Shown here piece after piece: positions 1-64,000 of a stretch of DNA of 64,000 nucleotides. Origin of the DNA: Mariniphaga sp. (lineage in GTDB: Bacteria; Bacteroidota; Bacteroidia; Bacteroidales; Prolixibacteraceae); the NCBI GenBank assembly GCA_028702595.1, contig JAQVON010000007.1, positions 9,425-73,424 of the forward strand. Reading direction: 5' to 3'. Each line of letters opens with the position of its first letter. The stretch's first letter is position 1. The notes beneath the pieces were generated by a model. It was not told the DNA's origin, ran no database searches, and saw only the letters and a list, made by a program, of their open reading frames with translations. The translations under genes and the position numbers were made by a program.

Positions 1-102
1 TTGCCCGGATTTGTCTTTCGCCTGTGACGCCAATACGGATGGGGCGAAAGCTGCTGCAATAGCATTCATGCTTAGATATTTAAAAAAGTTTCGTCGTTCC
101 AT
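1..102 (-). CDS. N-terminal fragment of a Tat-exported protein (gene continues beyond window start)
   Basis: The reverse-strand ATG at 102 reads MERRNFFKYLSMNAIAAAFAPSVLASQAKDKSGQ. This is a twin-arginine motif (RRNFFK) followed by an Ala-rich h-region, and the frame stays open to position 1. It is too short to appear in the ORF track. Confidence 0.45.
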   Translation of the reverse strand, partial: MERRNFFKYLSMNAIAAAFAPSVLASQAKDKSGQ

Positions 103-188
103 AATCCCGGTTTTTAAGTGATAGCCAGATCAACCTGAAATAAGAGAAAAAGTATAAATTTCTTTTATCCCTGTTTGCATCTTTCGGA

Positions 189-1133
189 TCAATTTACTCC
201 TTTTACTTTCATTTTTAACGTATAAACCGAAGTGCGTGCAGTGATAAAAAGAATGTTTCGTTTTTTCCCGCCGAAGCAAACATTGGACGGTCCTTCGGGG
301 ACCTCGATCTCTTCAATCAGCTCGCCATTGGGGGAGTATACCCATACTTTTTTTGAGGTGAGGTATATATTCCCCTGGTTATCGATGGTCATCCCGTCGG
401 TACCGCTGGGTGCAAAGAACGTTTTGTTTGCCAGGGTGCCGTCGGACTGTATGTCGTATTTCCAGATTTTCCTTTCGTTAATATCAGTGGCATAGAGTAT
501 TTTCCCGTCGGGCGTGCCGATCAGTCCGTTGGGCTGGGTGAAATCGTCAATCACCCGTGTCACCTTACCGTCCGGATCCATGTAGTACACTCCGCGTGCA
601 TCCTGCTTTTCGGTGTGCCCCTCTTCCCAGTAATCCCGTTTATACAGGGGGTCGGAAAAATAGATGCCCCCGTTGGGAGCGATCCACAGATCATTCGGAC
701 CGTTGAGGTGCTTTCCGTCATAGTTTTCAAAGAGAACCGTCATCTGTTTGTTCTCATCAAACACCACCAGCTGATTATGCTGGTCGGCACAGGACACCAA
801 CTGACCTTCCGCATTAAAATACATCCCGTTCGACCGCCCTGTTCCCTCCAGCCACAGGGAGATACCCTCTTTTTCGTCCCAGACGTGGATCTGGTCGTTG
901 GGCTGGTCGGTGAAAAATACCCGACCATCAGGTGCTACGGCTGGTCCCTCGGTGAATTTGAAACCTGTCCCCGCCATTTCTACTTTGGCATTTTTGGCAA
1001 CAATTCTGCTGTTCTGTCCAAAAATAAGAAATGAAGGAAACAAGAAAAAGAGTGAGAACAGGAGGGGTTTCATCAGGTGGCTCAATGATTCACTTTTCAT
1101 AGTTGACTGGATTATTATTGATAGATATAACAT
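189..1133 (-). CDS. SMP-30/gluconolactonase/LRE-like beta-propeller protein, secreted (lactonase-like)
   Basis: 314-aa ORF with repeated propeller blades (FTEGPAVAPDGRVFFTD, NGMYFNAEGQL, PNDLWIAPNGGIYFSDP, PNGLIGTPDGKILYATD, DGMTIDNQGNIY). A signal peptide follows the internal Met (MKSESLSHLMKPLLFSLFFLF), so the true start may be 1100. Confidence 0.8.
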   Translation of the reverse strand: MLYLSIIIQSTMKSESLSHLMKPLLFSLFFLFPSFLIFGQNSRIVAKNAKVEMAGTGFKFTEGPAVAPDGRVFFTDQPNDQIHVWDEKEGISLWLEGTGRSNGMYFNAEGQLVSCADQHNQLVVFDENKQMTVLFENYDGKHLNGPNDLWIAPNGGIYFSDPLYKRDYWEEGHTEKQDARGVYYMDPDGKVTRVIDDFTQPNGLIGTPDGKILYATDINERKIWKYDIQSDGTLANKTFFAPSGTDGMTIDNQGNIYLTSKKVWVYSPNGELIEEIEVPEGPSNVCFGGKKRNILFITARTSVYTLKMKVKGVN

Positions 1134-1323
1134 ATAATCTGGTATTCATCGGATCAATCTTATTTAGGTATGACAGCTATTTCCCGATATATTTTAATGG
1201 TTCATTTCATATTTTTTTAACGGCAGGTGCAAAAGTTCATAAAAGAAAGAACAATTCAAAATTTATTTTACCAATCGGTATTTATTAAATCATATTTTTG
1301 AATCGTTTTAATCAGAAAAATAA

Positions 1324-2607
1324 TCAAAAAGCGGGTCTTCTATATCCTTTCCGGTAGGGGCGGGCCAATAATTTTTCGGCTTCCGGATTATCGATCACGG
1401 ATAGTTTTCGGGGATCCCAGTTCACCCTGCTGCCGGTATAGTACGATGCCATGGCCAGGTGCACTGCCGTGGTCGATTTAAACGCGTCGTCAACGGTGCA
1501 GCTCAGCAGACTCTTGTCCTTTGCTCTCACTGCATCCAGAAAACCGGCTACGTGTCTTTCCTGGGCATCCGGCGCAGGGATATTCATCTCCTCCTGAACC
1601 TGGTTCTTCCCTGCAGGCATAAGCACCAGCTTGTTGTCGGAGGCAAACAGGGTTGCTTTTTCTCCGTAGAAGAATATTCCGTTGTTCCGTTCCGGCTGCA
1701 GATCCCCGGTCCCCCACATCCGGTGTTGCCAGATCACCGGGCACTCTTCAAAGCGGATAGTTGCCGTCAGGGTATCGGGTGTGGTTATCTTCCCCTTGAG
1801 CGTAACCAGGCCGCCTTGTGAATCCAGCGAGACCGGCATTCCGAAATCCATGATCTTCCGGATGATATCGATGTGGTGAATACCCCAGTCGACCAGGTGG
1901 CCGTTGCCATACTCCTTTTCAAGCCGCCAGGCTTTGTGCCCGATGACCGGCCGGTAGGGGAGTTTGGGCGCGGGTCCGCACCACGCGTCCCAGTCGAGCG
2001 ATGCCGGTGGATCCTGTATCGTATGGTCTTCCAGCACCGGGGTATAGTGGATCTGTGCCCCGATCTGGTGGATCTTTCCGGTTGCTCCTTCCTCAATGAC
2101 CTCTTTGGCTTTCTGAAAAGCTGCGCTCTGCCGTCTCTGGAAGCCAATCTGAACGATATTCCCTGCCTTTCCCACCGCGTTCACCATGGCCAATCCTTCC
2201 ATCACATCATAGGAGAGGGGCTTTTCACAGTAGATGTGGAGTCCCTTTTCGCAGGCTGCAATGAACGGAAGGGCATGCCAGTGAGGAGGCGTGCCGATCA
2301 TCACGGCCTCCAGGCCTTTTACCTCCAAAAGATCCCTGTAGTCCTTGAACACCTGGGGTTTACTCCCTTGTAACGTTTCAATTTCAGTTGCACTACTACT
2401 TAGGTGAAGAGTGTCTACATCACAAATAGCTATTACCTCCACACCACCCACTTTCAGGGCTGCTTTCGTGATTACCATGCCATACCATCCGGCTCCGATC
2501 AACCCGATCTTTAGCTCTCTGTATTGGGCAAATGAAGGAAAATGAACAGCAGTCACCATCGCTGCCGAACCTGCCGATGCTTTTTGAATAAATGACCGTC
2601 GATCCAT
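1324..2607 (-). CDS. Gfo/Idh/MocA family oxidoreductase with twin-arginine (Tat) signal
   Basis: The ORF track gives 1324..2694. I start at the internal ATG 2607, which gives MDRRSFIQKASAGSAAMVTAVHFPSFAQ (Tat signal). A Rossmann motif (IGLIGAGWYG) and the typical CEKPL motif follow. Confidence 0.85.
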   Translation of the reverse strand: MDRRSFIQKASAGSAAMVTAVHFPSFAQYRELKIGLIGAGWYGMVITKAALKVGGVEVIAICDVDTLHLSSSATEIETLQGSKPQVFKDYRDLLEVKGLEAVMIGTPPHWHALPFIAACEKGLHIYCEKPLSYDVMEGLAMVNAVGKAGNIVQIGFQRRQSAAFQKAKEVIEEGATGKIHQIGAQIHYTPVLEDHTIQDPPASLDWDAWCGPAPKLPYRPVIGHKAWRLEKEYGNGHLVDWGIHHIDIIRKIMDFGMPVSLDSQGGLVTLKGKITTPDTLTATIRFEECPVIWQHRMWGTGDLQPERNNGIFFYGEKATLFASDNKLVLMPAGKNQVQEEMNIPAPDAQERHVAGFLDAVRAKDKSLLSCTVDDAFKSTTAVHLAMASYYTGSRVNWDPRKLSVIDNPEAEKLLARPYRKGYRRPAF

Positions 2608-2770
2608 AAACTTAAATTTTCGGTTAAAATAATGAATTTTCGCGAATGGTAATAGGTCAATGGCAAATTGCAAATGACGAATGGCGAATAACAAGAGGCT
2701 ACATTTTAATCTCAGTTTAATTATTTTTTGCTGTGTACCTTGTCTTCACTAACAGCTCAGTATGTGTGCT

Positions 2771-4540
2771 TTATTTTATCGGCAGCTCAAACCAGAATAT
2801 TGTTCCTTCTTCCTTTTGACCTGTGCTTTCAATCCCTACTTCTCCTCCCAGTTTTTCAATAACTCGTTTAACAATAGAAAGGCCTAATCCATAACCCTCT
2901 GATTTTTCAGGTGAAAGCCGAACGTATTTTTGAAATACACGGTCGTGATCAGCGGGTGATATGCCATTCCCATTATCCTGCACCCAGTATCTGATTGAGT
3001 TGTTACCGGCAGGTGTTGCCCCGACAGATAAAACCGGAGGTGATCCTCCATGCTTGATGGCATTGGAAAGGAAATTAGTCCACACTAATTCTACACATGT
3101 AGCATGCCCGGGCACATTTGGCCACGATTCGGGTTCAATGAACTGAGCCTTACTCTTTGTAATCAGTTCAGCCAGTTGTTTTTTTGCTCCCTCAAAAACA
3201 GCATACATGTCCAGTTCTTTTTTTTCTATATCCTTGTGAGTGTAACGCGCTAAAACGAACAACTCGTGTGTGATATTCATTGCTTTCCTTGCTGAATCTT
3301 TCATCAGCAGAGCCATTTCTTTTATGAATTCTACATCGTTTTCTCCTATACCGGCCTCAATAATTTCGGCTGAGGAAGCAATAGATCCCAAAATATTCCG
3401 GAGATCATGTGCTACTGTGTGTGAGAAGTCATCCAAGTTCTCGATCAAACGGCCCCTTTCTTCCAATTCGTCTTTCAGGTTTTTTTCTGATTCTTTTAGT
3501 GAAGTAATATTATTGATATGGATCACCTGTCCCGAGAATTTTTTTTGTTGATTTTGAAGAGGAATGATCTTAACCTGATAGAAATGTTTTTTATTCTGGT
3601 AAAAGATTTCAAATTCAAGGTGTTGTGGCTCTATGTTGTTGAGCGCATTCATGATGATTTCATGAGAATTGAAAAGATGGGAATAATGTTTGAATTTTGC
3701 TTCTTCCGGTTCAAGGTTGAATATTCTCTCAACTGCAGGATTGTAATTTTCAATAAATCCTTTATTGTTGATCACGATTACCCCATCGCACATGATATCA
3801 ATTAGTTTGTTGCGCGCAAATGGAACAAGATCAAACATACTGTAACGAATGATCCCAAACGTGATGACTAATCCACTGAATATGAACAGAACAGGAGTCC
3901 AGTCAAATCCGGGAATTGGATTTAATCCCGTAATATATAGCAGGTTGCCAATCAGTGGAAAGAAGGATGCAATCAACAGTGCCAGTACCTGTGATTTATG
4001 ATACCCCAGGAATAGATGACCAGCTCGAAAAAGGTTGTATATTCCTGCCAGAATAAGGAGAATGGAATAGGTCCAGAACAGATAGAATCCTACTCCATAC
4101 TTGTAAGTGATTAAATTTGCCTGGGGAATGAGTTGAATATCCTCCCAGATTAATCCATGAAAATCGTTGGTTAATACCAGGATAAGTGCCAAAAAGGGAA
4201 TAATGGACAGGATCGTTATATTAAGCGGAGTAATGACCTTTTTTTTCTGGTTAAAAGAGGTTGTAAATAAAAAATAGGTAACCGGAAGAAATGCAATTCC
4301 AAAGTAAGACATTTGTGACCAGAATTTTTTGGATTCCAAATCGCTGGCCGTGAATTCCAAACCGTACATGAATGCCCATATCGCGGCCAGCAGTTCCAGA
4401 AATATGAGCAGCTTTACTTCCCTGGCTTTTCTGTTTTTCCAAACAAGAATGATTACCCCCAATGCAACAAGTACTGCAATGAATTCGATCATACTTTCTT
4501 GTGACAGGATGCGGAAAGGAATTGCCATATATTTTCCCAT
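2771..4540 (-). CDS. Sensor histidine kinase with N-terminal multi-TM (7TM-type) domain and PAS-like domain
   Basis: 589 aa with about 7 hydrophobic helices in the first ~230 aa. It has an H-box (FSHTVAHDLRNIL), an N-box (LSNAIKHG), and G-boxes (DNGNGI, GYGLGLSIV). There is no receiver domain. Confidence 0.85.
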   Translation of the reverse strand: MGKYMAIPFRILSQESMIEFIAVLVALGVIILVWKNRKAREVKLLIFLELLAAIWAFMYGLEFTASDLESKKFWSQMSYFGIAFLPVTYFLFTTSFNQKKKVITPLNITILSIIPFLALILVLTNDFHGLIWEDIQLIPQANLITYKYGVGFYLFWTYSILLILAGIYNLFRAGHLFLGYHKSQVLALLIASFFPLIGNLLYITGLNPIPGFDWTPVLFIFSGLVITFGIIRYSMFDLVPFARNKLIDIMCDGVIVINNKGFIENYNPAVERIFNLEPEEAKFKHYSHLFNSHEIIMNALNNIEPQHLEFEIFYQNKKHFYQVKIIPLQNQQKKFSGQVIHINNITSLKESEKNLKDELEERGRLIENLDDFSHTVAHDLRNILGSIASSAEIIEAGIGENDVEFIKEMALLMKDSARKAMNITHELFVLARYTHKDIEKKELDMYAVFEGAKKQLAELITKSKAQFIEPESWPNVPGHATCVELVWTNFLSNAIKHGGSPPVLSVGATPAGNNSIRYWVQDNGNGISPADHDRVFQKYVRLSPEKSEGYGLGLSIVKRVIEKLGGEVGIESTGQKEEGTIFWFELPIK

Positions 4541-4555
4541 GTTTTTATTTGCGTT

Positions 4556-7423
4556 TTATTCTGTGTAAAGAAGGATTTCTCCCTCCAGACCTGCCGGAAT
4601 TTTTTCAAACCCTTTGGTCCACCTTTCTGCCGTAGGATTATCTTTCAGGCTCATGGCATAATTGTTCAGTACGGTAGTCAGCTTTATTTCCAGCCTGTTT
4701 TCTCCATTTTTGAGGGCTTCGCTGATATTAAACGTTGCAGGGCCATACCAGTTCATCCCGACGTGCTTGCCGTTTAAAATGACTTCAGTTACTCCCTTAT
4801 TGGTATTCTCCAGCTTCAGCCACCTGGCTTCTTTCTTCTTGGTAAAGGTTGTGGCATAGGTAACTGTCCCGGCAAAGGTGTTCAGCTCGGGCAGGGGAGA
4901 AGTGCCCAATTCTGTAAGTTTATCGAAGCTTTTAGAAAACTGTTGACCGTTCATGTGTTCAAATACAACTTCCCATGTACCTGTTATTTCTGTCGGATTT
5001 GTGTAAACGGGTTTTTTGGGTGCAGGCTCCGGTGTTCCTTCCAAATGGGGCTCAAATACTAGGAGCATTGACTGCAGAGGATCCAGCTCAATGAGAAGCT
5101 CGTTTTTCTTGTCTTTGTATGGGAATACCGATCGGGTACCTTCTTCCGGATTCCAGAGCCACGGTGTTTTCTTCCCTGTGGGAAATTCAGCTTTGATGGT
5201 AACCGGTTCTTCCCGGCTGGAGTTAACAAAGAAATAGATGTCCCGGTCATCTGCTTTTTTCCGGATTTGATAAAGGATCCTGTTCGGGGTATCCAGGACA
5301 ACATCGGCAGGGATACCGGTTTTTTCAAGTACCTGTTTCGTCCAGGGAAGCAAATCTGTTTCTTTATCAGGACTTTGAGCCAGATGAAACCGGTCAGCAT
5401 AATCCGTGCGGAGTTTTTCAAATACCGTTTGAACAATGGAGTCGTTCCGCGATGCATGTTGATAAGCGACCGACCGGTGAGGCACTTCATCGATAGTCAC
5501 AACCTGGCCTCCGTTTTTCACGAATTCAAGCAGCGCAAGGGCTGTCTCAGGTTGCATCGATTTCACGGAGCAAAGGAATATGGCCTGGTAGGACATAGGG
5601 CCGTAGGTCAGTTTTCCGTCACGGATCTCTGCATCACTGATGATATTCTGACTGAGGTAATCGCATGAATTACCTGCCTGACTGATCGATTCCCATAACC
5701 GGTGGCCATACCAGGGCAGGGTATGGAACTGGTTCCGGGTAAGGCCGTGGTCAGACCATAAATCGGCTTCCGGAGCCAGTATGGCTATATTTTTTACGGG
5801 TTGCGACTGCTGAAACACGTAGGAGAGCCGTGCATTGTAATCGGTCCATCTATTAAACCAGGGCCACCAGGTATTTTTTTCATTAAAATATGCGCCATAT
5901 CGGATCCATCCCGGAAAGCCGGCTTCCGGAGGGGAATAGTTGTAACCGTGTAAAACGGAATGGTTCATTCCCGCAATGAAATTCATGTCATCGTGCTGTT
6001 TTATCTCTTCCAGCGAAGCCTTAAATACCCCGCGGGTGTTGGTCATGGCTTCGTTGCTGATGATCTTCTTTCCCGTGAGGTGCCCGCCCGCTGCAGCGTA
6101 ATGGTGCCAGGTCATATACCCGTGTCCCTGGCTCCATGTCCACTCGGGTGTGTTCATGTTGGCCGAGTAGATCCAGTTGTTGCTCTCGGGGATGTCAGCG
6201 ATCATGTTCCCCTCGGTCATTCCCATCAGGAAGGGGGTGCCATAAGCCTGATACCGGCAGAGCACCCCTTTTTCGGTGCAAAAATCCTGAAACTCCTGTG
6301 TGAAATTATCTAAAAAGGTTTCTACCAGCAGCTTGTTGTAGTCGTACCTGACGCGTTTCAACTGTTCTGAAAAACCGGCATCATAGTTTTCTTCATTATA
6401 TCCGGTGTATGGATTGTAAAATATGAATGGGAACCAGGGATCCAAAGGGTAATGGTATGTTTCAAAAAATATTTTTTCAAGCCCGTCAGTCCAGTTGGCT
6501 CCGTCCAGCTCAATGCTGTCGCAGAAAAGTGCCCGGATGAGTTCTGACAGGGGCATCCCTGTGTCTTCGCTGATCTTGTTCAACCGATCGAGGTAGGCAC
6601 GGGTGATCTCTTTCCTGTAGTGGTTCATCACCGGGCCTGCCGCGCCGGGGGCCCCATGCATCACTTCACGGTTGCTCCTTTGCAGAATGCCGTATACCAG
6701 GTTATAGTTGCCGTCAGGAACTCGCAGGTTCAACCTGCCCTGGGTTTTAAATGTATCTGTCAGGTCGATTATTTCAGCGGTAGATCGTATGCCGGCAGGT
6801 ACCAGCCTGATAAAAACCAGCTCGTGACTTTTGGCTGCTTTATAGTTGCGTGACAAAGCGGCAACTGCCTTATTGTATAAACCTGACAAATTATCGTTTA
6901 GCACTTCTCCTCCTGAGCAAAGAATCTGATGAACAATGACTCGTTGAATGGTCTCATGCTCCTCTAAAAATTCACCTCCGAAAGGCCAGCCTGAACCGAC
7001 AATCAGGTCGGCAATCATTCCTCTTTTTTGTGCTTCACTTGTGGCAAACAGCAACATGTCATTCCATTCCTTACTTAGCCAGGTCAGTGGTTGAATACCG
7101 ATGTTGTCTGCTTCTTCCGGCATGGCTATAGGGTTGATCTCTACCCCGCCGATTCCTGCCTGCAGAAGCACATCAAGCTGGCGGCTGATTTCTTCTTTTT
7201 TCAGATGGTTCCCATTCCACCACCAGCGCACAAAAGGACGGGCTTCGGCAGGTGGATCCCGGAATCCTTCAAAAAGGACAGGATCGTCCTGAATTTCCTT
7301 ATTCTGAGTGTGTATACAGTTGTTTATGGTGAGAATCAGAATGAAGAATACCAACGCCACATTCAGTTTTCGTTTATTATTCACTATAAAATTTGGTTTG
7401 GTAGTTTTATGATTTTTCATCAA
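4556..7423 (-). CDS. Large secreted glycoside hydrolase, GH106-like (alpha-L-rhamnosidase-type family), with C-terminal galactose-binding-like domain
   Basis: 955 aa with a signal peptide. The N-terminal motif FRDPPAEARPFVRWWWNGNHLKKEEISRQLDVLLQAGIGGVEI is, as I recall, typical of PF17132/GH106-type enzymes. The family call is from memory, not from a search. Confidence 0.55.
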   Translation of the reverse strand: MMKNHKTTKPNFIVNNKRKLNVALVFFILILTINNCIHTQNKEIQDDPVLFEGFRDPPAEARPFVRWWWNGNHLKKEEISRQLDVLLQAGIGGVEINPIAMPEEADNIGIQPLTWLSKEWNDMLLFATSEAQKRGMIADLIVGSGWPFGGEFLEEHETIQRVIVHQILCSGGEVLNDNLSGLYNKAVAALSRNYKAAKSHELVFIRLVPAGIRSTAEIIDLTDTFKTQGRLNLRVPDGNYNLVYGILQRSNREVMHGAPGAAGPVMNHYRKEITRAYLDRLNKISEDTGMPLSELIRALFCDSIELDGANWTDGLEKIFFETYHYPLDPWFPFIFYNPYTGYNEENYDAGFSEQLKRVRYDYNKLLVETFLDNFTQEFQDFCTEKGVLCRYQAYGTPFLMGMTEGNMIADIPESNNWIYSANMNTPEWTWSQGHGYMTWHHYAAAGGHLTGKKIISNEAMTNTRGVFKASLEEIKQHDDMNFIAGMNHSVLHGYNYSPPEAGFPGWIRYGAYFNEKNTWWPWFNRWTDYNARLSYVFQQSQPVKNIAILAPEADLWSDHGLTRNQFHTLPWYGHRLWESISQAGNSCDYLSQNIISDAEIRDGKLTYGPMSYQAIFLCSVKSMQPETALALLEFVKNGGQVVTIDEVPHRSVAYQHASRNDSIVQTVFEKLRTDYADRFHLAQSPDKETDLLPWTKQVLEKTGIPADVVLDTPNRILYQIRKKADDRDIYFFVNSSREEPVTIKAEFPTGKKTPWLWNPEEGTRSVFPYKDKKNELLIELDPLQSMLLVFEPHLEGTPEPAPKKPVYTNPTEITGTWEVVFEHMNGQQFSKSFDKLTELGTSPLPELNTFAGTVTYATTFTKKKEARWLKLENTNKGVTEVILNGKHVGMNWYGPATFNISEALKNGENRLEIKLTTVLNNYAMSLKDNPTAERWTKGFEKIPAGLEGEILLYTE

Positions 7424-7495
7424 TTTATCAGTTAAGATTTTATTTTTCTGTTTTTCGCATCAGTATCAGGAATAAAAATCTGTTGTGATGACAGA

Positions 7496-9022
7496 TCAAA
7501 ATGCCATGGGTATAGGATCATTTTTGGATATTTTTTCCCCTTCCCAATAAGGTTCGCCGTCAATCATTTCAATCAGCCTGGTTTTACTTCCCGGCGCCGG
7601 TGCAGCACTTTGGGGGATATATTTTGCCAGGCTTTCCATGATGGGTTCATACCCTTCGTATGATGCCAGGTTTTTCCATTCATTTGGATCCTCTTTGATG
7701 TTGTATAATTCGCGGGAACCATCGGCATATTGAATATACCTCCATTGGGTTGTTATCACTGCATTATTATCAGGTCCCTGGGAACATATTGCCGGCCATA
7801 CTCTTTTATGACCAACATCTTGCAGGATGGGTAGCAGTGAATGGCCATCGAGGTCTTTCTTTTGCGGCAATCCGGCCAGATCCGTTAATGTAGGGTAGAG
7901 GTCAAGCAATTCTACGGGTTCATTGCTTTTTTTTCCTTTTTCGGTTACTCCGGGTCCGGCAAATATATAAGCAACCCGTGTTGATTCCCGCCAGAGGGTA
8001 TTTTTTCCTGTAATACCTTTCGTGCCCATGTGGTAGCCATGGTCCGACAGCAGGGCTACAATGGTATTTTCTGCCAGTCCTTCCGCTTCCAGGGCATCGA
8101 GTACTCTGCCTACCAGCATATCTGCGAAGCTAATACTGGCCAGGTATGCCCGGACTTTGGGCTTCCACTGGTTGATCATTTGCAACCAGGCCAGGCGCGG
8201 TTCAGGCAATTTCCAGTGCAGGTACCAGGCAAAGCGCGGGATATCATCCCGGTCGTTACCCAGCACTTCAGGCAGAAGTTTTTCATCTTCGGGGTATAGA
8301 TCGAACCATTTTTGGGAGACATACAGGGGAACATGCGGATGCCGGAAGCCCACTGAAAGGAAGAAGGGTTCATCCTTCGGTAGATTTCTCAGCTGATCGA
8401 TAGCCCAGTCGGACACCTTCCAGTCATCCTGCTGCATATCCTCTTCGGGATATACACCCCAGTCAATCAGCGGATGCCCGGTATTTTCCACCAAGGGTTT
8501 TTCCGGACGTGGAAAAAAACCACCATGGAATCCCCAAACACTGAATTCAGGCCCATCCTTACGACTCTCTTTCGGAGGGTAAGCATCGTGATATACCTTG
8601 CCGGTTGTCAGCGTTTTGTAGCCATGGGATTCAAAATATTGTGGTAAAGTTACATGATCAGCAAATTGAGGAAGCTCCCTGAACCAGGGACCGAGCGCAT
8701 ATACTCCGGTAGTTGTGGGTCGCAAGCCCGTCAGGAAGCTGGTTCGCGACGGATTGCATATGGGCGCCTGAACATGTGCATTGGTAAACGCCAGCCCTCT
8801 GTCGGCCAAACGATCGATGTTCGGAGTTTGTACCCTGGAATGACCTTCCAGATAACCAACCCAATCGTTCATGTCATCGATCGTGATCAAAAGTACATTG
8901 GGTTTGCTTTGTTGTGCTTCTGCCTCAGAGAGGGGCATCAAGAGTATAAAACATCCGGAAAAGAAAAGTAACCAGCGTGTTAATATTGACATTTTCATAT
9001 GATTAAAATTAAATATTTTCAA
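7496..9022 (-). CDS. Sulfatase (S1 family, formylglycine-dependent)
   Basis: 508 aa with a signal peptide. It has LLITIDDMNDW and the Cys-type FGly motif CNPSRTSFLTG. Alternative Met starts lie 8 and 10 codons downstream. Confidence 0.9.
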   Translation of the reverse strand: MKIFNFNHMKMSILTRWLLFFSGCFILLMPLSEAEAQQSKPNVLLITIDDMNDWVGYLEGHSRVQTPNIDRLADRGLAFTNAHVQAPICNPSRTSFLTGLRPTTTGVYALGPWFRELPQFADHVTLPQYFESHGYKTLTTGKVYHDAYPPKESRKDGPEFSVWGFHGGFFPRPEKPLVENTGHPLIDWGVYPEEDMQQDDWKVSDWAIDQLRNLPKDEPFFLSVGFRHPHVPLYVSQKWFDLYPEDEKLLPEVLGNDRDDIPRFAWYLHWKLPEPRLAWLQMINQWKPKVRAYLASISFADMLVGRVLDALEAEGLAENTIVALLSDHGYHMGTKGITGKNTLWRESTRVAYIFAGPGVTEKGKKSNEPVELLDLYPTLTDLAGLPQKKDLDGHSLLPILQDVGHKRVWPAICSQGPDNNAVITTQWRYIQYADGSRELYNIKEDPNEWKNLASYEGYEPIMESLAKYIPQSAAPAPGSKTRLIEMIDGEPYWEGEKISKNDPIPMAF

Positions 9023-9088
9023 CGAAATCTAATGGAACTCGCATGGATTTTTATCATTCCCTTGGGCGATTTTTAAACCATGCATGTT

Positions 9089-10276
9089 TTATTTGAAATA
9101 CTGATTGGCAAAATGGATAAACTGCTGCCAGTCGTAGGGTGTCATATTGTGTTTCCCTTCCCGGTTGTGAAATCCCATGGGTAACCGTACCAACTGGTGA
9201 TTCACATCAGGCATGTTATGGGGCAGGCCGGGTAGATAACCATATAGTTCATAAACAGGTTGTGCTTCTTTTAGCGCGATGTACTGGCCTTTGGGGTCGG
9301 CCCACAAATCTTCTATGGCTCCGGCCACGTACACTGCCCGTGGAGCCATCAATGCCAGGAGCATGTGCTGGTCAACCGGGAGGTACTCCTCATGGTTGGC
9401 ATACTGTCTGTAATTTGGACAAAACCAGTAGGGAAATGTTGTGGTGATCACTTCAACAGTTTCCCCGAAATTTCTGCGTGACAGAGCAGCCCCTGAGTTG
9501 CCCGACTCATTGGAGATGGCAATCGCCACACGTTGATCCTGCGCTCCACACCACAGTGCGGCTTTCCCTCCCCGGGAATGTCCCACTACAACGATTTTTT
9601 TTGCATCCACCAACCTCTCCTTTTCAAAGTAATCGATGGCCCGGCTGGCCCCCCAACCCCATGCTCCCAAAGCAGCCATACCGTTGTTCATGACCATCTG
9701 CTCAGGATAAAGCTTTTGCAGAATTCCATTCGTGAACGCCTTCTTATCGTCGGGAGCCACATCCTTAACATCGAATCCGGCAATCCCATATCCCGCTTCA
9801 ATGACTTCCTCTGCAGGCCAGAAACCATCCTGGTTCTGACGGGTCACATCCATGGTCTTTACCCCCCGGTGGTTGATGACCAGGAAGACAGGAACCGGTT
9901 TTTTTACCTGATTGGGAGTGAACAGAATGAGGTTGATGGTTACCTCTTGCCGGTTCCGGCTTACTGTAATGGCAACTTCCTTGAGTGTGGCTTTTCCGTT
10001 CATGGCTTTTTTGTCCTGATTCATCTTTTTGAAACGGATTTTGTCGAAATCTTTGGGTACCTGTCCATATACATGATCTTCAAATAGTTTCAGGATTTCC
10101 GGTCGACCAATTGTCTCCCAATCATGGGTTGAAGAAACAGGATACCCGCTCTCCGTTTTTAAGAGCTCGGGCAATGTGTACGTTCCGACTTTCCCCTCAT
10201 CGTAATTCTGTGCAGCGAGGGAGTGCAGGATGAAAAGAAAAACCAATAAACTGTTGATGCTTTTTGTATAATTCAT
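9089..10276 (-). CDS. Alpha/beta hydrolase, CE15 glucuronoyl-esterase-like
   Basis: 395 aa with a signal peptide (LLVFLFILHSLAAQ). The nucleophile region VVGHSRGGKAALWCGAQDQRVAIAISNESGNSGAALSRR matches the bacterial CE15 GHSRxGK pattern as I remember it. Confidence 0.6.
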   Translation of the reverse strand: MNYTKSINSLLVFLFILHSLAAQNYDEGKVGTYTLPELLKTESGYPVSSTHDWETIGRPEILKLFEDHVYGQVPKDFDKIRFKKMNQDKKAMNGKATLKEVAITVSRNRQEVTINLILFTPNQVKKPVPVFLVINHRGVKTMDVTRQNQDGFWPAEEVIEAGYGIAGFDVKDVAPDDKKAFTNGILQKLYPEQMVMNNGMAALGAWGWGASRAIDYFEKERLVDAKKIVVVGHSRGGKAALWCGAQDQRVAIAISNESGNSGAALSRRNFGETVEVITTTFPYWFCPNYRQYANHEEYLPVDQHMLLALMAPRAVYVAGAIEDLWADPKGQYIALKEAQPVYELYGYLPGLPHNMPDVNHQLVRLPMGFHNREGKHNMTPYDWQQFIHFANQYFK

Positions 10277-10660
10277 TTTTATGCTGTTTTTATTTATCTG
10301 TTTTATTGAGTAACTCCAGCCAAAAATAGTATTTTACTTAAAATTGATTTGTTTTATATTCAAAATTTAATTAGGCAGTCCTGAATATTAGAGCCTGAAT
10401 GATCATCTCCCGTTCGTTGTGCCGGTTTTTGTAACCCTGTTTGAAGGGTGTCACGAATGGGGTAGGCCAGTTTAGGACACAAAAAATCAGGATTAAAATC
10501 AATGACGATCTTGAAGAAAATTACGAATTACGAGAGGGCATCTGCGAATTAAGAGAAGGATGATACCTTGATCTTTGCCTTTGCGTAGTAGTGATGAAAA
10601 ATTTCTTCATGGTGATTTTTTTCTTTGTGGTTAAAGTAAACAAATTAAATGACATAAAAT

Positions 10661-11707
10661 TTACAGCACGATTGTTTTTCTTTCGCGGTTACTGACCAGG
10701 CAGGTTTCCAGAATTTCCAGCACACCTAACACTTCTTCACGTTTTATGAATGGTTCGGCACCGTTTCTGATCCGGTTAAACACATGATCGTAGAAGAGGT
10801 TATAATTCCCGGGTATGGTTTCCACAACACTTTCCACTTGTAATCCTTCCTTTTCGAAGGAAAGGATCCCCCATTTATTTTCAGGTTCCCTGCCCCAGTT
10901 GGGCCCAACGGGCAACATGCCGGTTTTTAGTAATTCTTCCTGCGGGTCGATGCCCCACTTTTGGAACGTCCCCGATGTTCCGTGAATAGTGAAACGGGGT
11001 CCTGGTTTTTTTACCAGATAAGAGCATTTGACTATCGCAGAAAATTTTTCATAATCGAGTCTGATGTCATAGTAGTCGTTTACTATTCCTCCGGTTCTGA
11101 CAATCCTGAGATGTGCTGTAACTGCTTTCGGTCTGCCAAATAACAGGTACACCTGGTCGATGGTATGTGAACCGATGTTGTACAGTACCCCTGTATACTC
11201 ATCACCTTCCTCTTTCCAGGTATCGGGAGTAATGTAGTTTCGATAGCGGTCGAAATGGGACTCCATTTCAATAATACGTCCCAAATAATTTTGTTCGAGT
11301 ATCTTTTTGACTGTTAAAAAATCATTGTCCCAGCGACGGTTTTGAAAAACAGTGAGGGTAAGTCCTTTTTTTTCTGCCAAGTTGAAAAGTTCTTCAGCTT
11401 CAGCTCGTTTTTGTGCTGCCGGCTTTTCGAGTACTACATGTTTCCCTGCTTCGAGTGCCTGACGGGCCATTTCATAATGCAGGTTGTCGGGCGTATTCAC
11501 AACAATCAGCTCTGTATCCGGCAATCCTAACAATTCAGCATAATTCCGATGAATTGTTGCCTCAGGAAATAGTCGCCTGGACAGGCTTTTGTGTCGCTCC
11601 AACACTGCAGTCACTTCAAATCCGGAGTTTCCTTTCAGTAATGGGCCGTGAAAAACTTGTCCCGACATACCGTATGAAGCCAGTGCTGTTTTGATTATTT
11701 TCGTCAT
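10661..11707 (-). CDS. Gfo/Idh/MocA family oxidoreductase (cytoplasmic)
   Basis: 348 aa with no signal peptide. It has the N-terminal Rossmann region (ALASYGMSGQVFHGP) and the EKP motif (VVLEKPAA). Confidence 0.85.
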   Translation of the reverse strand: MTKIIKTALASYGMSGQVFHGPLLKGNSGFEVTAVLERHKSLSRRLFPEATIHRNYAELLGLPDTELIVVNTPDNLHYEMARQALEAGKHVVLEKPAAQKRAEAEELFNLAEKKGLTLTVFQNRRWDNDFLTVKKILEQNYLGRIIEMESHFDRYRNYITPDTWKEEGDEYTGVLYNIGSHTIDQVYLLFGRPKAVTAHLRIVRTGGIVNDYYDIRLDYEKFSAIVKCSYLVKKPGPRFTIHGTSGTFQKWGIDPQEELLKTGMLPVGPNWGREPENKWGILSFEKEGLQVESVVETIPGNYNLFYDHVFNRIRNGAEPFIKREEVLGVLEILETCLVSNRERKTIVL

Positions 11708-11869
11708 AATGTTATAATTATTAATGGTTTAATCTGTAATGGTGCCAAAAACTTGTTGCATAACATTTCCAATTTTACCTATTTTACAACATGATTTGCT
11801 CCATCTACAAAAATTTGATTGTACCTTCGAATGCCTAAAAGTATAAACAGGTTTTATTAATTCCAAACT

Positions 11870-12592
11870 ATGGAAAAGTATATTAACAGTTTCATGAAAA
11901 GGATTACCTCCTGTGATCTTGAAACCGGTGATTTTCCCGGCCCGGTTATCACGATTTCCAGGCAGTCGGGCTGCTCAGCCCAGCGCATTGCGATTAAGTT
12001 GTCAAAAATTCTTACAGGCTACAGCTATATGTCGGAAACCAAAACCGACCTGGAGTGGAAATGGGTTGATAAGAATATTTTTGAATCCGTTGTTTTAGAT
12101 ATGATAGAGGAGATAAAAACGGGTGATTATGATGATATTGAGGAGGCCGAAGTGAAGTTAAAGGAGGTTGCTCGTGCCTTTTCAAATGAAACCCTTTACG
12201 ATATTTCCGATCGTTTTTTAATCAATGTTTTTAAAGGGGTGATTGTCAGGTTGGCATGCAAGGGACGCACCATCATTGTTGGCCGTTCTGCCGGGGTTAT
12301 CCTGAAAGAAATACCCAATACGCTGAATATCCGACTTGAGGCTCCGCTGGAATGGCGTATTAACCGCACCATGCAACTCAAGGACTTAAGTCAGGCAGAA
12401 GCTGTTGCATATGTTAATGAAATGGATGAAAAGAGGGATTCATTTATTGAAAAAGTAATCGGGAGAAAAGCCAACAACGAGGATTTTGACGTGATTTTCA
12501 ACTATGCTTCCCTGCAGGATGGTGAGATCATCGATGCCATTTTAAATATTCTTCGAAATAAAAAGATCATTTCACTGTATGAAGATTTTTAA
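11870..12592 (+). CDS. Cytidylate kinase-like family (AAA/P-loop-like) protein
   Basis: 240 aa. VITISRQSGCSAQRIAIKLSKIL resembles the ITISRexGSGG start of the cytidylate_kin2 family. It is the lone plus-strand gene among minus-strand CAZyme genes. Confidence 0.55.
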   Translation: MEKYINSFMKRITSCDLETGDFPGPVITISRQSGCSAQRIAIKLSKILTGYSYMSETKTDLEWKWVDKNIFESVVLDMIEEIKTGDYDDIEEAEVKLKEVARAFSNETLYDISDRFLINVFKGVIVRLACKGRTIIVGRSAGVILKEIPNTLNIRLEAPLEWRINRTMQLKDLSQAEAVAYVNEMDEKRDSFIEKVIGRKANNEDFDVIFNYASLQDGEIIDAILNILRNKKIISLYEDF

Positions 12593-12756
12593 TCTTCATG
12601 GCCTTACTAACCTTTTTCATCCGCCCAAATTTCCTGAATTGCCATCAACGTCGCCAGGTAATTCTCTCTCGGATTTTTTGCCTGAATGATAAAGACTACT
12701 GAGTCAGCTGGTTTATTTATATACAGTTGAATATTCCCGTCGGTATGAAGGATGGG

Positions 12757-15198
12757 TTATTCCCCCTCTTTCTCCAGCAGTTTTACAATCTCTTTGTGTC
12801 CGTTATCCTTTGCCCGTTGCAAAGCGCTGAATCCATCACTGTCCAGGTAGTTGACATCGGCTCCCTGGTCGAGCAGTTCTTTTACTTTTTGAATATTACC
12901 TTCCCATGCAGCTTTCAGAAGCTCCGGGCCATATTTCAGGTTGTCGGTGTTTTCGGCAGAGGATGCATCTGTCACCTGATTCTCCCCGGGCATCTCCTTG
13001 TTTTTGAGGATGAAGCTGAGCCTTTGCTGACCGGATTTTTGTGCCAGTGATTCCGGTGTATTCCCGCTGTTATCTTTGAGGGATAGGTCAGCACCTGCTT
13101 TTACCATGGCCAGGGTTATTGTTGGGTATCCCATTTCAACAGCCAGGTGGAGTGGTGTTTTTCCATTTTTGTCAACAGCATTTGTTGCTGCACCTTTATC
13201 TATTAGAAGATTTACCACATCGGCACTGACTGAAGGAACTCCTGAATAGCGCAAATAACCCTGAAGGCAGGCCAGGTGAAGGGCTGTTCTCCCATTTTTA
13301 TCTTTGGCTTCCAGGTCGATCCCCGCTTTTATCAGGTCTTCTATCCGCTGTAACGAATGACGGGCATCCTGTCGCCAGCCTGTGTAGGCGTTAATCACAG
13401 CAGCATGAAGAGGTGTCAGCCTGTCGTTGGAGACAGCTGAAAGGTCAGGCCTGGCATTCATCACTAACCGGAAAATATCGTATTTGGTCATTTCTTCCAC
13501 CTTGTTGGGTTTATTCACATTATCACCAAAAGTGGATGCAGCCATATGCAGGGGTGTGTATCCGTCGTTGGCTTTGGCGTTGATGTCGGCCCCGGATTCA
13601 ATGAGGTATTTTACCGCATCGCCATCGCCGTTCATGATGGATAAGTGGAGCCATGTCCACCCGTTGTGCAGCGTTGTTTGGATTAATTCCTGCCGGTCGA
13701 TCTGTTTCATGTCAGGCAGCCTGCTGATATTCCCCCCGTCGGGTTTTGGCTGGAAAGCAATTTCTCGGGGGAATGGATCGCTGTTTCCCCAACTTCCTTC
13801 TTCTGCACCCTCCGGAATCTTCCAGGCTTCCGGAAGCTCCGGTCTGTTTTCGCCTGTTTTTAGCTTGCGATGAGTACCGTTGAGCGTGATTATACCTTTG
13901 GAGGGTATCGTGAGCTTTTCTCCAGGTTTGAGTTTGCCCTCTGCAACAAATTGTTCCGATTGATCCGACCGGTATATATCCAACGTTGTAAAATTATTCA
14001 GGTCGGTTTCAACCGGAGCATCACTGTTGTTTATCAGAACCAGGGTCAGAGTTCCGTCATAAGGATCATGAAAGGCCGAGACTGACAAGCCCGGGTGTTT
14101 GGTGTTTGCCTCCACCCGAAAAGCCCCGGGCCTGATGTACCTGTAGAAATGTTTGGATGCATAATATTTGTTGCCGGGTTTTCCATTGACCATGATGGAA
14201 TATTTGCCGTCGCCACCTCCCGATAATTGCCAGTAGATCCATGCGCTGAAATTTCCGTAAACCAGGTAGTCCTGAATGTCATTGGCTAACTTGAGCGCTC
14301 CCTCCCAGGTCTGGTCGTGCCCGGATGTTTCAGTCATCCAGTTCTGGCGGTTGTATTTTTCGGTTTCCGAAACCCATCGTTGCAACTCTTCTCTTCCGCC
14401 ATGACGGTGCGTGGAGAAGTGACCGTTGAAATTTCCCGTTTCAGGATCGTCCATGACAGGCTGAATATAGTAAAGCATCCGGTCGAAGTACATCATATCC
14501 TCGGGCATCAATATTTTTGTCGTGATACCTTCCTTCTCAAATTTATGCATCACAGCCCTGACAGCCTCTTTCAGTACCCAGGGCTGGTATACACCCGACC
14601 TGTAAAATTGAGCAAAAAGAAGTTCATTCTGAATACTTACCCAGTTTAGATCAATCCCGTAATTCTTTTTTGCCAGAATGATTTGAGCAGCCAGGTATTC
14701 AGCAAATTCATCGACCATGTCGGCCCGGAGATAACCTCCCTGAACAGGTGAACGGTTTGTTTTTAAAAAGTCGGGGGGTGACCAGGGAGTACCCATGAAT
14801 CTTTTCACTCCCTGCTTTTTAAACTCATTCATCAGGTTCATGGATGTTTCGATCCCCTTGTTGCCGATATTATCCTTCAGCCAGAATCCGTTCCAGTTAA
14901 AATGATTGGGATCATCATCGTCGTTGATCCATTCAGTATGCTCTTGTAAGGGCACCCGCACAATGCTTAATCCCAGGTCATTGACCACCCGGTCAAAAAA
15001 GCCGGGATCAGCATATTCAGGTGGAAAATCCCGATAATTTACAATACAGGAACCAAACCCTTCAATGACCTGGTAACGGCTATTCATGTGGATGGTTACC
15101 CCCGCTTCGGAATTGGCTTGTTCCGTGCCACATCTTAAAAAAGTTAAACTTGTTGAAAAGAAAAAAATAAAAAGTACCAGATGATTCAGTTTTTTCAT
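12757..15198 (-). CDS. GH30-like glycoside hydrolase fused to C-terminal ankyrin-repeat array, with N-terminal signal peptide
   Basis: 813 aa with signal MKKLNHLVLFIFFFSTSLTFLRC. The GH30-type TIM barrel shows VIEGFGSCIV, GTPWSPPDFLKTN, WVSIQNE (acid/base) and WMTETSG (nucleophile), followed by a beta-sandwich. From about residue 505 there are ~6-7 ANK repeats (GWTWLHLSIMNGDGDAVKYLIESGADINAKANDGYTPLHMAA, GRTALHLACLQG, GKTPLHLAVEMG, DGFSALQRAKDNGHKEIVKLL). Confidence 0.8.
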   Translation of the reverse strand: MKKLNHLVLFIFFFSTSLTFLRCGTEQANSEAGVTIHMNSRYQVIEGFGSCIVNYRDFPPEYADPGFFDRVVNDLGLSIVRVPLQEHTEWINDDDDPNHFNWNGFWLKDNIGNKGIETSMNLMNEFKKQGVKRFMGTPWSPPDFLKTNRSPVQGGYLRADMVDEFAEYLAAQIILAKKNYGIDLNWVSIQNELLFAQFYRSGVYQPWVLKEAVRAVMHKFEKEGITTKILMPEDMMYFDRMLYYIQPVMDDPETGNFNGHFSTHRHGGREELQRWVSETEKYNRQNWMTETSGHDQTWEGALKLANDIQDYLVYGNFSAWIYWQLSGGGDGKYSIMVNGKPGNKYYASKHFYRYIRPGAFRVEANTKHPGLSVSAFHDPYDGTLTLVLINNSDAPVETDLNNFTTLDIYRSDQSEQFVAEGKLKPGEKLTIPSKGIITLNGTHRKLKTGENRPELPEAWKIPEGAEEGSWGNSDPFPREIAFQPKPDGGNISRLPDMKQIDRQELIQTTLHNGWTWLHLSIMNGDGDAVKYLIESGADINAKANDGYTPLHMAASTFGDNVNKPNKVEEMTKYDIFRLVMNARPDLSAVSNDRLTPLHAAVINAYTGWRQDARHSLQRIEDLIKAGIDLEAKDKNGRTALHLACLQGYLRYSGVPSVSADVVNLLIDKGAATNAVDKNGKTPLHLAVEMGYPTITLAMVKAGADLSLKDNSGNTPESLAQKSGQQRLSFILKNKEMPGENQVTDASSAENTDNLKYGPELLKAAWEGNIQKVKELLDQGADVNYLDSDGFSALQRAKDNGHKEIVKLLEKEGE

Positions 15199-15426
15199 AA
15201 CATGGAATGAATAGGTTTATTCTACTTGATTTAATAATCTTGGTTGATACTGTTGCATTAAATAACTGCTGCAAGATTCTGTTGTCTTTATGAGCCAAAA
15301 ATAGAAAAATATCGGGAATTCAGAAATATACTCCGGAGAAGCTTGTGTCCACTCTTTCTTTTCGTTCATGGTTTATTTTCTCACAAAGCCACGATGGTAC
15401 AAAGAGAATCATCAATCGAGCAATCT

Positions 15427-16461
15427 TTATTTATATAATTTATTGAGTTTTTTCAGCAGTGCTGAATACATTTCCGGGCGTTGTGATTCCAGGGTACTTT
15501 TGGCATAGTCGCGAAAAGCGACGTGGTTTTGCCAGGTTTCGCAGGGATTGTCATAGTTCCATTTCACAGGTCCGTTGAAGTCGCAATGGTAATTGGGTCT
15601 TTCCTCCGCGAAAGGTTGAATGAATTTTCCTGCCCAGCTCCCTTTCTCCGGATCATCCAGATCATTCTCATTGTCAATGACATACAACACCGAAGGTGTA
15701 TCGCCCACCCGAAAATACTGAGCCCATGGAGCGTTTTTTACCACTTCTTTCATATGGGCCCCCAGGGCTCCATAAATTGAAAGTTGGTGAAACATTTCAC
15801 GGGGGCCGTCTCCGGAAAACATGCCTTCGTAAGTCCAGTTGATCTCGAGCCACCACATTTTGGTGAACCGCGGGTCATTGAAAATTTCGTTACGACCGTG
15901 TCCGTTCCAGTTATATTGTTCACATGGTTTTTTCGTTTTCTCCCAACCCGGGGGGATTTCTTTACGGTAGGCTTCCATCATCAGGTCAGTCCCAATGGTG
16001 ATAACCCGGATGTTTTCCGATACTTTGGGATTGCTGCAAAGCGCCTCCCTGAAAAGCTTCATATTTCCCCAGACCAGCACATACAACGGATCGTCTTCCT
16101 GTGTTGCAGCAGCCTGAAAACGCTTCATGGCATCCTCCCGGTTAACGGCAAAAAGCTTATCTATTGCATCGGGATTGGGAAAACCCTTTGTTTTAAAATG
16201 GTAGCGCTGGTAATCTTTCGTATAAGCTTCTGCAGCAAGCTGACAGGCTTCCAGTCCCCGTGCATCCCACCTGTCGGGTACAATTCCTTCAATTTGAAGC
16301 TCATCGGCATACCAGAGCAAATGGATCAGTGACTGCCGGTCATCCGGATCGCCTGCGTCAATGTTTATATCGGTGAATACAAATACCCGGGGACGGGTTT
16401 CACCCTTCATGTAAAAGACACAAAAAGCTGTAAGAAGAATAGTGAAAGTATATGGTTTCAT
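15427..16461 (-). CDS. DUF1593-like / nucleoside-hydrolase-fold secreted protein
   Basis: 344 aa with a signal peptide. RPRVFVFTDINIDAGDPDDRQSLIHLLWYADELQIEGIV resembles the DUF1593 N-terminal signature. The protein is shorter than typical family members. Confidence 0.5.
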   Translation of the reverse strand: MKPYTFTILLTAFCVFYMKGETRPRVFVFTDINIDAGDPDDRQSLIHLLWYADELQIEGIVPDRWDARGLEACQLAAEAYTKDYQRYHFKTKGFPNPDAIDKLFAVNREDAMKRFQAAATQEDDPLYVLVWGNMKLFREALCSNPKVSENIRVITIGTDLMMEAYRKEIPPGWEKTKKPCEQYNWNGHGRNEIFNDPRFTKMWWLEINWTYEGMFSGDGPREMFHQLSIYGALGAHMKEVVKNAPWAQYFRVGDTPSVLYVIDNENDLDDPEKGSWAGKFIQPFAEERPNYHCDFNGPVKWNYDNPCETWQNHVAFRDYAKSTLESQRPEMYSALLKKLNKLYK

Positions 16462-16526
16462 TTTTTCTGATAAGTTTTATTGATACGTATTAACTTCTGT
16501 GTTCATCAGGTAAAAAAGAATCAACA

Positions 16527-18008
16527 TTACTCCCGGGCCGACAGGAAGGGTTTATAAATCCGGATTTCTTTTATTTTCGATTTATACTTTCCTGTTTTTT
16601 TAATTTTCAGGAGATGATTTGTATTTGGAATACCCTGAAACAATACCGGATAATCCGTGCCGGATTTCACGGGCGCTTGATCGGGTGGATAAAAATCCAT
16701 GCCGATGGAGTAGGTTCTCCATTTTACGATATCTCCCGGATGCACTTCTGCTTTTGATACCTTATATGATCTGTTCAGATGCCAGTCGCCGCCATTTTCG
16801 CTGTCGCCTCCTGCAATGATGACCCTGCCTGAGGGAGAGACAAAATCGTGGAGGGAGGTTCCATTACCATCTTTGCCTGTAACAGACCCTTCCACGCTAA
16901 ATTGAAAATCGGTATAGGGAGGAACCACTTTGGAAAATGTTAAGGTCCATTCTTCGTTTAGCCAGGGTACGTGATGTCTGACCCGGATCATTGCCGGAAG
17001 CTGCCATGGCCAGTATCGCCCTGTATCGTTATATGGCCTTGTCATATAGTGAGTTCCAGGGTGAGCTGTTGGTGGTTCCCCGTCAACTGAAATTTCAAGA
17101 GGGCGAATTGTTCCGGATTTTTCGTTTTCAATCACGGCAACTGCCCGGTTCCCGGTAAAGGAAAGTGTCAGAGTCTTTCCTCTGAATGTAAAATCCCTTC
17201 CTTCCCTGTATATCGTACACAACCCAAAAGGATCAGGTGGATGATGTTGTCTGAAAGTAAAAACGGGTTTGATCAGTTCAGCCATGACCAAATTCCCGTC
17301 ATCATTCAGGTGAACTCCATCTTTCAGAAGCTTTGCCGGTTCCAGGTTGTTATCTTTCAGATATTTTTTCCAGGGATCCCGGATGTTTATCAGGTCACAT
17401 TTGTATTTTTCCGCCAATGAAGGGAGCAGGTGATAGGACATCGTGTCACTCCAGTCGTTTTCTTCTGTGTAATGATCATTGGTTATTACTACTTCCGCTG
17501 CAGTGCGACTTCTGATCGTATACAGTACCGAATCGTAACAGGCCACATCACCATAAATGTGCAACAGAACAAGATCAGGGTAAAAAGAACATACGTCCAT
17601 TTCAACAGTTTTGCAAAGAAGCTGGGAAGCAAATCCACCGATTGCCTTATTTTCCATGACAATATTTGCATGGGGATACTGATCTTTTACATATTCCTTT
17701 ATATGAAGCCACCATTCCTGTTCACTGATGGATTGACCATAAACCAGTATTTTTACCTCATTGGGGTTTTGCGGGTCACTGTTTTTCAACAGGTTTAGTG
17801 TTCGGGATGTATACCTGCCAAGGTTTGCAGTATCCAGGAGAACAGGTGGATCAATGAGTTCCGGATTTTTGACAGAGGCCGGGTTGCGGCTGTCGGCCTG
17901 ATCCCTGGGTTCATCACCCCGGATCTCTTTCACCCTATTCCCATGTGCAAAATGATCTGCTGCATAAAGAATGAAGAATGATAGGAGAATTATTTTTAGG
18001 TTATTCAT
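16527..18008 (-). CDS. SGNH/GDSL-type hydrolase with C-terminal beta-rich domain
   Basis: The ORF track gives 16527..18083, but its first 8 codons (MDKFKTVS) are encoded by the MITE end. I start at ATG 18008, which gives signal peptide MNNLKIILLSFFILYAADHFAHG. SGNH blocks are present: ILVYGQSIS, KAIGGF, and KDGVHLNDDG. Confidence 0.65.
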   Translation of the reverse strand: MNNLKIILLSFFILYAADHFAHGNRVKEIRGDEPRDQADSRNPASVKNPELIDPPVLLDTANLGRYTSRTLNLLKNSDPQNPNEVKILVYGQSISEQEWWLHIKEYVKDQYPHANIVMENKAIGGFASQLLCKTVEMDVCSFYPDLVLLHIYGDVACYDSVLYTIRSRTAAEVVITNDHYTEENDWSDTMSYHLLPSLAEKYKCDLINIRDPWKKYLKDNNLEPAKLLKDGVHLNDDGNLVMAELIKPVFTFRQHHPPDPFGLCTIYREGRDFTFRGKTLTLSFTGNRAVAVIENEKSGTIRPLEISVDGEPPTAHPGTHYMTRPYNDTGRYWPWQLPAMIRVRHHVPWLNEEWTLTFSKVVPPYTDFQFSVEGSVTGKDGNGTSLHDFVSPSGRVIIAGGDSENGGDWHLNRSYKVSKAEVHPGDIVKWRTYSIGMDFYPPDQAPVKSGTDYPVLFQGIPNTNHLLKIKKTGKYKSKIKEIRIYKPFLSARE

Positions 18009-18060
18009 GTAATTGTTAAAGGTAGGTTTGTTCCTTCTGACCATGAGCTCTTCAAATTTA

Positions 18061-18220
18061 GAGACTGTTTTAAATTTATCCATTTATTCTATTTTGCGCT
18101 TTTTTCACTCATACTGCTGCAAAATTTCCTTAAATAGCTATGGCTGTTCGCGTCAATTTTGCCTTGTCTGAGCAAAAAACAGATTAAAAAATTTCTAAAA
18201 AACAAAATCAAAACAGTCTC
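18061..18220 (+). mobile_element. MITE-like non-autonomous element, copy 1 (160 bp)
   Basis: It starts GAGACTGTTTT and ends AAAACAGTCTC. It is flanked by TTA (18058-18060) and TTA (18221-18223). It is near-identical to the four other copies. Confidence 0.85.
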
Positions 18221-19663
18221 TTAGAATTTCACAAATTTTATTCTCTCAGAAGCATGATTGCTGAATAGTACTTCAACAAAATAAATTCCTTTTTCATAGT
18301 TGGAAAGTGGTATTTGCATCACGGGATTTGGGTGAAGAAATTCGTCTGTCAAGTGTCCACTGAGAGTATAAATTCGTAATCTTTCCCCCTGTTCTATTCC
18401 TGAAATATTCAGTTTTTGATCTGCCGGATTTGGGTATACCCGAATTGATTTTTTATGCAGGCCAGGAGTTACCGTATTGTTTGTACTTTCTACCCAATCT
18501 TTCAGTGCCCTGTACCGGTGTGCATCGGTTAATGACTGGTCGGTAGAAGCTTTTGCTCCCCAGGCTCCGCCACTGGACCAACGGGCAACATGGGTGTAAT
18601 GACAGGTGAGTTCAAAATAATCTTTAACTGTATTGAGCCATTCCAGGTACATATCGTAACTTTCGGGATTCTGGCTGAATAGATGGGCATTGGTGGTGTA
18701 ATGCTGTCCTCCTTCGTAGGCAATCAATTTCATTTCAAATGGGGAAATGGCATCAATCACTTTCGAGAAGTGATCGGTTGACTCGGCCAGTTTAGCTGTC
18801 CATTTTGACCGGATATCGGTTGCCGCACCATCGCCGGTATTGATATAGTTGGCAATGGAATAGTAATCGGGGTACAAACCATAAGGATTGAGGTTTTTGT
18901 GCGTTCCCTGGCTCCAGGTTTTGTTTTGCAGGGCTAACATTTGTTGCTGTGTTCCCCAGAAAGAGCCATTCTGGCCGGAAATGACCGTCTTCACCCGGTC
19001 GGCATCTTCACCAAATACATCCAGAAAAGCTTTTTGCAGCCGCGATGCAGCATACACATGAAAATAGAATTTGGCTGTGTATTTGTCCGGATCGAAACCC
19101 AGCTCCAGACCGCGGTCTCCACAATAATCCCCCTGTTGGAAGGATTCACCTCCGCTCCAGGTTTCATTGGAATATTCCACATAAACAATCAGCGAAGTAT
19201 CCAGTTCCGATTTTATGAGTTTAGCCAGGTTTGTCCAGTAATTATTAATGGAGTCTGCTTCCCACGACTCAATGCTTTTGTGGGGAACAGTAATCCAGAT
19301 ATCGGCACCAATGCGGTTGCAAAGATCAATTTGCCATTCATAAGCCACTGCTCCCCGGGGAGTATTGTAATGGTCATCGGTTTTGAGTGTACGTTCATCC
19401 CAGTTCGTAATAGTTGAAGAATTCGTTGGTACCTGATCCATAAACCGAATCACACTGTAAATCTCAATTTCATCGAGAAATTTTTGTCGCCACGGATTGG
19501 ATACCGTATTCCAGTCGATCCCGGAATTGAAATAATCGACTCGACCATTCCCCCAGGAGAAGTTCCAGAAGTTGGTGCCCAGTTTCATGCTGTTCTGCTG
19601 ACTTTCTGCATTTAAATATAAAGCCAGGAGCATGGTGATGAAAAGGAGTTGTTTTTTTATCAT
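18221..19663 (-). CDS. Secreted (beta/alpha)8 clan GH-A-like glycoside hydrolase with T9SS C-terminal sorting domain; family unassigned
   Basis: 480 aa with a signal peptide (LLFITMLLALYLNAESQ). The TIM-barrel-like region has a candidate acid/base in VYVEYSNETW. The C-terminal ~80 aa (IRVYPNPADQKLNI...GIYFVEVLF...IKFVKF) matches the Por/T9SS CTD pattern. Confidence 0.6.
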   Translation of the reverse strand: MIKKQLLFITMLLALYLNAESQQNSMKLGTNFWNFSWGNGRVDYFNSGIDWNTVSNPWRQKFLDEIEIYSVIRFMDQVPTNSSTITNWDERTLKTDDHYNTPRGAVAYEWQIDLCNRIGADIWITVPHKSIESWEADSINNYWTNLAKLIKSELDTSLIVYVEYSNETWSGGESFQQGDYCGDRGLELGFDPDKYTAKFYFHVYAASRLQKAFLDVFGEDADRVKTVISGQNGSFWGTQQQMLALQNKTWSQGTHKNLNPYGLYPDYYSIANYINTGDGAATDIRSKWTAKLAESTDHFSKVIDAISPFEMKLIAYEGGQHYTTNAHLFSQNPESYDMYLEWLNTVKDYFELTCHYTHVARWSSGGAWGAKASTDQSLTDAHRYRALKDWVESTNNTVTPGLHKKSIRVYPNPADQKLNISGIEQGERLRIYTLSGHLTDEFLHPNPVMQIPLSNYEKGIYFVEVLFSNHASERIKFVKF

Positions 19664-19746
19664 CTTATTAAAATTGTTTATTTTACATCAATTGTCGTTC
19701 GTTGGAAAATGACAGCAAAAGTAAGCAATTAAGTAAAAAATTCTAA

Positions 19747-19905
19747 GAGACTGTTTTAAATTTATCCATTTATTCTATTTCGCGTCTTTTTCACTCATGC
19801 TGCTGTAAATTTCCTTTAATAGCTATGGCTATTCGCGTCAATTTTGCCTTGTCTGAGCAAAAAACAGATCAAAATATTTCTAAAAAACAAAATCAAAACA
19901 GTCTC
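19747..19905 (+). mobile_element. MITE-like non-autonomous element, copy 2 (159 bp)
   Basis: It has the same termini as copy 1. The flanks are TAA (19744-19746) and TGA (19906-19908), one mismatch. This is the most diverged copy, differing by a few substitutions. Confidence 0.8.
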
Positions 19906-20186
19906 TGATATTCAAGAAATTTTTCATAGGCAGGCAGCCCTCAACAATGCTTATTTCTGGTTTCATTCCTTTTACTAAGATTTTACTTGTCTACATCAAC
20001 AAATTTATTTTATTTTGAACAATTATGCTTAATCAATTTGTCCGGAAAAAGAAACCGATGGTCCAAAAATAGGGGATTAACAAATTTTTCTGTGATTAAA
20101 TTTATCGTGTTAACGATTTAGCTCAATTAAATGATTTGAAAGTGTTGTATCGAACACTTACCGGATGGATATGAAACGATAAAATT

Positions 20187-21617
20187 ATGAAGTATTTACA
20201 ACTGTTTTTTATTGTACTGATTGGTATACTTCCGGGCTGTAATCAGCCAGAACAGACTGACTCCGACCTGGATTCTTCAATAGGTAAACTGAAGGTGTCG
20301 GACAACCGGAGGTTTTTGGTTTTCGAAGACGGAACTCCGTTTTTTTACCTTGGCGATACTGCCTGGGAGCTGTTTCACCGGTTGAACAAGGAGGAGACCG
20401 GGAAATACTTTGAGAATCGTCGCGAAAGGGGCTTTACCGTGATTCAGGCGGTTGCTCTGGCTGAGCTCGATGGGTTGAACACCCCCAATGCCGAGGGTGA
20501 AACACCTTTGATTGACAACAATCCTGAACACCCCAATGAAAAGTATTTTGCTCATGTTGACTGGGTAATCCGGAAAGCAGAGGAGAAAGGTTTATATATT
20601 GGATTACTCCCCACCTGGGGCGACAAATGGAATGTAAAATGGGGTGAGGGTCCACTGGTTTTCACTCCGGAGAATGCTGGAGTATTCGGCAGGTTTCTGG
20701 GGGAGAGATACAAAGATTTCAAAAACATCATTTGGATCATTGGTGGCGACCGGCCTTTAGAGGAAGATGTTCACCGGGAGATACTGGTTGCCATGGCCAA
20801 CGGACTGCGTAGTGGCGACGGTGGTGCTCATCTGATCACCTTTCATCCCCAGGGTGGACAGGGATCGGCTCAGTATTTTCACGATGAAGAGTGGCTCGAT
20901 TTTAACATGCGTCAGAACGGACATAACCAGCGCTTTACCGGAGTTTATGAAAACATATCGAAAGATTATGGTCGTACTCCTGTTAAACCGGTGATGGATG
21001 GGGAGCCCATTTATGAAGATCATCCCATAGAGTTCAGACCCGACAACTTTGGCCATTCCATATCGGCCGACGTACGCCGGCCGCTCTACTGGAATCTGTT
21101 CAGCGGAGCCTTCGGACACACCTATGGCCATCATTCGGTTTGGCAGATGTGGCAGCCGGGGCGCAATCCGGTTAACCGACCGCTTATGCCCTGGTACGAT
21201 GCCATTAACCAGCCTGGAGCCGCACAAATGCAATACGGGCGATGGCTTCTGGAATCCAGGCCGTTTCTGTCGCGCATCCCTGATAATTCTATGATCGTAA
21301 ACCATGAATATCCTTCATCTTTACCTGGTGCCGGTGTATATACCTTTGTTGCCACACGCGATCAGGAGGGGACATACGCCATGATCTATGCTCCTGTGGG
21401 TAGATCCTTCCAGGTAAAAATGGACGTGATTAAGGGAGACGATGTCATAGCCTGGTGGTATAACCCACGTAACGGGGAAGCAACAAAAATTGGTTTGTTC
21501 CCGAACACCGGAAGCAAAGAGTTTTGCCCTCCGGAAAAAGGTGAGGTGCTCGACTGGGTGCTTGTCCTCGACGATGCATCAAAGAAATATCCCGAACCAG
21601 GAAGTAGAAGGAAATAA
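20187..21617 (+). CDS. GH140-like glycoside hydrolase (DUF4038 catalytic domain plus C-terminal beta-sandwich), lipoprotein
   Basis: 476 aa with signal ...[37 protein letters not shown] and [13 protein letters not shown] match the DUF4038/GH140 N-terminal signature as I recall it. Confidence 0.7.
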
Positions 21618-21618
21618 A

Positions 21619-21644
21619 CCCAGGTGTCAGCTGATACACCTGGG
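21619..21644. terminator. Hairpin between convergent genes (candidate bidirectional terminator)
   Basis: CCCAGGTGT (21619-21627) pairs perfectly with ACACCTGGG (21636-21644) around an 8-nt loop. The hairpin starts 2 nt after the GH140-like stop, between convergent genes. No U-tract follows. Confidence 0.5.
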
Positions 21645-21705
21645 CAGCATATAAGCCGGCAAAATGAAGCAAAGTCATTTTGCTGAAGGAGTTTGATCAG
21701 GTTAT

Positions 21706-23808
21706 CTACTCAATCACAAACTCACGGATGCTTTTTACCGGTTCTCCATTATATTCGATTTCAGCTTCCATACTATATTCCCCTTTTTCCTGTGGCATTT
21801 TCAGCATAAATGTTTCAACCGAACGGTCCCAGGCTGGAAGAGTAACATTTTTTATCAGAGTTTTCACCTCCTCATTGTTATGGTAGAGGGAGAGTTTCAG
21901 CTGTCCGTTCCATATATTCTCCAGGTCATTGATCACATAAACTTCAATTCCTGTATGTACATTCGGCTGAAAGGTTTTATGCCAGAAATCAATCATGATC
22001 CCTACCGGGTTAAAGGCTGGTTTGACATATTTTACGAAGAGGGGATCGTAGGTCAGATTTTTGATGTCGATGAAATTGTCGCTCGTCTGGCCTCTGGGTT
22101 CTTCGGGACGTGAATAGCCAAGACCGCAGAAGTGGAGCACTCCTGCGCACATTCGGTTTGCCCTCCAGTATTCTGTAAGCATTCCCAGGTGACGTGTATA
22201 AGCATACCGGCGTTGATCAACCGTGAGGTTCTCCCCGAACGCGACTTCATAAACATGATCGGTAAGGGTAGTGGGGGAGCCGTCACGATTCAGCCAGAGC
22301 CAGGCATATTCGTTGATGATGATAGGATTCGGATAGCGATCATTGTCCCGGGGTGGATCCCAGCCATGTGGGTCATTCAGCGGAACCTGAATATGGTCAG
22401 TGAAAAAATCAGCCATAGGGCCTTTGGATGATGGCTCTCCTCCTCTCCTGTACCGGCCGAACAGGTAGGGATGGGATTCAATCGGGTCGCTGTCGGATTG
22501 TGGAGCAGACCACCCGTTTTCCCATGGCCGGTTGGAGAGATCCAGATCTCTTACCTGGTTGATAGCTTCCCCGATGGTCTTTGAAACGGATTCATTCTGG
22601 GCATCCCAGATGACTACGCACGGATGGTTCCAGTGTTCCCGCATCCAGGTACGGTATTCATTCGCCAACCGCTCTGTTGTCACTCCCGGATAGATCTGAT
22701 CAAAACCTTCGTGACCGCCGGTCCATACCGGGTATTCATTCTGGATCAGAAAACCCAGACTGTCGGCAATATCGTACCAGATGTCAGGTGGCAGACCAAT
22801 ACAATAGCGGATGGAGTTCCAGTTCATCTCCTTGAACCTCTTGTGCACCTGCGTTACCCAGTCCTTGTTCCAGGGAAGCAGACTACGGTCAGGGTCTTCA
22901 AAGAAACGGCCTATTGTCACGTTTGTACCCCTCATAAAATAGGGCTTGCCATTCAGCATCGCCCTGCCCGTTTCCACATCGAATGAAAACGACCGCATGC
23001 CAAAACGAACAACCTGGTGGTCTGATCCGGTGGAAAGGGTCAGCTCATATAGAAACGGATTTTCCGGGCTCCAAAGCTGACAGTTGGGAATTTGAACAGA
23101 AAAGTCATTGGTTGTTGACTCCCCGGAAGCTATTTTTTTTCCCGTACCTAATTCACAAATCTCATAAGACAAACGAATCGCTTCTGTCTGTTCTCCCAGG
23201 TCAAGGTCGGCCACAATCCTGACTTTCTCTTCCTGGATCATGGGAACAGTCTGGATATTCTGTATATATGGGTAACCTGACAAAATGATGTCAACATGAT
23301 CATAAATGCCGGGTATGTATGTGAGCTTTTCAAAATCATGCCCCCAAACAATGGTGTCAGGCAATTCTTTAACTGTACCCACACCAATTATAATCTCATT
23401 TTCTTCTCCAGGAGCATTCAGGAAATTTTTGATATCAAAACAGGCAGCAGTAAAATTATAGTATTGGTCACCAACCAATTTGTCATTGATAATGACTTTT
23501 GAATGGTATTTGGATTTACCCACTTTTAGCCGGACAACCTCCGGATAATTCTGATCGACCGTGAACCGGGTTTTATACCAGTACACTCCCTGTTCATAAT
23601 CGCGGGTAGTATCCAGAGCGGGGTTCGCCAGATCGACCAGGCCAGGTACAGGTACCTGGCTGGTAAATGCAGAAGGAACATCAGTATAGGAATTGGTTTT
23701 GGTTATCTCCCATTCGCCATCCAGGCGGATCAGGTTCCTGAAGGTTTCATGTTGCTGGCAGCTGAAAAAAGCCAGTAATACCGGAAATATTAAAAGTTTT
23801 ATCTTCAT
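21706..23808 (-). CDS. Glycoside hydrolase family 2 (beta-mannosidase/beta-galactosidase-like), lipoprotein
   Basis: The ORF track gives 21706..23844. The internal ATG 23808 gives lipoprotein signal MKIKLLIFPVLLAFFSC. It has a GH2 sugar-binding domain, an Ig-like domain and a TIM barrel with WDAQNES and IINEYAWLW. Confidence 0.8.
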   Translation of the reverse strand: MKIKLLIFPVLLAFFSCQQHETFRNLIRLDGEWEITKTNSYTDVPSAFTSQVPVPGLVDLANPALDTTRDYEQGVYWYKTRFTVDQNYPEVVRLKVGKSKYHSKVIINDKLVGDQYYNFTAACFDIKNFLNAPGEENEIIIGVGTVKELPDTIVWGHDFEKLTYIPGIYDHVDIILSGYPYIQNIQTVPMIQEEKVRIVADLDLGEQTEAIRLSYEICELGTGKKIASGESTTNDFSVQIPNCQLWSPENPFLYELTLSTGSDHQVVRFGMRSFSFDVETGRAMLNGKPYFMRGTNVTIGRFFEDPDRSLLPWNKDWVTQVHKRFKEMNWNSIRYCIGLPPDIWYDIADSLGFLIQNEYPVWTGGHEGFDQIYPGVTTERLANEYRTWMREHWNHPCVVIWDAQNESVSKTIGEAINQVRDLDLSNRPWENGWSAPQSDSDPIESHPYLFGRYRRGGEPSSKGPMADFFTDHIQVPLNDPHGWDPPRDNDRYPNPIIINEYAWLWLNRDGSPTTLTDHVYEVAFGENLTVDQRRYAYTRHLGMLTEYWRANRMCAGVLHFCGLGYSRPEEPRGQTSDNFIDIKNLTYDPLFVKYVKPAFNPVGIMIDFWHKTFQPNVHTGIEVYVINDLENIWNGQLKLSLYHNNEEVKTLIKNVTLPAWDRSVETFMLKMPQEKGEYSMEAEIEYNGEPVKSIREFVIE

Positions 23809-23860
23809 AGGTTTATTATTTGAGTATTTTATAAAGGTATTCAAGATTAATTTGAATTCT

Positions 23861-23885
23861 TAAAAAACAAAATCAAAACAGTCTC
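23861..23885 (+). repeat. Solo right-end remnant of the MITE (25 nt exact)
   Basis: TAAAAAACAAAATCAAAACAGTCTC is identical to the last 25 nt of the full copies. No left end is present nearby. Its last 2 nt are part of the galU stop codon. Confidence 0.7.
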
Positions 23886-24753
23886 ATAGTTTGCTGGCAT
23901 ATTCCTTCAGCCATTCCCGCAGGGATTGTCCAATTTCAGCATGCTCCAGTCCATAGATAATATTTGTTTTGATGAAGTCGAGTTTATTTCCTATGTCGTA
24001 ACGTGTTCCACTAAATTTCAAACCATACATGGCGTACTTTTTAACCATTTCCCGCATGGCATCGGTCAATTGAATTTCATCATTTTTCCCGGGCATTGTT
24101 TTATCAAGGTAGTTAAAAATTTCGGGAGTGAAAATATAGCGGCTTGCGATGGCCAGGTTGGAAGGGGCTTCCTGAGCCGATGGTTTTTCAATGAAGTCTT
24201 CGGCAATCAGGACATTTTTCTCCAGAATTTTTCCCTTGATAACGCCATATTTATGTACATTTTTCATGGGTACTTTTTCGAGGGCAACCACAGAACTTTT
24301 ATAGCGCTCATAAACCTGGATGAGCTGTTTGGTGATGGGATCTCCTTTCCCACTGATGAGTGTATCACCCAATAGTACTGCAAAAGGTTCATTTCCAACA
24401 TGATCTTTAGCATAGCGGATGGCATCTCCCAATCCGTTCATCTCTTTCTGCCAAACGAAATGAATATTGGCAAGGTTTGATATCTTTTTGATTTGGTCGA
24501 GCAGTTCGAATTGTTTCTTGGCAATGAGTGACTCCTCGAGTTGGGGACTGCGGTCGAAGTGTTCTTCAATAGCTCTTTTTCCTTTTCCAATAATCATCAG
24601 GATATCTGTGATGCCACTTGCAACAGCTTCTTCTACAACATATTGTATTACCGGAGTATCCACGATTGGAATCATCTCTTTGGGTTGCGACTTGGTGATG
24701 GGTAAAAATCGTGTTCCCCATCCGGCAGCAGGTATAACAGCTTTTTTTATCAT
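23884..24753 (-). CDS. galU: UTP-glucose-1-phosphate uridylyltransferase (GalU-type sugar-1-phosphate nucleotidyltransferase)
   Basis: 289 aa. AVIPAAGWGTRFLPITKSQPKEMIPIVD is the canonical GalU N-terminal motif. Confidence 0.9.
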   Translation of the reverse strand: MIKKAVIPAAGWGTRFLPITKSQPKEMIPIVDTPVIQYVVEEAVASGITDILMIIGKGKRAIEEHFDRSPQLEESLIAKKQFELLDQIKKISNLANIHFVWQKEMNGLGDAIRYAKDHVGNEPFAVLLGDTLISGKGDPITKQLIQVYERYKSSVVALEKVPMKNVHKYGVIKGKILEKNVLIAEDFIEKPSAQEAPSNLAIASRYIFTPEIFNYLDKTMPGKNDEIQLTDAMREMVKKYAMYGLKFSGTRYDIGNKLDFIKTNIIYGLEHAEIGQSLREWLKEYASKL

Positions 24754-24763
24754 TTAAATCAGT

Positions 24764-25759
24764 TTACACAATGTTGGGTTTGATAACTACTATATTTTTT
24801 CCAGCTAGTGTTTTTTCCAGCTTTTGAAACATCTCTTCATTCTGGTAGGTTCCGATAATTGCACCGCCCGATCCGGTAAATTTGGCTGATGCTCCTACTG
24901 AACGGGCCGCTTCAACCATTTCAATATTTCCAGCGGCAACAGGGATAAGGCTGCGTCGTAAGTCGAAGTTGGCATTGATCAGTTCGTGCATAGCCGTATA
25001 ATCGTGATTTTTGAGCGCCTGACAGAAACTTTCAGTATATCCTGCCCAGGTTTCCATTGCTTTCAACACTTTTTCTTCACCTATATTGAAGCGTGCACGA
25101 AGGTTATTGTGTAAAACCTCAGTTCCTTCCGACAAGTTTTTACGCAGTGCGATATACATATTGGGGAAGAGCGAAGCATCTAAAATTTCGTAGTTGCCAT
25201 ACCCCTGCTTTCCCATGATCTCCCGGTTGAAGTCCATGTAAACCGGTTTCTCAAAAGCCTGGGCAACCCGGTCCTGTAATCCTGCCGGAATTCCAAGTTC
25301 TTTATCCTCCACACTCAGTACCAGGTTGGCCAGAACAGCACGGGGTATTTCTATCTGATAAAAGGATATCAGGGCTTTCATGCACGCTGTGATGATAGCA
25401 CTTGATCCTGCTAATCCCAACCTTAAAGGAATGTTCGAGTTGTACCTGATGGTGAAATTTCTGTCATCGAGCTGAATGCCACTGGTCATGCAGTAATCAA
25501 AAAAAACTTTTATAGTAGCTTTCAGTAACCTGATACCACCGTAATACCCTGAGAAATTTACATTTTCAACCAGTTCCCTGATGCTGTTAAACCGGGTTTT
25601 GTCCAGTCGTTGGGGCTGAATATCTAACTCGGGAGTTTGGTAAAGTTGCACTTTCGCCTGAAAATTAGAAAAAAGAAAGGCAATGGTTTTACCAAAATAT
25701 CCATCTGATGGATTCCCGATTACAGCTGCCCGCGGGTAACAGAATGTTTCAATAATCAT
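24764..25759 (-). CDS. GHMP-family sugar kinase, glucuronokinase-like
   Basis: 331 aa with the GHMP motif PLRLGLAGSSAIITA. AAVIGNPSDGYFGKTI, GYYGGIRLL and GLQDRVAQAF resemble plant-type glucuronokinase as I recall it. It is distinct from the bona fide galK at 30081. Confidence 0.65.
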   Translation of the reverse strand: MIIETFCYPRAAVIGNPSDGYFGKTIAFLFSNFQAKVQLYQTPELDIQPQRLDKTRFNSIRELVENVNFSGYYGGIRLLKATIKVFFDYCMTSGIQLDDRNFTIRYNSNIPLRLGLAGSSAIITACMKALISFYQIEIPRAVLANLVLSVEDKELGIPAGLQDRVAQAFEKPVYMDFNREIMGKQGYGNYEILDASLFPNMYIALRKNLSEGTEVLHNNLRARFNIGEEKVLKAMETWAGYTESFCQALKNHDYTAMHELINANFDLRRSLIPVAAGNIEMVEAARSVGASAKFTGSGGAIIGTYQNEEMFQKLEKTLAGKNIVVIKPNIV

Positions 25760-25774
25760 ATCTGTTTTTTTCTT

Positions 25775-27679
25775 TTATGTGTTCCATTTTTTTATAACCG
25801 ACAAATTTACCTCATTTTCAATATTTCGTGCTAATGGAGTATAGAGGAATTCGAGTTGTTCATTAAAATATTCACAAATTTTTCCACGAACCATTTTCAT
25901 GGTGGTATTCACCAGCCCGTTTTCCTGATTAAATGTTTCCGGCAGAACAACAAATGTAGCTGGCAGCCAGCGTTCAGGAAACATGTTTTCATTTTCTCCT
26001 CCTTTTTTAAACTGGTTTATTTCCCGGGAAAGTAGTTGTAATGATTCGCTGTTCCCTTCATCGCTGCCGGGTTTCATCCCCCTCTTTTTTAATTCCCGGT
26101 TGATAGCTTCAATATTTGGAACCACCATAGCTGATGTATAAGGATTTTGATTGTTGTACAGCATCATTTGCTGAATAAAAGTTGATTTTTCCACGATGGC
26201 TTCTTCGATGCCTTCAGGGCTGTATTTTTCTCCATCATTACCAATAAGCAGGCTTTTAAAACGTCCCAGTACAAACAGGAATTCGTCTTTGTCCATATAT
26301 CCCATATCTCCCGTGTGAAGCCATCCGTTTTTAATGGTGTCGGCAGTGGCTGCAGGATTATTCCAATACCCCATCATGACGTTATCGCCTTTGATCACAA
26401 TTTCACCTTTCTGACCGGTAGGCAATTCATTCCCCTCTTCGTCCATAATTTTTAGTTCGAGGTATTTCACCAAACGCCCCGATGAGCCAAGCTTGAGGGC
26501 ATGCAAGGCATTTGAAGAGATAACAGGTGATGCTTCGGTGAGTCCGTAACCCTGACATACCGGCATGCCAATGGCATAGAAGAACCGCTGCAGTTCAATG
26601 TCAAGTAAAGCACCACCTCCGACGAAAAATTTTAACTCCCCGCCAAATCCCTGCCTTATTTTTTTGTACAGGATGATGTCGAATAACCAGATCAATGGTT
26701 TTAAAATAATTTTCCAACCCCTTCCACGATTATATCCCAGTCCATTATATAAATAGGAAACCTTCAGGGAGAATTGGAACAGATTAGAAAGAAATTTTCC
26801 CTTTTTTTGAATCTGTCCTTCAATATTTTGTCTGAATTTTTTTGAAAAAGCCGGAACACTCATCATCAGTGTAGGCTGTATTTCTTTAATATTTACAGGT
26901 ATATTTTTTAACGTTTCCAGGGAAGATCTTCCCACCTCAACTGATGCAATACTTGCACCTTTGAACATAAAGGCATACAAGCAGCAGGTATGAGCAAAGG
27001 CATGATCCCAGGGGAGAATGGCCAGTGTCCTCCATTCAGGATGCAGTTCCATGAGGGTGTTTGACTGTATTACATTGGCGGCGTAATTCAGGTGTGAAAG
27101 CATGATGCCTTTGGGATCGGCAGTGGTTCCTGAAGTATAACTGATATTCGCCAGATCATTGGGTTGTATACTTTGCCAGATTTTATCCACCTCATCTCCA
27201 TGATCTTTCAGGTAATTTTCACCGATGTGAAACAGATCCTTCAGGCTGATGTCATCCTTGCCCGGATTATTTTTCCCGTTGAGGTAGATTATTTTTTCAA
27301 GTTCAGGCAGTGCGTCGCGAATGGCTTCCGCTTTTGCCGCATGAGGAGCAGAAACAAATATATATCTGCTCCCACTGTGTTGTAACCGGAACATCAACTC
27401 ATTTTCATGAAGTCTGATCGAAAGGGGAACATTGACTCCTCCGGCATATAATACGCCTAATTCGCTTATTATCCAGTTGTTACATCCATCTGCCATCAGG
27501 CCGGAACGATCTCCCTTCTTCATGCCAATGGCTACCAACCCTGCTGCCAGTCTGATGACCAGCTCCCGGGTTTCTTTATACGTGGTGCCTTCATATTTCC
27601 CTTCCCTTTTTTCCCAGAGGTATACATTGTTCGGGTAGTTGGAAACTGTCGTTTCAAAAAGCTCTATAATGGTTTTCAT
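25775..27679 (-). CDS. AMP-dependent synthetase/ligase (long-chain acyl-CoA synthetase-like)
   Basis: 634 aa with the AMP-binding motif YTSGTTADPKG, plus GYGLTE and TGDMGYMDKDEFLFVLGRFKSL. Confidence 0.85.
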   Translation of the reverse strand: MKTIIELFETTVSNYPNNVYLWEKREGKYEGTTYKETRELVIRLAAGLVAIGMKKGDRSGLMADGCNNWIISELGVLYAGGVNVPLSIRLHENELMFRLQHSGSRYIFVSAPHAAKAEAIRDALPELEKIIYLNGKNNPGKDDISLKDLFHIGENYLKDHGDEVDKIWQSIQPNDLANISYTSGTTADPKGIMLSHLNYAANVIQSNTLMELHPEWRTLAILPWDHAFAHTCCLYAFMFKGASIASVEVGRSSLETLKNIPVNIKEIQPTLMMSVPAFSKKFRQNIEGQIQKKGKFLSNLFQFSLKVSYLYNGLGYNRGRGWKIILKPLIWLFDIILYKKIRQGFGGELKFFVGGGALLDIELQRFFYAIGMPVCQGYGLTEASPVISSNALHALKLGSSGRLVKYLELKIMDEEGNELPTGQKGEIVIKGDNVMMGYWNNPAATADTIKNGWLHTGDMGYMDKDEFLFVLGRFKSLLIGNDGEKYSPEGIEEAIVEKSTFIQQMMLYNNQNPYTSAMVVPNIEAINRELKKRGMKPGSDEGNSESLQLLSREINQFKKGGENENMFPERWLPATFVVLPETFNQENGLVNTTMKMVRGKICEYFNEQLEFLYTPLARNIENEVNLSVIKKWNT

Positions 27680-27681
27680 AA

Positions 27682-28731
27682 TTAAAGATCTAGTGAAAAT
27701 TTGTATGTTGTCGTTTCCTGGAAGGTCTCTCCGGGTTTCAGTAAAGTAGAGGGGAAGTCGGGGTGGTGCACCGAATCGGGATAGTGCTGCGTTTCTAAGG
27801 CAACTCCTGAGTAGGAACCAAATTTTTTTTCGCCCTGGATGGTTAGTTCAGGAATATAGTATCCTGTATAAAGCTGGATAGCTGGTTGGGTTGTGTGAAC
27901 GACTACCATCCGACCGCTGATTTTTTCCCGCAGGGTTCCGGCATAAATGAGTTTCCCTTCGGGATTATCCAGAACAAAATTCGTGTCGTAACCGGTAGGC
28001 AGTTGACTTAATCCGCCAGCCAGTTTTTTGAATCGGCTGAATCCGTAAACTGTTCCTTTTACAGGGATTAATTTCCCCGTTGGGATCAGGTCAACCGATT
28101 CAGTGATCTGTTTGGCAGCAAGTTTTAATTCATGATTCAGTATATTTCTTTTCCCTCCGGTTAAATTAAAATAGGTGTGATTGGAGAGGTTAATCACCGT
28201 TGTCTGGTCCGTCTCTGCCAGATATTCTATGCGTAACTCGTTGTCGTCAGTTACTGTGCATATGCATTTAACCCTTAAATTTCCCGGATAATTTTCTTCC
28301 AGATGGGGGCTCAGGTAAGAAAACTCAATTTGAGAATACCCGTCCCGGCAAGAATGTTTAGCATCCCACAGCTGCCGGTCAAATCCCACAGACCCGCCAT
28401 GCAGATGATTGGGCCCGTTATTTACGACTAACTCATAGGTTTTTCCTTCTATTTCGAGATGACCGTTGGCAATGCGGTTGGCATAGCGGCCAAGAATACA
28501 TCCAAAATAAGGGTAACCTGCCAGGTAATTCTCACTGAGATAGTCCTCCAAATTGTCGAATCCACAAACAATATTTTCAAAATTACCGTGTCTGTCGGGC
28601 ATGGAAATACATGTGATGTTCACACCATAGGAGGAGATTTTTATTTCCAGATTGTTCTTGTTCGTCAGGGTGTAAAGGTGAACAACTCTTCCATCCGGAA
28701 GCTTGCCGAAATTTTCAATTTTAATGCTCAT
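27682..28731 (-). CDS. galM: Aldose 1-epimerase (galactose mutarotase)
   Basis: 349 aa. GRYANRIANG, NGPNHLHGG and LSNHTYFNL are typical mutarotase blocks. Confidence 0.9.
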   Translation of the reverse strand: MSIKIENFGKLPDGRVVHLYTLTNKNNLEIKISSYGVNITCISMPDRHGNFENIVCGFDNLEDYLSENYLAGYPYFGCILGRYANRIANGHLEIEGKTYELVVNNGPNHLHGGSVGFDRQLWDAKHSCRDGYSQIEFSYLSPHLEENYPGNLRVKCICTVTDDNELRIEYLAETDQTTVINLSNHTYFNLTGGKRNILNHELKLAAKQITESVDLIPTGKLIPVKGTVYGFSRFKKLAGGLSQLPTGYDTNFVLDNPEGKLIYAGTLREKISGRMVVVHTTQPAIQLYTGYYIPELTIQGEKKFGSYSGVALETQHYPDSVHHPDFPSTLLKPGETFQETTTYKFSLDL

Positions 28732-28792
28732 TTGGTATCAATAATGTTGGTTATGGTTTAAACCCATAAATGTAATAAAATTCTGTACGCTC

Positions 28793-28837
28793 GCAAAAAT
28801 GCAAAAATTGATCAAGTGAACTGGTAGGTACTGGTAG
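28793..28837. promoter_or_regulatory. Two tandem direct repeats in the divergent galM-operon/regulator intergenic region (candidate operator)
   Basis: GCAAAAAT occurs twice back to back (28793-28808). ACTGGTAG occurs twice separated by GT (28820-28837). A regulatory function is inferred only from position. Confidence 0.25.
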
Positions 28838-28873
28838 TGTTATAGAACATCTTTCATTTTCAGTGTTTATTCT

Positions 28874-28881
28874 TATTTTTG
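28874..28881 (+). promoter_or_regulatory. Candidate Bacteroidota -7 promoter box for the regulator gene
   Basis: TATTTTTG matches the TAnnTTTG consensus and lies 22 nt upstream of the TTG start at 28903. No clear TTTG -33 element is at the expected spacing. Confidence 0.3.
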
Positions 28882-28902
28882 TTTAAAACTTAAACGAAAA
28901 AA

Positions 28903-29907
28903 TTGAAGAAAGTAATCAGGATCAATGAGAAATCGGCACAACCCAAGTACCTTCAAATTATTGAATCGGTATTCAGATCGATTGAAAATGGTTCTTTAAA
29001 AAAGGGAGATAAGGTTCCTTCCATCAATCAGATTTGCTCCTGTTATAATCTGAGTCGCGACACTGTTCTATTCGCATTTGGGAAACTGAAATCAAAAGGC
29101 GTGTTGAGAAGTCAGCCAGGTAAAGGTTACTATATTGCTGCAGTTGAGGCTCATCGTGATGATGAGAAAGTTTTTGTTTTATTTGATGAGCTGAATGCCT
29201 TTAAAGAGGATTTGTACAATTCAATAGTGAATACCCTGAAAGGCAGGGCAGTGGTGGAACTTTATTTTCATCATTTTAATTTCCGTGTTTATAAAAAATT
29301 ATTGTTTGATTGTATAGGAAATTATACCTCCTATGTGATTATGCCTGCAACTTTCGATAATACCAGCACCCTGATTACAAAACTCCCACGCGACAGAGTC
29401 TATATTTTGGATCGACTGAAACCTGATTTGAAAAGTTATCCTGTTGTTTATCAGGATTTCGATAATGATTTTTTCGATGCACTTCAGGCAGGCGCCCCGT
29501 TATTGAAAAAATACAGGAAACTTGTTTTTGTTCATCCGGGCGGAAAAGAACCGGATGAAAGGGTTTTGGGTTTTGTTCGGTATTGTAAAATGAATGATAT
29601 CGTTCACCTGGTCATAAAGTCTGTTGATGAAGTCAGACCGGGACTTTTTGAAGCCTGGTTTCTGACTTCCGACCGGGACCTGGTGCAGCTTGTGAAGATA
29701 GCTAAAGAATATAATTATAAACTGGGAAAAAGTTTTGGAATCGTCTCTTTTAATGATACTATGTTGAAAGAAGTGGTTGCGGAAGGGATTACAACTATTT
29801 CTTCCGATTTTAAAGAAATGGGTAAAACACTAGCTAACATGCTGATGAATTATTCCAATAAGCAGGTACGCAATCCTTCCAGACTCATCATAAGAAAAAG
29901 TTTGTAA
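28903..29907 (+). CDS. Transcriptional regulator, GntR-type winged HTH fused to LacI/periplasmic-binding-like sugar-sensor domain
   Basis: 334 aa with an apparent TTG start. PKYLQIIESVFRSIENGSLKKGDKVPSINQICSCYNLSRDTVLFAFGKLKSKGVLRSQPGKGYYI is a GntR wHTH. The remainder has PBP-like alternating beta/alpha character. Confidence 0.8.
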   Translation: MKKVIRINEKSAQPKYLQIIESVFRSIENGSLKKGDKVPSINQICSCYNLSRDTVLFAFGKLKSKGVLRSQPGKGYYIAAVEAHRDDEKVFVLFDELNAFKEDLYNSIVNTLKGRAVVELYFHHFNFRVYKKLLFDCIGNYTSYVIMPATFDNTSTLITKLPRDRVYILDRLKPDLKSYPVVYQDFDNDFFDALQAGAPLLKKYRKLVFVHPGGKEPDERVLGFVRYCKMNDIVHLVIKSVDEVRPGLFEAWFLTSDRDLVQLVKIAKEYNYKLGKSFGIVSFNDTMLKEVVAEGITTISSDFKEMGKTLANMLMNYSNKQVRNPSRLIIRKSL

Positions 29908-30080
29908 ATGAAACCACAATTTTATTATCAGCAAAACAATGGGGTAGTTGGAGAAGTTTTTTCTTATTTAAAACTATATTTGTTTTTTTTGATTCCTGTT
30001 TTTATGATCAACAGGTTGATATTTAGATATAAAAGAGGAAGTGAATAAATAATTTTAAAGAATAATCTAATCTTATTATT

Positions 30081-31370
30081 ATGGCAGAAATGGATCAGTT
30101 AATTGAAAAAATCAACAGTGGGAATCATCCTTTATTCCGGGAATTTTATGGGCCCGATACAAAGGTGCTTCAGGAGCAGGCAGATAGATATTGCCAACTG
30201 TTAAAGGATTTCAGGAGTACATATGGAACTGGAGAGGTTGAGCTTTTCAGTTCACCCGGGCGTACAGAAATTGGGGGGAATCACACCGATCATAATTATG
30301 GTCGTGTTTTGGCAGGTGCTGTTAACCTGGATAACATTGCAGTTGCTGCGCCTAATGGCAGCAATATTATTCGTGTTAAATCAGCAGGATATCCTGAGTT
30401 TCAGGTCGATTTGACACAGCTGAAAATTGATGAATCTCAATTTTACACCTCAGGTTCTCTGGTTCAGGGGATTTGTGCCAAAATGAAAGAAAAAGGGTAT
30501 AATATTGGCGGATTTGATGCCTGCATTGAAGGCCGGGTTCCCAAGGGATCGGGATTGAGCTCCTCCGCTTCATTTGAAGTACTGATTGGTGCTATCCTGA
30601 ATGAGCTGTTCAATGATGGGAAGATGTCGGCTGTTGAAAATGCCATCATTGGTCAGTGGGCAGAAAACAACTATTTTGGAAAGCCTTGTGGTTTGATGGA
30701 TCAAACGGCATGCTCGGTGGGAGGATTGATAACCATTGATTTTAAAGACCCGGCCAGTCCTGTGGTGAAAGAAATAGACTTCGACTTTGTTGCAACAGGC
30801 TTTTCACTTGTGATTACCGATGTGGGTGGCGGGCATGACGACGCTGCTTCTCAGGCTGAATATGCTTCATTGCCTACCGAGATGAAATCAGTTGCAGCAG
30901 AGCTTGGGGCTAAAGTACTCCGGGAAGTAACCCTGAAACAAATTGTTGAAAATATACCGGATATTCGTAAAAAAACCGGCGACAGGGCTATCCTTCGTGC
31001 CTATCATTTTCAGGGTGATAATCAACGGGTGGCAAACCAGGTCGCTGCTCTTGAAAAGAATGATTTTCAGTCGTTCCTTCATATGGTAATCGAATCAGGA
31101 TATAGCTCATTCATGTATAACCAGAATATTTATGACGTAGTTCATAAACATGAACAGGTCGTTTCACTGGCATTGGCCCTGAGTGAAATGATTCTGAAAG
31201 GCAGTGGTGCCTGGAGAATCCACGGAGGTGGGTTCGGTGGAACAATCCAGGCGTTTGTCCCGCAAAATAAACTGGATGAGTATACCAACACGCTGGAAAA
31301 TGTATATGGGAAGGGCAGTTGCCATAAATTGTTTATCAGAAAGAAAGGAGCCGTTAAGCTTGATCTCTAA
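30081..31370 (+). CDS. galK: Galactokinase
   Basis: 429 aa. It has the galactokinase signature GRTEIGGNHTDHNYG and the GHMP motif PKGSGLSSSASFEVL. Confidence 0.9.
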   Translation: MAEMDQLIEKINSGNHPLFREFYGPDTKVLQEQADRYCQLLKDFRSTYGTGEVELFSSPGRTEIGGNHTDHNYGRVLAGAVNLDNIAVAAPNGSNIIRVKSAGYPEFQVDLTQLKIDESQFYTSGSLVQGICAKMKEKGYNIGGFDACIEGRVPKGSGLSSSASFEVLIGAILNELFNDGKMSAVENAIIGQWAENNYFGKPCGLMDQTACSVGGLITIDFKDPASPVVKEIDFDFVATGFSLVITDVGGGHDDAASQAEYASLPTEMKSVAAELGAKVLREVTLKQIVENIPDIRKKTGDRAILRAYHFQGDNQRVANQVAALEKNDFQSFLHMVIESGYSSFMYNQNIYDVVHKHEQVVSLALALSEMILKGSGAWRIHGGGFGGTIQAFVPQNKLDEYTNTLENVYGKGSCHKLFIRKKGAVKLDL

Positions 31371-31386
31371 AAAGTTTCACTTTTAA

Positions 31387-31546
31387 GAGACTGTTTTAAA
31401 TTTATCCATTTATTCTGTTTTGCGTCTTTTCCACTCATACTGCTGCAAAATTTCCTTAAATAGCTATGGCTATTCGCGTCAATTTTGCCTTGTCTGAGCA
31501 AAAAACAGATCAAAATATATCTAAAAAACAAAATCAAAACAGTCTC
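31387..31546 (+). mobile_element. MITE-like non-autonomous element, copy 3 (160 bp)
   Basis: It has the same termini as the other copies. It is flanked by TAA (31384-31386) and TAA (31547-31549). It lies between galK and the transporter gene. Confidence 0.85.
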
Positions 31547-31657
31547 TAAGGTTTTTTAGAATCAATAATTTTATACTTTTACCGCAACTTAACATTTCTG
31601 AAAGTTCAATCTCAATTATTAATGAAATATTGATTAAACCATTTTAAAGTTATAATT

Positions 31658-33049
31658 ATGAATAAAAGCAAAAGTTATCTTCTGCCAATTATTATGATGA
31701 TCCTGCTTTTTGGTATGATCTCATTTGTTACTAATCTGGCAGCGCCAATGGGCATTGTGTTGAAGAACCAGTTTAATGTACCCAACTCACTGGGGATGTT
31801 GGGGAACCTGGCAAATTTCATTGCTTACGCCGTTATCGGAATTCCCGGAGGAATTCTTCTGCAAAAAGTAGGTTATAAAAAGACCGCTTTAATAGCCATT
31901 GCTGTGGGTTTTGTCGGGGTAGGCATACAATATTTATCCGGGCATGCCGAGAGTTTTGGTGTTTACCTGCTGGGTGCCTTCATTGCCGGATTCTCTATGT
32001 GTTTGTTGAATATTGTTGTAAACCCGATGCTGAATACATTGGGTGGTGGTGGAAATAAAGGGAATCAGCTCATTCAGGTGGGCGGCTCATTCAACTCGGT
32101 GCTGGCCACATTTACTCCTGTATTTGTTGGTATTCTGATTGGAGAAGCTACAAAAGCGAGGATAACTGATGTATTCCCGGTAATGTATATCGCTATGGGT
32201 GTATTTGCCCTGGTGTTCGTTATTCTTTGGATTACATCCATTCCGGAACCTCATGCTGATCAGCCGAAAGAACCTCTTGGAAACCTGATGTCAGGGGCGT
32301 TGAAGTTCCGCCATTTTGTGCTGGGAGCTATTGCCATATTTGTATATGTTGGTGTTGAAGTGGGAACTCCCGGAATTGCGAATTTATACATGACAACCCC
32401 AAGTATTGAAAAATCACAGGAAATTATTGATACCTATAATAGTCAGCCTTCCGCAGTGAGTGAAGATGCCTATGAAACAGCACAAAGAATCGTTGATGGC
32501 AGAGATACTCCCGGCCTGGGTATAGCCACCGGAATTGCCGGAGGAGTTGTTGGCTTCTACTGGTTATTGATGTTGGTTGGCCGGTTGTTCGGCGCTGGCT
32601 TTGGCCATAAAGTTCCAAGCAGAAAGATGTTAAGCTTTGCTTCACTCTTTGGATTATTGCTGGTTATCCTGGCCATCTTCTGGCCGGTTAAGACCATGAT
32701 CTCTATGCCCGCGTTCAGTGTGGGAACTGGTGGATTAACATTTGGAATGGTGCCTGTTCCGATTAAATTTTTCTTCTTAGCGCTGGTTGGATTATGTACC
32801 TCAATTATGTGGGGAAGTATCTTCAATCTTGCTGTTGAAGGATTGGGAAAATACCTGGCTGCTGCCTCTGGTATTTTTATGGTGCTGGTTTGCGGTGGTG
32901 GTATCCTGCCTGCTATTCAGGGATGGCTTGCCGATGTGTTGAACTACGAGATGAGCTACTGGCTGATCGTTGGCGGGTTGGCATATTTGTTGTTCTACGG
33001 AGCTTTGGGAAGCAAGGTAACCAAAAGAGCTGAAGACCTTATTGTTTAA
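31658..33049 (+). CDS. MFS sugar transporter (glucose/galactose or fucose permease GluP/FucP type)
   Basis: 463 aa and about 12 TM helices. The N-terminal region (SFVTNLAAPMGIVLKNQF) and overall pattern resemble FucP/GluP-type permeases. The genomic context is galK. Confidence 0.8.
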   Translation: MNKSKSYLLPIIMMILLFGMISFVTNLAAPMGIVLKNQFNVPNSLGMLGNLANFIAYAVIGIPGGILLQKVGYKKTALIAIAVGFVGVGIQYLSGHAESFGVYLLGAFIAGFSMCLLNIVVNPMLNTLGGGGNKGNQLIQVGGSFNSVLATFTPVFVGILIGEATKARITDVFPVMYIAMGVFALVFVILWITSIPEPHADQPKEPLGNLMSGALKFRHFVLGAIAIFVYVGVEVGTPGIANLYMTTPSIEKSQEIIDTYNSQPSAVSEDAYETAQRIVDGRDTPGLGIATGIAGGVVGFYWLLMLVGRLFGAGFGHKVPSRKMLSFASLFGLLLVILAIFWPVKTMISMPAFSVGTGGLTFGMVPVPIKFFFLALVGLCTSIMWGSIFNLAVEGLGKYLAAASGIFMVLVCGGGILPAIQGWLADVLNYEMSYWLIVGGLAYLLFYGALGSKVTKRAEDLIV

Positions 33050-33116
33050 AAAGAATTGAAATCTGGGTGAAAAGGGAATAAATATGGTTTTCCTCTGCAC
33101 CTGATAAGAAATAGAA

Positions 33117-33147
33117 AGAGCTGTCAGATTGCTGGCAGCTCTTTTTT
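33117..33147. terminator. Rho-independent terminator between convergent transporter and cstA genes
   Basis: An 11-bp stem AGAGCTGTCAG / CTGGCAGCTCT (one G-U pair) closes loop ATTG. TTTTT follows on the plus strand and an A-run precedes the hairpin, so it is usable in both directions. Confidence 0.6.
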
Positions 33148-33164
33148 AATGAATAGTGACCGTT

Positions 33165-34589
33165 TTATGTGTTCTGTTTCCTGAAATAAAACAGGAACAT
33201 TCCAATAGTCAGTAGTGTAATTGCACCTCCAATAAAATAGGAAATATTTCCGGTAAGATGGAATCCCTCCGGTGCCAGAAACAGGTAGGTTGAAATAACC
33301 ATGGTCATAAACAGAGCAGGGATCAGGGTTATCCAATAATTCTTTTTCTCATTCAATAGATAAATCGTGATAGTCCAGAGCACAACAGTGGCTAGTGTCT
33401 GGTTCGACCAGGCAAAATAGCGCCAGATAATATCGAAATTAATTTGTGTCAGATAATACCCAACCATAAACAGAGGGATGCTGATGATCAGTCTGTTTTT
33501 CATGGGGCTTTGTTTGAGGTTCAGAAAGTCGGCCACGATTAAACGTGCACTTCGGAAAGCGGTGTCGCCCGATGTAATGGGAGCGGCTACTACGCCCAGA
33601 AGAGCCAGTACTGCCCCGAGTTTGCCCAGCAACACCTGGGCAGCCTCATTTACTACCCATGCTGCATTCCCCTGGTGTTCATTCATCACATCGTTCAATT
33701 CCCTGATCCCCCCGAAGAAGCTCATGCTGATGGTAGCCCAGATCATGGCCACAACAGCTTCGGTAATCATAGCTCCGTAAAATACCCGCCTTCCCAGCTT
33801 TTCGTTGGTGATGCAACGAGCCATCAAGGGCGATTGAGTGGCATGGAACCCGGAGATAGCGCCACAGGCAATGGTGATGAAGAGCATGGGGAAAATTGGA
33901 AAATCGTCTGCCCGGCTGTGAAAATTTTGCAGGTTTTCCCAGGTTAGCTCGGGAACAGGGTACCCTTTTACAAATAATGCAATGATCAGGCCGGCAGCCA
34001 TAAACAACATGGCAAACCCGAAAACAGGATAGATGCGCCCTATGAGCTTATTGATGGGTAACAAGGTGGAAAGAACATAGTAGGCAAAAACCACCCATAC
34101 CCAGAAGGTCATAGTTGCATAATCGGGGGTCAGTCCGGCAAGGATTTTTGCAGGTCCCATAATAAAAACCGCACCCACCATGACCATCAACATCACAGTA
34201 AACCCACGCATCACCTGTTTGGTGAAATTTCCCATGTAAATTCCAACAATTTCTGTGATGCTCAGGCCATTGTGCTTGATGGAGAGCATACCGGAGAAAT
34301 AGTCATGTACCGCTCCGGCAAATACGGATCCAAGAATAATCCACAGGTAGGCAACAGGCCCCCACATAGCACCGGCAACAGCACCGAATATGGGCCCAAG
34401 GCCGGCAATATTTAAAAACTGAATGAGAAAAACTTTCCACCAGGCCATGGGCATATAATCCACATTGTCGGTCATGGAGTTTGCCGGTGTCACTCTTTGG
34501 GCATCTGCCCCATATATACGTTCAATATACCGGGAATAGATAAAATACCCGGCAATAAGAATGGCAATTGAGATGAGTAGTGTGGTCAT
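33165..34589 (-). CDS. cstA: Carbon starvation protein A family transporter
   Basis: 474 aa and polytopic. The N-terminus MTTLLISIAILIAGYFIYSRYIERIYG and FLNIAGLGPIFGAVAGAMWGP are typical of CstA. Confidence 0.8.
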   Translation of the reverse strand: MTTLLISIAILIAGYFIYSRYIERIYGADAQRVTPANSMTDNVDYMPMAWWKVFLIQFLNIAGLGPIFGAVAGAMWGPVAYLWIILGSVFAGAVHDYFSGMLSIKHNGLSITEIVGIYMGNFTKQVMRGFTVMLMVMVGAVFIMGPAKILAGLTPDYATMTFWVWVVFAYYVLSTLLPINKLIGRIYPVFGFAMLFMAAGLIIALFVKGYPVPELTWENLQNFHSRADDFPIFPMLFITIACGAISGFHATQSPLMARCITNEKLGRRVFYGAMITEAVVAMIWATISMSFFGGIRELNDVMNEHQGNAAWVVNEAAQVLLGKLGAVLALLGVVAAPITSGDTAFRSARLIVADFLNLKQSPMKNRLIISIPLFMVGYYLTQINFDIIWRYFAWSNQTLATVVLWTITIYLLNEKKNYWITLIPALFMTMVISTYLFLAPEGFHLTGNISYFIGGAITLLTIGMFLFYFRKQNT

Positions 34590-34599
34590 TGTATTCCAT

Positions 34600-36036
34600 T
34601 TAATTTTTAGTTACTCTCCCAGGTTGCCGGCGGTTTTTCCCCGGGATGTCTTTTAATTCATCACCCAGGTCTTCCCGTGCTTCATGGGCGATTTTTTCCA
34701 GTTCCCGAACAATTTCAGGGTGTGATTCGCTTACGTCATAACGCTCTCCCGGGTCACGTCGAAGATCATACAATCCTCCTTCAAACAAATAGTTTCCGTT
34801 TACCTTCCCGGGCAACCCGTCATTCCCCGGCTGAAAACCTTCATATGTTCTTCCGGGGTGGGGTAAAACCAGCTTCCAGTGATTAGTCCGGACAGCCTCC
34901 AGACTGTTTTGACGGTAGTAATAGTAAAAAGATTTCCGCGGGTGTACATTGAAATTTCCCTGGAGAAGGGGCAACAGGTTTACCCCGTCAATTTTATTTT
35001 CTGGAAGTGGTGCTCCGGAAACCGAAGCTAGTGTGGGAAGAATGTCAATGCTGGAAGCCAGGTTGTTGCAAACGGTGCTTTCGGGGATCACTCCTTTCCA
35101 CATCATCAGACAGGGGATACGCTGCCCGCCTTCAAAAGAAGTGCCTTTCCCTTCACGTAACCCGGCAGTACTGCCGGCATGATTGCCGTAATTCAACCAG
35201 GGGCCGTTGTCGGAGGTAAAGATTACCAGCGTGTTTCCGACTAACCCGGTTTCTTCCAGCGTTTGGATAATCTGTCCGACACTCCAGTCAATCTCCATCA
35301 TGACATCACCATATAAACCTTGTGCCGACTTCCCTTTGAATTTATCAGATACATGCAATGGAACATGCGGCATGGGGTGGGGCAGGTAAACAAAAAACGG
35401 CTGCTTTTGGTTACGCTTGATAAAATCAACTGTGCGAAGCGTGAAATCAGTTGTAAACTGTTCCTGGTCAGCCGGTGTAACCGCCGGGTTAATGATGGAA
35501 TCATTCTCAAAAAGAGGCAGGTCAGGGAAAACATTCGGTCCACTCGGATGGTATGGCCACATGTCATTGGAGTATGGAATCCCGTAGAATTCATCAAATC
35601 CGTGATGAATGGGCAGAAATTGTTGCTGGAACCCTAAATGCCATTTCCCAAATATGGCAGTAGCATATCCCTTTTTCTTCAGTACCTCGGCGATGGTCTC
35701 TTCTTCATCAGAAATGCCGGTGAGCGACCTGTGGCTTAACGCACCTGAAAAACCAATCCGGTTGGGATAACAACCAGTGAGCAACCCTGCACGGGAAGCA
35801 CTGCAAACTGCCTGAGGTGAATAGAAATGGGTGAAAAACATGCCATTGGTGGCCATCCGGTCCAAATTGGGAGTGGAATACCCTGTCGCCCCGGTAAGGG
35901 ACAGGTCTCCATAACCCATATCGTCAAGATAGATCAGGACGATATTGGGTAACTGACTTTTTTCTTCGTCAGCTTGCTGTGTGCACGATGCGAAGAGCAA
36001 AAATAAAATTGTTGAGAATAGTGTTGTTCCCTTCAT
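34600..36036 (-). CDS. Sulfatase (S1 family, arylsulfatase A-like), lipoprotein
   Basis: 478 aa with signal ...LLFASC. It has NIVLIYLDDMGYGDL and the FGly motif CSASRAGLLTG. Confidence 0.9.
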   Translation of the reverse strand: MKGTTLFSTILFLLFASCTQQADEEKSQLPNIVLIYLDDMGYGDLSLTGATGYSTPNLDRMATNGMFFTHFYSPQAVCSASRAGLLTGCYPNRIGFSGALSHRSLTGISDEEETIAEVLKKKGYATAIFGKWHLGFQQQFLPIHHGFDEFYGIPYSNDMWPYHPSGPNVFPDLPLFENDSIINPAVTPADQEQFTTDFTLRTVDFIKRNQKQPFFVYLPHPMPHVPLHVSDKFKGKSAQGLYGDVMMEIDWSVGQIIQTLEETGLVGNTLVIFTSDNGPWLNYGNHAGSTAGLREGKGTSFEGGQRIPCLMMWKGVIPESTVCNNLASSIDILPTLASVSGAPLPENKIDGVNLLPLLQGNFNVHPRKSFYYYYRQNSLEAVRTNHWKLVLPHPGRTYEGFQPGNDGLPGKVNGNYLFEGGLYDLRRDPGERYDVSESHPEIVRELEKIAHEAREDLGDELKDIPGKNRRQPGRVTKN

Positions 36037-36216
36037 AGCCTTGGTTTTTTTATGATTAAATTTATTCTGTATGCTTTTCGAAAAACTAAAAGAACAATTG
36101 TTTAACAGAACAGGTGAATGTTGCTTTGTTCAGTAGTTGTTTAACCACACGAATAGTTTGAAAAAAGAGGGGAAAGATATAAAACATAGCCATGTTTTAC
36201 AACAATTTTTTAATAA

Positions 36217-36375
36217 GAGACTGTTTTGATTTTGTTTTTTAGAAATATTTTGATCTGTTTTTGCTCAGACAAGGCAAAATTGACGCGAATAGCCATAGCT
36301 ATTTAAGGAAATTTTGCAGCAGTATGAGTGAAAAAGACACAAAATAGAATAAATGGGTAAATTTAAAACAGTCTC
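36217..36375 (-). mobile_element. MITE-like non-autonomous element, copy 4 (159 bp, inverted relative to the others)
   Basis: Its reverse complement aligns end to end with copies 1-3 and 5. It is flanked by TAA (36214-36216) and TAA (36376-36378). Confidence 0.85.
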
Positions 36376-36503
36376 TAAGATTAGCATGAATTCTTTTTAA
36401 AAATCGATGATGGAAATCTCTATTTTAGGGGAGATGGCAAGCATTGGGGCATGATTGGTGTTACACCGGAAAATGAAAAACTTCCCGGGTGTGTGGAAAG
36501 GGC

Positions 36504-37154
36504 TCAGTTTTCAGGGGCTGAGGATTTCCGTAAAATTTGTAAGCTGCCGGGTCCCTCGTTAAAGAGCAGGTCGAGGATGCTTAAATTGGGAATAAAGCCA
36601 GTCCTTTCATGAAATACCTGCGTATATTCCACCGGGTTAAACAGGGGATCTTCCCATGCTTTTTGCTTTTTAGGAGAAAGAGCTTCCCTGAAATTTAGGG
36701 TGTGTTCAGGAACAGCTTCAAATGCTTCCGTCAAAACAGACCTGTTTTCTATTTCGAGTAAGTTACATATTGTATTCAGGGCTTCCAGATTGAAGTCGAG
36801 GAGATATTTTCCCCGTTTTTCAAAAAAGGGTTGCAGGTCGTCGCTGTAATACTCAAAAAAAGGTGAAGAGTTGTAAGCTGAAAAGATGGTGCGCCAATGG
36901 TTGCGCTGCCACTCCGTGTCGTAAGAAATTTGCAGGTCTTTGATGCCGGTTTTCTGAGTGCGGCCTTTCACTACCGGAACAATGAGTGAAACAGGGCCGT
37001 TTGCTCCTGAAATGACACACCTGTTTCGAAAGGTTTGTTTGGAGAAATTTTCAAACTGTTCAATATAAACATGTTCATAAAGAACCAGTTTTGAAATGTA
37101 TTGAACCGGTGGAAAAAATGCTGTACTCAGAAGAATTGCCTGATCTTGGAACAT
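36504..37154 (-). CDS. WbqC family protein
   Basis: 216 aa. The segment from FFPPVQYISKLVLYEHVYIEQFENFSKQTFRNRCVI through NGPVSLIVPV matches the WbqC-like family pattern. Confidence 0.75.
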   Translation of the reverse strand: MFQDQAILLSTAFFPPVQYISKLVLYEHVYIEQFENFSKQTFRNRCVISGANGPVSLIVPVVKGRTQKTGIKDLQISYDTEWQRNHWRTIFSAYNSSPFFEYYSDDLQPFFEKRGKYLLDFNLEALNTICNLLEIENRSVLTEAFEAVPEHTLNFREALSPKKQKAWEDPLFNPVEYTQVFHERTGFIPNLSILDLLFNEGPGSLQILRKSSAPEN

Positions 37155-37156
37155 GT

Positions 37157-37504
37157 CTACTCTCCAAAGAATCCTGTATTGCTTTCTTTATCATCTATTT
37201 CCAGCTCGATACCTTCCACTCCGGTTTTTTTAACCATGCCTTCCTTTGTTTTTATTTGTGATTCAAGCTTTAGGATCAGTTTTTGAGCTTCTCTGTTTTC
37301 CTTTTTCAACTTTCCTGTTCGGGGGTAAAAATAGACCACTGCCAGGATATATCCCAATAATATACAGCCGAGTAGTAAAAGTACCAAAGGAACATTTTCA
37401 ATTTCCCAAAAAAATAGTGTAATGGATATTCCAACTGCATTTTGCAAGGTAAAAATTACGAGCAAAATGGCCAGTATCAAGGCAACGATAATAATGGTAT
37501 GCAT
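37157..37504 (-). CDS. LapA-family (DUF1049) small inner-membrane protein
   Basis: 115 aa with two TM helices (IIIVALILAILLVIFTLQN, LVLLLLGCILLGYILAVVYF) and a charged coiled tail. Confidence 0.6.
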   Translation of the reverse strand: MHTIIIVALILAILLVIFTLQNAVGISITLFFWEIENVPLVLLLLGCILLGYILAVVYFYPRTGKLKKENREAQKLILKLESQIKTKEGMVKKTGVEGIELEIDDKESNTGFFGE

Positions 37505-37572
37505 GGTTTACAACTTTTTATCAAAGATAAAAAAAGTATGCCATATATTTGCCGGTTCGTGATAGAATCTGC

Positions 37573-38916
37573 TTACTTAATGAATTGAAACATTCTTCTC
37601 AGCCTGATTTTTTGGGGCAATGATTTATCTTTATCGAGTGACAACCAGATGAAGCTTGCTTTTCCTACAACATGGTCTTCAGGCACAAAGCCCCAGTAGC
37701 GGGAGTCTGCTGAATTGTGTCTGTTGTCTCCCATCATCCAGTAATAATCCATTTGGAAGGTGTAATCAACGGCAACATCTCCGTTAATATAAATCGTATT
37801 GTTTTTCACTTCCAGCTGGTTGTTTTCATAAACCTGAATAATTCTTTCGTACATGGGCAGGTTCTCAACAGTAAGTGAAACGGTTTGTCCTTTTGCCGGT
37901 ATGGTTAATGGTCCGTAATTATCCACATTCCAGGGGTAATCCTTACTATGGGGGAAGATATGGGGATCCCACTCTCCGGGTTCTTCTTCAAGTTTTTCGA
38001 TATGGGAAACATTGGCAAAGGCCTTCAGGCTTTCAGCACTTGATGCTGTCAGGGGGAAGAGATATCGTTCACTTGAAAAAACTGTCCGGTCATCATTGGC
38101 AATATGAAGCTTGTCAAGTGCTTTCGGATTAATTGAGGTTCCGTTGGTTTGTACCAGGTAATTATACTGCACTCCTTCGAATTTTGGCTGAGGCTGGTCG
38201 TTAACCATCACCTGTCCTTGTTTTATTTCGATTTTGTCTCCCGGGATACCGACACACCGTTTGATATAATTTTCACGTTTATCAACCGGACGGGCTATTA
38301 CTTTTCCAAAATTCCGGGTTTCATTCCACACACGATCACGTCCATAGGTACGTTTCAGCTGGTAGTAACTTTGGTTTTGCATGAGGAGAGCCACTGTATC
38401 ACCTTCAGGAAAATGAAAAACCACAACATCGTTGTTTTTTATGTCGCCAAAACCTTTTAATCGTTTGTATGGACTTTTTATCCATTCAACATATGATTTC
38501 TTTGAGCTGGTCAAAGGCAGTGTGTTATGCACAAAGGGAAATGACAGGGGGGTGTTGGGCGTTTTAGGCCCGTAGGCCACTTTACTCACGAAAAGGTAAT
38601 CGCCAACCAGCAGTGATTTTTCCATCGATGAAGTGGGGATGGTGTATGCTTCAATGAAGAACATCCGGATAAAAGTAGCCGCAATGACTGCAAAAATGAT
38701 GGCATCGATCCATTCCACCAGCTTGGTCTGTTTCCCTCCCGGAGGATCCTTCTTTTTCCAGAAAGCCCAGTGTACTTTTCCGGTAATATAAACATCGAAA
38801 ATAATGATCAGTACAAAAAGCCACCAGAAATTACCCAACCATATTACCCAAAGGGTGTATAGCACAGCTACAACGATAAACTTAAACCACTTGTTGCTCA
38901 GCATATTTTTAAACAT
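37573..38916 (-). CDS. lepB: Signal peptidase I
   Basis: 447 aa with catalytic Ser box PTSSMEKSLLVGD and box E GDNRHNSADSRYWGFVPEDHVVGKA. This is the long Bacteroidota-type form. Confidence 0.9.
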   Translation of the reverse strand: MFKNMLSNKWFKFIVVAVLYTLWVIWLGNFWWLFVLIIIFDVYITGKVHWAFWKKKDPPGGKQTKLVEWIDAIIFAVIAATFIRMFFIEAYTIPTSSMEKSLLVGDYLFVSKVAYGPKTPNTPLSFPFVHNTLPLTSSKKSYVEWIKSPYKRLKGFGDIKNNDVVVFHFPEGDTVALLMQNQSYYQLKRTYGRDRVWNETRNFGKVIARPVDKRENYIKRCVGIPGDKIEIKQGQVMVNDQPQPKFEGVQYNYLVQTNGTSINPKALDKLHIANDDRTVFSSERYLFPLTASSAESLKAFANVSHIEKLEEEPGEWDPHIFPHSKDYPWNVDNYGPLTIPAKGQTVSLTVENLPMYERIIQVYENNQLEVKNNTIYINGDVAVDYTFQMDYYWMMGDNRHNSADSRYWGFVPEDHVVGKASFIWLSLDKDKSLPQKIRLRRMFQFIK

Positions 38917-38926
38917 ATTAACGAAA

Positions 38927-39643
38927 TTAAATTTTTAACATATCCTTCATGCTCAGGATGCCCTGTTTTCCTATACTGTATTCAGCAGCCAGCACTGCTC
39001 CAAGAGCCAGGCCTTTCCGGTTTTTAGCACTATGGGTGATTTCTATATAATCCACTTCTGATTCATATTTTATGGAGTGAATCCCGGGAACATCACCGGT
39101 ACGTTCCGGGGTAATGATCAACTCACCCGGGGATGCATTTTCGCTTATCGTCCACGCTTCCAGACCAGGTAAGATACTGATTATGTCTTCAGCCAGACTG
39201 ATTGCAGTTCCACTGGGAGCATCCAGCTTTTTGGTGTGATGTACTTCTGTCATGGCCGGTTTGTATTCAGCACGTGGCGCCATCAGATGTGCCAGGGCTT
39301 TGTTTAATTCAAAAAATAAATTGACTCCCAGGGAGAAATTACTGCTGTAGAAAAAAGTGCCATTCATTTCTTCACACCTTTTGTAAACCTCCTCAAAGCG
39401 CTCCAGCCATCCAGTGGTTCCACTTACTACAGGGATACCCGCTTCAAAACACTTGAAGTAATTTTCTACAGCAGAAACTGGCCTGGTAAATTCAATGGCA
39501 ACATCACATGTTGTCAGATTTTGAACTGTTAAGTCACCCGGATTCTCAATGTCAATGATAAGTTGAATCTTATGGCCCCGGGAAAGGGCTATCTTTTCAA
39601 TCTCTTTTCCCATTTTCCCGAATCCAATCAGAGCTAATTTCAT
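38927..39643 (-). CDS. dapB: 4-hydroxy-tetrahydrodipicolinate reductase
   Basis: 238 aa with the DapB signature EVHHTKKLDAPSGTA. Confidence 0.9.
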   Translation of the reverse strand: MKLALIGFGKMGKEIEKIALSRGHKIQLIIDIENPGDLTVQNLTTCDVAIEFTRPVSAVENYFKCFEAGIPVVSGTTGWLERFEEVYKRCEEMNGTFFYSSNFSLGVNLFFELNKALAHLMAPRAEYKPAMTEVHHTKKLDAPSGTAISLAEDIISILPGLEAWTISENASPGELIITPERTGDVPGIHSIKYESEVDYIEITHSAKNRKGLALGAVLAAEYSIGKQGILSMKDMLKI

Positions 39644-39718
39644 TGTTTTTGTTTTTTGTTTTTAATTAACGACAAAGATAACAGTTTAGTCAAACTGAAA
39701 AACATTATTTTTGGCCTC

Positions 39719-40558
39719 ATGAGCACGAACAACATAAAACTTGTGGCAACCGACCTCGATGGTACCTTTTTGAAAAATGACCGTACCATTAGTCCTGGAA
39801 ATTTGAAGGCATTACAACTTCTCGGCATGAAACAGATCGTCAGGGTGGTTGCCACCGGCAGAAATTTACGGAAGGTGACCGAAGTAATCCCCCGTGAAGT
39901 GCCTTTCGACTATATTGTTTATTCTTCCGGTGCAGGTATTTTTAACTGGCAAAAACAGATGCATATTTTTCAACAGAATATGGATGTTAAAGCAGTGAAT
40001 GTGCTGCTTACCCACTTCATGAAAAAGAAATACAGTTTTTGTGCATTTGCGGCTGCTCCGGAAAATCATAGCCTTTGGTATTTTAAAGGGAAAAAAGAGT
40101 GCGATGAGTTTAACCGTTATTTAAAATCCCATCAAAACGACGTTGAACCTCTTACCCAGCAGGTGATTATAGAAAATCAAATTTGCCAGTTCCTGCTGAT
40201 CATCCCGGAAGATGATATTGTTTTTGAGCAACTGAAGATGGAAATAGAAAGCCAATGTGAAGAAATCAGGGTCATTCGCTCATCGTCACCGGTAACAAAA
40301 GGTTATATCTGGCTTGAGGTTTTTCACCGGAATGTATCCAAAGGCCATGGTGTGAGGCATATCTGTGAGATGTTGAGTATCCACCAGGATCAGACTTTCG
40401 GTATCGGCAATGATTATAATGATCTTGACCTGCTTCATTATACAGCACATTCTTTTTTAACGGCAAACGCACCAACTTCTATAAAAAGCAGATTTATCCC
40501 CCTTCCTTCCAATGAAAATGATGCTTTTGCCCATGCTGTTCAAACTTTATTCACATAA
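39719..40558 (+). CDS. HAD-IIB (Cof-type) phosphatase
   Basis: The ORF track starts at 39656. I prefer ATG 39719, which gives MSTNNIKLVATDLDGTFL with the DxDGT motif I. GIGNDYNDLDLL is motif IV. Confidence 0.8.
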   Translation: MSTNNIKLVATDLDGTFLKNDRTISPGNLKALQLLGMKQIVRVVATGRNLRKVTEVIPREVPFDYIVYSSGAGIFNWQKQMHIFQQNMDVKAVNVLLTHFMKKKYSFCAFAAAPENHSLWYFKGKKECDEFNRYLKSHQNDVEPLTQQVIIENQICQFLLIIPEDDIVFEQLKMEIESQCEEIRVIRSSSPVTKGYIWLEVFHRNVSKGHGVRHICEMLSIHQDQTFGIGNDYNDLDLLHYTAHSFLTANAPTSIKSRFIPLPSNENDAFAHAVQTLFT

Positions 40559-40571
40559 ATTAAGGGATTCA

Positions 40572-40604
40572 TTTGTTGAAAATGAATCCTATTCTTTATT
40601 TTTG
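40572..40604 (+). promoter_or_regulatory. Candidate Bacteroidota-type promoter for the M16 peptidase gene
   Basis: TTTG is at 40572-40575. After a 21-nt spacer, TATTTTTG (TAnnTTTG consensus) is at 40597-40604, 20 nt upstream of the ATG at 40624. Confidence 0.4.
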
Positions 40605-40623
40605 AACCTTAATATTTGAAATC

Positions 40624-43425
40624 ATGAGGAATATAATTTTTGTATTTTTATCTTTTTGTTTTTTTCTTTCAAATGGTCAACAACCTTTTGATGTGAATGA
40701 TCCTGTTCCCCTTGATCCTAAAGTTTCTAAGGGAGTTTTGCCCAATGGAATGACCTATTATGTGCGGGCAAACCATGAACCCCAAAACAGGGCGGAGTTG
40801 TTTCTGGCTGTAAGGGCAGGTTCTATCGATGAAGACAATGATCAAAAGGGTCTGGCTCATTTTGCCGAACATATGGCATTTAACGGCACAAAAAATTTTC
40901 CAAAAAATGAACTGATTAAATATTTTGAATCGATCGGGATGGAGTTTGGACCAGAGATCAATGCGTATACCAGTTTTGACGAGACTGTTTATATGCTCAA
41001 AGTGCCACTGGATTCAGCACTGTATCTGGAAAAAGGATTGCAGGTGTTATACGATTGGGCTAGTCAGATAACCGACTCGGACGAGGAAATTGAAAAGGAA
41101 CGTGGCGTCATCCGGGAAGAGTGGCGTGGTGGTCGCAACGCAAATTTTCGGATGCAGCAGAAATGGCTGCCGGTATTCCTGCACGATTCAAAATATGCTG
41201 ACAGACTTCCCATTGGTGATATTGATATTGTGGAAAATGCACCACCGGAAGCATTGCGGCGATTCCGCAACGACTGGTACCGTCCCGATTTGATGGCAGT
41301 TATTGTGGTAGGTGATTTCGATCAACAGGAAATGGAAGGAATAGTGAAACAGAAGTTTGCACAGATTCCTGCCCCGCAAAAAGTGCGGGAAAAAGCATTC
41401 CATGAAATTCCTCCCCATGAGGAAACCCTCGTGAGTATTGTTACCGACAAGGAAGCTCAGTATCCTGTTGCGTTTGTTTTTTGCAAACATCCTCTGGAAA
41501 AAACCAAAACTCTTGGTGATTACCGTGAATCTATTATGCATAACCTGTATAATACTATGATCAATAACCGGTTGGCTGAGAAAACACAACTGGCTGATCC
41601 CCCCTTTATTGTGGGACAGTCTTCTTTTTCTGAGATGTTTGGCCCGATTAGCGTCTATCAGTCAGCAGCTGTTTGCCACAATGGCAAAATTGAAGAAGGC
41701 CTGGAAGCCGTATTGCTGGAAAATGAACGGGTGAAAAAATTCGGATTCACCGAAACTGAACTGGAACGGCAAAAGAAAGCATTGATGAATACCTTGGAAA
41801 AGGCTTATAACGAGCGAGATAAGCAAAAGTCAATACAATTTGCAGAAGAATATAAACGGAATTTCCTGATGACTGAAGAACCAGCTCCGGGAATTGAAAA
41901 TGAGTTTGAATACTTCAAAACTTTCCTGCCTGATATTTCTCTGGAAGAAGTGAATCAGCTGGCTGAGAAATGGATTACGGAGGAGAACCGGGTCATTGTA
42001 ATCAATGCTCCGGAAATGGAAGACATGAAAATCCCCGGCAAGGAGGAGATCCTCAGTTTGCTCGACAGGGTAGGGAAGACAGAGATTGAGCCATACGTGG
42101 ATGCTGTTTCTGACACTCCGTTAATAACAGATGAACCCTGGCCTGGTTCTGTTGTCAAAGAAAAAATACTGACTCAGGTGGATGCCATAGAGTGGGAGTT
42201 GCAGAATGGGGCAAAAGTGGTCTTTAAATCCACCAGCTTTAAGGACGATGAAATTTTATTCAGCGCCTGGAGCCCCGGAGGTACTTCACTTTACGAAACC
42301 AGTGATGATGTCTCAGCTAACTTTGCCGCAACCATCATGGCTATGAGCGGAATTGCCGGATTCGACAAGATCACACTCGACAAGATGATGTCGGATAAAG
42401 TGTTCAACCTGTCGCTCTCAATTTCTGAACTGCGGGAAGGATTTAGCGGAAACTCTTCGGTGAATGATCTGGAAACCCTCCTGCAAATGGTCTATTTGTA
42501 TTTTACGCAACCCCGGTTTGATGAAACCAGTTTCCAGGCATATATGTCGCGCATGACAGGAATTCTGCAAAACAGGGCAGCGTCACCCGAAGCAGCTTTC
42601 CAGGATACCCTGAACGCCGTATTGGCTAACTACCATGACCGGGCAAGACCTATGTCAGCTGAATTGCTGGCAGAAGCTGATTTTCAGCGTATCCGTGAAA
42701 TTGGTGAGGAACGCTTTCGAAATGCCGCCGACTTTCAGTTCTTTTTTGTGGGTAATATCGATACGACTACCCTGCGACCTCTGGTTGAAAAATATATCGG
42801 GGGAATACCTTACCTCGATGAAACAGAAAAATGGCGAAACCTTGAAATTGACCCGCCTGCCGGTGTTGTGGAAAAAACTGTCAAAATGGGACAGGAAAAT
42901 AAAAGCTTGCAAAGCCTGGTGTTCCATGGCGATTTTGAGTACTCAGCAGAAAAGGCCGTGGAGCTCGATGCTGTGGGCAGAATCCTGTCAACCCGGCTGC
43001 TGGAAGTGATCAGGGAAGATAAGAGCAGTGTTTATAGTATTGGAGCCAGACCTTCCTCTTCCAAATACCCCGACGGGGAATATGCCATTTCTATTTCTTA
43101 TGGTACCGATCCCCAAATACTGCAGGAACTGAAAGATGCTGTGTTTGCCGAAATCAGAGATTTTGTCAACAACGGACCTCTTGAAGAAGAACTGGCCAAA
43201 GCAAAAGAAAAAATGTTGCGGGAAAGGGAAGTGTCGCTGCGAGAAAATAACTTCTGGCTCAATATTTTAAGTAATACTTACTATGTGAAAGATGGTGACT
43301 TTTCAACATTCGGCACGTACAACGATATAGTCAATAACCTGTCGGTGAAATCGATCCAGGATGCTTTCAGAGAATATTTCGATTTTAATCATTTCGTGAG
43401 CGTGGCTCTGAAACCTGCTGATTAG
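40624..43425 (+). CDS. M16 family zinc metallopeptidase (insulinase/pitrilysin-like, double M16 module)
   Basis: 933 aa with a signal peptide. It has the inverted zinc motif HFAEH (GLAHFAEHMAFNGT) and a second inactive M16 half. Confidence 0.9.
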   Translation: MRNIIFVFLSFCFFLSNGQQPFDVNDPVPLDPKVSKGVLPNGMTYYVRANHEPQNRAELFLAVRAGSIDEDNDQKGLAHFAEHMAFNGTKNFPKNELIKYFESIGMEFGPEINAYTSFDETVYMLKVPLDSALYLEKGLQVLYDWASQITDSDEEIEKERGVIREEWRGGRNANFRMQQKWLPVFLHDSKYADRLPIGDIDIVENAPPEALRRFRNDWYRPDLMAVIVVGDFDQQEMEGIVKQKFAQIPAPQKVREKAFHEIPPHEETLVSIVTDKEAQYPVAFVFCKHPLEKTKTLGDYRESIMHNLYNTMINNRLAEKTQLADPPFIVGQSSFSEMFGPISVYQSAAVCHNGKIEEGLEAVLLENERVKKFGFTETELERQKKALMNTLEKAYNERDKQKSIQFAEEYKRNFLMTEEPAPGIENEFEYFKTFLPDISLEEVNQLAEKWITEENRVIVINAPEMEDMKIPGKEEILSLLDRVGKTEIEPYVDAVSDTPLITDEPWPGSVVKEKILTQVDAIEWELQNGAKVVFKSTSFKDDEILFSAWSPGGTSLYETSDDVSANFAATIMAMSGIAGFDKITLDKMMSDKVFNLSLSISELREGFSGNSSVNDLETLLQMVYLYFTQPRFDETSFQAYMSRMTGILQNRAASPEAAFQDTLNAVLANYHDRARPMSAELLAEADFQRIREIGEERFRNAADFQFFFVGNIDTTTLRPLVEKYIGGIPYLDETEKWRNLEIDPPAGVVEKTVKMGQENKSLQSLVFHGDFEYSAEKAVELDAVGRILSTRLLEVIREDKSSVYSIGARPSSSKYPDGEYAISISYGTDPQILQELKDAVFAEIRDFVNNGPLEEELAKAKEKMLREREVSLRENNFWLNILSNTYYVKDGDFSTFGTYNDIVNNLSVKSIQDAFREYFDFNHFVSVALKPAD

Positions 43426-43522
43426 GGGAAGTCGAATTTTTAAGAGTACTCTGTTCTCATCTGACTGATGATTCGTCATTAACTTGAAAATAATAATTGT
43501 GAAAAATTTCACTCCAGCAACT

Positions 43523-44110
43523 ATGGCCATTCGTGTGGTCGTTTATGCTCTACTTGTTTTTGGAATTGCTGAAGCCATCCGTTTTGATGCCTTGTATCCT
43601 ATGGAAGAAGGGTATTATGGGGAGATTAGCCGGACAGAGATCTCACAGGAAGTTATCCTTTTTTTTCTTTTTTTGTTTTACCTGGCACTGGGATACCGGT
43701 ACCGACCTGTACAACCCCTGTCCAACCTGGTTTCTCTTTTCTTTCTGATTTCCTTTATTCGTGAGTTCAACTTTTTAATCGACTGGTGGGTGTATCCTGC
43801 CTTGATGGTACTTGCTGTTTTTGTCTGGCTGATGATCCGTGACTTCAGAAAGCTGAAAGATGCTACCCGGGAGTTTTTTTCACAACCGGCTTCTGCATGG
43901 CTTTTATCCGGTTTCCTGATCACGTACATCTTTAGCCGGCTGATGGGGCGATCAAAATTTTGGCTGTTGTTGTACGATGAGGATATTTACCGGATAGCGA
44001 AAGCAGCTACAGAAGAAGGGCTGGAGCTTTTGGGCGATACTATCTTATTCATTTCGGCAGTGGAGTTTTTTATCGTGTTCTGGAATCGTAAAAATAGATT
44101 GTCCCCATGA
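43523..44110 (+). CDS. Hypothetical polytopic membrane protein
   Basis: The ORF opens at TTG 43484, and the first ATG is 43523 (MAIRVVVYALLVFG). It has about 5 hydrophobic helices. Its stop overlaps the next gene's start (ATGA at 44107-44110). No recognisable motif. Confidence 0.5.
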   Translation: MAIRVVVYALLVFGIAEAIRFDALYPMEEGYYGEISRTEISQEVILFFLFLFYLALGYRYRPVQPLSNLVSLFFLISFIREFNFLIDWWVYPALMVLAVFVWLMIRDFRKLKDATREFFSQPASAWLLSGFLITYIFSRLMGRSKFWLLLYDEDIYRIAKAATEEGLELLGDTILFISAVEFFIVFWNRKNRLSP

Positions 44111-44988
44111 AAGTTTGCGGTTTTACATTTATCAGAAATGCCGAAAAATTTGATTTCCCTGTTGTTGAAGCCATCACTTCCATTTTGCCGGTATGCGACC
44201 ATTTTATTGTGGCAGTTGGAAACTCCGACGACCAAACCCGGGAGATCATTGAACGCATCGATCCGGAAAAAATTTCTATCGTGGATACAGTATGGAACGA
44301 AAAGCTGCAAAAGGGAGGTGTAGTTTATGCCGTGGAAACCGATAAGGCATTTGATGCCATTCCTGACGGTTTCGACTGGTGTTTTTATATCCAGGGCGAT
44401 GAAGTGGTTCACGAAAAATACCTCCCTGCTATCCAACAGGCTATGTCCGATCAGGTGGATAACAAGAAGGTGGAAGGATTTCTTTTCGGATTCAGGCATT
44501 TTTTTGGAACATACGATTATGTGGGTGATTCCAGGAAATGGTACCGCCACGAAATACGGATTATCCGCCACGATAAAGCAATACGTTCATACCGCGATGC
44601 CCAGGGATTCAGAAAACAGGGAAGAAAGTTGAATGTAGTTCCTGTGACAGCCGAGGTTTATCACTACGGTTGGGTCCGACCTCCCCGGTTTATGCAGGAG
44701 AAAATCGATGAGGTACACAAGTTTTATCAGGGAGATAACCCAATCACGAAAAAAAAAGATCCCGGAGAATCGGAGTTTGATTATCAGGGAAATTACGATG
44801 CCCTGGCAAAATTTGAGGGAACCCATCCCCGTGTCATGCACCACCGAATAAAACGACTGAACTGGAAAGTTGAAGTCGACCTGAAGCGAATAAAAATGAA
44901 ACCAAAATACCGGTTGCTTTATGCTATTGAAAAAAAAATTGGAATCCGGCTTTTTGAATACCGAAACTACAGCGTTTTAAAAAAATGA
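44107..44988 (+). CDS. Glycosyltransferase family 2-like protein
   Basis: 293 aa. The N-terminal region CGFTFIRNAEKFDFPVVEAITSILPVCDHFIVAVGNSDD and an acidic QGDE motif are GT-A-fold-like. Confidence 0.6.
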   Translation: MKVCGFTFIRNAEKFDFPVVEAITSILPVCDHFIVAVGNSDDQTREIIERIDPEKISIVDTVWNEKLQKGGVVYAVETDKAFDAIPDGFDWCFYIQGDEVVHEKYLPAIQQAMSDQVDNKKVEGFLFGFRHFFGTYDYVGDSRKWYRHEIRIIRHDKAIRSYRDAQGFRKQGRKLNVVPVTAEVYHYGWVRPPRFMQEKIDEVHKFYQGDNPITKKKDPGESEFDYQGNYDALAKFEGTHPRVMHHRIKRLNWKVEVDLKRIKMKPKYRLLYAIEKKIGIRLFEYRNYSVLKK

Positions 44989-44996
44989 TACCCCTG

Positions 44997-45089
44997 TTAA
45001 TTTTTCCGGCCGGTCTTCCAGTACTTGAAAATCAGAAAAATAACAAATACCGCGATCAGAACGTATATGAGTAATTTAGTTTGTTGCAT
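44997..45089 (-). CDS. Possible 30-aa single-TM small protein
   Basis: The sequence is MQQTKLLIYVLIAVFVIFLIFKYWKTGRKN. Its ATG begins 1 nt after the TAG stop of the NlpC/P60 gene (TAGcATG). It has a hydrophobic core plus a basic tail. No other support. Confidence 0.25.
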   Translation of the reverse strand: MQQTKLLIYVLIAVFVIFLIFKYWKTGRKN

Positions 45090-45090
45090 G

Positions 45091-45879
45091 CTAATTGATT
45101 ATTCTTTTTATTACACGTAATTTGTGGGTATAACGTTTCATGTCGAGGTTAAAAATGCCAAACTGATCCACGTTATCGATGCGTACTTTTCCGGATGCAT
45201 GAATAATTTTATTTCTTTTCCAGATGATGCCCACATGTATGATATTGCCCTCATCGTCATCAAAAAAGGCGAGGTCGCCGGGTGCCGATTCGTCCACAAA
45301 GCTCAAAGGAGTACCTGTTTTTACCTGTTGACTGGCGTCCCGGGGCAGAGGTATACCAATCATTTTGTAGAGTATTTGAGTCAGACCGCTGCAATCAATT
45401 CCCAGGGGCGAACGTCCTCCCCAAAGATAAGGGGCATTAAAATATTTCAGTGCCTGCTGAATAATGATCTCACGTGGATTTTTGAGTTTCCCGTAAAAAA
45501 CCTCTCCGGTTGATTTATACGTCTCCTGGTTCACCGTAAACTCTTTGAGGTACGGCCTCCAAATGGGCAGGGTGCTACCTGCTACCAACATCAAATGTTG
45601 TTGTTCGGAATTTACCGCGATCAGACTAATAATATCGCTTGTTACTGCAAAAGGCTTGTTGTTTAGCTTGTTCAATGTACGAAGATTGACCGGTGTAACC
45701 ATTTTGCCATCAACCCAACCCTGATACCCATCCCAGAATAGTTTAACCATACTCCATCCCACCATCTGCTCCAGAATTTCAAAATGCTCACCAAATAAAA
45801 TTTGTGTGATCATCTCACTCTTTTCAGAAGGATCTTTTCTTACCGGGATTAAACTTAGTTCTGAAATGCCGTAGTTCAT
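45091..45879 (-). CDS. NlpC/P60 (C40) family peptidoglycan peptidase with N-terminal SH3-like domains
   Basis: 262 aa with catalytic Cys in GIDCSGLTQILY and His in IIHVGII, preceded by SH3b-like repeats. Confidence 0.85.
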   Translation of the reverse strand: MNYGISELSLIPVRKDPSEKSEMITQILFGEHFEILEQMVGWSMVKLFWDGYQGWVDGKMVTPVNLRTLNKLNNKPFAVTSDIISLIAVNSEQQHLMLVAGSTLPIWRPYLKEFTVNQETYKSTGEVFYGKLKNPREIIIQQALKYFNAPYLWGGRSPLGIDCSGLTQILYKMIGIPLPRDASQQVKTGTPLSFVDESAPGDLAFFDDDEGNIIHVGIIWKRNKIIHASGKVRIDNVDQFGIFNLDMKRYTHKLRVIKRIIN

Positions 45880-46114
45880 TTGAATAATGATTACATGTGA
45901 TAAAATAGATTAATTTTTTCAATTTATGAAGTGGGCAAGTTAGAATTTCTTAATTTTATTTCGAAAAATTTTTATCCATCTGCTCACGCATGAATAAACG
46001 CAAATCTATAAAAAAAACGCTGCCTGGTAAACAGGATGAATTATTATTTGTAATATACATGGATAGAAAAACATTCCTGCCTGAAACAGATTATTAATTT
46101 TAATATACAGTACA

Positions 46115-48202
46115 GTGGAAAACTTTTTAACAAGATTGAAAAAATACTCCCGGATATTCTATTGGTTTTTTGTCTTTCTGATGACCAGCGTCATGCTTTT
46201 TCTTGTTCTTCCGGGAGAGCCCCGGTTTAAATATGAGTACCAGAAAGGATTCCCCTGGAAGCATGAAACTATCGTTGCTCCTTTCAATTTTGCGATATTG
46301 AAATCTCCCGTGGAGATAGACAAGGAAAAGAAAGAACAAATGAATTTGCTCATTCCTTATTTTACTTATGATACTACACTTGCTGTTCAAAAAATTTCGC
46401 AGTTTGAAAGTGACTGGCATAGTTTTGCACATACTGACACAGCGTTGCAGAAAGCTGTTTTCAGGGAAGTGGCACAGTTCCTGCAGCATATTTATCAGGC
46501 AGGTATCCTTCCTCGTTCGGCTGATACATTCGATGAACTTGCAGGAAAGAATGAGTTGAATAAAAGGGTAGGCAACCGGGTCTCAAAAGTAGCTACGGAA
46601 AAGATATTTTCCGAGAAATCGGCATACCACGAATTCAGGACGCTACTGCAGCAACTGGAAAAACGATTTCCCAAGGAAGCAGTACCCCTGGCAAATATGA
46701 CTCCTGAAAAATACATCACTTCCAATTTAGTTTTTGACGAATTGACAACCCAAAAGGAGAGTGAAGAACTGGTAAAAAATATCTCTGTAACCCGCGGCAT
46801 GGTTCAGGCCGGCGACCGGATTATTTTGGAGAATGAAATGGTCGACGAGGAGAAGTTTCAGGTTTTAGAATCTTTGAAAGAAAGCTATGAACAGGAGAGG
46901 GGTACAGGGATAAACCGCTATATCATATCGGTGGGTAAGGGTACACTGATAGTCGTTCTTATGATTCTGCTCTTTACATTTCTGTATATCTATCGCATGG
47001 ATGTGCTGATGCAGTTTAGCAAACTCTCTTTTCTTCTGCTTTTTATGGTGAGTATCATTTTTATTTCCCATTTGCTTAACTCATTTCCAAATATACATAT
47101 CTACCTCGTTCCGTTTGCGATATTTCCCATCGTAATTCGCACATTTTTCGATTCGCGCACAGCCATATTTACTCTTCTGATTGCTGCACTGGTTACCGGT
47201 TTTTATGCTCCCAATAATTATGAATTCGTATTGCTACAGGTAACTGCCGGAATTGTTGCTGTTTTTAGTCTGAACAGGATGCATCGACGTGGTCACCTGA
47301 TCATGGCTGCTATTTGGGTATTGTTAACCTACATCCTGGTGTTTGCTGCACTTGAAGTGATTTATGAGGGGACTATCCTGACCATTGATTTTAAAATGTT
47401 CCGGTGGTTTATCTTCAGTAGCGTTCTTATCTTATTAATTTACCCCCTGCTATTTATCTTTGAAAAAATTTTCGGATTTGTTTCAGACGTTACTCTCATT
47501 GAGCTGTCAGATACTAACCAGCCTCTGTTGCGAAAACTTGCTGAAGAAGCCCCGGGCACTTTTCAACATTCCATGCAGATTGCTAATCTGGGTGAGGAGA
47601 TTATCCTGAAGATTGGAGGAAACCCATTCCTGGTTCGTGCCGGAGCTCTATATCATGATATTGGCAAGGTTGCCAGCCCGGGTTTTTTTATTGAAAATCA
47701 GGCGCTCGGGATTAATCCTCACGACAATATGAACTACCTGAAAAGTGCTGAAGTGATTATCGATCATGTGAAAAATGGTGTCAAAATGGCAAAACGACAT
47801 AAGCTCCCCGAATCCCTGGTGGAATTTATTGCCACTCATCATGGCACCACAAAAGCACAATATTTTTACCTGAAGCATCAGGAAGAAAATCCCAACGAAA
47901 AAGTCAGGGAAGATTCTTTTATCTATCCCGGCCCTCTTCCCAAAACCAGGGAAGCAGCTGTTGTGATGATCGTCGATGGCATCGAAGCAGCATCAAGAAG
48001 CCTGAAGGAAAAAAATCAGGAAAACCTGAAAGAACTGATTGAGAAAATGGTAGACCAAAAAATCAGGGACAGGCAACTGGAAGAATCGAGCCTTACCTTC
48101 CGTGATATTAAGATTATTAAAGAAACACTGCTCAATAAACTGGTCAATATTTACCATGTGCGGATAGAATATCCAAAAGAGAAAGAAAACAAGGAGAAAT
48201 AA
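46115..48202 (+). CDS. 7TM receptor with intracellular HD/HDIG phosphohydrolase domain (PgpH/YqfF-like)
   Basis: 695 aa with an apparent GTG start. It has an extracellular N-domain, 7 TM helices, and an HD domain (HSMQIANLGEE, ALYHDIGK, THHGT). Confidence 0.8.
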   Translation: MENFLTRLKKYSRIFYWFFVFLMTSVMLFLVLPGEPRFKYEYQKGFPWKHETIVAPFNFAILKSPVEIDKEKKEQMNLLIPYFTYDTTLAVQKISQFESDWHSFAHTDTALQKAVFREVAQFLQHIYQAGILPRSADTFDELAGKNELNKRVGNRVSKVATEKIFSEKSAYHEFRTLLQQLEKRFPKEAVPLANMTPEKYITSNLVFDELTTQKESEELVKNISVTRGMVQAGDRIILENEMVDEEKFQVLESLKESYEQERGTGINRYIISVGKGTLIVVLMILLFTFLYIYRMDVLMQFSKLSFLLLFMVSIIFISHLLNSFPNIHIYLVPFAIFPIVIRTFFDSRTAIFTLLIAALVTGFYAPNNYEFVLLQVTAGIVAVFSLNRMHRRGHLIMAAIWVLLTYILVFAALEVIYEGTILTIDFKMFRWFIFSSVLILLIYPLLFIFEKIFGFVSDVTLIELSDTNQPLLRKLAEEAPGTFQHSMQIANLGEEIILKIGGNPFLVRAGALYHDIGKVASPGFFIENQALGINPHDNMNYLKSAEVIIDHVKNGVKMAKRHKLPESLVEFIATHHGTTKAQYFYLKHQEENPNEKVREDSFIYPGPLPKTREAAVVMIVDGIEAASRSLKEKNQENLKELIEKMVDQKIRDRQLEESSLTFRDIKIIKETLLNKLVNIYHVRIEYPKEKENKEK

Positions 48203-48222
48203 CCCTGAGATTTGTTAGTTTT

Positions 48223-49707
48223 GTGGCGAAATTTTTAGCTTTTACTGAAGTGATCAAGGTACGAAATAATATTTTTTTTCTTTTGCTGACAGCCGGGATA
48301 ATTTTCTCCTGTAAGGAGCCTCCGTTGCCTTTGCCTCAACCCGGAACCGGACAGGACCCCGTAAATGAGGATGAACAGGAGACCACGGAATTAACTATTA
48401 AAATCAACCGGTTTATTCAATATGTAATGAAAGATATTTACCTCTGGAGCAGTCAGCTTCCACCGATTGATATCCGGTATGAACCTGATCCGAAAGATTA
48501 TTTTGATAAATTATTATTCAAGGAAGATAAGTGGTCCTATATTACCGATGATATTATTGCTCTGGAAAAAAGTTTTAACGGGGTAGAAACCACTTTTGGG
48601 TACTCCCTTGCTTTTGGCCGGTTTATTGATACCCAGGATATTTTTGCAGTGGTTGAATATGTTTATCCGGGTACTCCCGCTGCTAACGCCGGACTAAAAA
48701 GAGGAGATTTGATTTTTTTAATGAATAATGCTCCTGTAAATATGAATAATTACCTTGATCTATTATACGCCCGGACTCTTGCTGTTACTTTTGGCAAGTA
48801 CTCGGAAGACCTGGGGATTCATGATATAAAGGATGTGAGTATGGAAGCCAGAGAGCTTAATCTTGACCCTGTACTTATTTCGGATGTAATTGAACACGAA
48901 GGGCATAAAATTGGGTACCTGTTTTATACACAATATATTCAGAAGTATAATGCAAGTCTCGATTCGGCATTCAAGCTGTTTCTGGATGAGGACATTTCTG
49001 CACTGGTGATTGATTTGCGCTATAACCCAGGTGGCGTTGTTACTGCAGCTCAATATCTTTGTAGCTCAGTAGCCCCGTTGAGTGTAGTGAATGGTGAAAA
49101 GACACTGGTTACTTACCAATGGAATGATAAATACCAATATATTTGGAAGTTTACAAATAACCGGCCTCAAGTTGAAGAAAAGTTTATGGCTACCACAACC
49201 TATCAGCTGGGTCTGAATAAAATTTATTTCCTCACAGGTGATGGTACTGCCTCTGCGTCGGAGCTTACAATTACAGGTCTGCGCCCCTATATGCAGGTGA
49301 TTACTGTCGGGGAAACAACCTATGGCAAATATACCGGCTCGTGGACAATTAAACCGGAAGATTATTACAGGGATACCACGTATTATACTGACTTTGCTAA
49401 CTGGGGATTACAGCCTATTATTCTTCGTTTTGCCAACTCTTTGGGTGTTACTGATTTTAAAGATGGTTTTTATCCTGATATTCCTGCTGAGGATGTTCTG
49501 CTTGGTGCTTTTCCTTTGGGTGATAAAGATGAACCCCTATTGAAGAAAGCCATTGAAGATATTAGCGGAACTCCTGTTCTTGCCAGGAAAAAGGCAGTAA
49601 TCAAAGCCCCTTATGCCATTTTTGACCGGGGATTTTCGAGGTTTGATGCCAATAAAAGGGAATTGTTATTTGATGATATCCCTGTTCAACATCTCGATCA
49701 GAAGTAG
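48223..49707 (+). CDS. S41 family (C-terminal processing/tail-specific-like) peptidase with PDZ domain, lipoprotein
   Basis: 494 aa with an apparent GTG start; the exact start is uncertain. The signal is ...LLLTAGIIFSC. It has a PDZ domain (GTPAANAGLKRGDLIFLMNNAPV) and S41 blocks (LVIDLRYNPGGV, TASASELTITGL). Confidence 0.8.
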   Translation: MAKFLAFTEVIKVRNNIFFLLLTAGIIFSCKEPPLPLPQPGTGQDPVNEDEQETTELTIKINRFIQYVMKDIYLWSSQLPPIDIRYEPDPKDYFDKLLFKEDKWSYITDDIIALEKSFNGVETTFGYSLAFGRFIDTQDIFAVVEYVYPGTPAANAGLKRGDLIFLMNNAPVNMNNYLDLLYARTLAVTFGKYSEDLGIHDIKDVSMEARELNLDPVLISDVIEHEGHKIGYLFYTQYIQKYNASLDSAFKLFLDEDISALVIDLRYNPGGVVTAAQYLCSSVAPLSVVNGEKTLVTYQWNDKYQYIWKFTNNRPQVEEKFMATTTYQLGLNKIYFLTGDGTASASELTITGLRPYMQVITVGETTYGKYTGSWTIKPEDYYRDTTYYTDFANWGLQPIILRFANSLGVTDFKDGFYPDIPAEDVLLGAFPLGDKDEPLLKKAIEDISGTPVLARKKAVIKAPYAIFDRGFSRFDANKRELLFDDIPVQHLDQK

Positions 49708-49714
49708 TTATTTT

Positions 49715-50452
49715 TTACTGTGCAGGTTGTTCCTGTACCACTGATCCCAGTCCTTCTATGTCTTTTGTAACCTGTGGATTTCCTTTGTATTTAATTTTTC
49801 CGGCACCCCGGATTACAACATGTAATGAATTGGTAGCGTGAACTTTAGCCGTTCCAATGCCTTCAATTCTGAAATTTACTTCTCTTGCTTTTAATTCTTC
49901 GGCCTGAATATGGCCTGCTCCGGCAAGCCTGACGTCAAAATTTTCGGTTACTCCACTGAGTTTGCATAATACCCCTCCTTTGTTTTCAAGGTTAATCTTG
50001 TTGGCTTTCAGTGAAATATCAGTTTTTGCACCGCCTTCCAATAACAAATCAAGGTCGTCGAATTCAAGGTATCCCCGGGTTTCGAGCTGAATACTTCCAA
50101 AAATCTGCAGGTACTCCAGTTCATCGATGGTAACAAAAAGAGTTATTTTGCTCAAATCAAAAGGCTTGCGGTCAACATGCAGGTGAAGCAACCCCCTTTC
50201 GTTTGTAATCGTCAGGTATTCAAACGCTTTTGGATCAGAAACCCTGATCTCCAATCCAGGCTCATCTCCCTGCAGAAGTTGAACCCCAAATGCGCCTTCT
50301 AATAACAGTCCCTTAAACTGTCCCGTTTTATAGGTTTTAGAAGACCATCCTTCATCCTGACTTAACCCGTTTAATGGGTTGATAATAACCAGGAAAAGAG
50401 AAACAATGAATCCTAACCCGAATTTCTTAAAAGTGTTTAACCCTGTTTGCAT
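49715..50452 (-). CDS. DUF2807 / head GIN domain-containing protein (beta-helix)
   Basis: The ORF track gives 49715..50503, but its first 8 codons (MDKFKTVS) come from the MITE. I start at ATG 50452 (MQTGLNTFKKFGLGFIVSLFLVIINP). It has a repetitive G-rich beta-helix and ends in the typical motif IRGAGKIKYKGNPQV. Confidence 0.7.
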   Translation of the reverse strand: MQTGLNTFKKFGLGFIVSLFLVIINPLNGLSQDEGWSSKTYKTGQFKGLLLEGAFGVQLLQGDEPGLEIRVSDPKAFEYLTITNERGLLHLHVDRKPFDLSKITLFVTIDELEYLQIFGSIQLETRGYLEFDDLDLLLEGGAKTDISLKANKINLENKGGVLCKLSGVTENFDVRLAGAGHIQAEELKAREVNFRIEGIGTAKVHATNSLHVVIRGAGKIKYKGNPQVTKDIEGLGSVVQEQPAQ

Positions 50453-50480
50453 CTGTATAAAATTTATTTCAATGTATTTA

Positions 50481-50641
50481 GAGACTGTTTTAAATTTATC
50501 CATTTATTCTATTTTGCGTCTTTTTTCACTCATACTGCTGCAAAATTTCCTTAAATAGCTATGGCTATTCGCGTCAATTTTGCCTTGTCTGAGCAAAAAA
50601 CAGATCAAAATATTTCTAAAAAACAAAATCAAAACAGTCTC
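50481..50641 (+). mobile_element. MITE-like non-autonomous element, copy 5 (161 bp)
   Basis: It has the same termini as the other copies. It is flanked by TTA (50478-50480) and TTA (50642-50644). Confidence 0.85.
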
Positions 50642-50660
50642 TTAAAAATGACTGGAATGA

Positions 50661-51251
50661 TTATGTCTGTTTTTCAAGCTTGAGAACAAAAATCAATCCA
50701 TAAATAACCAAAAGGTAGATTACAACTATGATAAACCAGTCCATGAGTACCAACCGGGTAACAGGAACTAGTCCTGACAGAAAAAAAACGAATGATAGTC
50801 CTGTCATGATTAAAAGAACCTTCACAGCCCGGGGATTAATTTTCCGGATCATCCATGCTGATATCGCGATCCAGATTATTCCAAAGGACAGTGCCACAAT
50901 TCCTTCCCAATTGAATCCTGTTTTCAGACGAAACAGACCCAGGATAACCGGAATGATGCCTGTGATGAACAGTGAACGTCCTATACTTCGTTTTATTTTT
51001 CTTTTGCTTTCCGTATTTTCAATATTAGGAAAAAGTTTTGACTTCACGGGTTCTGAGCGAAACCGCGGACTCAGTAAATCCTCTTCTGACCGGATAATAT
51101 TCCTTTTGATTGCCTCCTGAATAGCCAGGTCAACTGCTTCCTTCTGATAATGATCCCGCTTTCTTAAACAAGCAATCAGCTGTTCATCATGAAAACTTTC
51201 TATGGTTTCTGAAAAAGATTTTTTTTGATCACCAGCGGATTTTTTAAACAT
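50661..51251 (-). CDS. Hypothetical membrane protein (soluble N-domain plus ~4 TM helices)
   Basis: 196 aa with a charged N-terminal ~90 aa followed by hydrophobic helices. No recognisable motif. Confidence 0.5.
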   Translation of the reverse strand: MFKKSAGDQKKSFSETIESFHDEQLIACLRKRDHYQKEAVDLAIQEAIKRNIIRSEEDLLSPRFRSEPVKSKLFPNIENTESKRKIKRSIGRSLFITGIIPVILGLFRLKTGFNWEGIVALSFGIIWIAISAWMIRKINPRAVKVLLIMTGLSFVFFLSGLVPVTRLVLMDWFIIVVIYLLVIYGLIFVLKLEKQT

Positions 51252-51327
51252 GTTAAATATTTTTATCTTGTCAACAAATTAGAAAAATAATTGTATTTAA
51301 TAGTAGATACAACTTAAAAATTTCAAT

Positions 51328-52488
51328 ATGTATAATTTTGAATACACGAATCCGGTAAAAATAATATTTGGCAAAGAAAGTATTTCCCGGCTGAAAAATG
51401 AAATTCCTCAGGGGTCCAGGGTGTTAATGCTATATGGTGGAGGAAGCATCAAAGGCAACGGGGTTTACCAACAGGTTAAGGCATCGTTGAAAGATTTTGA
51501 TCACCTGGAGTTTGCCGGGATTGAGCCGAATCCTCGTTATGAGACCTGCATGAAGGCCATAGAGATGGTCAGGCGTGAGAACATTGATTTTTTACTGGCT
51601 GTGGGGGGTGGATCGGTGATTGATGCCACAAAATTTGTAGCAGCCGGAGCACTTTATTCAGGAGATGATCCCTGGGATTTTTTTTCTCAGCGGTATATCA
51701 TTGAACCTGAAGATGCTCTTCCGATTGGCGCTGTTCTTACCCTTCCGGCTACAGGTTCTGAAATGAACGGAAACACGGTGGTTACACGTGAATCTACCCG
51801 TGAGAAGTTGTCCTTTGGTTCACCAAAAGTGCTGCCCGGGTTTTCCATACTGGATCCGGTCACTGTATTTTCTCTGCCTGACAAACAGGTGGCGAACGGC
51901 GTTGTGGATGCGTTTATTCATGTGATGGAACAATACCTTACTTTCCCTGTAAATGCACCTTTGCAGGACCGGTTTGCTGAAAGCATCCTGCAAACGCTTA
52001 TTGAAGAAGGACCAAAGGTGCTGGGCAACCGACAGGATTATGATGCTGCGGCCAATTTTATGTGGTCAGCAACCCTGGCCCTGAACGGATTGATTGCCAC
52101 GGGGGTGCCACAGGACTGGTCAACTCACCTGATTGGACATGAGTTGACTGCATTTCATGGTATTGACCACGCCCGCACCCTGGCTGTTGTACTTCCCGGA
52201 GTGATGAATTTAAAACGCAAAAGTAAACAGGATAAGATTTTACAATTCGGAGAAAGGATTTGGGGAATCAAGGAAGGAACCATCGATGAACGGATTGACC
52301 AAACCATTTCCAGAACAGTTTCATTTTTCGAATCCCTGGGTGTTCCCTGTAGATTGAGCGAATACGGAGTGCCTGAGGAAACCATCAGGAAAATATCTGA
52401 ACGCTTCAAAAAGCGCGGTAGTAAATTGGGAGAGAAGGAAGATATCGACTACAGCCAGGTAGAAAAAATCCTGTTCGACAGGATGTAA
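51328..52488 (+). CDS. Iron-containing (group III) alcohol dehydrogenase, YqhD/butanol dehydrogenase-like
   Basis: 386 aa with GGGSVIDATK, TLPATGSEMN and His-rich metal site (HLIGHELT). Confidence 0.9.
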   Translation: MYNFEYTNPVKIIFGKESISRLKNEIPQGSRVLMLYGGGSIKGNGVYQQVKASLKDFDHLEFAGIEPNPRYETCMKAIEMVRRENIDFLLAVGGGSVIDATKFVAAGALYSGDDPWDFFSQRYIIEPEDALPIGAVLTLPATGSEMNGNTVVTRESTREKLSFGSPKVLPGFSILDPVTVFSLPDKQVANGVVDAFIHVMEQYLTFPVNAPLQDRFAESILQTLIEEGPKVLGNRQDYDAAANFMWSATLALNGLIATGVPQDWSTHLIGHELTAFHGIDHARTLAVVLPGVMNLKRKSKQDKILQFGERIWGIKEGTIDERIDQTISRTVSFFESLGVPCRLSEYGVPEETIRKISERFKKRGSKLGEKEDIDYSQVEKILFDRM

Positions 52489-52581
52489 CAACCATCATCT
52501 GTATGTAGCTACCAACTTCTGATACACCGTTTTCTGTCTTGCCGCTATTCCGAAAAAGGAAGTAATCATTACGGGAAACGG

Positions 52582-55509
52582 TTATTCAGGAGCCAGGGCA
52601 TCGTATAAAACTTCAACCGGGTGCAGGGCTTTTCTCCCTGTCCCGTCCTTGATCTGATGCCGGCATGAGGTTCCCGGGGCACAGATAATCGTTTCTTCCG
52701 CAGCTTGTCTGACAGCAGGAAAAAGTATCAGTTCGCCAATCTTCATGGAGAGCTCAACATGTTCTTTTTCATACCCGAATGAACCAGCCATACCGCAGCA
52801 ACCTGAAGGGATCTCTTTGATCGTATAGTTTTTGGGCAGAGTAAGCATACGTTTGGTGGAGTCGGTGCTGGCAACTGCTTTTTGTTGGCAGTGGCCATGC
52901 AAAAGGATGTTTTTTTTCTCTGTTGTAAACGGCTCCGGGGTGATGTTTCCCTTTTTAATTTCTGTAGCTATAAACTCATCAAACATCAGGGCTTGGGTTC
53001 CCAGTTGTTCTGCTGCCGGCTGTAACGCTTTATCCACCAATTCCGGGTATTCATCGCGGAAGGCAAGGATTGCAGAGGGTTCAATGCCGATCAAGGGTGT
53101 CTCTTCTGAGATCATATCTTTGAGCAGAGTGACATTTTCATTGGCAATCTTTTGAGAGGTATGTATCAGTCCTTTCGAAAGAAAAGTACGCCCGCTCTCC
53201 CTGTGCACGGGTATTTTTACTTCATACCCCAGCCGGGTAAGCAGCAGGATGGCTTTGATCCCTATATCGCTCTCGTTGTAATTGGTAAACTCATCATTAA
53301 AAAGATATACTTTTCCTTTTGACGGTTGATCTGAATGAGGTATTCCGTTTGCAACACGTCGGTTGAGTGTGATTTTTGATAAGGCGGGCAGATTACGTTG
53401 CGGGGCCATTCCGATAGCTTTTTTAAACACCCGTGTTTTCATCACCAGGTTGGCTATGGGTTGCACTATCATCGCCAGTTTATTCAGCCGGGGCAGATAA
53501 GCAACCAGCCGCGAACGCAGGGGAATGCCATGAATATCGTAATAATGCTGAAGGAATTCGGCTTTTAGTTTGGCCATATCCACATTCGACGGGCATTCTG
53601 ATTTGCAGGCTTTACAGGAGAGGCACAAATCGAGTATTTCATAAATTTCCCGGTGGTCAAAAGGATTTTTTTTCTCGTTGGAATAGAGGAATTCACGGAG
53701 AATGTTGGCTCTTCCCCGTGTCGTTTTATCTTCGTCGCGGGTAGCCATATAGGTAGGGCACATAGTCCCGCCAATGATGCTACTTTTACGACAATCGCCT
53801 GATCCATTGCATTTCTCAATGCTGCGGAAGAAACCCATGTTCTTTGAAAAGTCGAAAATCGTATCAAATTTCGGCGTGGGTTTCCCTGGTTCTACGCGTA
53901 GCTTTTCAGTGATAGGAGGGGTATCGGTAATTTTCCCGGGATTCAGGATATTCTCCGGATCCCATGTTTTTTTCAGCCTTTTCAGGAGTTGGTAGTTGTG
54001 TTCACCCAGCATGAAGGGGATAAACTTCCCCCTGGCTCTTCCGTCACCATGTTCGCCACTCAATGATCCGCGGAATTGTTTCACCAGGGCTGCCATTTCA
54101 GTCATGAGCTGGTCAAACAGCTTCACATCGGCTGAATCTTTGAAATTCAGCAGGGGGCGAAAATGGATTTCCCCGGTTGCCACGTGGGCATAAAAAACGC
54201 TTGTCAGCCCTAGTTTGGAGAGCATCTTTTTGAATTCAATGATAAACGCGGGCAGGTTTTCCGGAGGAATAGCCGAATCTTCAATGCCAGCAACCCCTTT
54301 CCGGTCGCCGGGAACATTGGATAGCAGTCCCAGGCCTGCAGTTCGCAATGACCATACCCGTTTGATGTTGTCAGCACCCGTGACCAATGGGTAGTGATAA
54401 CCCAGTCCTGCCGTCTGTAAGTCGTTTTCCAAAGCTGCCGCTTTTACCCGCAGTTCCTCTTCTGTTTCACAGGCAAATTCAATCATCAGCAATGCTCCCG
54501 GATCGCCCTGGATGAAAAAGCGGTTTTTCCGTTGTTCAATGTTTTCCTTGGTACACTGCATAATGATGTCATCCATCAGCTCAATCGCCCCGGGATGATG
54601 TTTCAATGCCACCAGGTTGCCTTCCAGCGATTCTTCAACGGTGCGGAAGTGGGCACATAACAGTCCTTTGTGTTTAGGTGGAAGAGGTATGAGATTTATC
54701 TTAATCCGGTAGGTGAACGCAAGGGTACCTTCTGAACCGGCAAGCAGTTTCGAGAAGTTGAAAGCATCTCCCCCCGGAGTGAAAATTTCTGAATTCAGCA
54801 AAACATCTATGGCATAACCCATATTACGCCGGGTGAGCTTTGGATCGGGAAACTGATCACGGATCTCTTTCTGGTTCTCAGGATTGGAAAGTATTTCGTA
54901 GATGTTCGTATAAATAGCCTTCTCCAGGGGATTGCCATGGCCATTCATTTTTTGATGAAACTCATCGGGCGACAAGGCTTTGAAAGTAACTTCAGACCCA
55001 TCAGAAAGAATGGTATCAACCTCCAGGATGTGATCGCGGACGCTGCCGTAAATGAGGGAATGTAATCCACACGAGTTGTTACCGAGCATGCCTCCAATAA
55101 CACATCGGTTAGCGGTAGATGTTTCAGGTCCGAACTGAAGTCCGTAGGGCGCTAACTGCTGGTTTAATTCGGCCGGGATAACTCCGGGTTCCACAAGGGC
55201 ATAATGCTCTTCGGAGTTGATCTCCAGAATTTTATTCATGTATTTTGAAACATCAACGACAATTCCGGGACCAACAACCTGTCCGGCAAGTGATGTGCCT
55301 CCTCCTCTTGGAATTACCGATGTGTGCGTTTCCCTTGCAAACGCGATAATTTTCCGGATGTCTTCTTTATCCCGGGGACGGGTTACTGCCAGCGGCATTT
55401 CTTTGTATTGCGAGGCATCGGTGGAATAAAGCACCCGATAAACCTGATCTGTAAACAGGTCACCGGAAAGTTTTGATTTAAGTGCGTTGAACCGGTCAAT
55501 GGATATCAT
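52582..55509 (-). CDS. Fused FAD-linked oxidase / (Fe-S) CCG-domain oxidoreductase (YdiJ-like, GlcD-GlcF-type fusion)
   Basis: The ORF track gives 52582..55569. I prefer ATG 55509 (MISIDRFNALKSKL). It has FAD-binding PCMH (PRGGGTSLAGQ), a ferredoxin-type cluster (CLSCKACKSECP) and a CCG motif (CCGMAGSFG). Confidence 0.85.
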   Translation of the reverse strand: MISIDRFNALKSKLSGDLFTDQVYRVLYSTDASQYKEMPLAVTRPRDKEDIRKIIAFARETHTSVIPRGGGTSLAGQVVGPGIVVDVSKYMNKILEINSEEHYALVEPGVIPAELNQQLAPYGLQFGPETSTANRCVIGGMLGNNSCGLHSLIYGSVRDHILEVDTILSDGSEVTFKALSPDEFHQKMNGHGNPLEKAIYTNIYEILSNPENQKEIRDQFPDPKLTRRNMGYAIDVLLNSEIFTPGGDAFNFSKLLAGSEGTLAFTYRIKINLIPLPPKHKGLLCAHFRTVEESLEGNLVALKHHPGAIELMDDIIMQCTKENIEQRKNRFFIQGDPGALLMIEFACETEEELRVKAAALENDLQTAGLGYHYPLVTGADNIKRVWSLRTAGLGLLSNVPGDRKGVAGIEDSAIPPENLPAFIIEFKKMLSKLGLTSVFYAHVATGEIHFRPLLNFKDSADVKLFDQLMTEMAALVKQFRGSLSGEHGDGRARGKFIPFMLGEHNYQLLKRLKKTWDPENILNPGKITDTPPITEKLRVEPGKPTPKFDTIFDFSKNMGFFRSIEKCNGSGDCRKSSIIGGTMCPTYMATRDEDKTTRGRANILREFLYSNEKKNPFDHREIYEILDLCLSCKACKSECPSNVDMAKLKAEFLQHYYDIHGIPLRSRLVAYLPRLNKLAMIVQPIANLVMKTRVFKKAIGMAPQRNLPALSKITLNRRVANGIPHSDQPSKGKVYLFNDEFTNYNESDIGIKAILLLTRLGYEVKIPVHRESGRTFLSKGLIHTSQKIANENVTLLKDMISEETPLIGIEPSAILAFRDEYPELVDKALQPAAEQLGTQALMFDEFIATEIKKGNITPEPFTTEKKNILLHGHCQQKAVASTDSTKRMLTLPKNYTIKEIPSGCCGMAGSFGYEKEHVELSMKIGELILFPAVRQAAEETIICAPGTSCRHQIKDGTGRKALHPVEVLYDALAPE

Positions 55510-55646
55510 GAATTTTGTTTTTATAAGACAAATATAGGAACAACTGAGCGATTTTCCTCTGCTCCTCACTCCTTGCGTAAGTTTTATTTATCATTTTTAT
55601 TCCGGTAAAGTCCGGGGCTTTTTTTCATACGCAACGATTCTGCATT

Positions 55647-58247
55647 TTAATGGAGCACAACTTTTTTCATCAGGGTTTGATCATCAAAACTGAGCTGGAC
55701 CAGATAGATTCCTTTGGGCTGAGAACTTAAATCTAACTGGCCGAAAAAGCGTGGATCAGATTTTTCAAATTGCTTCTTCAAAATTTGTTTCCCTGATGCT
55801 GTGAAAACGGTTACCCATAAATTACCTGAGGAGGGGTGATTGTAATGAACATGTATTAATCCGTCTGAGGGATTGGGATAAATATTCAGTGCGGTTTCCA
55901 TCCCGTTATTTTTATCAGATGTGCCTAACGGATTCGTTAAAATTGAATCAGGTGACATCAGATATTTGGTTGGCTGGGTGACATCCAACAACACGGTCAC
56001 CTCACCTTCGCTGTTGGTTTCCACTTTAACTCCTGTTTTTTTGCCTTCACGCACCAGGTACCAGGTTTTATTCTGGAGAAGACCACCCAGTGTGACTTCC
56101 ACATTTTCAGGGTTTTTTGTTTCTGAGGAGGGACCTACAGCATAGCGTAAAGCTGTTTTTCCCTGTGAAATGTTTTCTATTCCAAAGTTTATTTTTTCAG
56201 TGGATGAGAAATAATTAACATCATCATGAGTCATCATGATCCCGTTTACAAGGGATGCCGAAGAAAACGATTTATCTTCATTTTCAAACAGTAGCAGGGT
56301 ATTACCGTTAAATGAAATTTTCCCGACCTCCGCCGGCTCATTTTCTGTTTTCCCAAATAAAGTGTATTCATTTTTCCCATCAACGACCACTTTTACCCCA
56401 AGTGCTTCTTCTGTATTTATATTTTCAGCAATTGCATTCAGATCGGATGCATTGGGCCATAATAGTATCATGTATCTGTTATTCTGCTGATTGGATAACC
56501 GGGCACGTAATATATTTCCAATATTATTGGTTGTGACTGACCAGTCGGCTTCTGCCGGGGAGAGTATTTTGGCCAACGCATTTGCATTTCCGTTGGTTAT
56601 GTTATATGTTTTTTCTCCTGCTGCTATCAGTTCGCCTTCTGTCTGCAGCCGCCATTCAAATGTCCTGCCTGTGTTTACCGAAGCTGCATCGTCATAAATA
56701 ACTATATAATTAGCTTTGTGGGAAACAAAGGTACGGTTCAGTTTTCTCATGCCGGGATAAACCCCTTTCATGTCGCCTGAAAATACAACCCTGTCGTTTA
56801 CTTCTGCAAATTCTTTTTGCCAGGCATACTGGTTTAATTTTTTGGGCTGGCTCCATGCTCCACCTCCTCCATATTGTGTAGCATCATCAACAATAAATGT
56901 ACTGTGCTGTGTGGTAATTTTATTCTTTTTTTCATAACCGTCGCCGGTAGTCAGAAAGCTTCCTTTGGAGAAAAGGAGGAATGTACCGGCATCGGGATCA
57001 TCGTGTGCCACATTCACATAATCAGTAAAATGGGAATAGGCTGTTCCCCGGGTTTCATTCAGGATATGTCCGCCCAACGGGCCACATTTGAAAGCTATTG
57101 CAGTTGCGTCAGGGTCCCAGCTGTTTCGGCAGATCACTATTCCTATATCTTCGAAATAGCGGTGTAGTGGAAGATCCTGGAAATTCTTTTTTTCAAGGTT
57201 GGGATCGATATAAATTGCAGGCCATTGCGCGAGAAAGAACGCCTCTGAATGTTTTTTTCTCAGATTAGAAGCCAGATATTGAATGTATGGATCCCCGGTG
57301 AGAGCAGCAATTTGAAACAGATAATTCGGACCACTGGCCGCTGCCGAATTGGCTGAATCGCCAAAACCGAATCCGGCAGAAAGATCAGGAGTGACATGAT
57401 AAATGTAATAATACCCCACATTCCGATAATGCTCACTACTGGCAGGATCCATCTCCGTACAATGCCTGAGCGCATGTATGCCGGGATAAAGCATTTGCCC
57501 GCCATAATTGGCATAATTCAATCCTTCATGATTGGATCCGTCGTGGGGTGAAACATGGAGGATCCGTTCCCACACTGTTTTTACATAATTGTATTCCGAT
57601 TGCATTTCCGGATATTTATCGATCAGGTTTATCGCGCAATACAAAGATGCCGTAGCCCTGAAATGCATGTGGTTGTTCTGGTAGTCGTTTGTCCAGTAAT
57701 CATTCAAATCATATCCGCGGATTCTGAACCGGGTCATACCCGTCTTCATCAGTTCTTCATAATTCGACCTTTCTGTAGAGTCGAGGTAATTGTACATGCA
57801 GTCGTACAATAGTGCAAATCCTGCAAGCTTATGTGCTACATCGAGGCCTACCGATGTTTCGGCCTGGATTGCTCCTTCCCAGTCTTCCTGGTAACAAGTG
57901 TTCAGCCAGCTTTTTCCTTTGGCAATCAGGGTTGCGTCTTTGGAAAGGCCAACACCAATTCCCATCCGGCTAAAATACCACCATTGCCGTTGACCAGGGA
58001 TGGAAGTTGTGGAAGGATAGCCAATATTTTTGCATTGATTCATCAAGGCATCCCATTCCTGCGGCAACTGTTGCTTCAGTTCCCTTGCACGGATCTCAGC
58101 TTCTTCTTCAGTGAATAAAATGCGCGGATGTTGTCCTTTCAGATGTGTGTGAATTTTAAATGCTTCCTGCGAAAAAACAGTTTTTTTTGGTATGAAAAAG
58201 AAGCATAAAAGCAAGGTTATCAGGTAGTAATTATGAATTCGTTTCAT
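55647..58247 (-). CDS. Heparinase II/III-like polysaccharide lyase with T9SS C-terminal sorting domain
   Basis: 866 aa with a signal peptide. It has an alpha/alpha toroid N-domain and a heparinase II/III block (VAHDDPDAGTFLLFSKGSFLTTGDGY). The C-terminal part LNIYPNPSDGLIHVHY...GIYLVQLSF...KKVVLH matches the T9SS CTD pattern. Confidence 0.75.
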   Translation of the reverse strand: MKRIHNYYLITLLLCFFFIPKKTVFSQEAFKIHTHLKGQHPRILFTEEEAEIRARELKQQLPQEWDALMNQCKNIGYPSTTSIPGQRQWWYFSRMGIGVGLSKDATLIAKGKSWLNTCYQEDWEGAIQAETSVGLDVAHKLAGFALLYDCMYNYLDSTERSNYEELMKTGMTRFRIRGYDLNDYWTNDYQNNHMHFRATASLYCAINLIDKYPEMQSEYNYVKTVWERILHVSPHDGSNHEGLNYANYGGQMLYPGIHALRHCTEMDPASSEHYRNVGYYYIYHVTPDLSAGFGFGDSANSAAASGPNYLFQIAALTGDPYIQYLASNLRKKHSEAFFLAQWPAIYIDPNLEKKNFQDLPLHRYFEDIGIVICRNSWDPDATAIAFKCGPLGGHILNETRGTAYSHFTDYVNVAHDDPDAGTFLLFSKGSFLTTGDGYEKKNKITTQHSTFIVDDATQYGGGGAWSQPKKLNQYAWQKEFAEVNDRVVFSGDMKGVYPGMRKLNRTFVSHKANYIVIYDDAASVNTGRTFEWRLQTEGELIAAGEKTYNITNGNANALAKILSPAEADWSVTTNNIGNILRARLSNQQNNRYMILLWPNASDLNAIAENINTEEALGVKVVVDGKNEYTLFGKTENEPAEVGKISFNGNTLLLFENEDKSFSSASLVNGIMMTHDDVNYFSSTEKINFGIENISQGKTALRYAVGPSSETKNPENVEVTLGGLLQNKTWYLVREGKKTGVKVETNSEGEVTVLLDVTQPTKYLMSPDSILTNPLGTSDKNNGMETALNIYPNPSDGLIHVHYNHPSSGNLWVTVFTASGKQILKKQFEKSDPRFFGQLDLSSQPKGIYLVQLSFDDQTLMKKVVLH

Positions 58248-58297
58248 GAGAAGAAAAATAAATTTAGTTAATGTATTAAAAAAATTATAAAATTGAA

Positions 58298-58341
58298 ATA
58301 GAATCAGGTTCTCAGGATTTACGGAGCTTCATTGATTCTAT
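58298..58341 (-). terminator. Inverted repeat downstream of the serine hydrolase gene (weak terminator candidate)
   Basis: ATAGAATCA (58298-58306) pairs with TGATTCTAT (58333-58341), 9 bp perfect, but the loop is 26 nt. It lies just past the stop at 58347 on the minus strand. Confidence 0.25.
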
Positions 58342-58346
58342 GTGTT

Positions 58347-59414
58347 TTATTGAGGTGTAAGACGTTTAAAGACGCCGTCATATAAATCGGTATCAATGAT
58401 TTCGTCTCCGCCTATTCGTACGATCACCATATTCCAGGCAGGGGCTATGAGGCAGATATTGTTTTTGTTTCCCTGGGCTGCAAAGGTTCCTTCGGGGGCA
58501 TGTGGCCACATTTGTGTTCCATCTGGTTTTTCTCCGTTTACCCACCAGTTCAGTCCGTAGTTCCCGGTAAGCAGCCCTGCATACCATGCCTTTGTATCGT
58601 AGGGAGGGATGACGGTTGAAACTCTGGGAGAAGTTGCATAGTGGATGTACTTCGTGCTAATCACCTGTTGGCCGTTCCAGTTTCCATTACAGCAATACAA
58701 CCATCCGAAACGTGCCATGGCTTCAGCTGTTATATAAACACCGCTTTCCGGCATTCCCGCACCTCCATTTAAGGTAATTCCGTTGACCTGACCCTTATCT
58801 TTCCATTCCATTTGTTCGGGGGTTATTCCGATAACCGAAGCTACCCGGCGTTCAAACAGACTGCCAAGAGACTCTTTGCCCGCCATTGTAAGCACACGGG
58901 CCAGCACATCCGACTGCCGGGAATAATGAAATGCTTCCCCGGGAGCATAATCCGGCTGAACCGGTTCAAAAACATCCTCTTTTTCATGATTATAGCCGCT
59001 TGTGAAAGTGGCCAGGTGTTCGATGGTCACATCAGGATAATGAACCTTCAGCTTGTCGAAATGTATTTGCGCTTTTGTATCCGGACTACACAGCCCGTCG
59101 TCCCATAAAAGCCCCAGACAGGTGCTCATGAACGACTTAGTACACGACCAAACCAGGTGCCTGCTTTTGATGTCATCGCCCTGCCAGATAATATACCCGT
59201 TTTTGATTACCATACTCCGGGAGGTGCCCAGGTCTCCGCAAACGGAATCGAGATAGGACATGGCTGTATCCAGTCTCTTCTTATCGATCCCCTGACTTTC
59301 AGGACTTGCAACCTGCCAGTCTTCCTGTGGAAAAACAATCATTTTTTCAGATGGCCTTTCACATCCATAGACGAGCAGAAAGAAAATGGTGAGGAAATAA
59401 CAGGTTCGTTTCAT
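58347..59414 (-). CDS. Serine hydrolase, beta-lactamase (class C/PBP4-like) family, lipoprotein
   Basis: 355 aa with signal ...LLVYGC and the SxxK motif in WSCTKSFMS. Confidence 0.8.
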   Translation of the reverse strand: MKRTCYFLTIFFLLVYGCERPSEKMIVFPQEDWQVASPESQGIDKKRLDTAMSYLDSVCGDLGTSRSMVIKNGYIIWQGDDIKSRHLVWSCTKSFMSTCLGLLWDDGLCSPDTKAQIHFDKLKVHYPDVTIEHLATFTSGYNHEKEDVFEPVQPDYAPGEAFHYSRQSDVLARVLTMAGKESLGSLFERRVASVIGITPEQMEWKDKGQVNGITLNGGAGMPESGVYITAEAMARFGWLYCCNGNWNGQQVISTKYIHYATSPRVSTVIPPYDTKAWYAGLLTGNYGLNWWVNGEKPDGTQMWPHAPEGTFAAQGNKNNICLIAPAWNMVIVRIGGDEIIDTDLYDGVFKRLTPQ

Positions 59415-59418
59415 TTTT

Positions 59419-60015
59419 TTAAAATTTTAGAAATGTAAAAACAAGTATTCCGAGAACAAAAACAACAATCAGAATTGGCCATCCGAATGTATATATTTTT
59501 CTTGACCGATACCACATGACTATACCGGTAACCGAAAAAAGAATCATCGAAAGAGCAGTAAGATCAAGTAAGATACCCCAAATAAAATAAAGCACTCCAC
59601 CCTGGAATCCATGAACCCGGTGAACACGTTTATTTATTTCATATAAAGTTTTCCTTTCAGTATGGGTGATGACCAGACTGTCCAGATCGTTGTTCATCAG
59701 AACATGTTGAACTATCCCGGGACGAATATAACGAAATGAAATATCTCCTTTTTTGTTTTTTGTGTAATCCATGCGCCCATTCAGATCAAATTCCCGTTTT
59801 AATTCCCTTCCCAGTTTTTTTAAATTGGTTGTATCAGGCACGAAATGTAATGGGAGATTTTGTGTGTGTTTTACATCCTCTCCAACCGTAAACCATTCGT
59901 GTTTGCTTGTAACAAAACCCGTGATAATATACATGAAGGAAAAAGTAAAAACCAGAATACTCGAAATAAAATGAATTTTACGATTTCGTTTATACCATTT
60001 CAACCGATTAACCAT
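59419..60015 (-). CDS. PepSY-associated TM helix protein (paralog B)
   Basis: The ORF track gives 59419..60069. I prefer ATG 60015 (MVNRLKWYKRNRKIHFISSILVF). The architecture is TM, ~100-aa soluble domain, then two TM helices, the same as the upstream paralog. Confidence 0.55.
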   Translation of the reverse strand: MVNRLKWYKRNRKIHFISSILVFTFSFMYIITGFVTSKHEWFTVGEDVKHTQNLPLHFVPDTTNLKKLGRELKREFDLNGRMDYTKNKKGDISFRYIRPGIVQHVLMNNDLDSLVITHTERKTLYEINKRVHRVHGFQGGVLYFIWGILLDLTALSMILFSVTGIVMWYRSRKIYTFGWPILIVVFVLGILVFTFLKF

Positions 60016-60602
60016 ATATATAAGATTAGTGATACCGAAAATATTCCAATAACAAGGATTGCCCCCCACTGTTTTTTGTTTTTTACTGATCTGTTCATCC
60101 AGAAAAAAATACTGGAGATTAAAGTCAGGAACCCAACTATTGTTGCCAGCTGGCCATAGAATGACCAGATATCGAGTAGCGTATAGCCCAACTTATTGCG
60201 GCTGCTTCCAAAATGCATGGCGCGGAGGACTTTCCCTGTGCTGTGAAAGATCTCTGTTACTTCTACCTGATCATCATTTCTGTTGAGTTTTACTTCAAAG
60301 GTACGTCCGGGTCGCAGGATTAAAAAACGAAACATTCCGGACTTGTTTTGTCTGAATTCCCATTTGGGCAGATGCCCGCTGATCCCCAATTCTGAACGAA
60401 TGAATTTTGAAAGTGAATCGGCTTGTAAGGATGCATCAAAACTTATCATTTTGGTGTAAGTGGCAGTTTTCGTATCTTTTTCAGGCAGGAACTGATGTTG
60501 AAAATTCAGTGCACTCAATCCCACGACCAAAAAAAACAAGGAACTGATCAGTCCGCCATAAATGTGAAGTTTGGATAAAAACTTCATTGTTTTTTTATTC
60601 AT
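60000..60602 (-). CDS. PepSY-associated TM helix protein (paralog A)
   Basis: 200 aa. The N-terminus MKFLSKLHIYGGLISSLFFLVVGLSALNF is the typical PepSY_TM start, followed by a soluble domain and two C-terminal TM helices. Its start overlaps the sulfatase stop by 8 nt. Confidence 0.6.
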   Translation of the reverse strand: MNKKTMKFLSKLHIYGGLISSLFFLVVGLSALNFQHQFLPEKDTKTATYTKMISFDASLQADSLSKFIRSELGISGHLPKWEFRQNKSGMFRFLILRPGRTFEVKLNRNDDQVEVTEIFHSTGKVLRAMHFGSSRNKLGYTLLDIWSFYGQLATIVGFLTLISSIFFWMNRSVKNKKQWGAILVIGIFSVSLILYIWLIG

Positions 60603-62352
60603 CTATTGCTATCCTGTTTTTAATTCTTAATCCATAAAATTCGCCAGCCTGTGGACCTGGGATCTCCAGAGCTTTGACTGTTATTGTATATGCCCCCTTT
60701 TGGAGGGATAAGCTTCCCCACGAGAAGTTTTCCCATTTCATCTCTGGTGAACGGCCCCGGTCTACCTGATCGCGATTTGGGTAAGGCTCCGGAACAAATG
60801 ATTCCTCCACCGTTTTTATGAGTGATTTTCTATTTGCCTGAACTTCAATTTTTATCCCTTCACAACCAGGTGGAATGAGGTACTGCAGGAAGAATTCATA
60901 CATTCCGTCATGAACCACCTGAACGTCCCAGGAGAAGCTATCGCTTGATGATTTCCAGTTTACAGCCCAGTCAAAGGCGTATCCAAACTGGTTTTTGAAC
61001 TTCAGGTTTCCATGCAGCTGAGCGCTGGTAACAGGCAAGTCAACAATAGGTTGTTCCGGATGCCCCAGCTCCTCCCGGAATGCTGACTTTTCAGGTTGCA
61101 CATCATTCAGCCAGGTTTGATACAACAGAAATAACTCATTCGTTTTTTCAGGATCTTGGTGTGCGATGTCTGATAACTGGGAAGGATCGGCAATCATGTC
61201 ATACAACGATTTTTTATTTTTATTGTCAACAGTCAACCTGAACCGGTTATCCCGCACTGTGCCTTTTCCCAGGAAATAAGAAAACAACGGGCGCCCGGGC
61301 CATTCTGCCAAGGGATCAAACAGAAGAGGTTTCAGTGATTTCCCGTCAATGATCAGCGAATCGGGTAAGGCAATGGAACACAGGTCAAGCACTGTGGGTA
61401 AAATATCAATATGATCTGCTAATTGAGAAACTCTATGTGGGCGTAACTTTCCAGTCCATCGAATCCAAAGCGGAACCCGGATTCCGCCTTCATCTACCTG
61501 GGCTTTTTTCCCCTTCATCCCCCCGTTAAACCTGTTTCCGTTTGGACCGTTATCTGTTAAAAACAGAATGATCGTATTTTTATCCAGATTCAGGTCTTTT
61601 ACTTTTCCCAATAGCTTTTGTACATTCTGATCCACTGATTCGCACATGGCATAAATGCCTGCATCATATTCGTTTAATCCTTTTTTCAGATATTTTTCAA
61701 ACAACTCGTCATGAACCTGAATGGGTGTATGCGGCACGTTATACGGGATGTAGCAGAAAAATGGTTTGTGCCTGTTGGCTTCTATAAAATCTATAGCTTT
61801 ATCGGTAAAGAGATCCGTCAGATAACCTTCTGTCTGCACTATACTGGTCTGATGCCTGAGCCTGGTATGAAAATAGTTGCGAATAATCCCTCCTGTGAAT
61901 CCCATGAATTCATCAAATCCCTGTCCTATAGGATCATATGGATAGTTAGCGCCGTTATGCCATTTCCCAAAGCATCCGGTAGTGTACCCATTTGATTTAA
62001 AAATTTCAGCCAGGGTCACCTCCTCGTCATTCATGGTTTCTTCACCACCGGTAACACCGGTAACTCCTGTGCGCAGGTAGTATCGGCCGGTGAGCAACGT
62101 TGCCCGGGTGGGAGCACAAACAGGAGAAACGTAAAAACGATCGAAAGAAACACTCTCGGCTGCAAAACTGTTTATAGCCGGCGTTTCAATGAGATTGTTT
62201 CCGGTAACCCCAAAATCACCATACCCCTGGTCGTCGGTCATGATGAGAATGACATTGGGCTTTCCTGGATTTGCACACAAATTTCCCGGCAAGTATAAAA
62301 TGCTTATTAAAAGAAGAAAAAGACGAAGTAATTGTTTCTTCATAACGTTCAT
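60595..62352 (-). CDS. Sulfatase (S1 family) with extra C-terminal beta-sandwich domain
   Basis: 585 aa with a signal peptide. It has NVILIMTDDQGYGDFG and the FGly motif CAPTRATLLTG. About 130 aa extend beyond the sulfatase fold. Confidence 0.9.
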   Translation of the reverse strand: MNVMKKQLLRLFLLLISILYLPGNLCANPGKPNVILIMTDDQGYGDFGVTGNNLIETPAINSFAAESVSFDRFYVSPVCAPTRATLLTGRYYLRTGVTGVTGGEETMNDEEVTLAEIFKSNGYTTGCFGKWHNGANYPYDPIGQGFDEFMGFTGGIIRNYFHTRLRHQTSIVQTEGYLTDLFTDKAIDFIEANRHKPFFCYIPYNVPHTPIQVHDELFEKYLKKGLNEYDAGIYAMCESVDQNVQKLLGKVKDLNLDKNTIILFLTDNGPNGNRFNGGMKGKKAQVDEGGIRVPLWIRWTGKLRPHRVSQLADHIDILPTVLDLCSIALPDSLIIDGKSLKPLLFDPLAEWPGRPLFSYFLGKGTVRDNRFRLTVDNKNKKSLYDMIADPSQLSDIAHQDPEKTNELFLLYQTWLNDVQPEKSAFREELGHPEQPIVDLPVTSAQLHGNLKFKNQFGYAFDWAVNWKSSSDSFSWDVQVVHDGMYEFFLQYLIPPGCEGIKIEVQANRKSLIKTVEESFVPEPYPNRDQVDRGRSPEMKWENFSWGSLSLQKGAYTITVKALEIPGPQAGEFYGLRIKNRIAIDE

Positions 62353-62546
62353 ACATTAAAAATTCAAATTAGCGAATAAAAATTTAAATACGATTACACT
62401 TGCGTTACACATTATTCAAAAATTGTTCAATGGTCTTTGCTGTTTAATAACATTTTTTTGGGTGGTTGTTATCAGTCGGTTGTTTCCGGGGATAAGGCTT
62501 ATCAGGTGATGAAGGAGATGATGACATTAATAATACAGGTTCAGGG

Positions 62547-62574
62547 AAAACCGGTTAGCCATGCTGCCGGTTTT
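62547..62574 (-). terminator. Hairpin immediately after the YdcF-family gene stop (weak terminator candidate)
   Basis: AAAACCGG (62547-62554) pairs with CCGGTTTT (62567-62574) around a 12-nt loop. It ends 3 nt from the stop codon at 62577-62579. Confidence 0.3.
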
Positions 62575-62576
62575 TT

Positions 62577-63299
62577 TTATATCCAGCCTCTCAGTTTGTA
62601 ATAGCCTAAAGCTATGATTTCACGGATGAATGAGATCTCATATTTCAAATGATTCCAAACCTGATAACGGATCTGGATGCTTTGGCCGACATCGGGAGCC
62701 GGTACTTTACGCCCACCCAGCTCATCGTCGTTAAAAGTCAGATCGGCCCGGATAGCGTTTTCAAAAGCCGGCAGGGCATGAACATGTCGAAATCCGGTTT
62801 TCTGGAAGCAGAGAACAGCCCGCCGGGTATGTTCTGGGGAAGTAATTAGCAGGACAGGGGCATCGATATCCAGTATCCGGGAACAGTATAACGCTTGTGA
62901 ACGGGTATTGGCTCCTTTGTTCTCAAAGAGGATACGGGATGGCTGGATTCCCCGGATTAAGAGCTCTTCTTTTACCAGATATGATGTGCTCATGCTATCG
63001 GTTATATTCCCTGGTATAGCAATGACAACTTTGGCTTCGGGAAAATTTTTGGCAGCCATACCCATATACCAGCTGCGTATCAAATTGCTTTCACTCGGCA
63101 TGCCACCTCCCCCCAGCATAATAATGGTTGCCGGAGAAATGGCCGGCTCTGTTTTGCTCATTCCCAGCCAGTAAATGCCCCAAAAAGGCAGGGTAGTGAA
63201 GGAAATAATGATGGCTGAAAGAAAGAATATACCCGACAATCCAAAAATAATTCGGAGTATCCTTAAAAAAAGAATATTTTTGATCCCGGAATTGCGCAT
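62577..63299 (-). CDS. YdcF/ElyC family (DUF218) protein
   Basis: 240 aa with an N-terminal TM helix. IIMLGGGGMPSESNL and LITSPEHTRRAVLCFQKTGF are the DUF218 blocks. Confidence 0.8.
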   Translation of the reverse strand: MRNSGIKNILFLRILRIIFGLSGIFFLSAIIISFTTLPFWGIYWLGMSKTEPAISPATIIMLGGGGMPSESNLIRSWYMGMAAKNFPEAKVVIAIPGNITDSMSTSYLVKEELLIRGIQPSRILFENKGANTRSQALYCSRILDIDAPVLLITSPEHTRRAVLCFQKTGFRHVHALPAFENAIRADLTFNDDELGGRKVPAPDVGQSIQIRYQVWNHLKYEISFIREIIALGYYKLRGWI

Positions 63300-63350
63300 G
63301 ATTCGAAAATAAAAGATAAAAATACGTTTAATCTTTCAACTTTCATAACA

Positions 63351-64000
63351 TTGAAAAACGAAGTAAAAAAAGAATTGATCCAATTGTTTGAACTCCATTT
63401 TCAGGAGGCAGCCAACAGGTTTTTCCTTTTGCCGGAATCCGGTTCCTATCGGGAATATTACAGGATTCATAGTGCAAATTATTCGGCTATAGGTGTTTAC
63501 AACACTGATGTGAAGGAAAATACAGCTTTCCTTTCTTTTACCAGTCATTTTCTGAAAAAAGGAATTCCTGTACCTGGAATATACGCGGTTAGCTCCGATC
63601 TGAAAAAGTATCTTATCGAAGACCTGGGAAATACTACTTTATTTAATTTTCTGTCGAAGAAGAGGGAGACTGAAGGGTTTTCTGAAAGCATTGTAGATCA
63701 GTATCGTAAAGTGTTAGCTTTTCTTCCCAAAATTCAAATTGTAGCCGGCAGGGATATCGATTATTCCGTTTGTTATCCCCGCGAAGCATTTGATAAGCAA
63801 TCGATGTTGTGGGACTTGAATTATTTCAAATATTATTTTTTAAAGCTGGCAAAAATTCCTTTTGATGAGCAGGCACTTGAGGATGATTTTCTGAAATTTA
63901 CCAACTACCTGTTATCTGCTCCTTCCGGTTATTTTTTGTACCGTGATTTTCAATCGCGGAATGTGATGTTGAAAGATGATTCGGTTTACTTTATCGATTA
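63351..64000 (+). CDS. Phosphotransferase (APH/choline-kinase-like; MurNAc/GlcNAc anomeric kinase-like), 5' part only
   Basis: This ORF is not in the ORF track because it runs off the window end. The frame is open from 63267 to 64000 and reads ...LPESGSYREYYRI...NTAFLSFTSHFLKKGIPVPGIY...LYRDFQSRNVMLKDDSVYFIDY, including the Brenner-type motif DFQSRN. There is no in-frame ATG or GTG, so TTG 63351 is the only canonical start. Confidence 0.65.
   Translation, partial: MKNEVKKELIQLFELHFQEAANRFFLLPESGSYREYYRIHSANYSAIGVYNTDVKENTAFLSFTSHFLKKGIPVPGIYAVSSDLKKYLIEDLGNTTLFNFLSKKRETEGFSESIVDQYRKVLAFLPKIQIVAGRDIDYSVCYPREAFDKQSMLWDLNYFKYYFLKLAKIPFDEQALEDDFLKFTNYLLSAPSGYFLYRDFQSRNVMLKDDSVYFID

Follow-up and report, generated by a model that had tools for sequence, protein, structure and literature searches.

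A family of ~160-bp MITEs with 11-bp terminal inverted repeats and 3-bp target-site duplications in Mariniphaga sp.

A ~160-bp repeat present in five full-length copies in a stretch of 64,000 nucleotides from a Mariniphaga sp. MAG (hereafter the window) is, with high confidence, a non-autonomous DNA transposon, a MITE without coding capacity. The characteristics of a MITE that were observed are a size within the ~50-1000 bp range, terminal inverted repeats (TIRs), a target-site duplication (TSD) of constant length, a filled and an empty site, and no transposase gene. The initial annotation had described five near-identical copies and a right-end remnant, and both an 11-mer search and BLASTN returned to the same coordinates, which are listed here with the TSDs and the neighbouring genes.

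c1: 18061..18220, + strand, 160 bp; TSD TTA at 18058-18060 and 18221-18223; on the right the duplication coincides with the TAA stop of a minus-strand T9SS gene (18221-19663), and the next gene starts at 18044.
c2: 19747..19905, + strand, 159 bp; its flanks TAA/TGA form a one-mismatch TSD; located in the spacer that separates the divergent genes 18221-19663 (-) and 20187-21617 (+).
c3: 31387..31546, + strand, 160 bp; TSD TAA at 31384-31386 and 31547-31549; between galK (30081-31370) and an MFS transporter gene (31658-33049).
c4: 36217..36375, - strand (inverted), 159 bp; TSD TAA (read on the + strand) at 36214-36216 and 36376-36378; between a sulfatase gene (34600-36036, -) and a WbqC-like gene (36504-37154, -).
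c5: 50481..50641, + strand, 161 bp; TSD TTA at 50478-50480 and 50642-50644; between gene 50661-51251 (-) and a DUF2807 gene (49715-50452, -).
Solo right-end remnant: 23855..23885, + strand, 93.5% identity over 31 nt and an exact match over the final 25 nt.

The five copies (159-161 bp) are 93.8-100% identical to c1, and c1 as a BLASTN query against the window gave four other full-length matches at 93.75-97.5% identity, with E values of 1e-66 to 1e-75. Every full copy starts with GAGACTGTTTT and ends with AAAACAGTCTC. The 11-mer GAGACTGTTTT or its reverse complement was found without mismatch at both ends of all five copies and once more at 23875-23885; when up to one mismatch was allowed, the window contained 13 matches compared to 1.6 expected, a number reached by none of 100 shuffles. 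Two of the one-mismatch 11-mers, at 34900 and 40981, were isolated and consistent with chance. The TIR is perfect over 11 bp in 5/5 window copies, and in the arm alignment it extends imperfectly to 15 of 17 positions, in agreement with the ~17 bp described initially. Beyond the window the TIR was perfect in nearly all copies, with one terminal substitution in about seven. Alignment of the copies showed sharp boundaries, similarity between copies ending exactly at the termini, and the element is uniform at ~160 bp and free of tandem repeats.

The trinucleotides flanking c1 to c5, read again on the + strand, were those given in the initial annotation: TTA/TTA, TAA/TGA, TAA/TAA, TAA/TAA and TTA/TTA. 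To these were added sites from a second Mariniphaga MAG, a Bacteroidales MAG and at least 60 metagenome loci, for a total of 39 independent insertions including those in the window, 38 of them scorable. In this larger set the match between flanks survived, and it was direct rather than inverted: an exact 3-bp direct repeat was present at 30/38 sites (TTA/TTA at 20, TAA/TAA at 9 and TCA/TCA at 1), imperfect duplications were seen at eight, and the middle base of the TSD agreed directly and not as its complement. Flanks of TAA/TTA, as would be seen if the inverted repeat simply continued into the flanking DNA, occurred at only one of the 38. The 23-nt target windows had an A+T content of 77%. 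Each insertion duplicates a T-N-A target of 3 bp in intergenic DNA rich in A+T, and this target is TTA or TAA in nearly every case.

In the case of c3, an orthologous empty site was available for comparison. The galK-MFS spacer is 287 nt long in the window compared to 116-138 nt in syntenic Prolixibacteraceae relatives, and two related loci (L105 and L108) have one TAA precisely at the c3 insertion point. When c3 and one copy of its TSD (160+3 bp) were removed from the window, the remaining sequence aligned to L105 without gaps across the junction, and BLAST joined window positions 31386 and 31553 to the adjoining L108 positions 11306 and 11309. The prediction that an empty site would differ by the element plus 3 bp was borne out at this one strictly orthologous site, which was compared with L105/L106/L107, L108 and L109; no copies of the element were found in ~48 kb of the relatives' DNA. 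A clean orthologous empty site was not found for c4, where a relative has a NUDIX gene. The L046 junction, considered as a second empty site against L023 and L108, matched over only ~80-100 nt and may be a paralogous spacer, and it was not counted. Among near-identical strains, compared through contigs encoding proteins identical to the neighbours of c1/c2, c3, c4 and c5, no filled/empty polymorphism was found; sites flanked by identical proteins were filled, or the contig ended inside the element. Two metagenome loci (L067 and L069) carry a copy inserted into the TTA of another copy's terminus, with the junction ...GAGACTGTTTTA|GAGACTGTTTTAAA.... The element is present in one lineage and missing from the corresponding site in relatives, and it has also inserted into its own copies.

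The element is nearly palindromic over its full length and is predicted to fold into a long hairpin. Predicted fold energies of the two strands were -33.9 and -51.8 kcal/mol, far below those of shuffles (z of -4.6 and -7.1). Between subfamilies that are 74% identical, 11 pairs had changed on both sides, whereas shuffles had 5.6 +/- 1.6 such pairs and slid controls 0-3, and 96.8% of cells in the comparison were paired. A stable, evolutionarily maintained hairpin in intergenic DNA would also be expected of structured ncRNA genes or of regulatory palindromes (REP/BIME-like or IS200/IS605-type hairpins) as opposed to a cut-and-paste type MITE. We regard this reading as highly improbable, as several observations already contradict it: perfect TIRs with 3-bp direct duplications at most of the unrelated sites, a precise empty site, and self-insertion. 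REPs are units of 20-40 nt that lack duplications, IS200/IS605 derivatives lack both duplications and terminal inverted repeats, and hairpin elements of these kinds are short palindromes inserted beside a fixed tetranucleotide, whereas the unit here is 160 bp with both a TIR and a 3-bp TSD. Rfam covariance models gave no matches at the gathering score across the whole window. Syntenic conservation with covariation had been named at the outset as the pattern of an ncRNA gene; covariation is present, but the copies are non-syntenic. Since they lie at unrelated sites and every site has a duplication of its own, the structure is conserved within a mobile element, and the MITE reading survives this check as it did the other two named at the outset, on empty sites and on flanks.

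The compensatory changes in the subfamily mean that the hairpin has either been selected or been kept symmetrical by arm-to-arm conversion. There is a small chance that the whole-length hairpin is under selection, either for recognition in transposition or as an RNA module in Bacteroidota operons, and that the transposase belongs to an undescribed lineage. Similarly, a MITE hairpin that was co-opted for stabilisation, processing or termination of operon RNA, or that is required as a DNA hairpin for transposition, appears unlikely. The compensatory pair changes, the proportion of paired cells and the low predicted fold energies are consistent with such a function, as is the position of c1 and c5 within tight tandem gene pairs, and compensatory changes are documented in transcribed bacterial repeats such as bcr1 (PMC3184786). 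However, the covariation comes from effectively one or two independent lineages, and arm-to-arm conversion in a palindrome could yield an identical pattern without selection. The strand-asymmetry test of an RNA-level role gave 7 G.U pairs versus 3 A.C mismatches, no significant excess; orientation relative to flanking transcription was 14 versus 7, also not a significant bias; and a U-tract after the hairpin is absent.

All 39 independent insertion sites were intergenic. In the window, the mechanically derived ORFs 16527..18083 and 49715..50503 overlap c1 and c5 by 23 nt; in the gene calls of identical public contigs the start codons of these two ORFs are at 18044 and 50452, outside the elements, and with the starts so fixed the initial statement that every copy is intergenic is true. 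On matching public contigs, gene callers placed a single ORF entirely within a copy (27 aa, in c2); a further called ORF of 40 aa begins in c5 and continues into the flank. The c1 element follows a stop codon directly (0 nt), and its left TSD lies 13 nt ahead of the start of the next gene; the placement of c5 is similar. In the solo remnant, the terminal GA, as read on the opposite strand, and a flanking T make up the TGA stop of an NTP-transferase gene (23884-24753, -). Insertions survive only in intergenic DNA, and several lie precisely on a TAA stop codon that is restored by the duplication. No enrichment at stop codons was seen, with 6 of 33 insertions at such positions compared to 4.5 expected among the TWA sites of the same spacers.

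The family has multiplied in uncultured Mariniphaga. Related copies are present in the second Mariniphaga MAG as well as in the host of the window, and the subfamily at 74% identity comes from the Bacteroidales MAG. At least 39 independent insertion sites were recovered, and the window has five copies in 64 kb. By extrapolation, not by count, the copy number is estimated at about one every 13-25 kb, or some 200-400 in a genome. Contigs of many assemblies end inside the element, as expected of a dispersed repeat. No description of the element or of its terminus was found in the literature.

The initial claim that the element is non-autonomous is supported, in that no transposase was found in the window using precomputed Pfam marks on contig stretches, a Pfam scan of 30 further large ORFs, and an NCBIfam scan of five large ORFs without a Pfam match, a set that covers the window apart from a few ORFs of 120-200 aa. 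Searches with exact terminal patterns found no parent insertion sequence (IS) in species-representative genomes (20-mer), viral contigs (18-mer) or, among the loci listed, metagenome contigs (21-mer); short matches to the left end only were all solo remnants beside ordinary genes, or chance. In the window and related loci, no autonomous element was found either as inverted terminus pairs 300-4000 bp apart or as internal repeats of at least 300 bp common to several loci. A search of every ORF in ~830 kb of related loci for the IS5-type motif DxGY...RxxIExxFxxLK did not reveal a transposase, the full element and both its ends gave only chance matches when compared to a plasmid collection by BLASTN, and a Bacteroidota (Cardinium) plasmid inspected for an IS5 example had none.

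A DDE transposase from a full-length IS with GAGACTGTTTT termini, encoded elsewhere, would be expected to bind both ends of the element; staggered cuts of 3 nt at TNA and repair of the gaps would then yield the duplication. The MITE may have arisen from this partner IS by internal deletion, or it may carry the ends of the IS fortuitously. In ISfinder, the IS5/IS1031 group is characterised by GAG termini and a 3-bp TNA (2-4 bp) duplication, and the GAGACTGTTTT termini and TTA/TAA/TCA duplications fit this rule. ISPg4, an IS5-family element of Porphyromonas gingivalis, has the termini GAGACTGTTGCA / CGCAACAGTCTC (PMC4596501). The ISPg4/MITEPgRS terminus GAGACTGTTGCA is identical at 10/12 positions to GAGACTGTTTTA here, a short match that is suggestive only (PMC4596501), and the termini of ISPg1 and ISNme1 begin with GAGACC (PMC4596501). 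Based on the GAG termini, the 3-bp TNA duplication and the 10/12 match to ISPg4, the parent IS most probably belongs to the IS5 family (IS1031, ISL2 or an IS427-like group). The TSDs published for IS elements of Porphyromonas are 2 to 9 bp long (PMC4596501), and IS427-group elements captured experimentally in Paracoccus mostly had 2-bp duplications (PMC3281130); terminus similarity alone therefore does not fix the subgroup. The initial assignment to the IS1031 group of IS5 has in this way gained a terminus similarity, whereas its autonomous partner was not found, and it stands as a candidate affiliation.

Mobilisation by a non-IS5 transposase, either of another DDE family with short T/A-centred duplications or of an undescribed one, has a modest chance and is on the whole rather unlikely. 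In its favour, the partner IS was not found in any search, subgroup rules on TSD length are loose, and the IS5 assignment stands on ten of twelve terminal bases and the ISfinder family table. Against it are the IS5/IS1031 signature itself and the nearly identical terminus of an IS5-family element from a related order; the 2-bp TA duplication of the IS630/mariner type disagrees with the observed flanks. Termini of the IS5 family and of PIF/Harbinger have GAG (or GGG/GGC) followed by a CTGTTT-like core. The IS5 groups IS1031, ISL2 and IS427, and PIF/Harbinger with its Tourist-like MITEs, resemble the element in the 3-bp T-N-A/TWA duplication and the GAG termini, although PIF/Harbinger is eukaryotic; a relationship between IS5 and Harbinger is cited in PMC12730594.

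Porphyromonas gingivalis has documented IS5-derived MITEs (PMC4596501, PMC2575886). MITEPgRS/MITE464 and the BrickBuilt MITEs, with the partners ISPg4 and ISPg1, resemble the element in being non-coding, exclusively intergenic, bounded by termini starting with GAGAC and hosted in the same phylum (PMC4596501, PMC2575886). However, there is no sequence similarity past the termini, and the Porphyromonas MITEs have internal tandem repeats of 23 or 41 nt, lengths of 84-991 nt and irregular duplications, whereas the present element is uniform at 160 bp without such repeats and has a regular 3-bp TWA duplication. The Porphyromonas MITEs number ~10-20 copies per genome, and the element here has far more by extrapolation. 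Correia, ERIC and RUP elements duplicate TA. Together with Nezha (Anabaena/Nostoc) and Chunjie, they share with the element a length of ~100-235 bp, A+T richness, TIRs with TSDs and very stable predicted hairpins, but their sequences and hosts are unrelated and Chunjie duplicates 9 bp (PMC3184786). They also show filled and empty sites between related species and insertions in operons without gene disruption, and for some of these bacterial MITEs the partner IS is missing from the host genome (PMC3184786).

The element is a clear if ordinary case of a familiar type of selfish DNA, and no concept is changed by it. Descriptions of MITEs from Bacteroidota are rare; the phylum goes unmentioned in a 2024 review of prokaryotic MITEs, and the only worked examples found in the Bacteroidota literature were those of Porphyromonas gingivalis. 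The family is abundant with an unusually clean 3-bp TWA signature, and it breaks short-read assemblies of its Mariniphaga host. It is useful as a strain and lineage marker and as a warning for annotation, as gene callers put start codons and small ORFs inside the element. It is also a starting point for finding an active IS5-like transposase among Prolixibacteraceae, and if selection on the hairpin were true, the element would be more than inert selfish DNA.

Five segments of the window have the 11-mer GAGACTGTTTT at both ends, as such or reverse-complemented, and it occurs once more, singly, at 23875-23885. When one mismatch was allowed, there were 13 matches in the window compared to 1.6 expected, a number reached in 0 of 100 shuffles. 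The elements are:

18061-18220, + strand, MITE copy c1, 11-mer at its ends
19747-19905, + strand, MITE copy c2, 11-mer at its ends
31387-31546, + strand, MITE copy c3, 11-mer at its ends
36217-36375, inverted, MITE copy c4, 11-mer at its ends
50481-50641, + strand, MITE copy c5, 11-mer at its ends
23855-23885, right-end remnant, 31 nt by BLASTN with copy 1, final 25 nt exact

In BLASTN, c2-c5 aligned with copy 1 over their full length at 93.75-97.5% identity, and in a multiple alignment that included 20-nt flanks the edges of similarity coincided exactly with the element termini. The 11-mer scan, BLASTN and multiple alignment thus confirm the five copies and remnant claimed in the initial annotation. 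The imperfect extension of the terminal inverted repeat (TIR) to about 17 bp, also proposed there, holds at 15 of 17 positions. No internal tandem repeat was found in the element.

To the flanks of the window copies, where we read the same trinucleotides as before, others were added to give 39 independent full-length insertions, 38 of them with both flanks present. An exact 3-bp direct repeat occurred at 30 of the 38 sites (TTA/TTA at 20, TAA/TAA at 9, TCA/TCA at 1); seven of the remaining eight pairs differed at one position and one at two. Since the outer bases of T-N-A are palindromic, the middle base is the deciding test between a direct and an inverted repeat. It matched directly at 30/38 sites; the complementary base predicted for an extended inverted repeat was seen at only 1/38. 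The 23-nt target windows were 77% A+T with no wider consensus past T-W-A, and all 39 copies lay in intergenic DNA.

Copy c3 has galK on one side and an MFS transporter gene on the other, and this gene order is kept in three groups of syntenic relatives whose galK shares 85-87% protein and ~71-77% DNA identity with that of the window. The galK-MFS spacer is 287 nt in the window compared to 116-138 nt in the relatives, and no element copies were found in ~48 kb of the relatives' DNA. With the 160-bp element and a single TAA taken out, the window aligned without gaps through the junction to one relative (L105), and to another (L108) with single-base gaps some nucleotides from the junction. Both have one TAA exactly where c3 inserted, and BLAST placed window positions 31386 and 31553 at L108 11306 and 11309. 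The initial annotation had suggested looking for empty sites; at this one, presence and absence differ precisely by the element plus one TAA. In addition, at loci L067 and L069 a copy is lodged at the TTA within the terminus of a second copy, with GAGACTGTTTTA running directly into GAGACTGTTTTAAA. The 12-nt terminus piece (GAGACTGTTTTA) immediately precedes a full copy's left end in L067 (623-794) and a 24-nt left-end remnant in L069 (2200-2235), the expected product of nested insertion at a terminus-internal TTA.

The element is an imperfect palindrome along its whole length, Watson-Crick at 55 of ~78 positions, with RNA folds predicted at -33.9 kcal/mol (z -4.6) and, for the opposite strand, -51.8 kcal/mol (z -7.1). 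A 74%-identical subfamily (L015 and L068) has ~41 differing positions, yet 96.8% of pair cells are paired. Between subfamilies 11 pairs are altered on both sides, compared to 5.6 +/- 1.6 in column shuffles and 0-3 when structures were slid 1-3 columns. The retained pairing and double-sided changes indicate that the hairpin is maintained, either by selection or by arm-to-arm conversion, with the covariation coming from one or two lineages. Compensatory changes have already been documented in mobile bacterial repeats, e.g., bcr1 (PMC3184786). A variant copy from another metagenome (L055 325-506, 88% identical) has a 22-nt G+C-rich insertion (CCCCCGCAGGGATGCCTATGGCA) close to its right end, and one compensatory pair change is common to this copy and the divergent subfamily. 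Neither the G.U versus A.C positions behind the strand energy difference (7 vs 3) nor orientation relative to flanking transcription (14 vs 7) showed a significant bias. REP/BIME units and IS200/IS605-type elements have no terminal inverted repeats or duplications; this element has both, and either identity was rejected. No Rfam family matched.

As the initial annotation had stated, the window contains no transposase. None was detected in ~830 kb of fetched loci by inverted terminus pairs, shared repeats of at least 300 bp or an IS5-type motif scan, and searches of the plasmid collection found no partner element. GAG ends with a 3-bp duplication characterize the IS5/IS1031 group in ISfinder. 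The termini of ISPg4, an IS5-family element of Porphyromonas gingivalis, are GAGACTGTTGCA and CGCAACAGTCTC (PMC4596501), identical to ours at 10/12 positions; the GAGAC start also occurs in ISPg1 and ISNme1 (PMC4596501), and P. gingivalis has IS5-derived MITEs (PMC4596501; PMC2575886). This terminus similarity, taken from the literature, is the best lead to a partner, and the parent element probably belongs to the IS5 family. IS427-group elements captured experimentally in Paracoccus gave mostly 2-bp duplications (PMC3281130), and for this reason a subgroup within the family is not assigned. The earlier reading as a MITE is supported by the TIR, the 3-bp duplication of TWA, a precise filled/empty difference at an orthologous site and self-insertion, whereas the parent family can be named as probable. 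A putative tyrosine recombinase/integrase-like ORF, recognized by eye at L066 509-1747(-), is separated from a MITE copy by 288 nt and does not account for an element with these features. Separately, window 12757-15198(-) encodes an 813-aa protein with many ankyrin repeats and a weak glycosyl-hydrolase-59-like region, an uncommon bacterial architecture.

Window proteins have identical counterparts in Mariniphaga sp. MAGs (NCBI name; Prolixibacteraceae, Bacteroidota), and the gene content includes T9SS-sorted proteins, sulfatases and glycoside hydrolases. In a second 'uncultured Mariniphaga sp.' MAG, scanning with an exact 20-nt terminal pattern revealed six copies, three full-length and three ending at contig ends; these are ~95% identical with a diagnostic variant of their own (GATGTA for GATCTG). 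The same scan found one copy, 74.5% identical, in a Bacteroidales MAG. At least 60 metagenome loci match a 21-nt terminal pattern, and many assemblies' contigs end within the element, as is typical of a dispersed repeat. Copy density on long contigs is ~1 per 13-25 kb, which by extrapolation gives, as an estimate only, roughly 200-400 copies in each genome.

Left-end-only matches of 22-32 nt represent solo remnants beside ordinary genes:

L041 11192-11213, solo left-end remnant
L061 7077-7098, solo left-end remnant
L074 1039-1060, solo left-end remnant
L069 2212-2235, solo left-end remnant
L052 12594-12618, solo left-end remnant
L027 12777-12808, solo left-end remnant
L071 12921-12950, solo left-end remnant, same site as L066 5118-5147

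Solo remnants cluster at these lengths and intermediate lengths are rare, the 21-nt search pattern being the lower bound on detectable length; in three unrelated loci the break follows exactly 22 nt (GAGACTGTTTTAAATTTATCCA). The clustering may result from palindrome-driven deletion or a preferred breakpoint. L078 469-1393 contains a 451-bp tandem duplication (units 95% identical), and an 819-bp stretch is common to L078 and L037 (411-1229; 98%, inverted) with MITE copies adjoining, which may reflect that the surroundings of a T9SS-protein gene were rearranged in association with the MITE.

Spacers holding copies are tight. T9SS gene 18221-19663 ends in a TAA stop codon that is also the right duplication of c1; the next gene starts 13 nt past the left duplication of this copy, and c5 is placed similarly. 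Stop-codon targeting was rejected, as 6/33 insertions used a stop codon compared to 4.5 expected among TWA sites of the same spacers; such insertions reflect tolerance. Remnant 23855-23885, flanked by ATA rather than TWA, supplies the GA that a flanking T completes to the TGA stop codon of an RmlA-like NTP-transferase gene, 23884-24753(-). The ortholog in the relative L109 has equal protein length, the same last residue and a TAA stop. L108 15812-16541 carries a NUDIX hydrolase gene between sulfatase and WbqC-like genes; the window spacer 36037-36503 has no NUDIX hydrolase gene and is occupied by c4. Outward-reading ATGs at both termini mean that gene callers may make chimeric starts. Mechanical ORFs 16527-18083 and 49715-50503 of the window begin inside the MITE, as does one public annotation (a 514-aa call, GCA_028705055.1; L002 3550-5094), and other annotations place starts 13-25 nt outside. 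An 85-aa ORF at L037 1317-1574(+), opened by an outward-reading ATG in the left end (ATGGATAAATTTAAAACAGTCTC), extends into an apparent truncated T9SS C-terminal sorting domain. The element thus leads to inconsistent start-codon calls.

Our literature search found no description of this terminus, or of any MITE in Prolixibacteraceae, and Bacteroidota go unmentioned in a 2024 review of MITEs. A DDE transposase provided in trans would bind the element termini and make 3-nt staggered cuts in the target, whose repair would duplicate TWA. Because variants are lineage-specific, amplification would have been separate in each host lineage; deletions, probably promoted by the palindrome, would leave terminal remnants. 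The element, restricted to particular lineages and surviving only in intergenic DNA, represents a new family within a well-known class, the MITEs.
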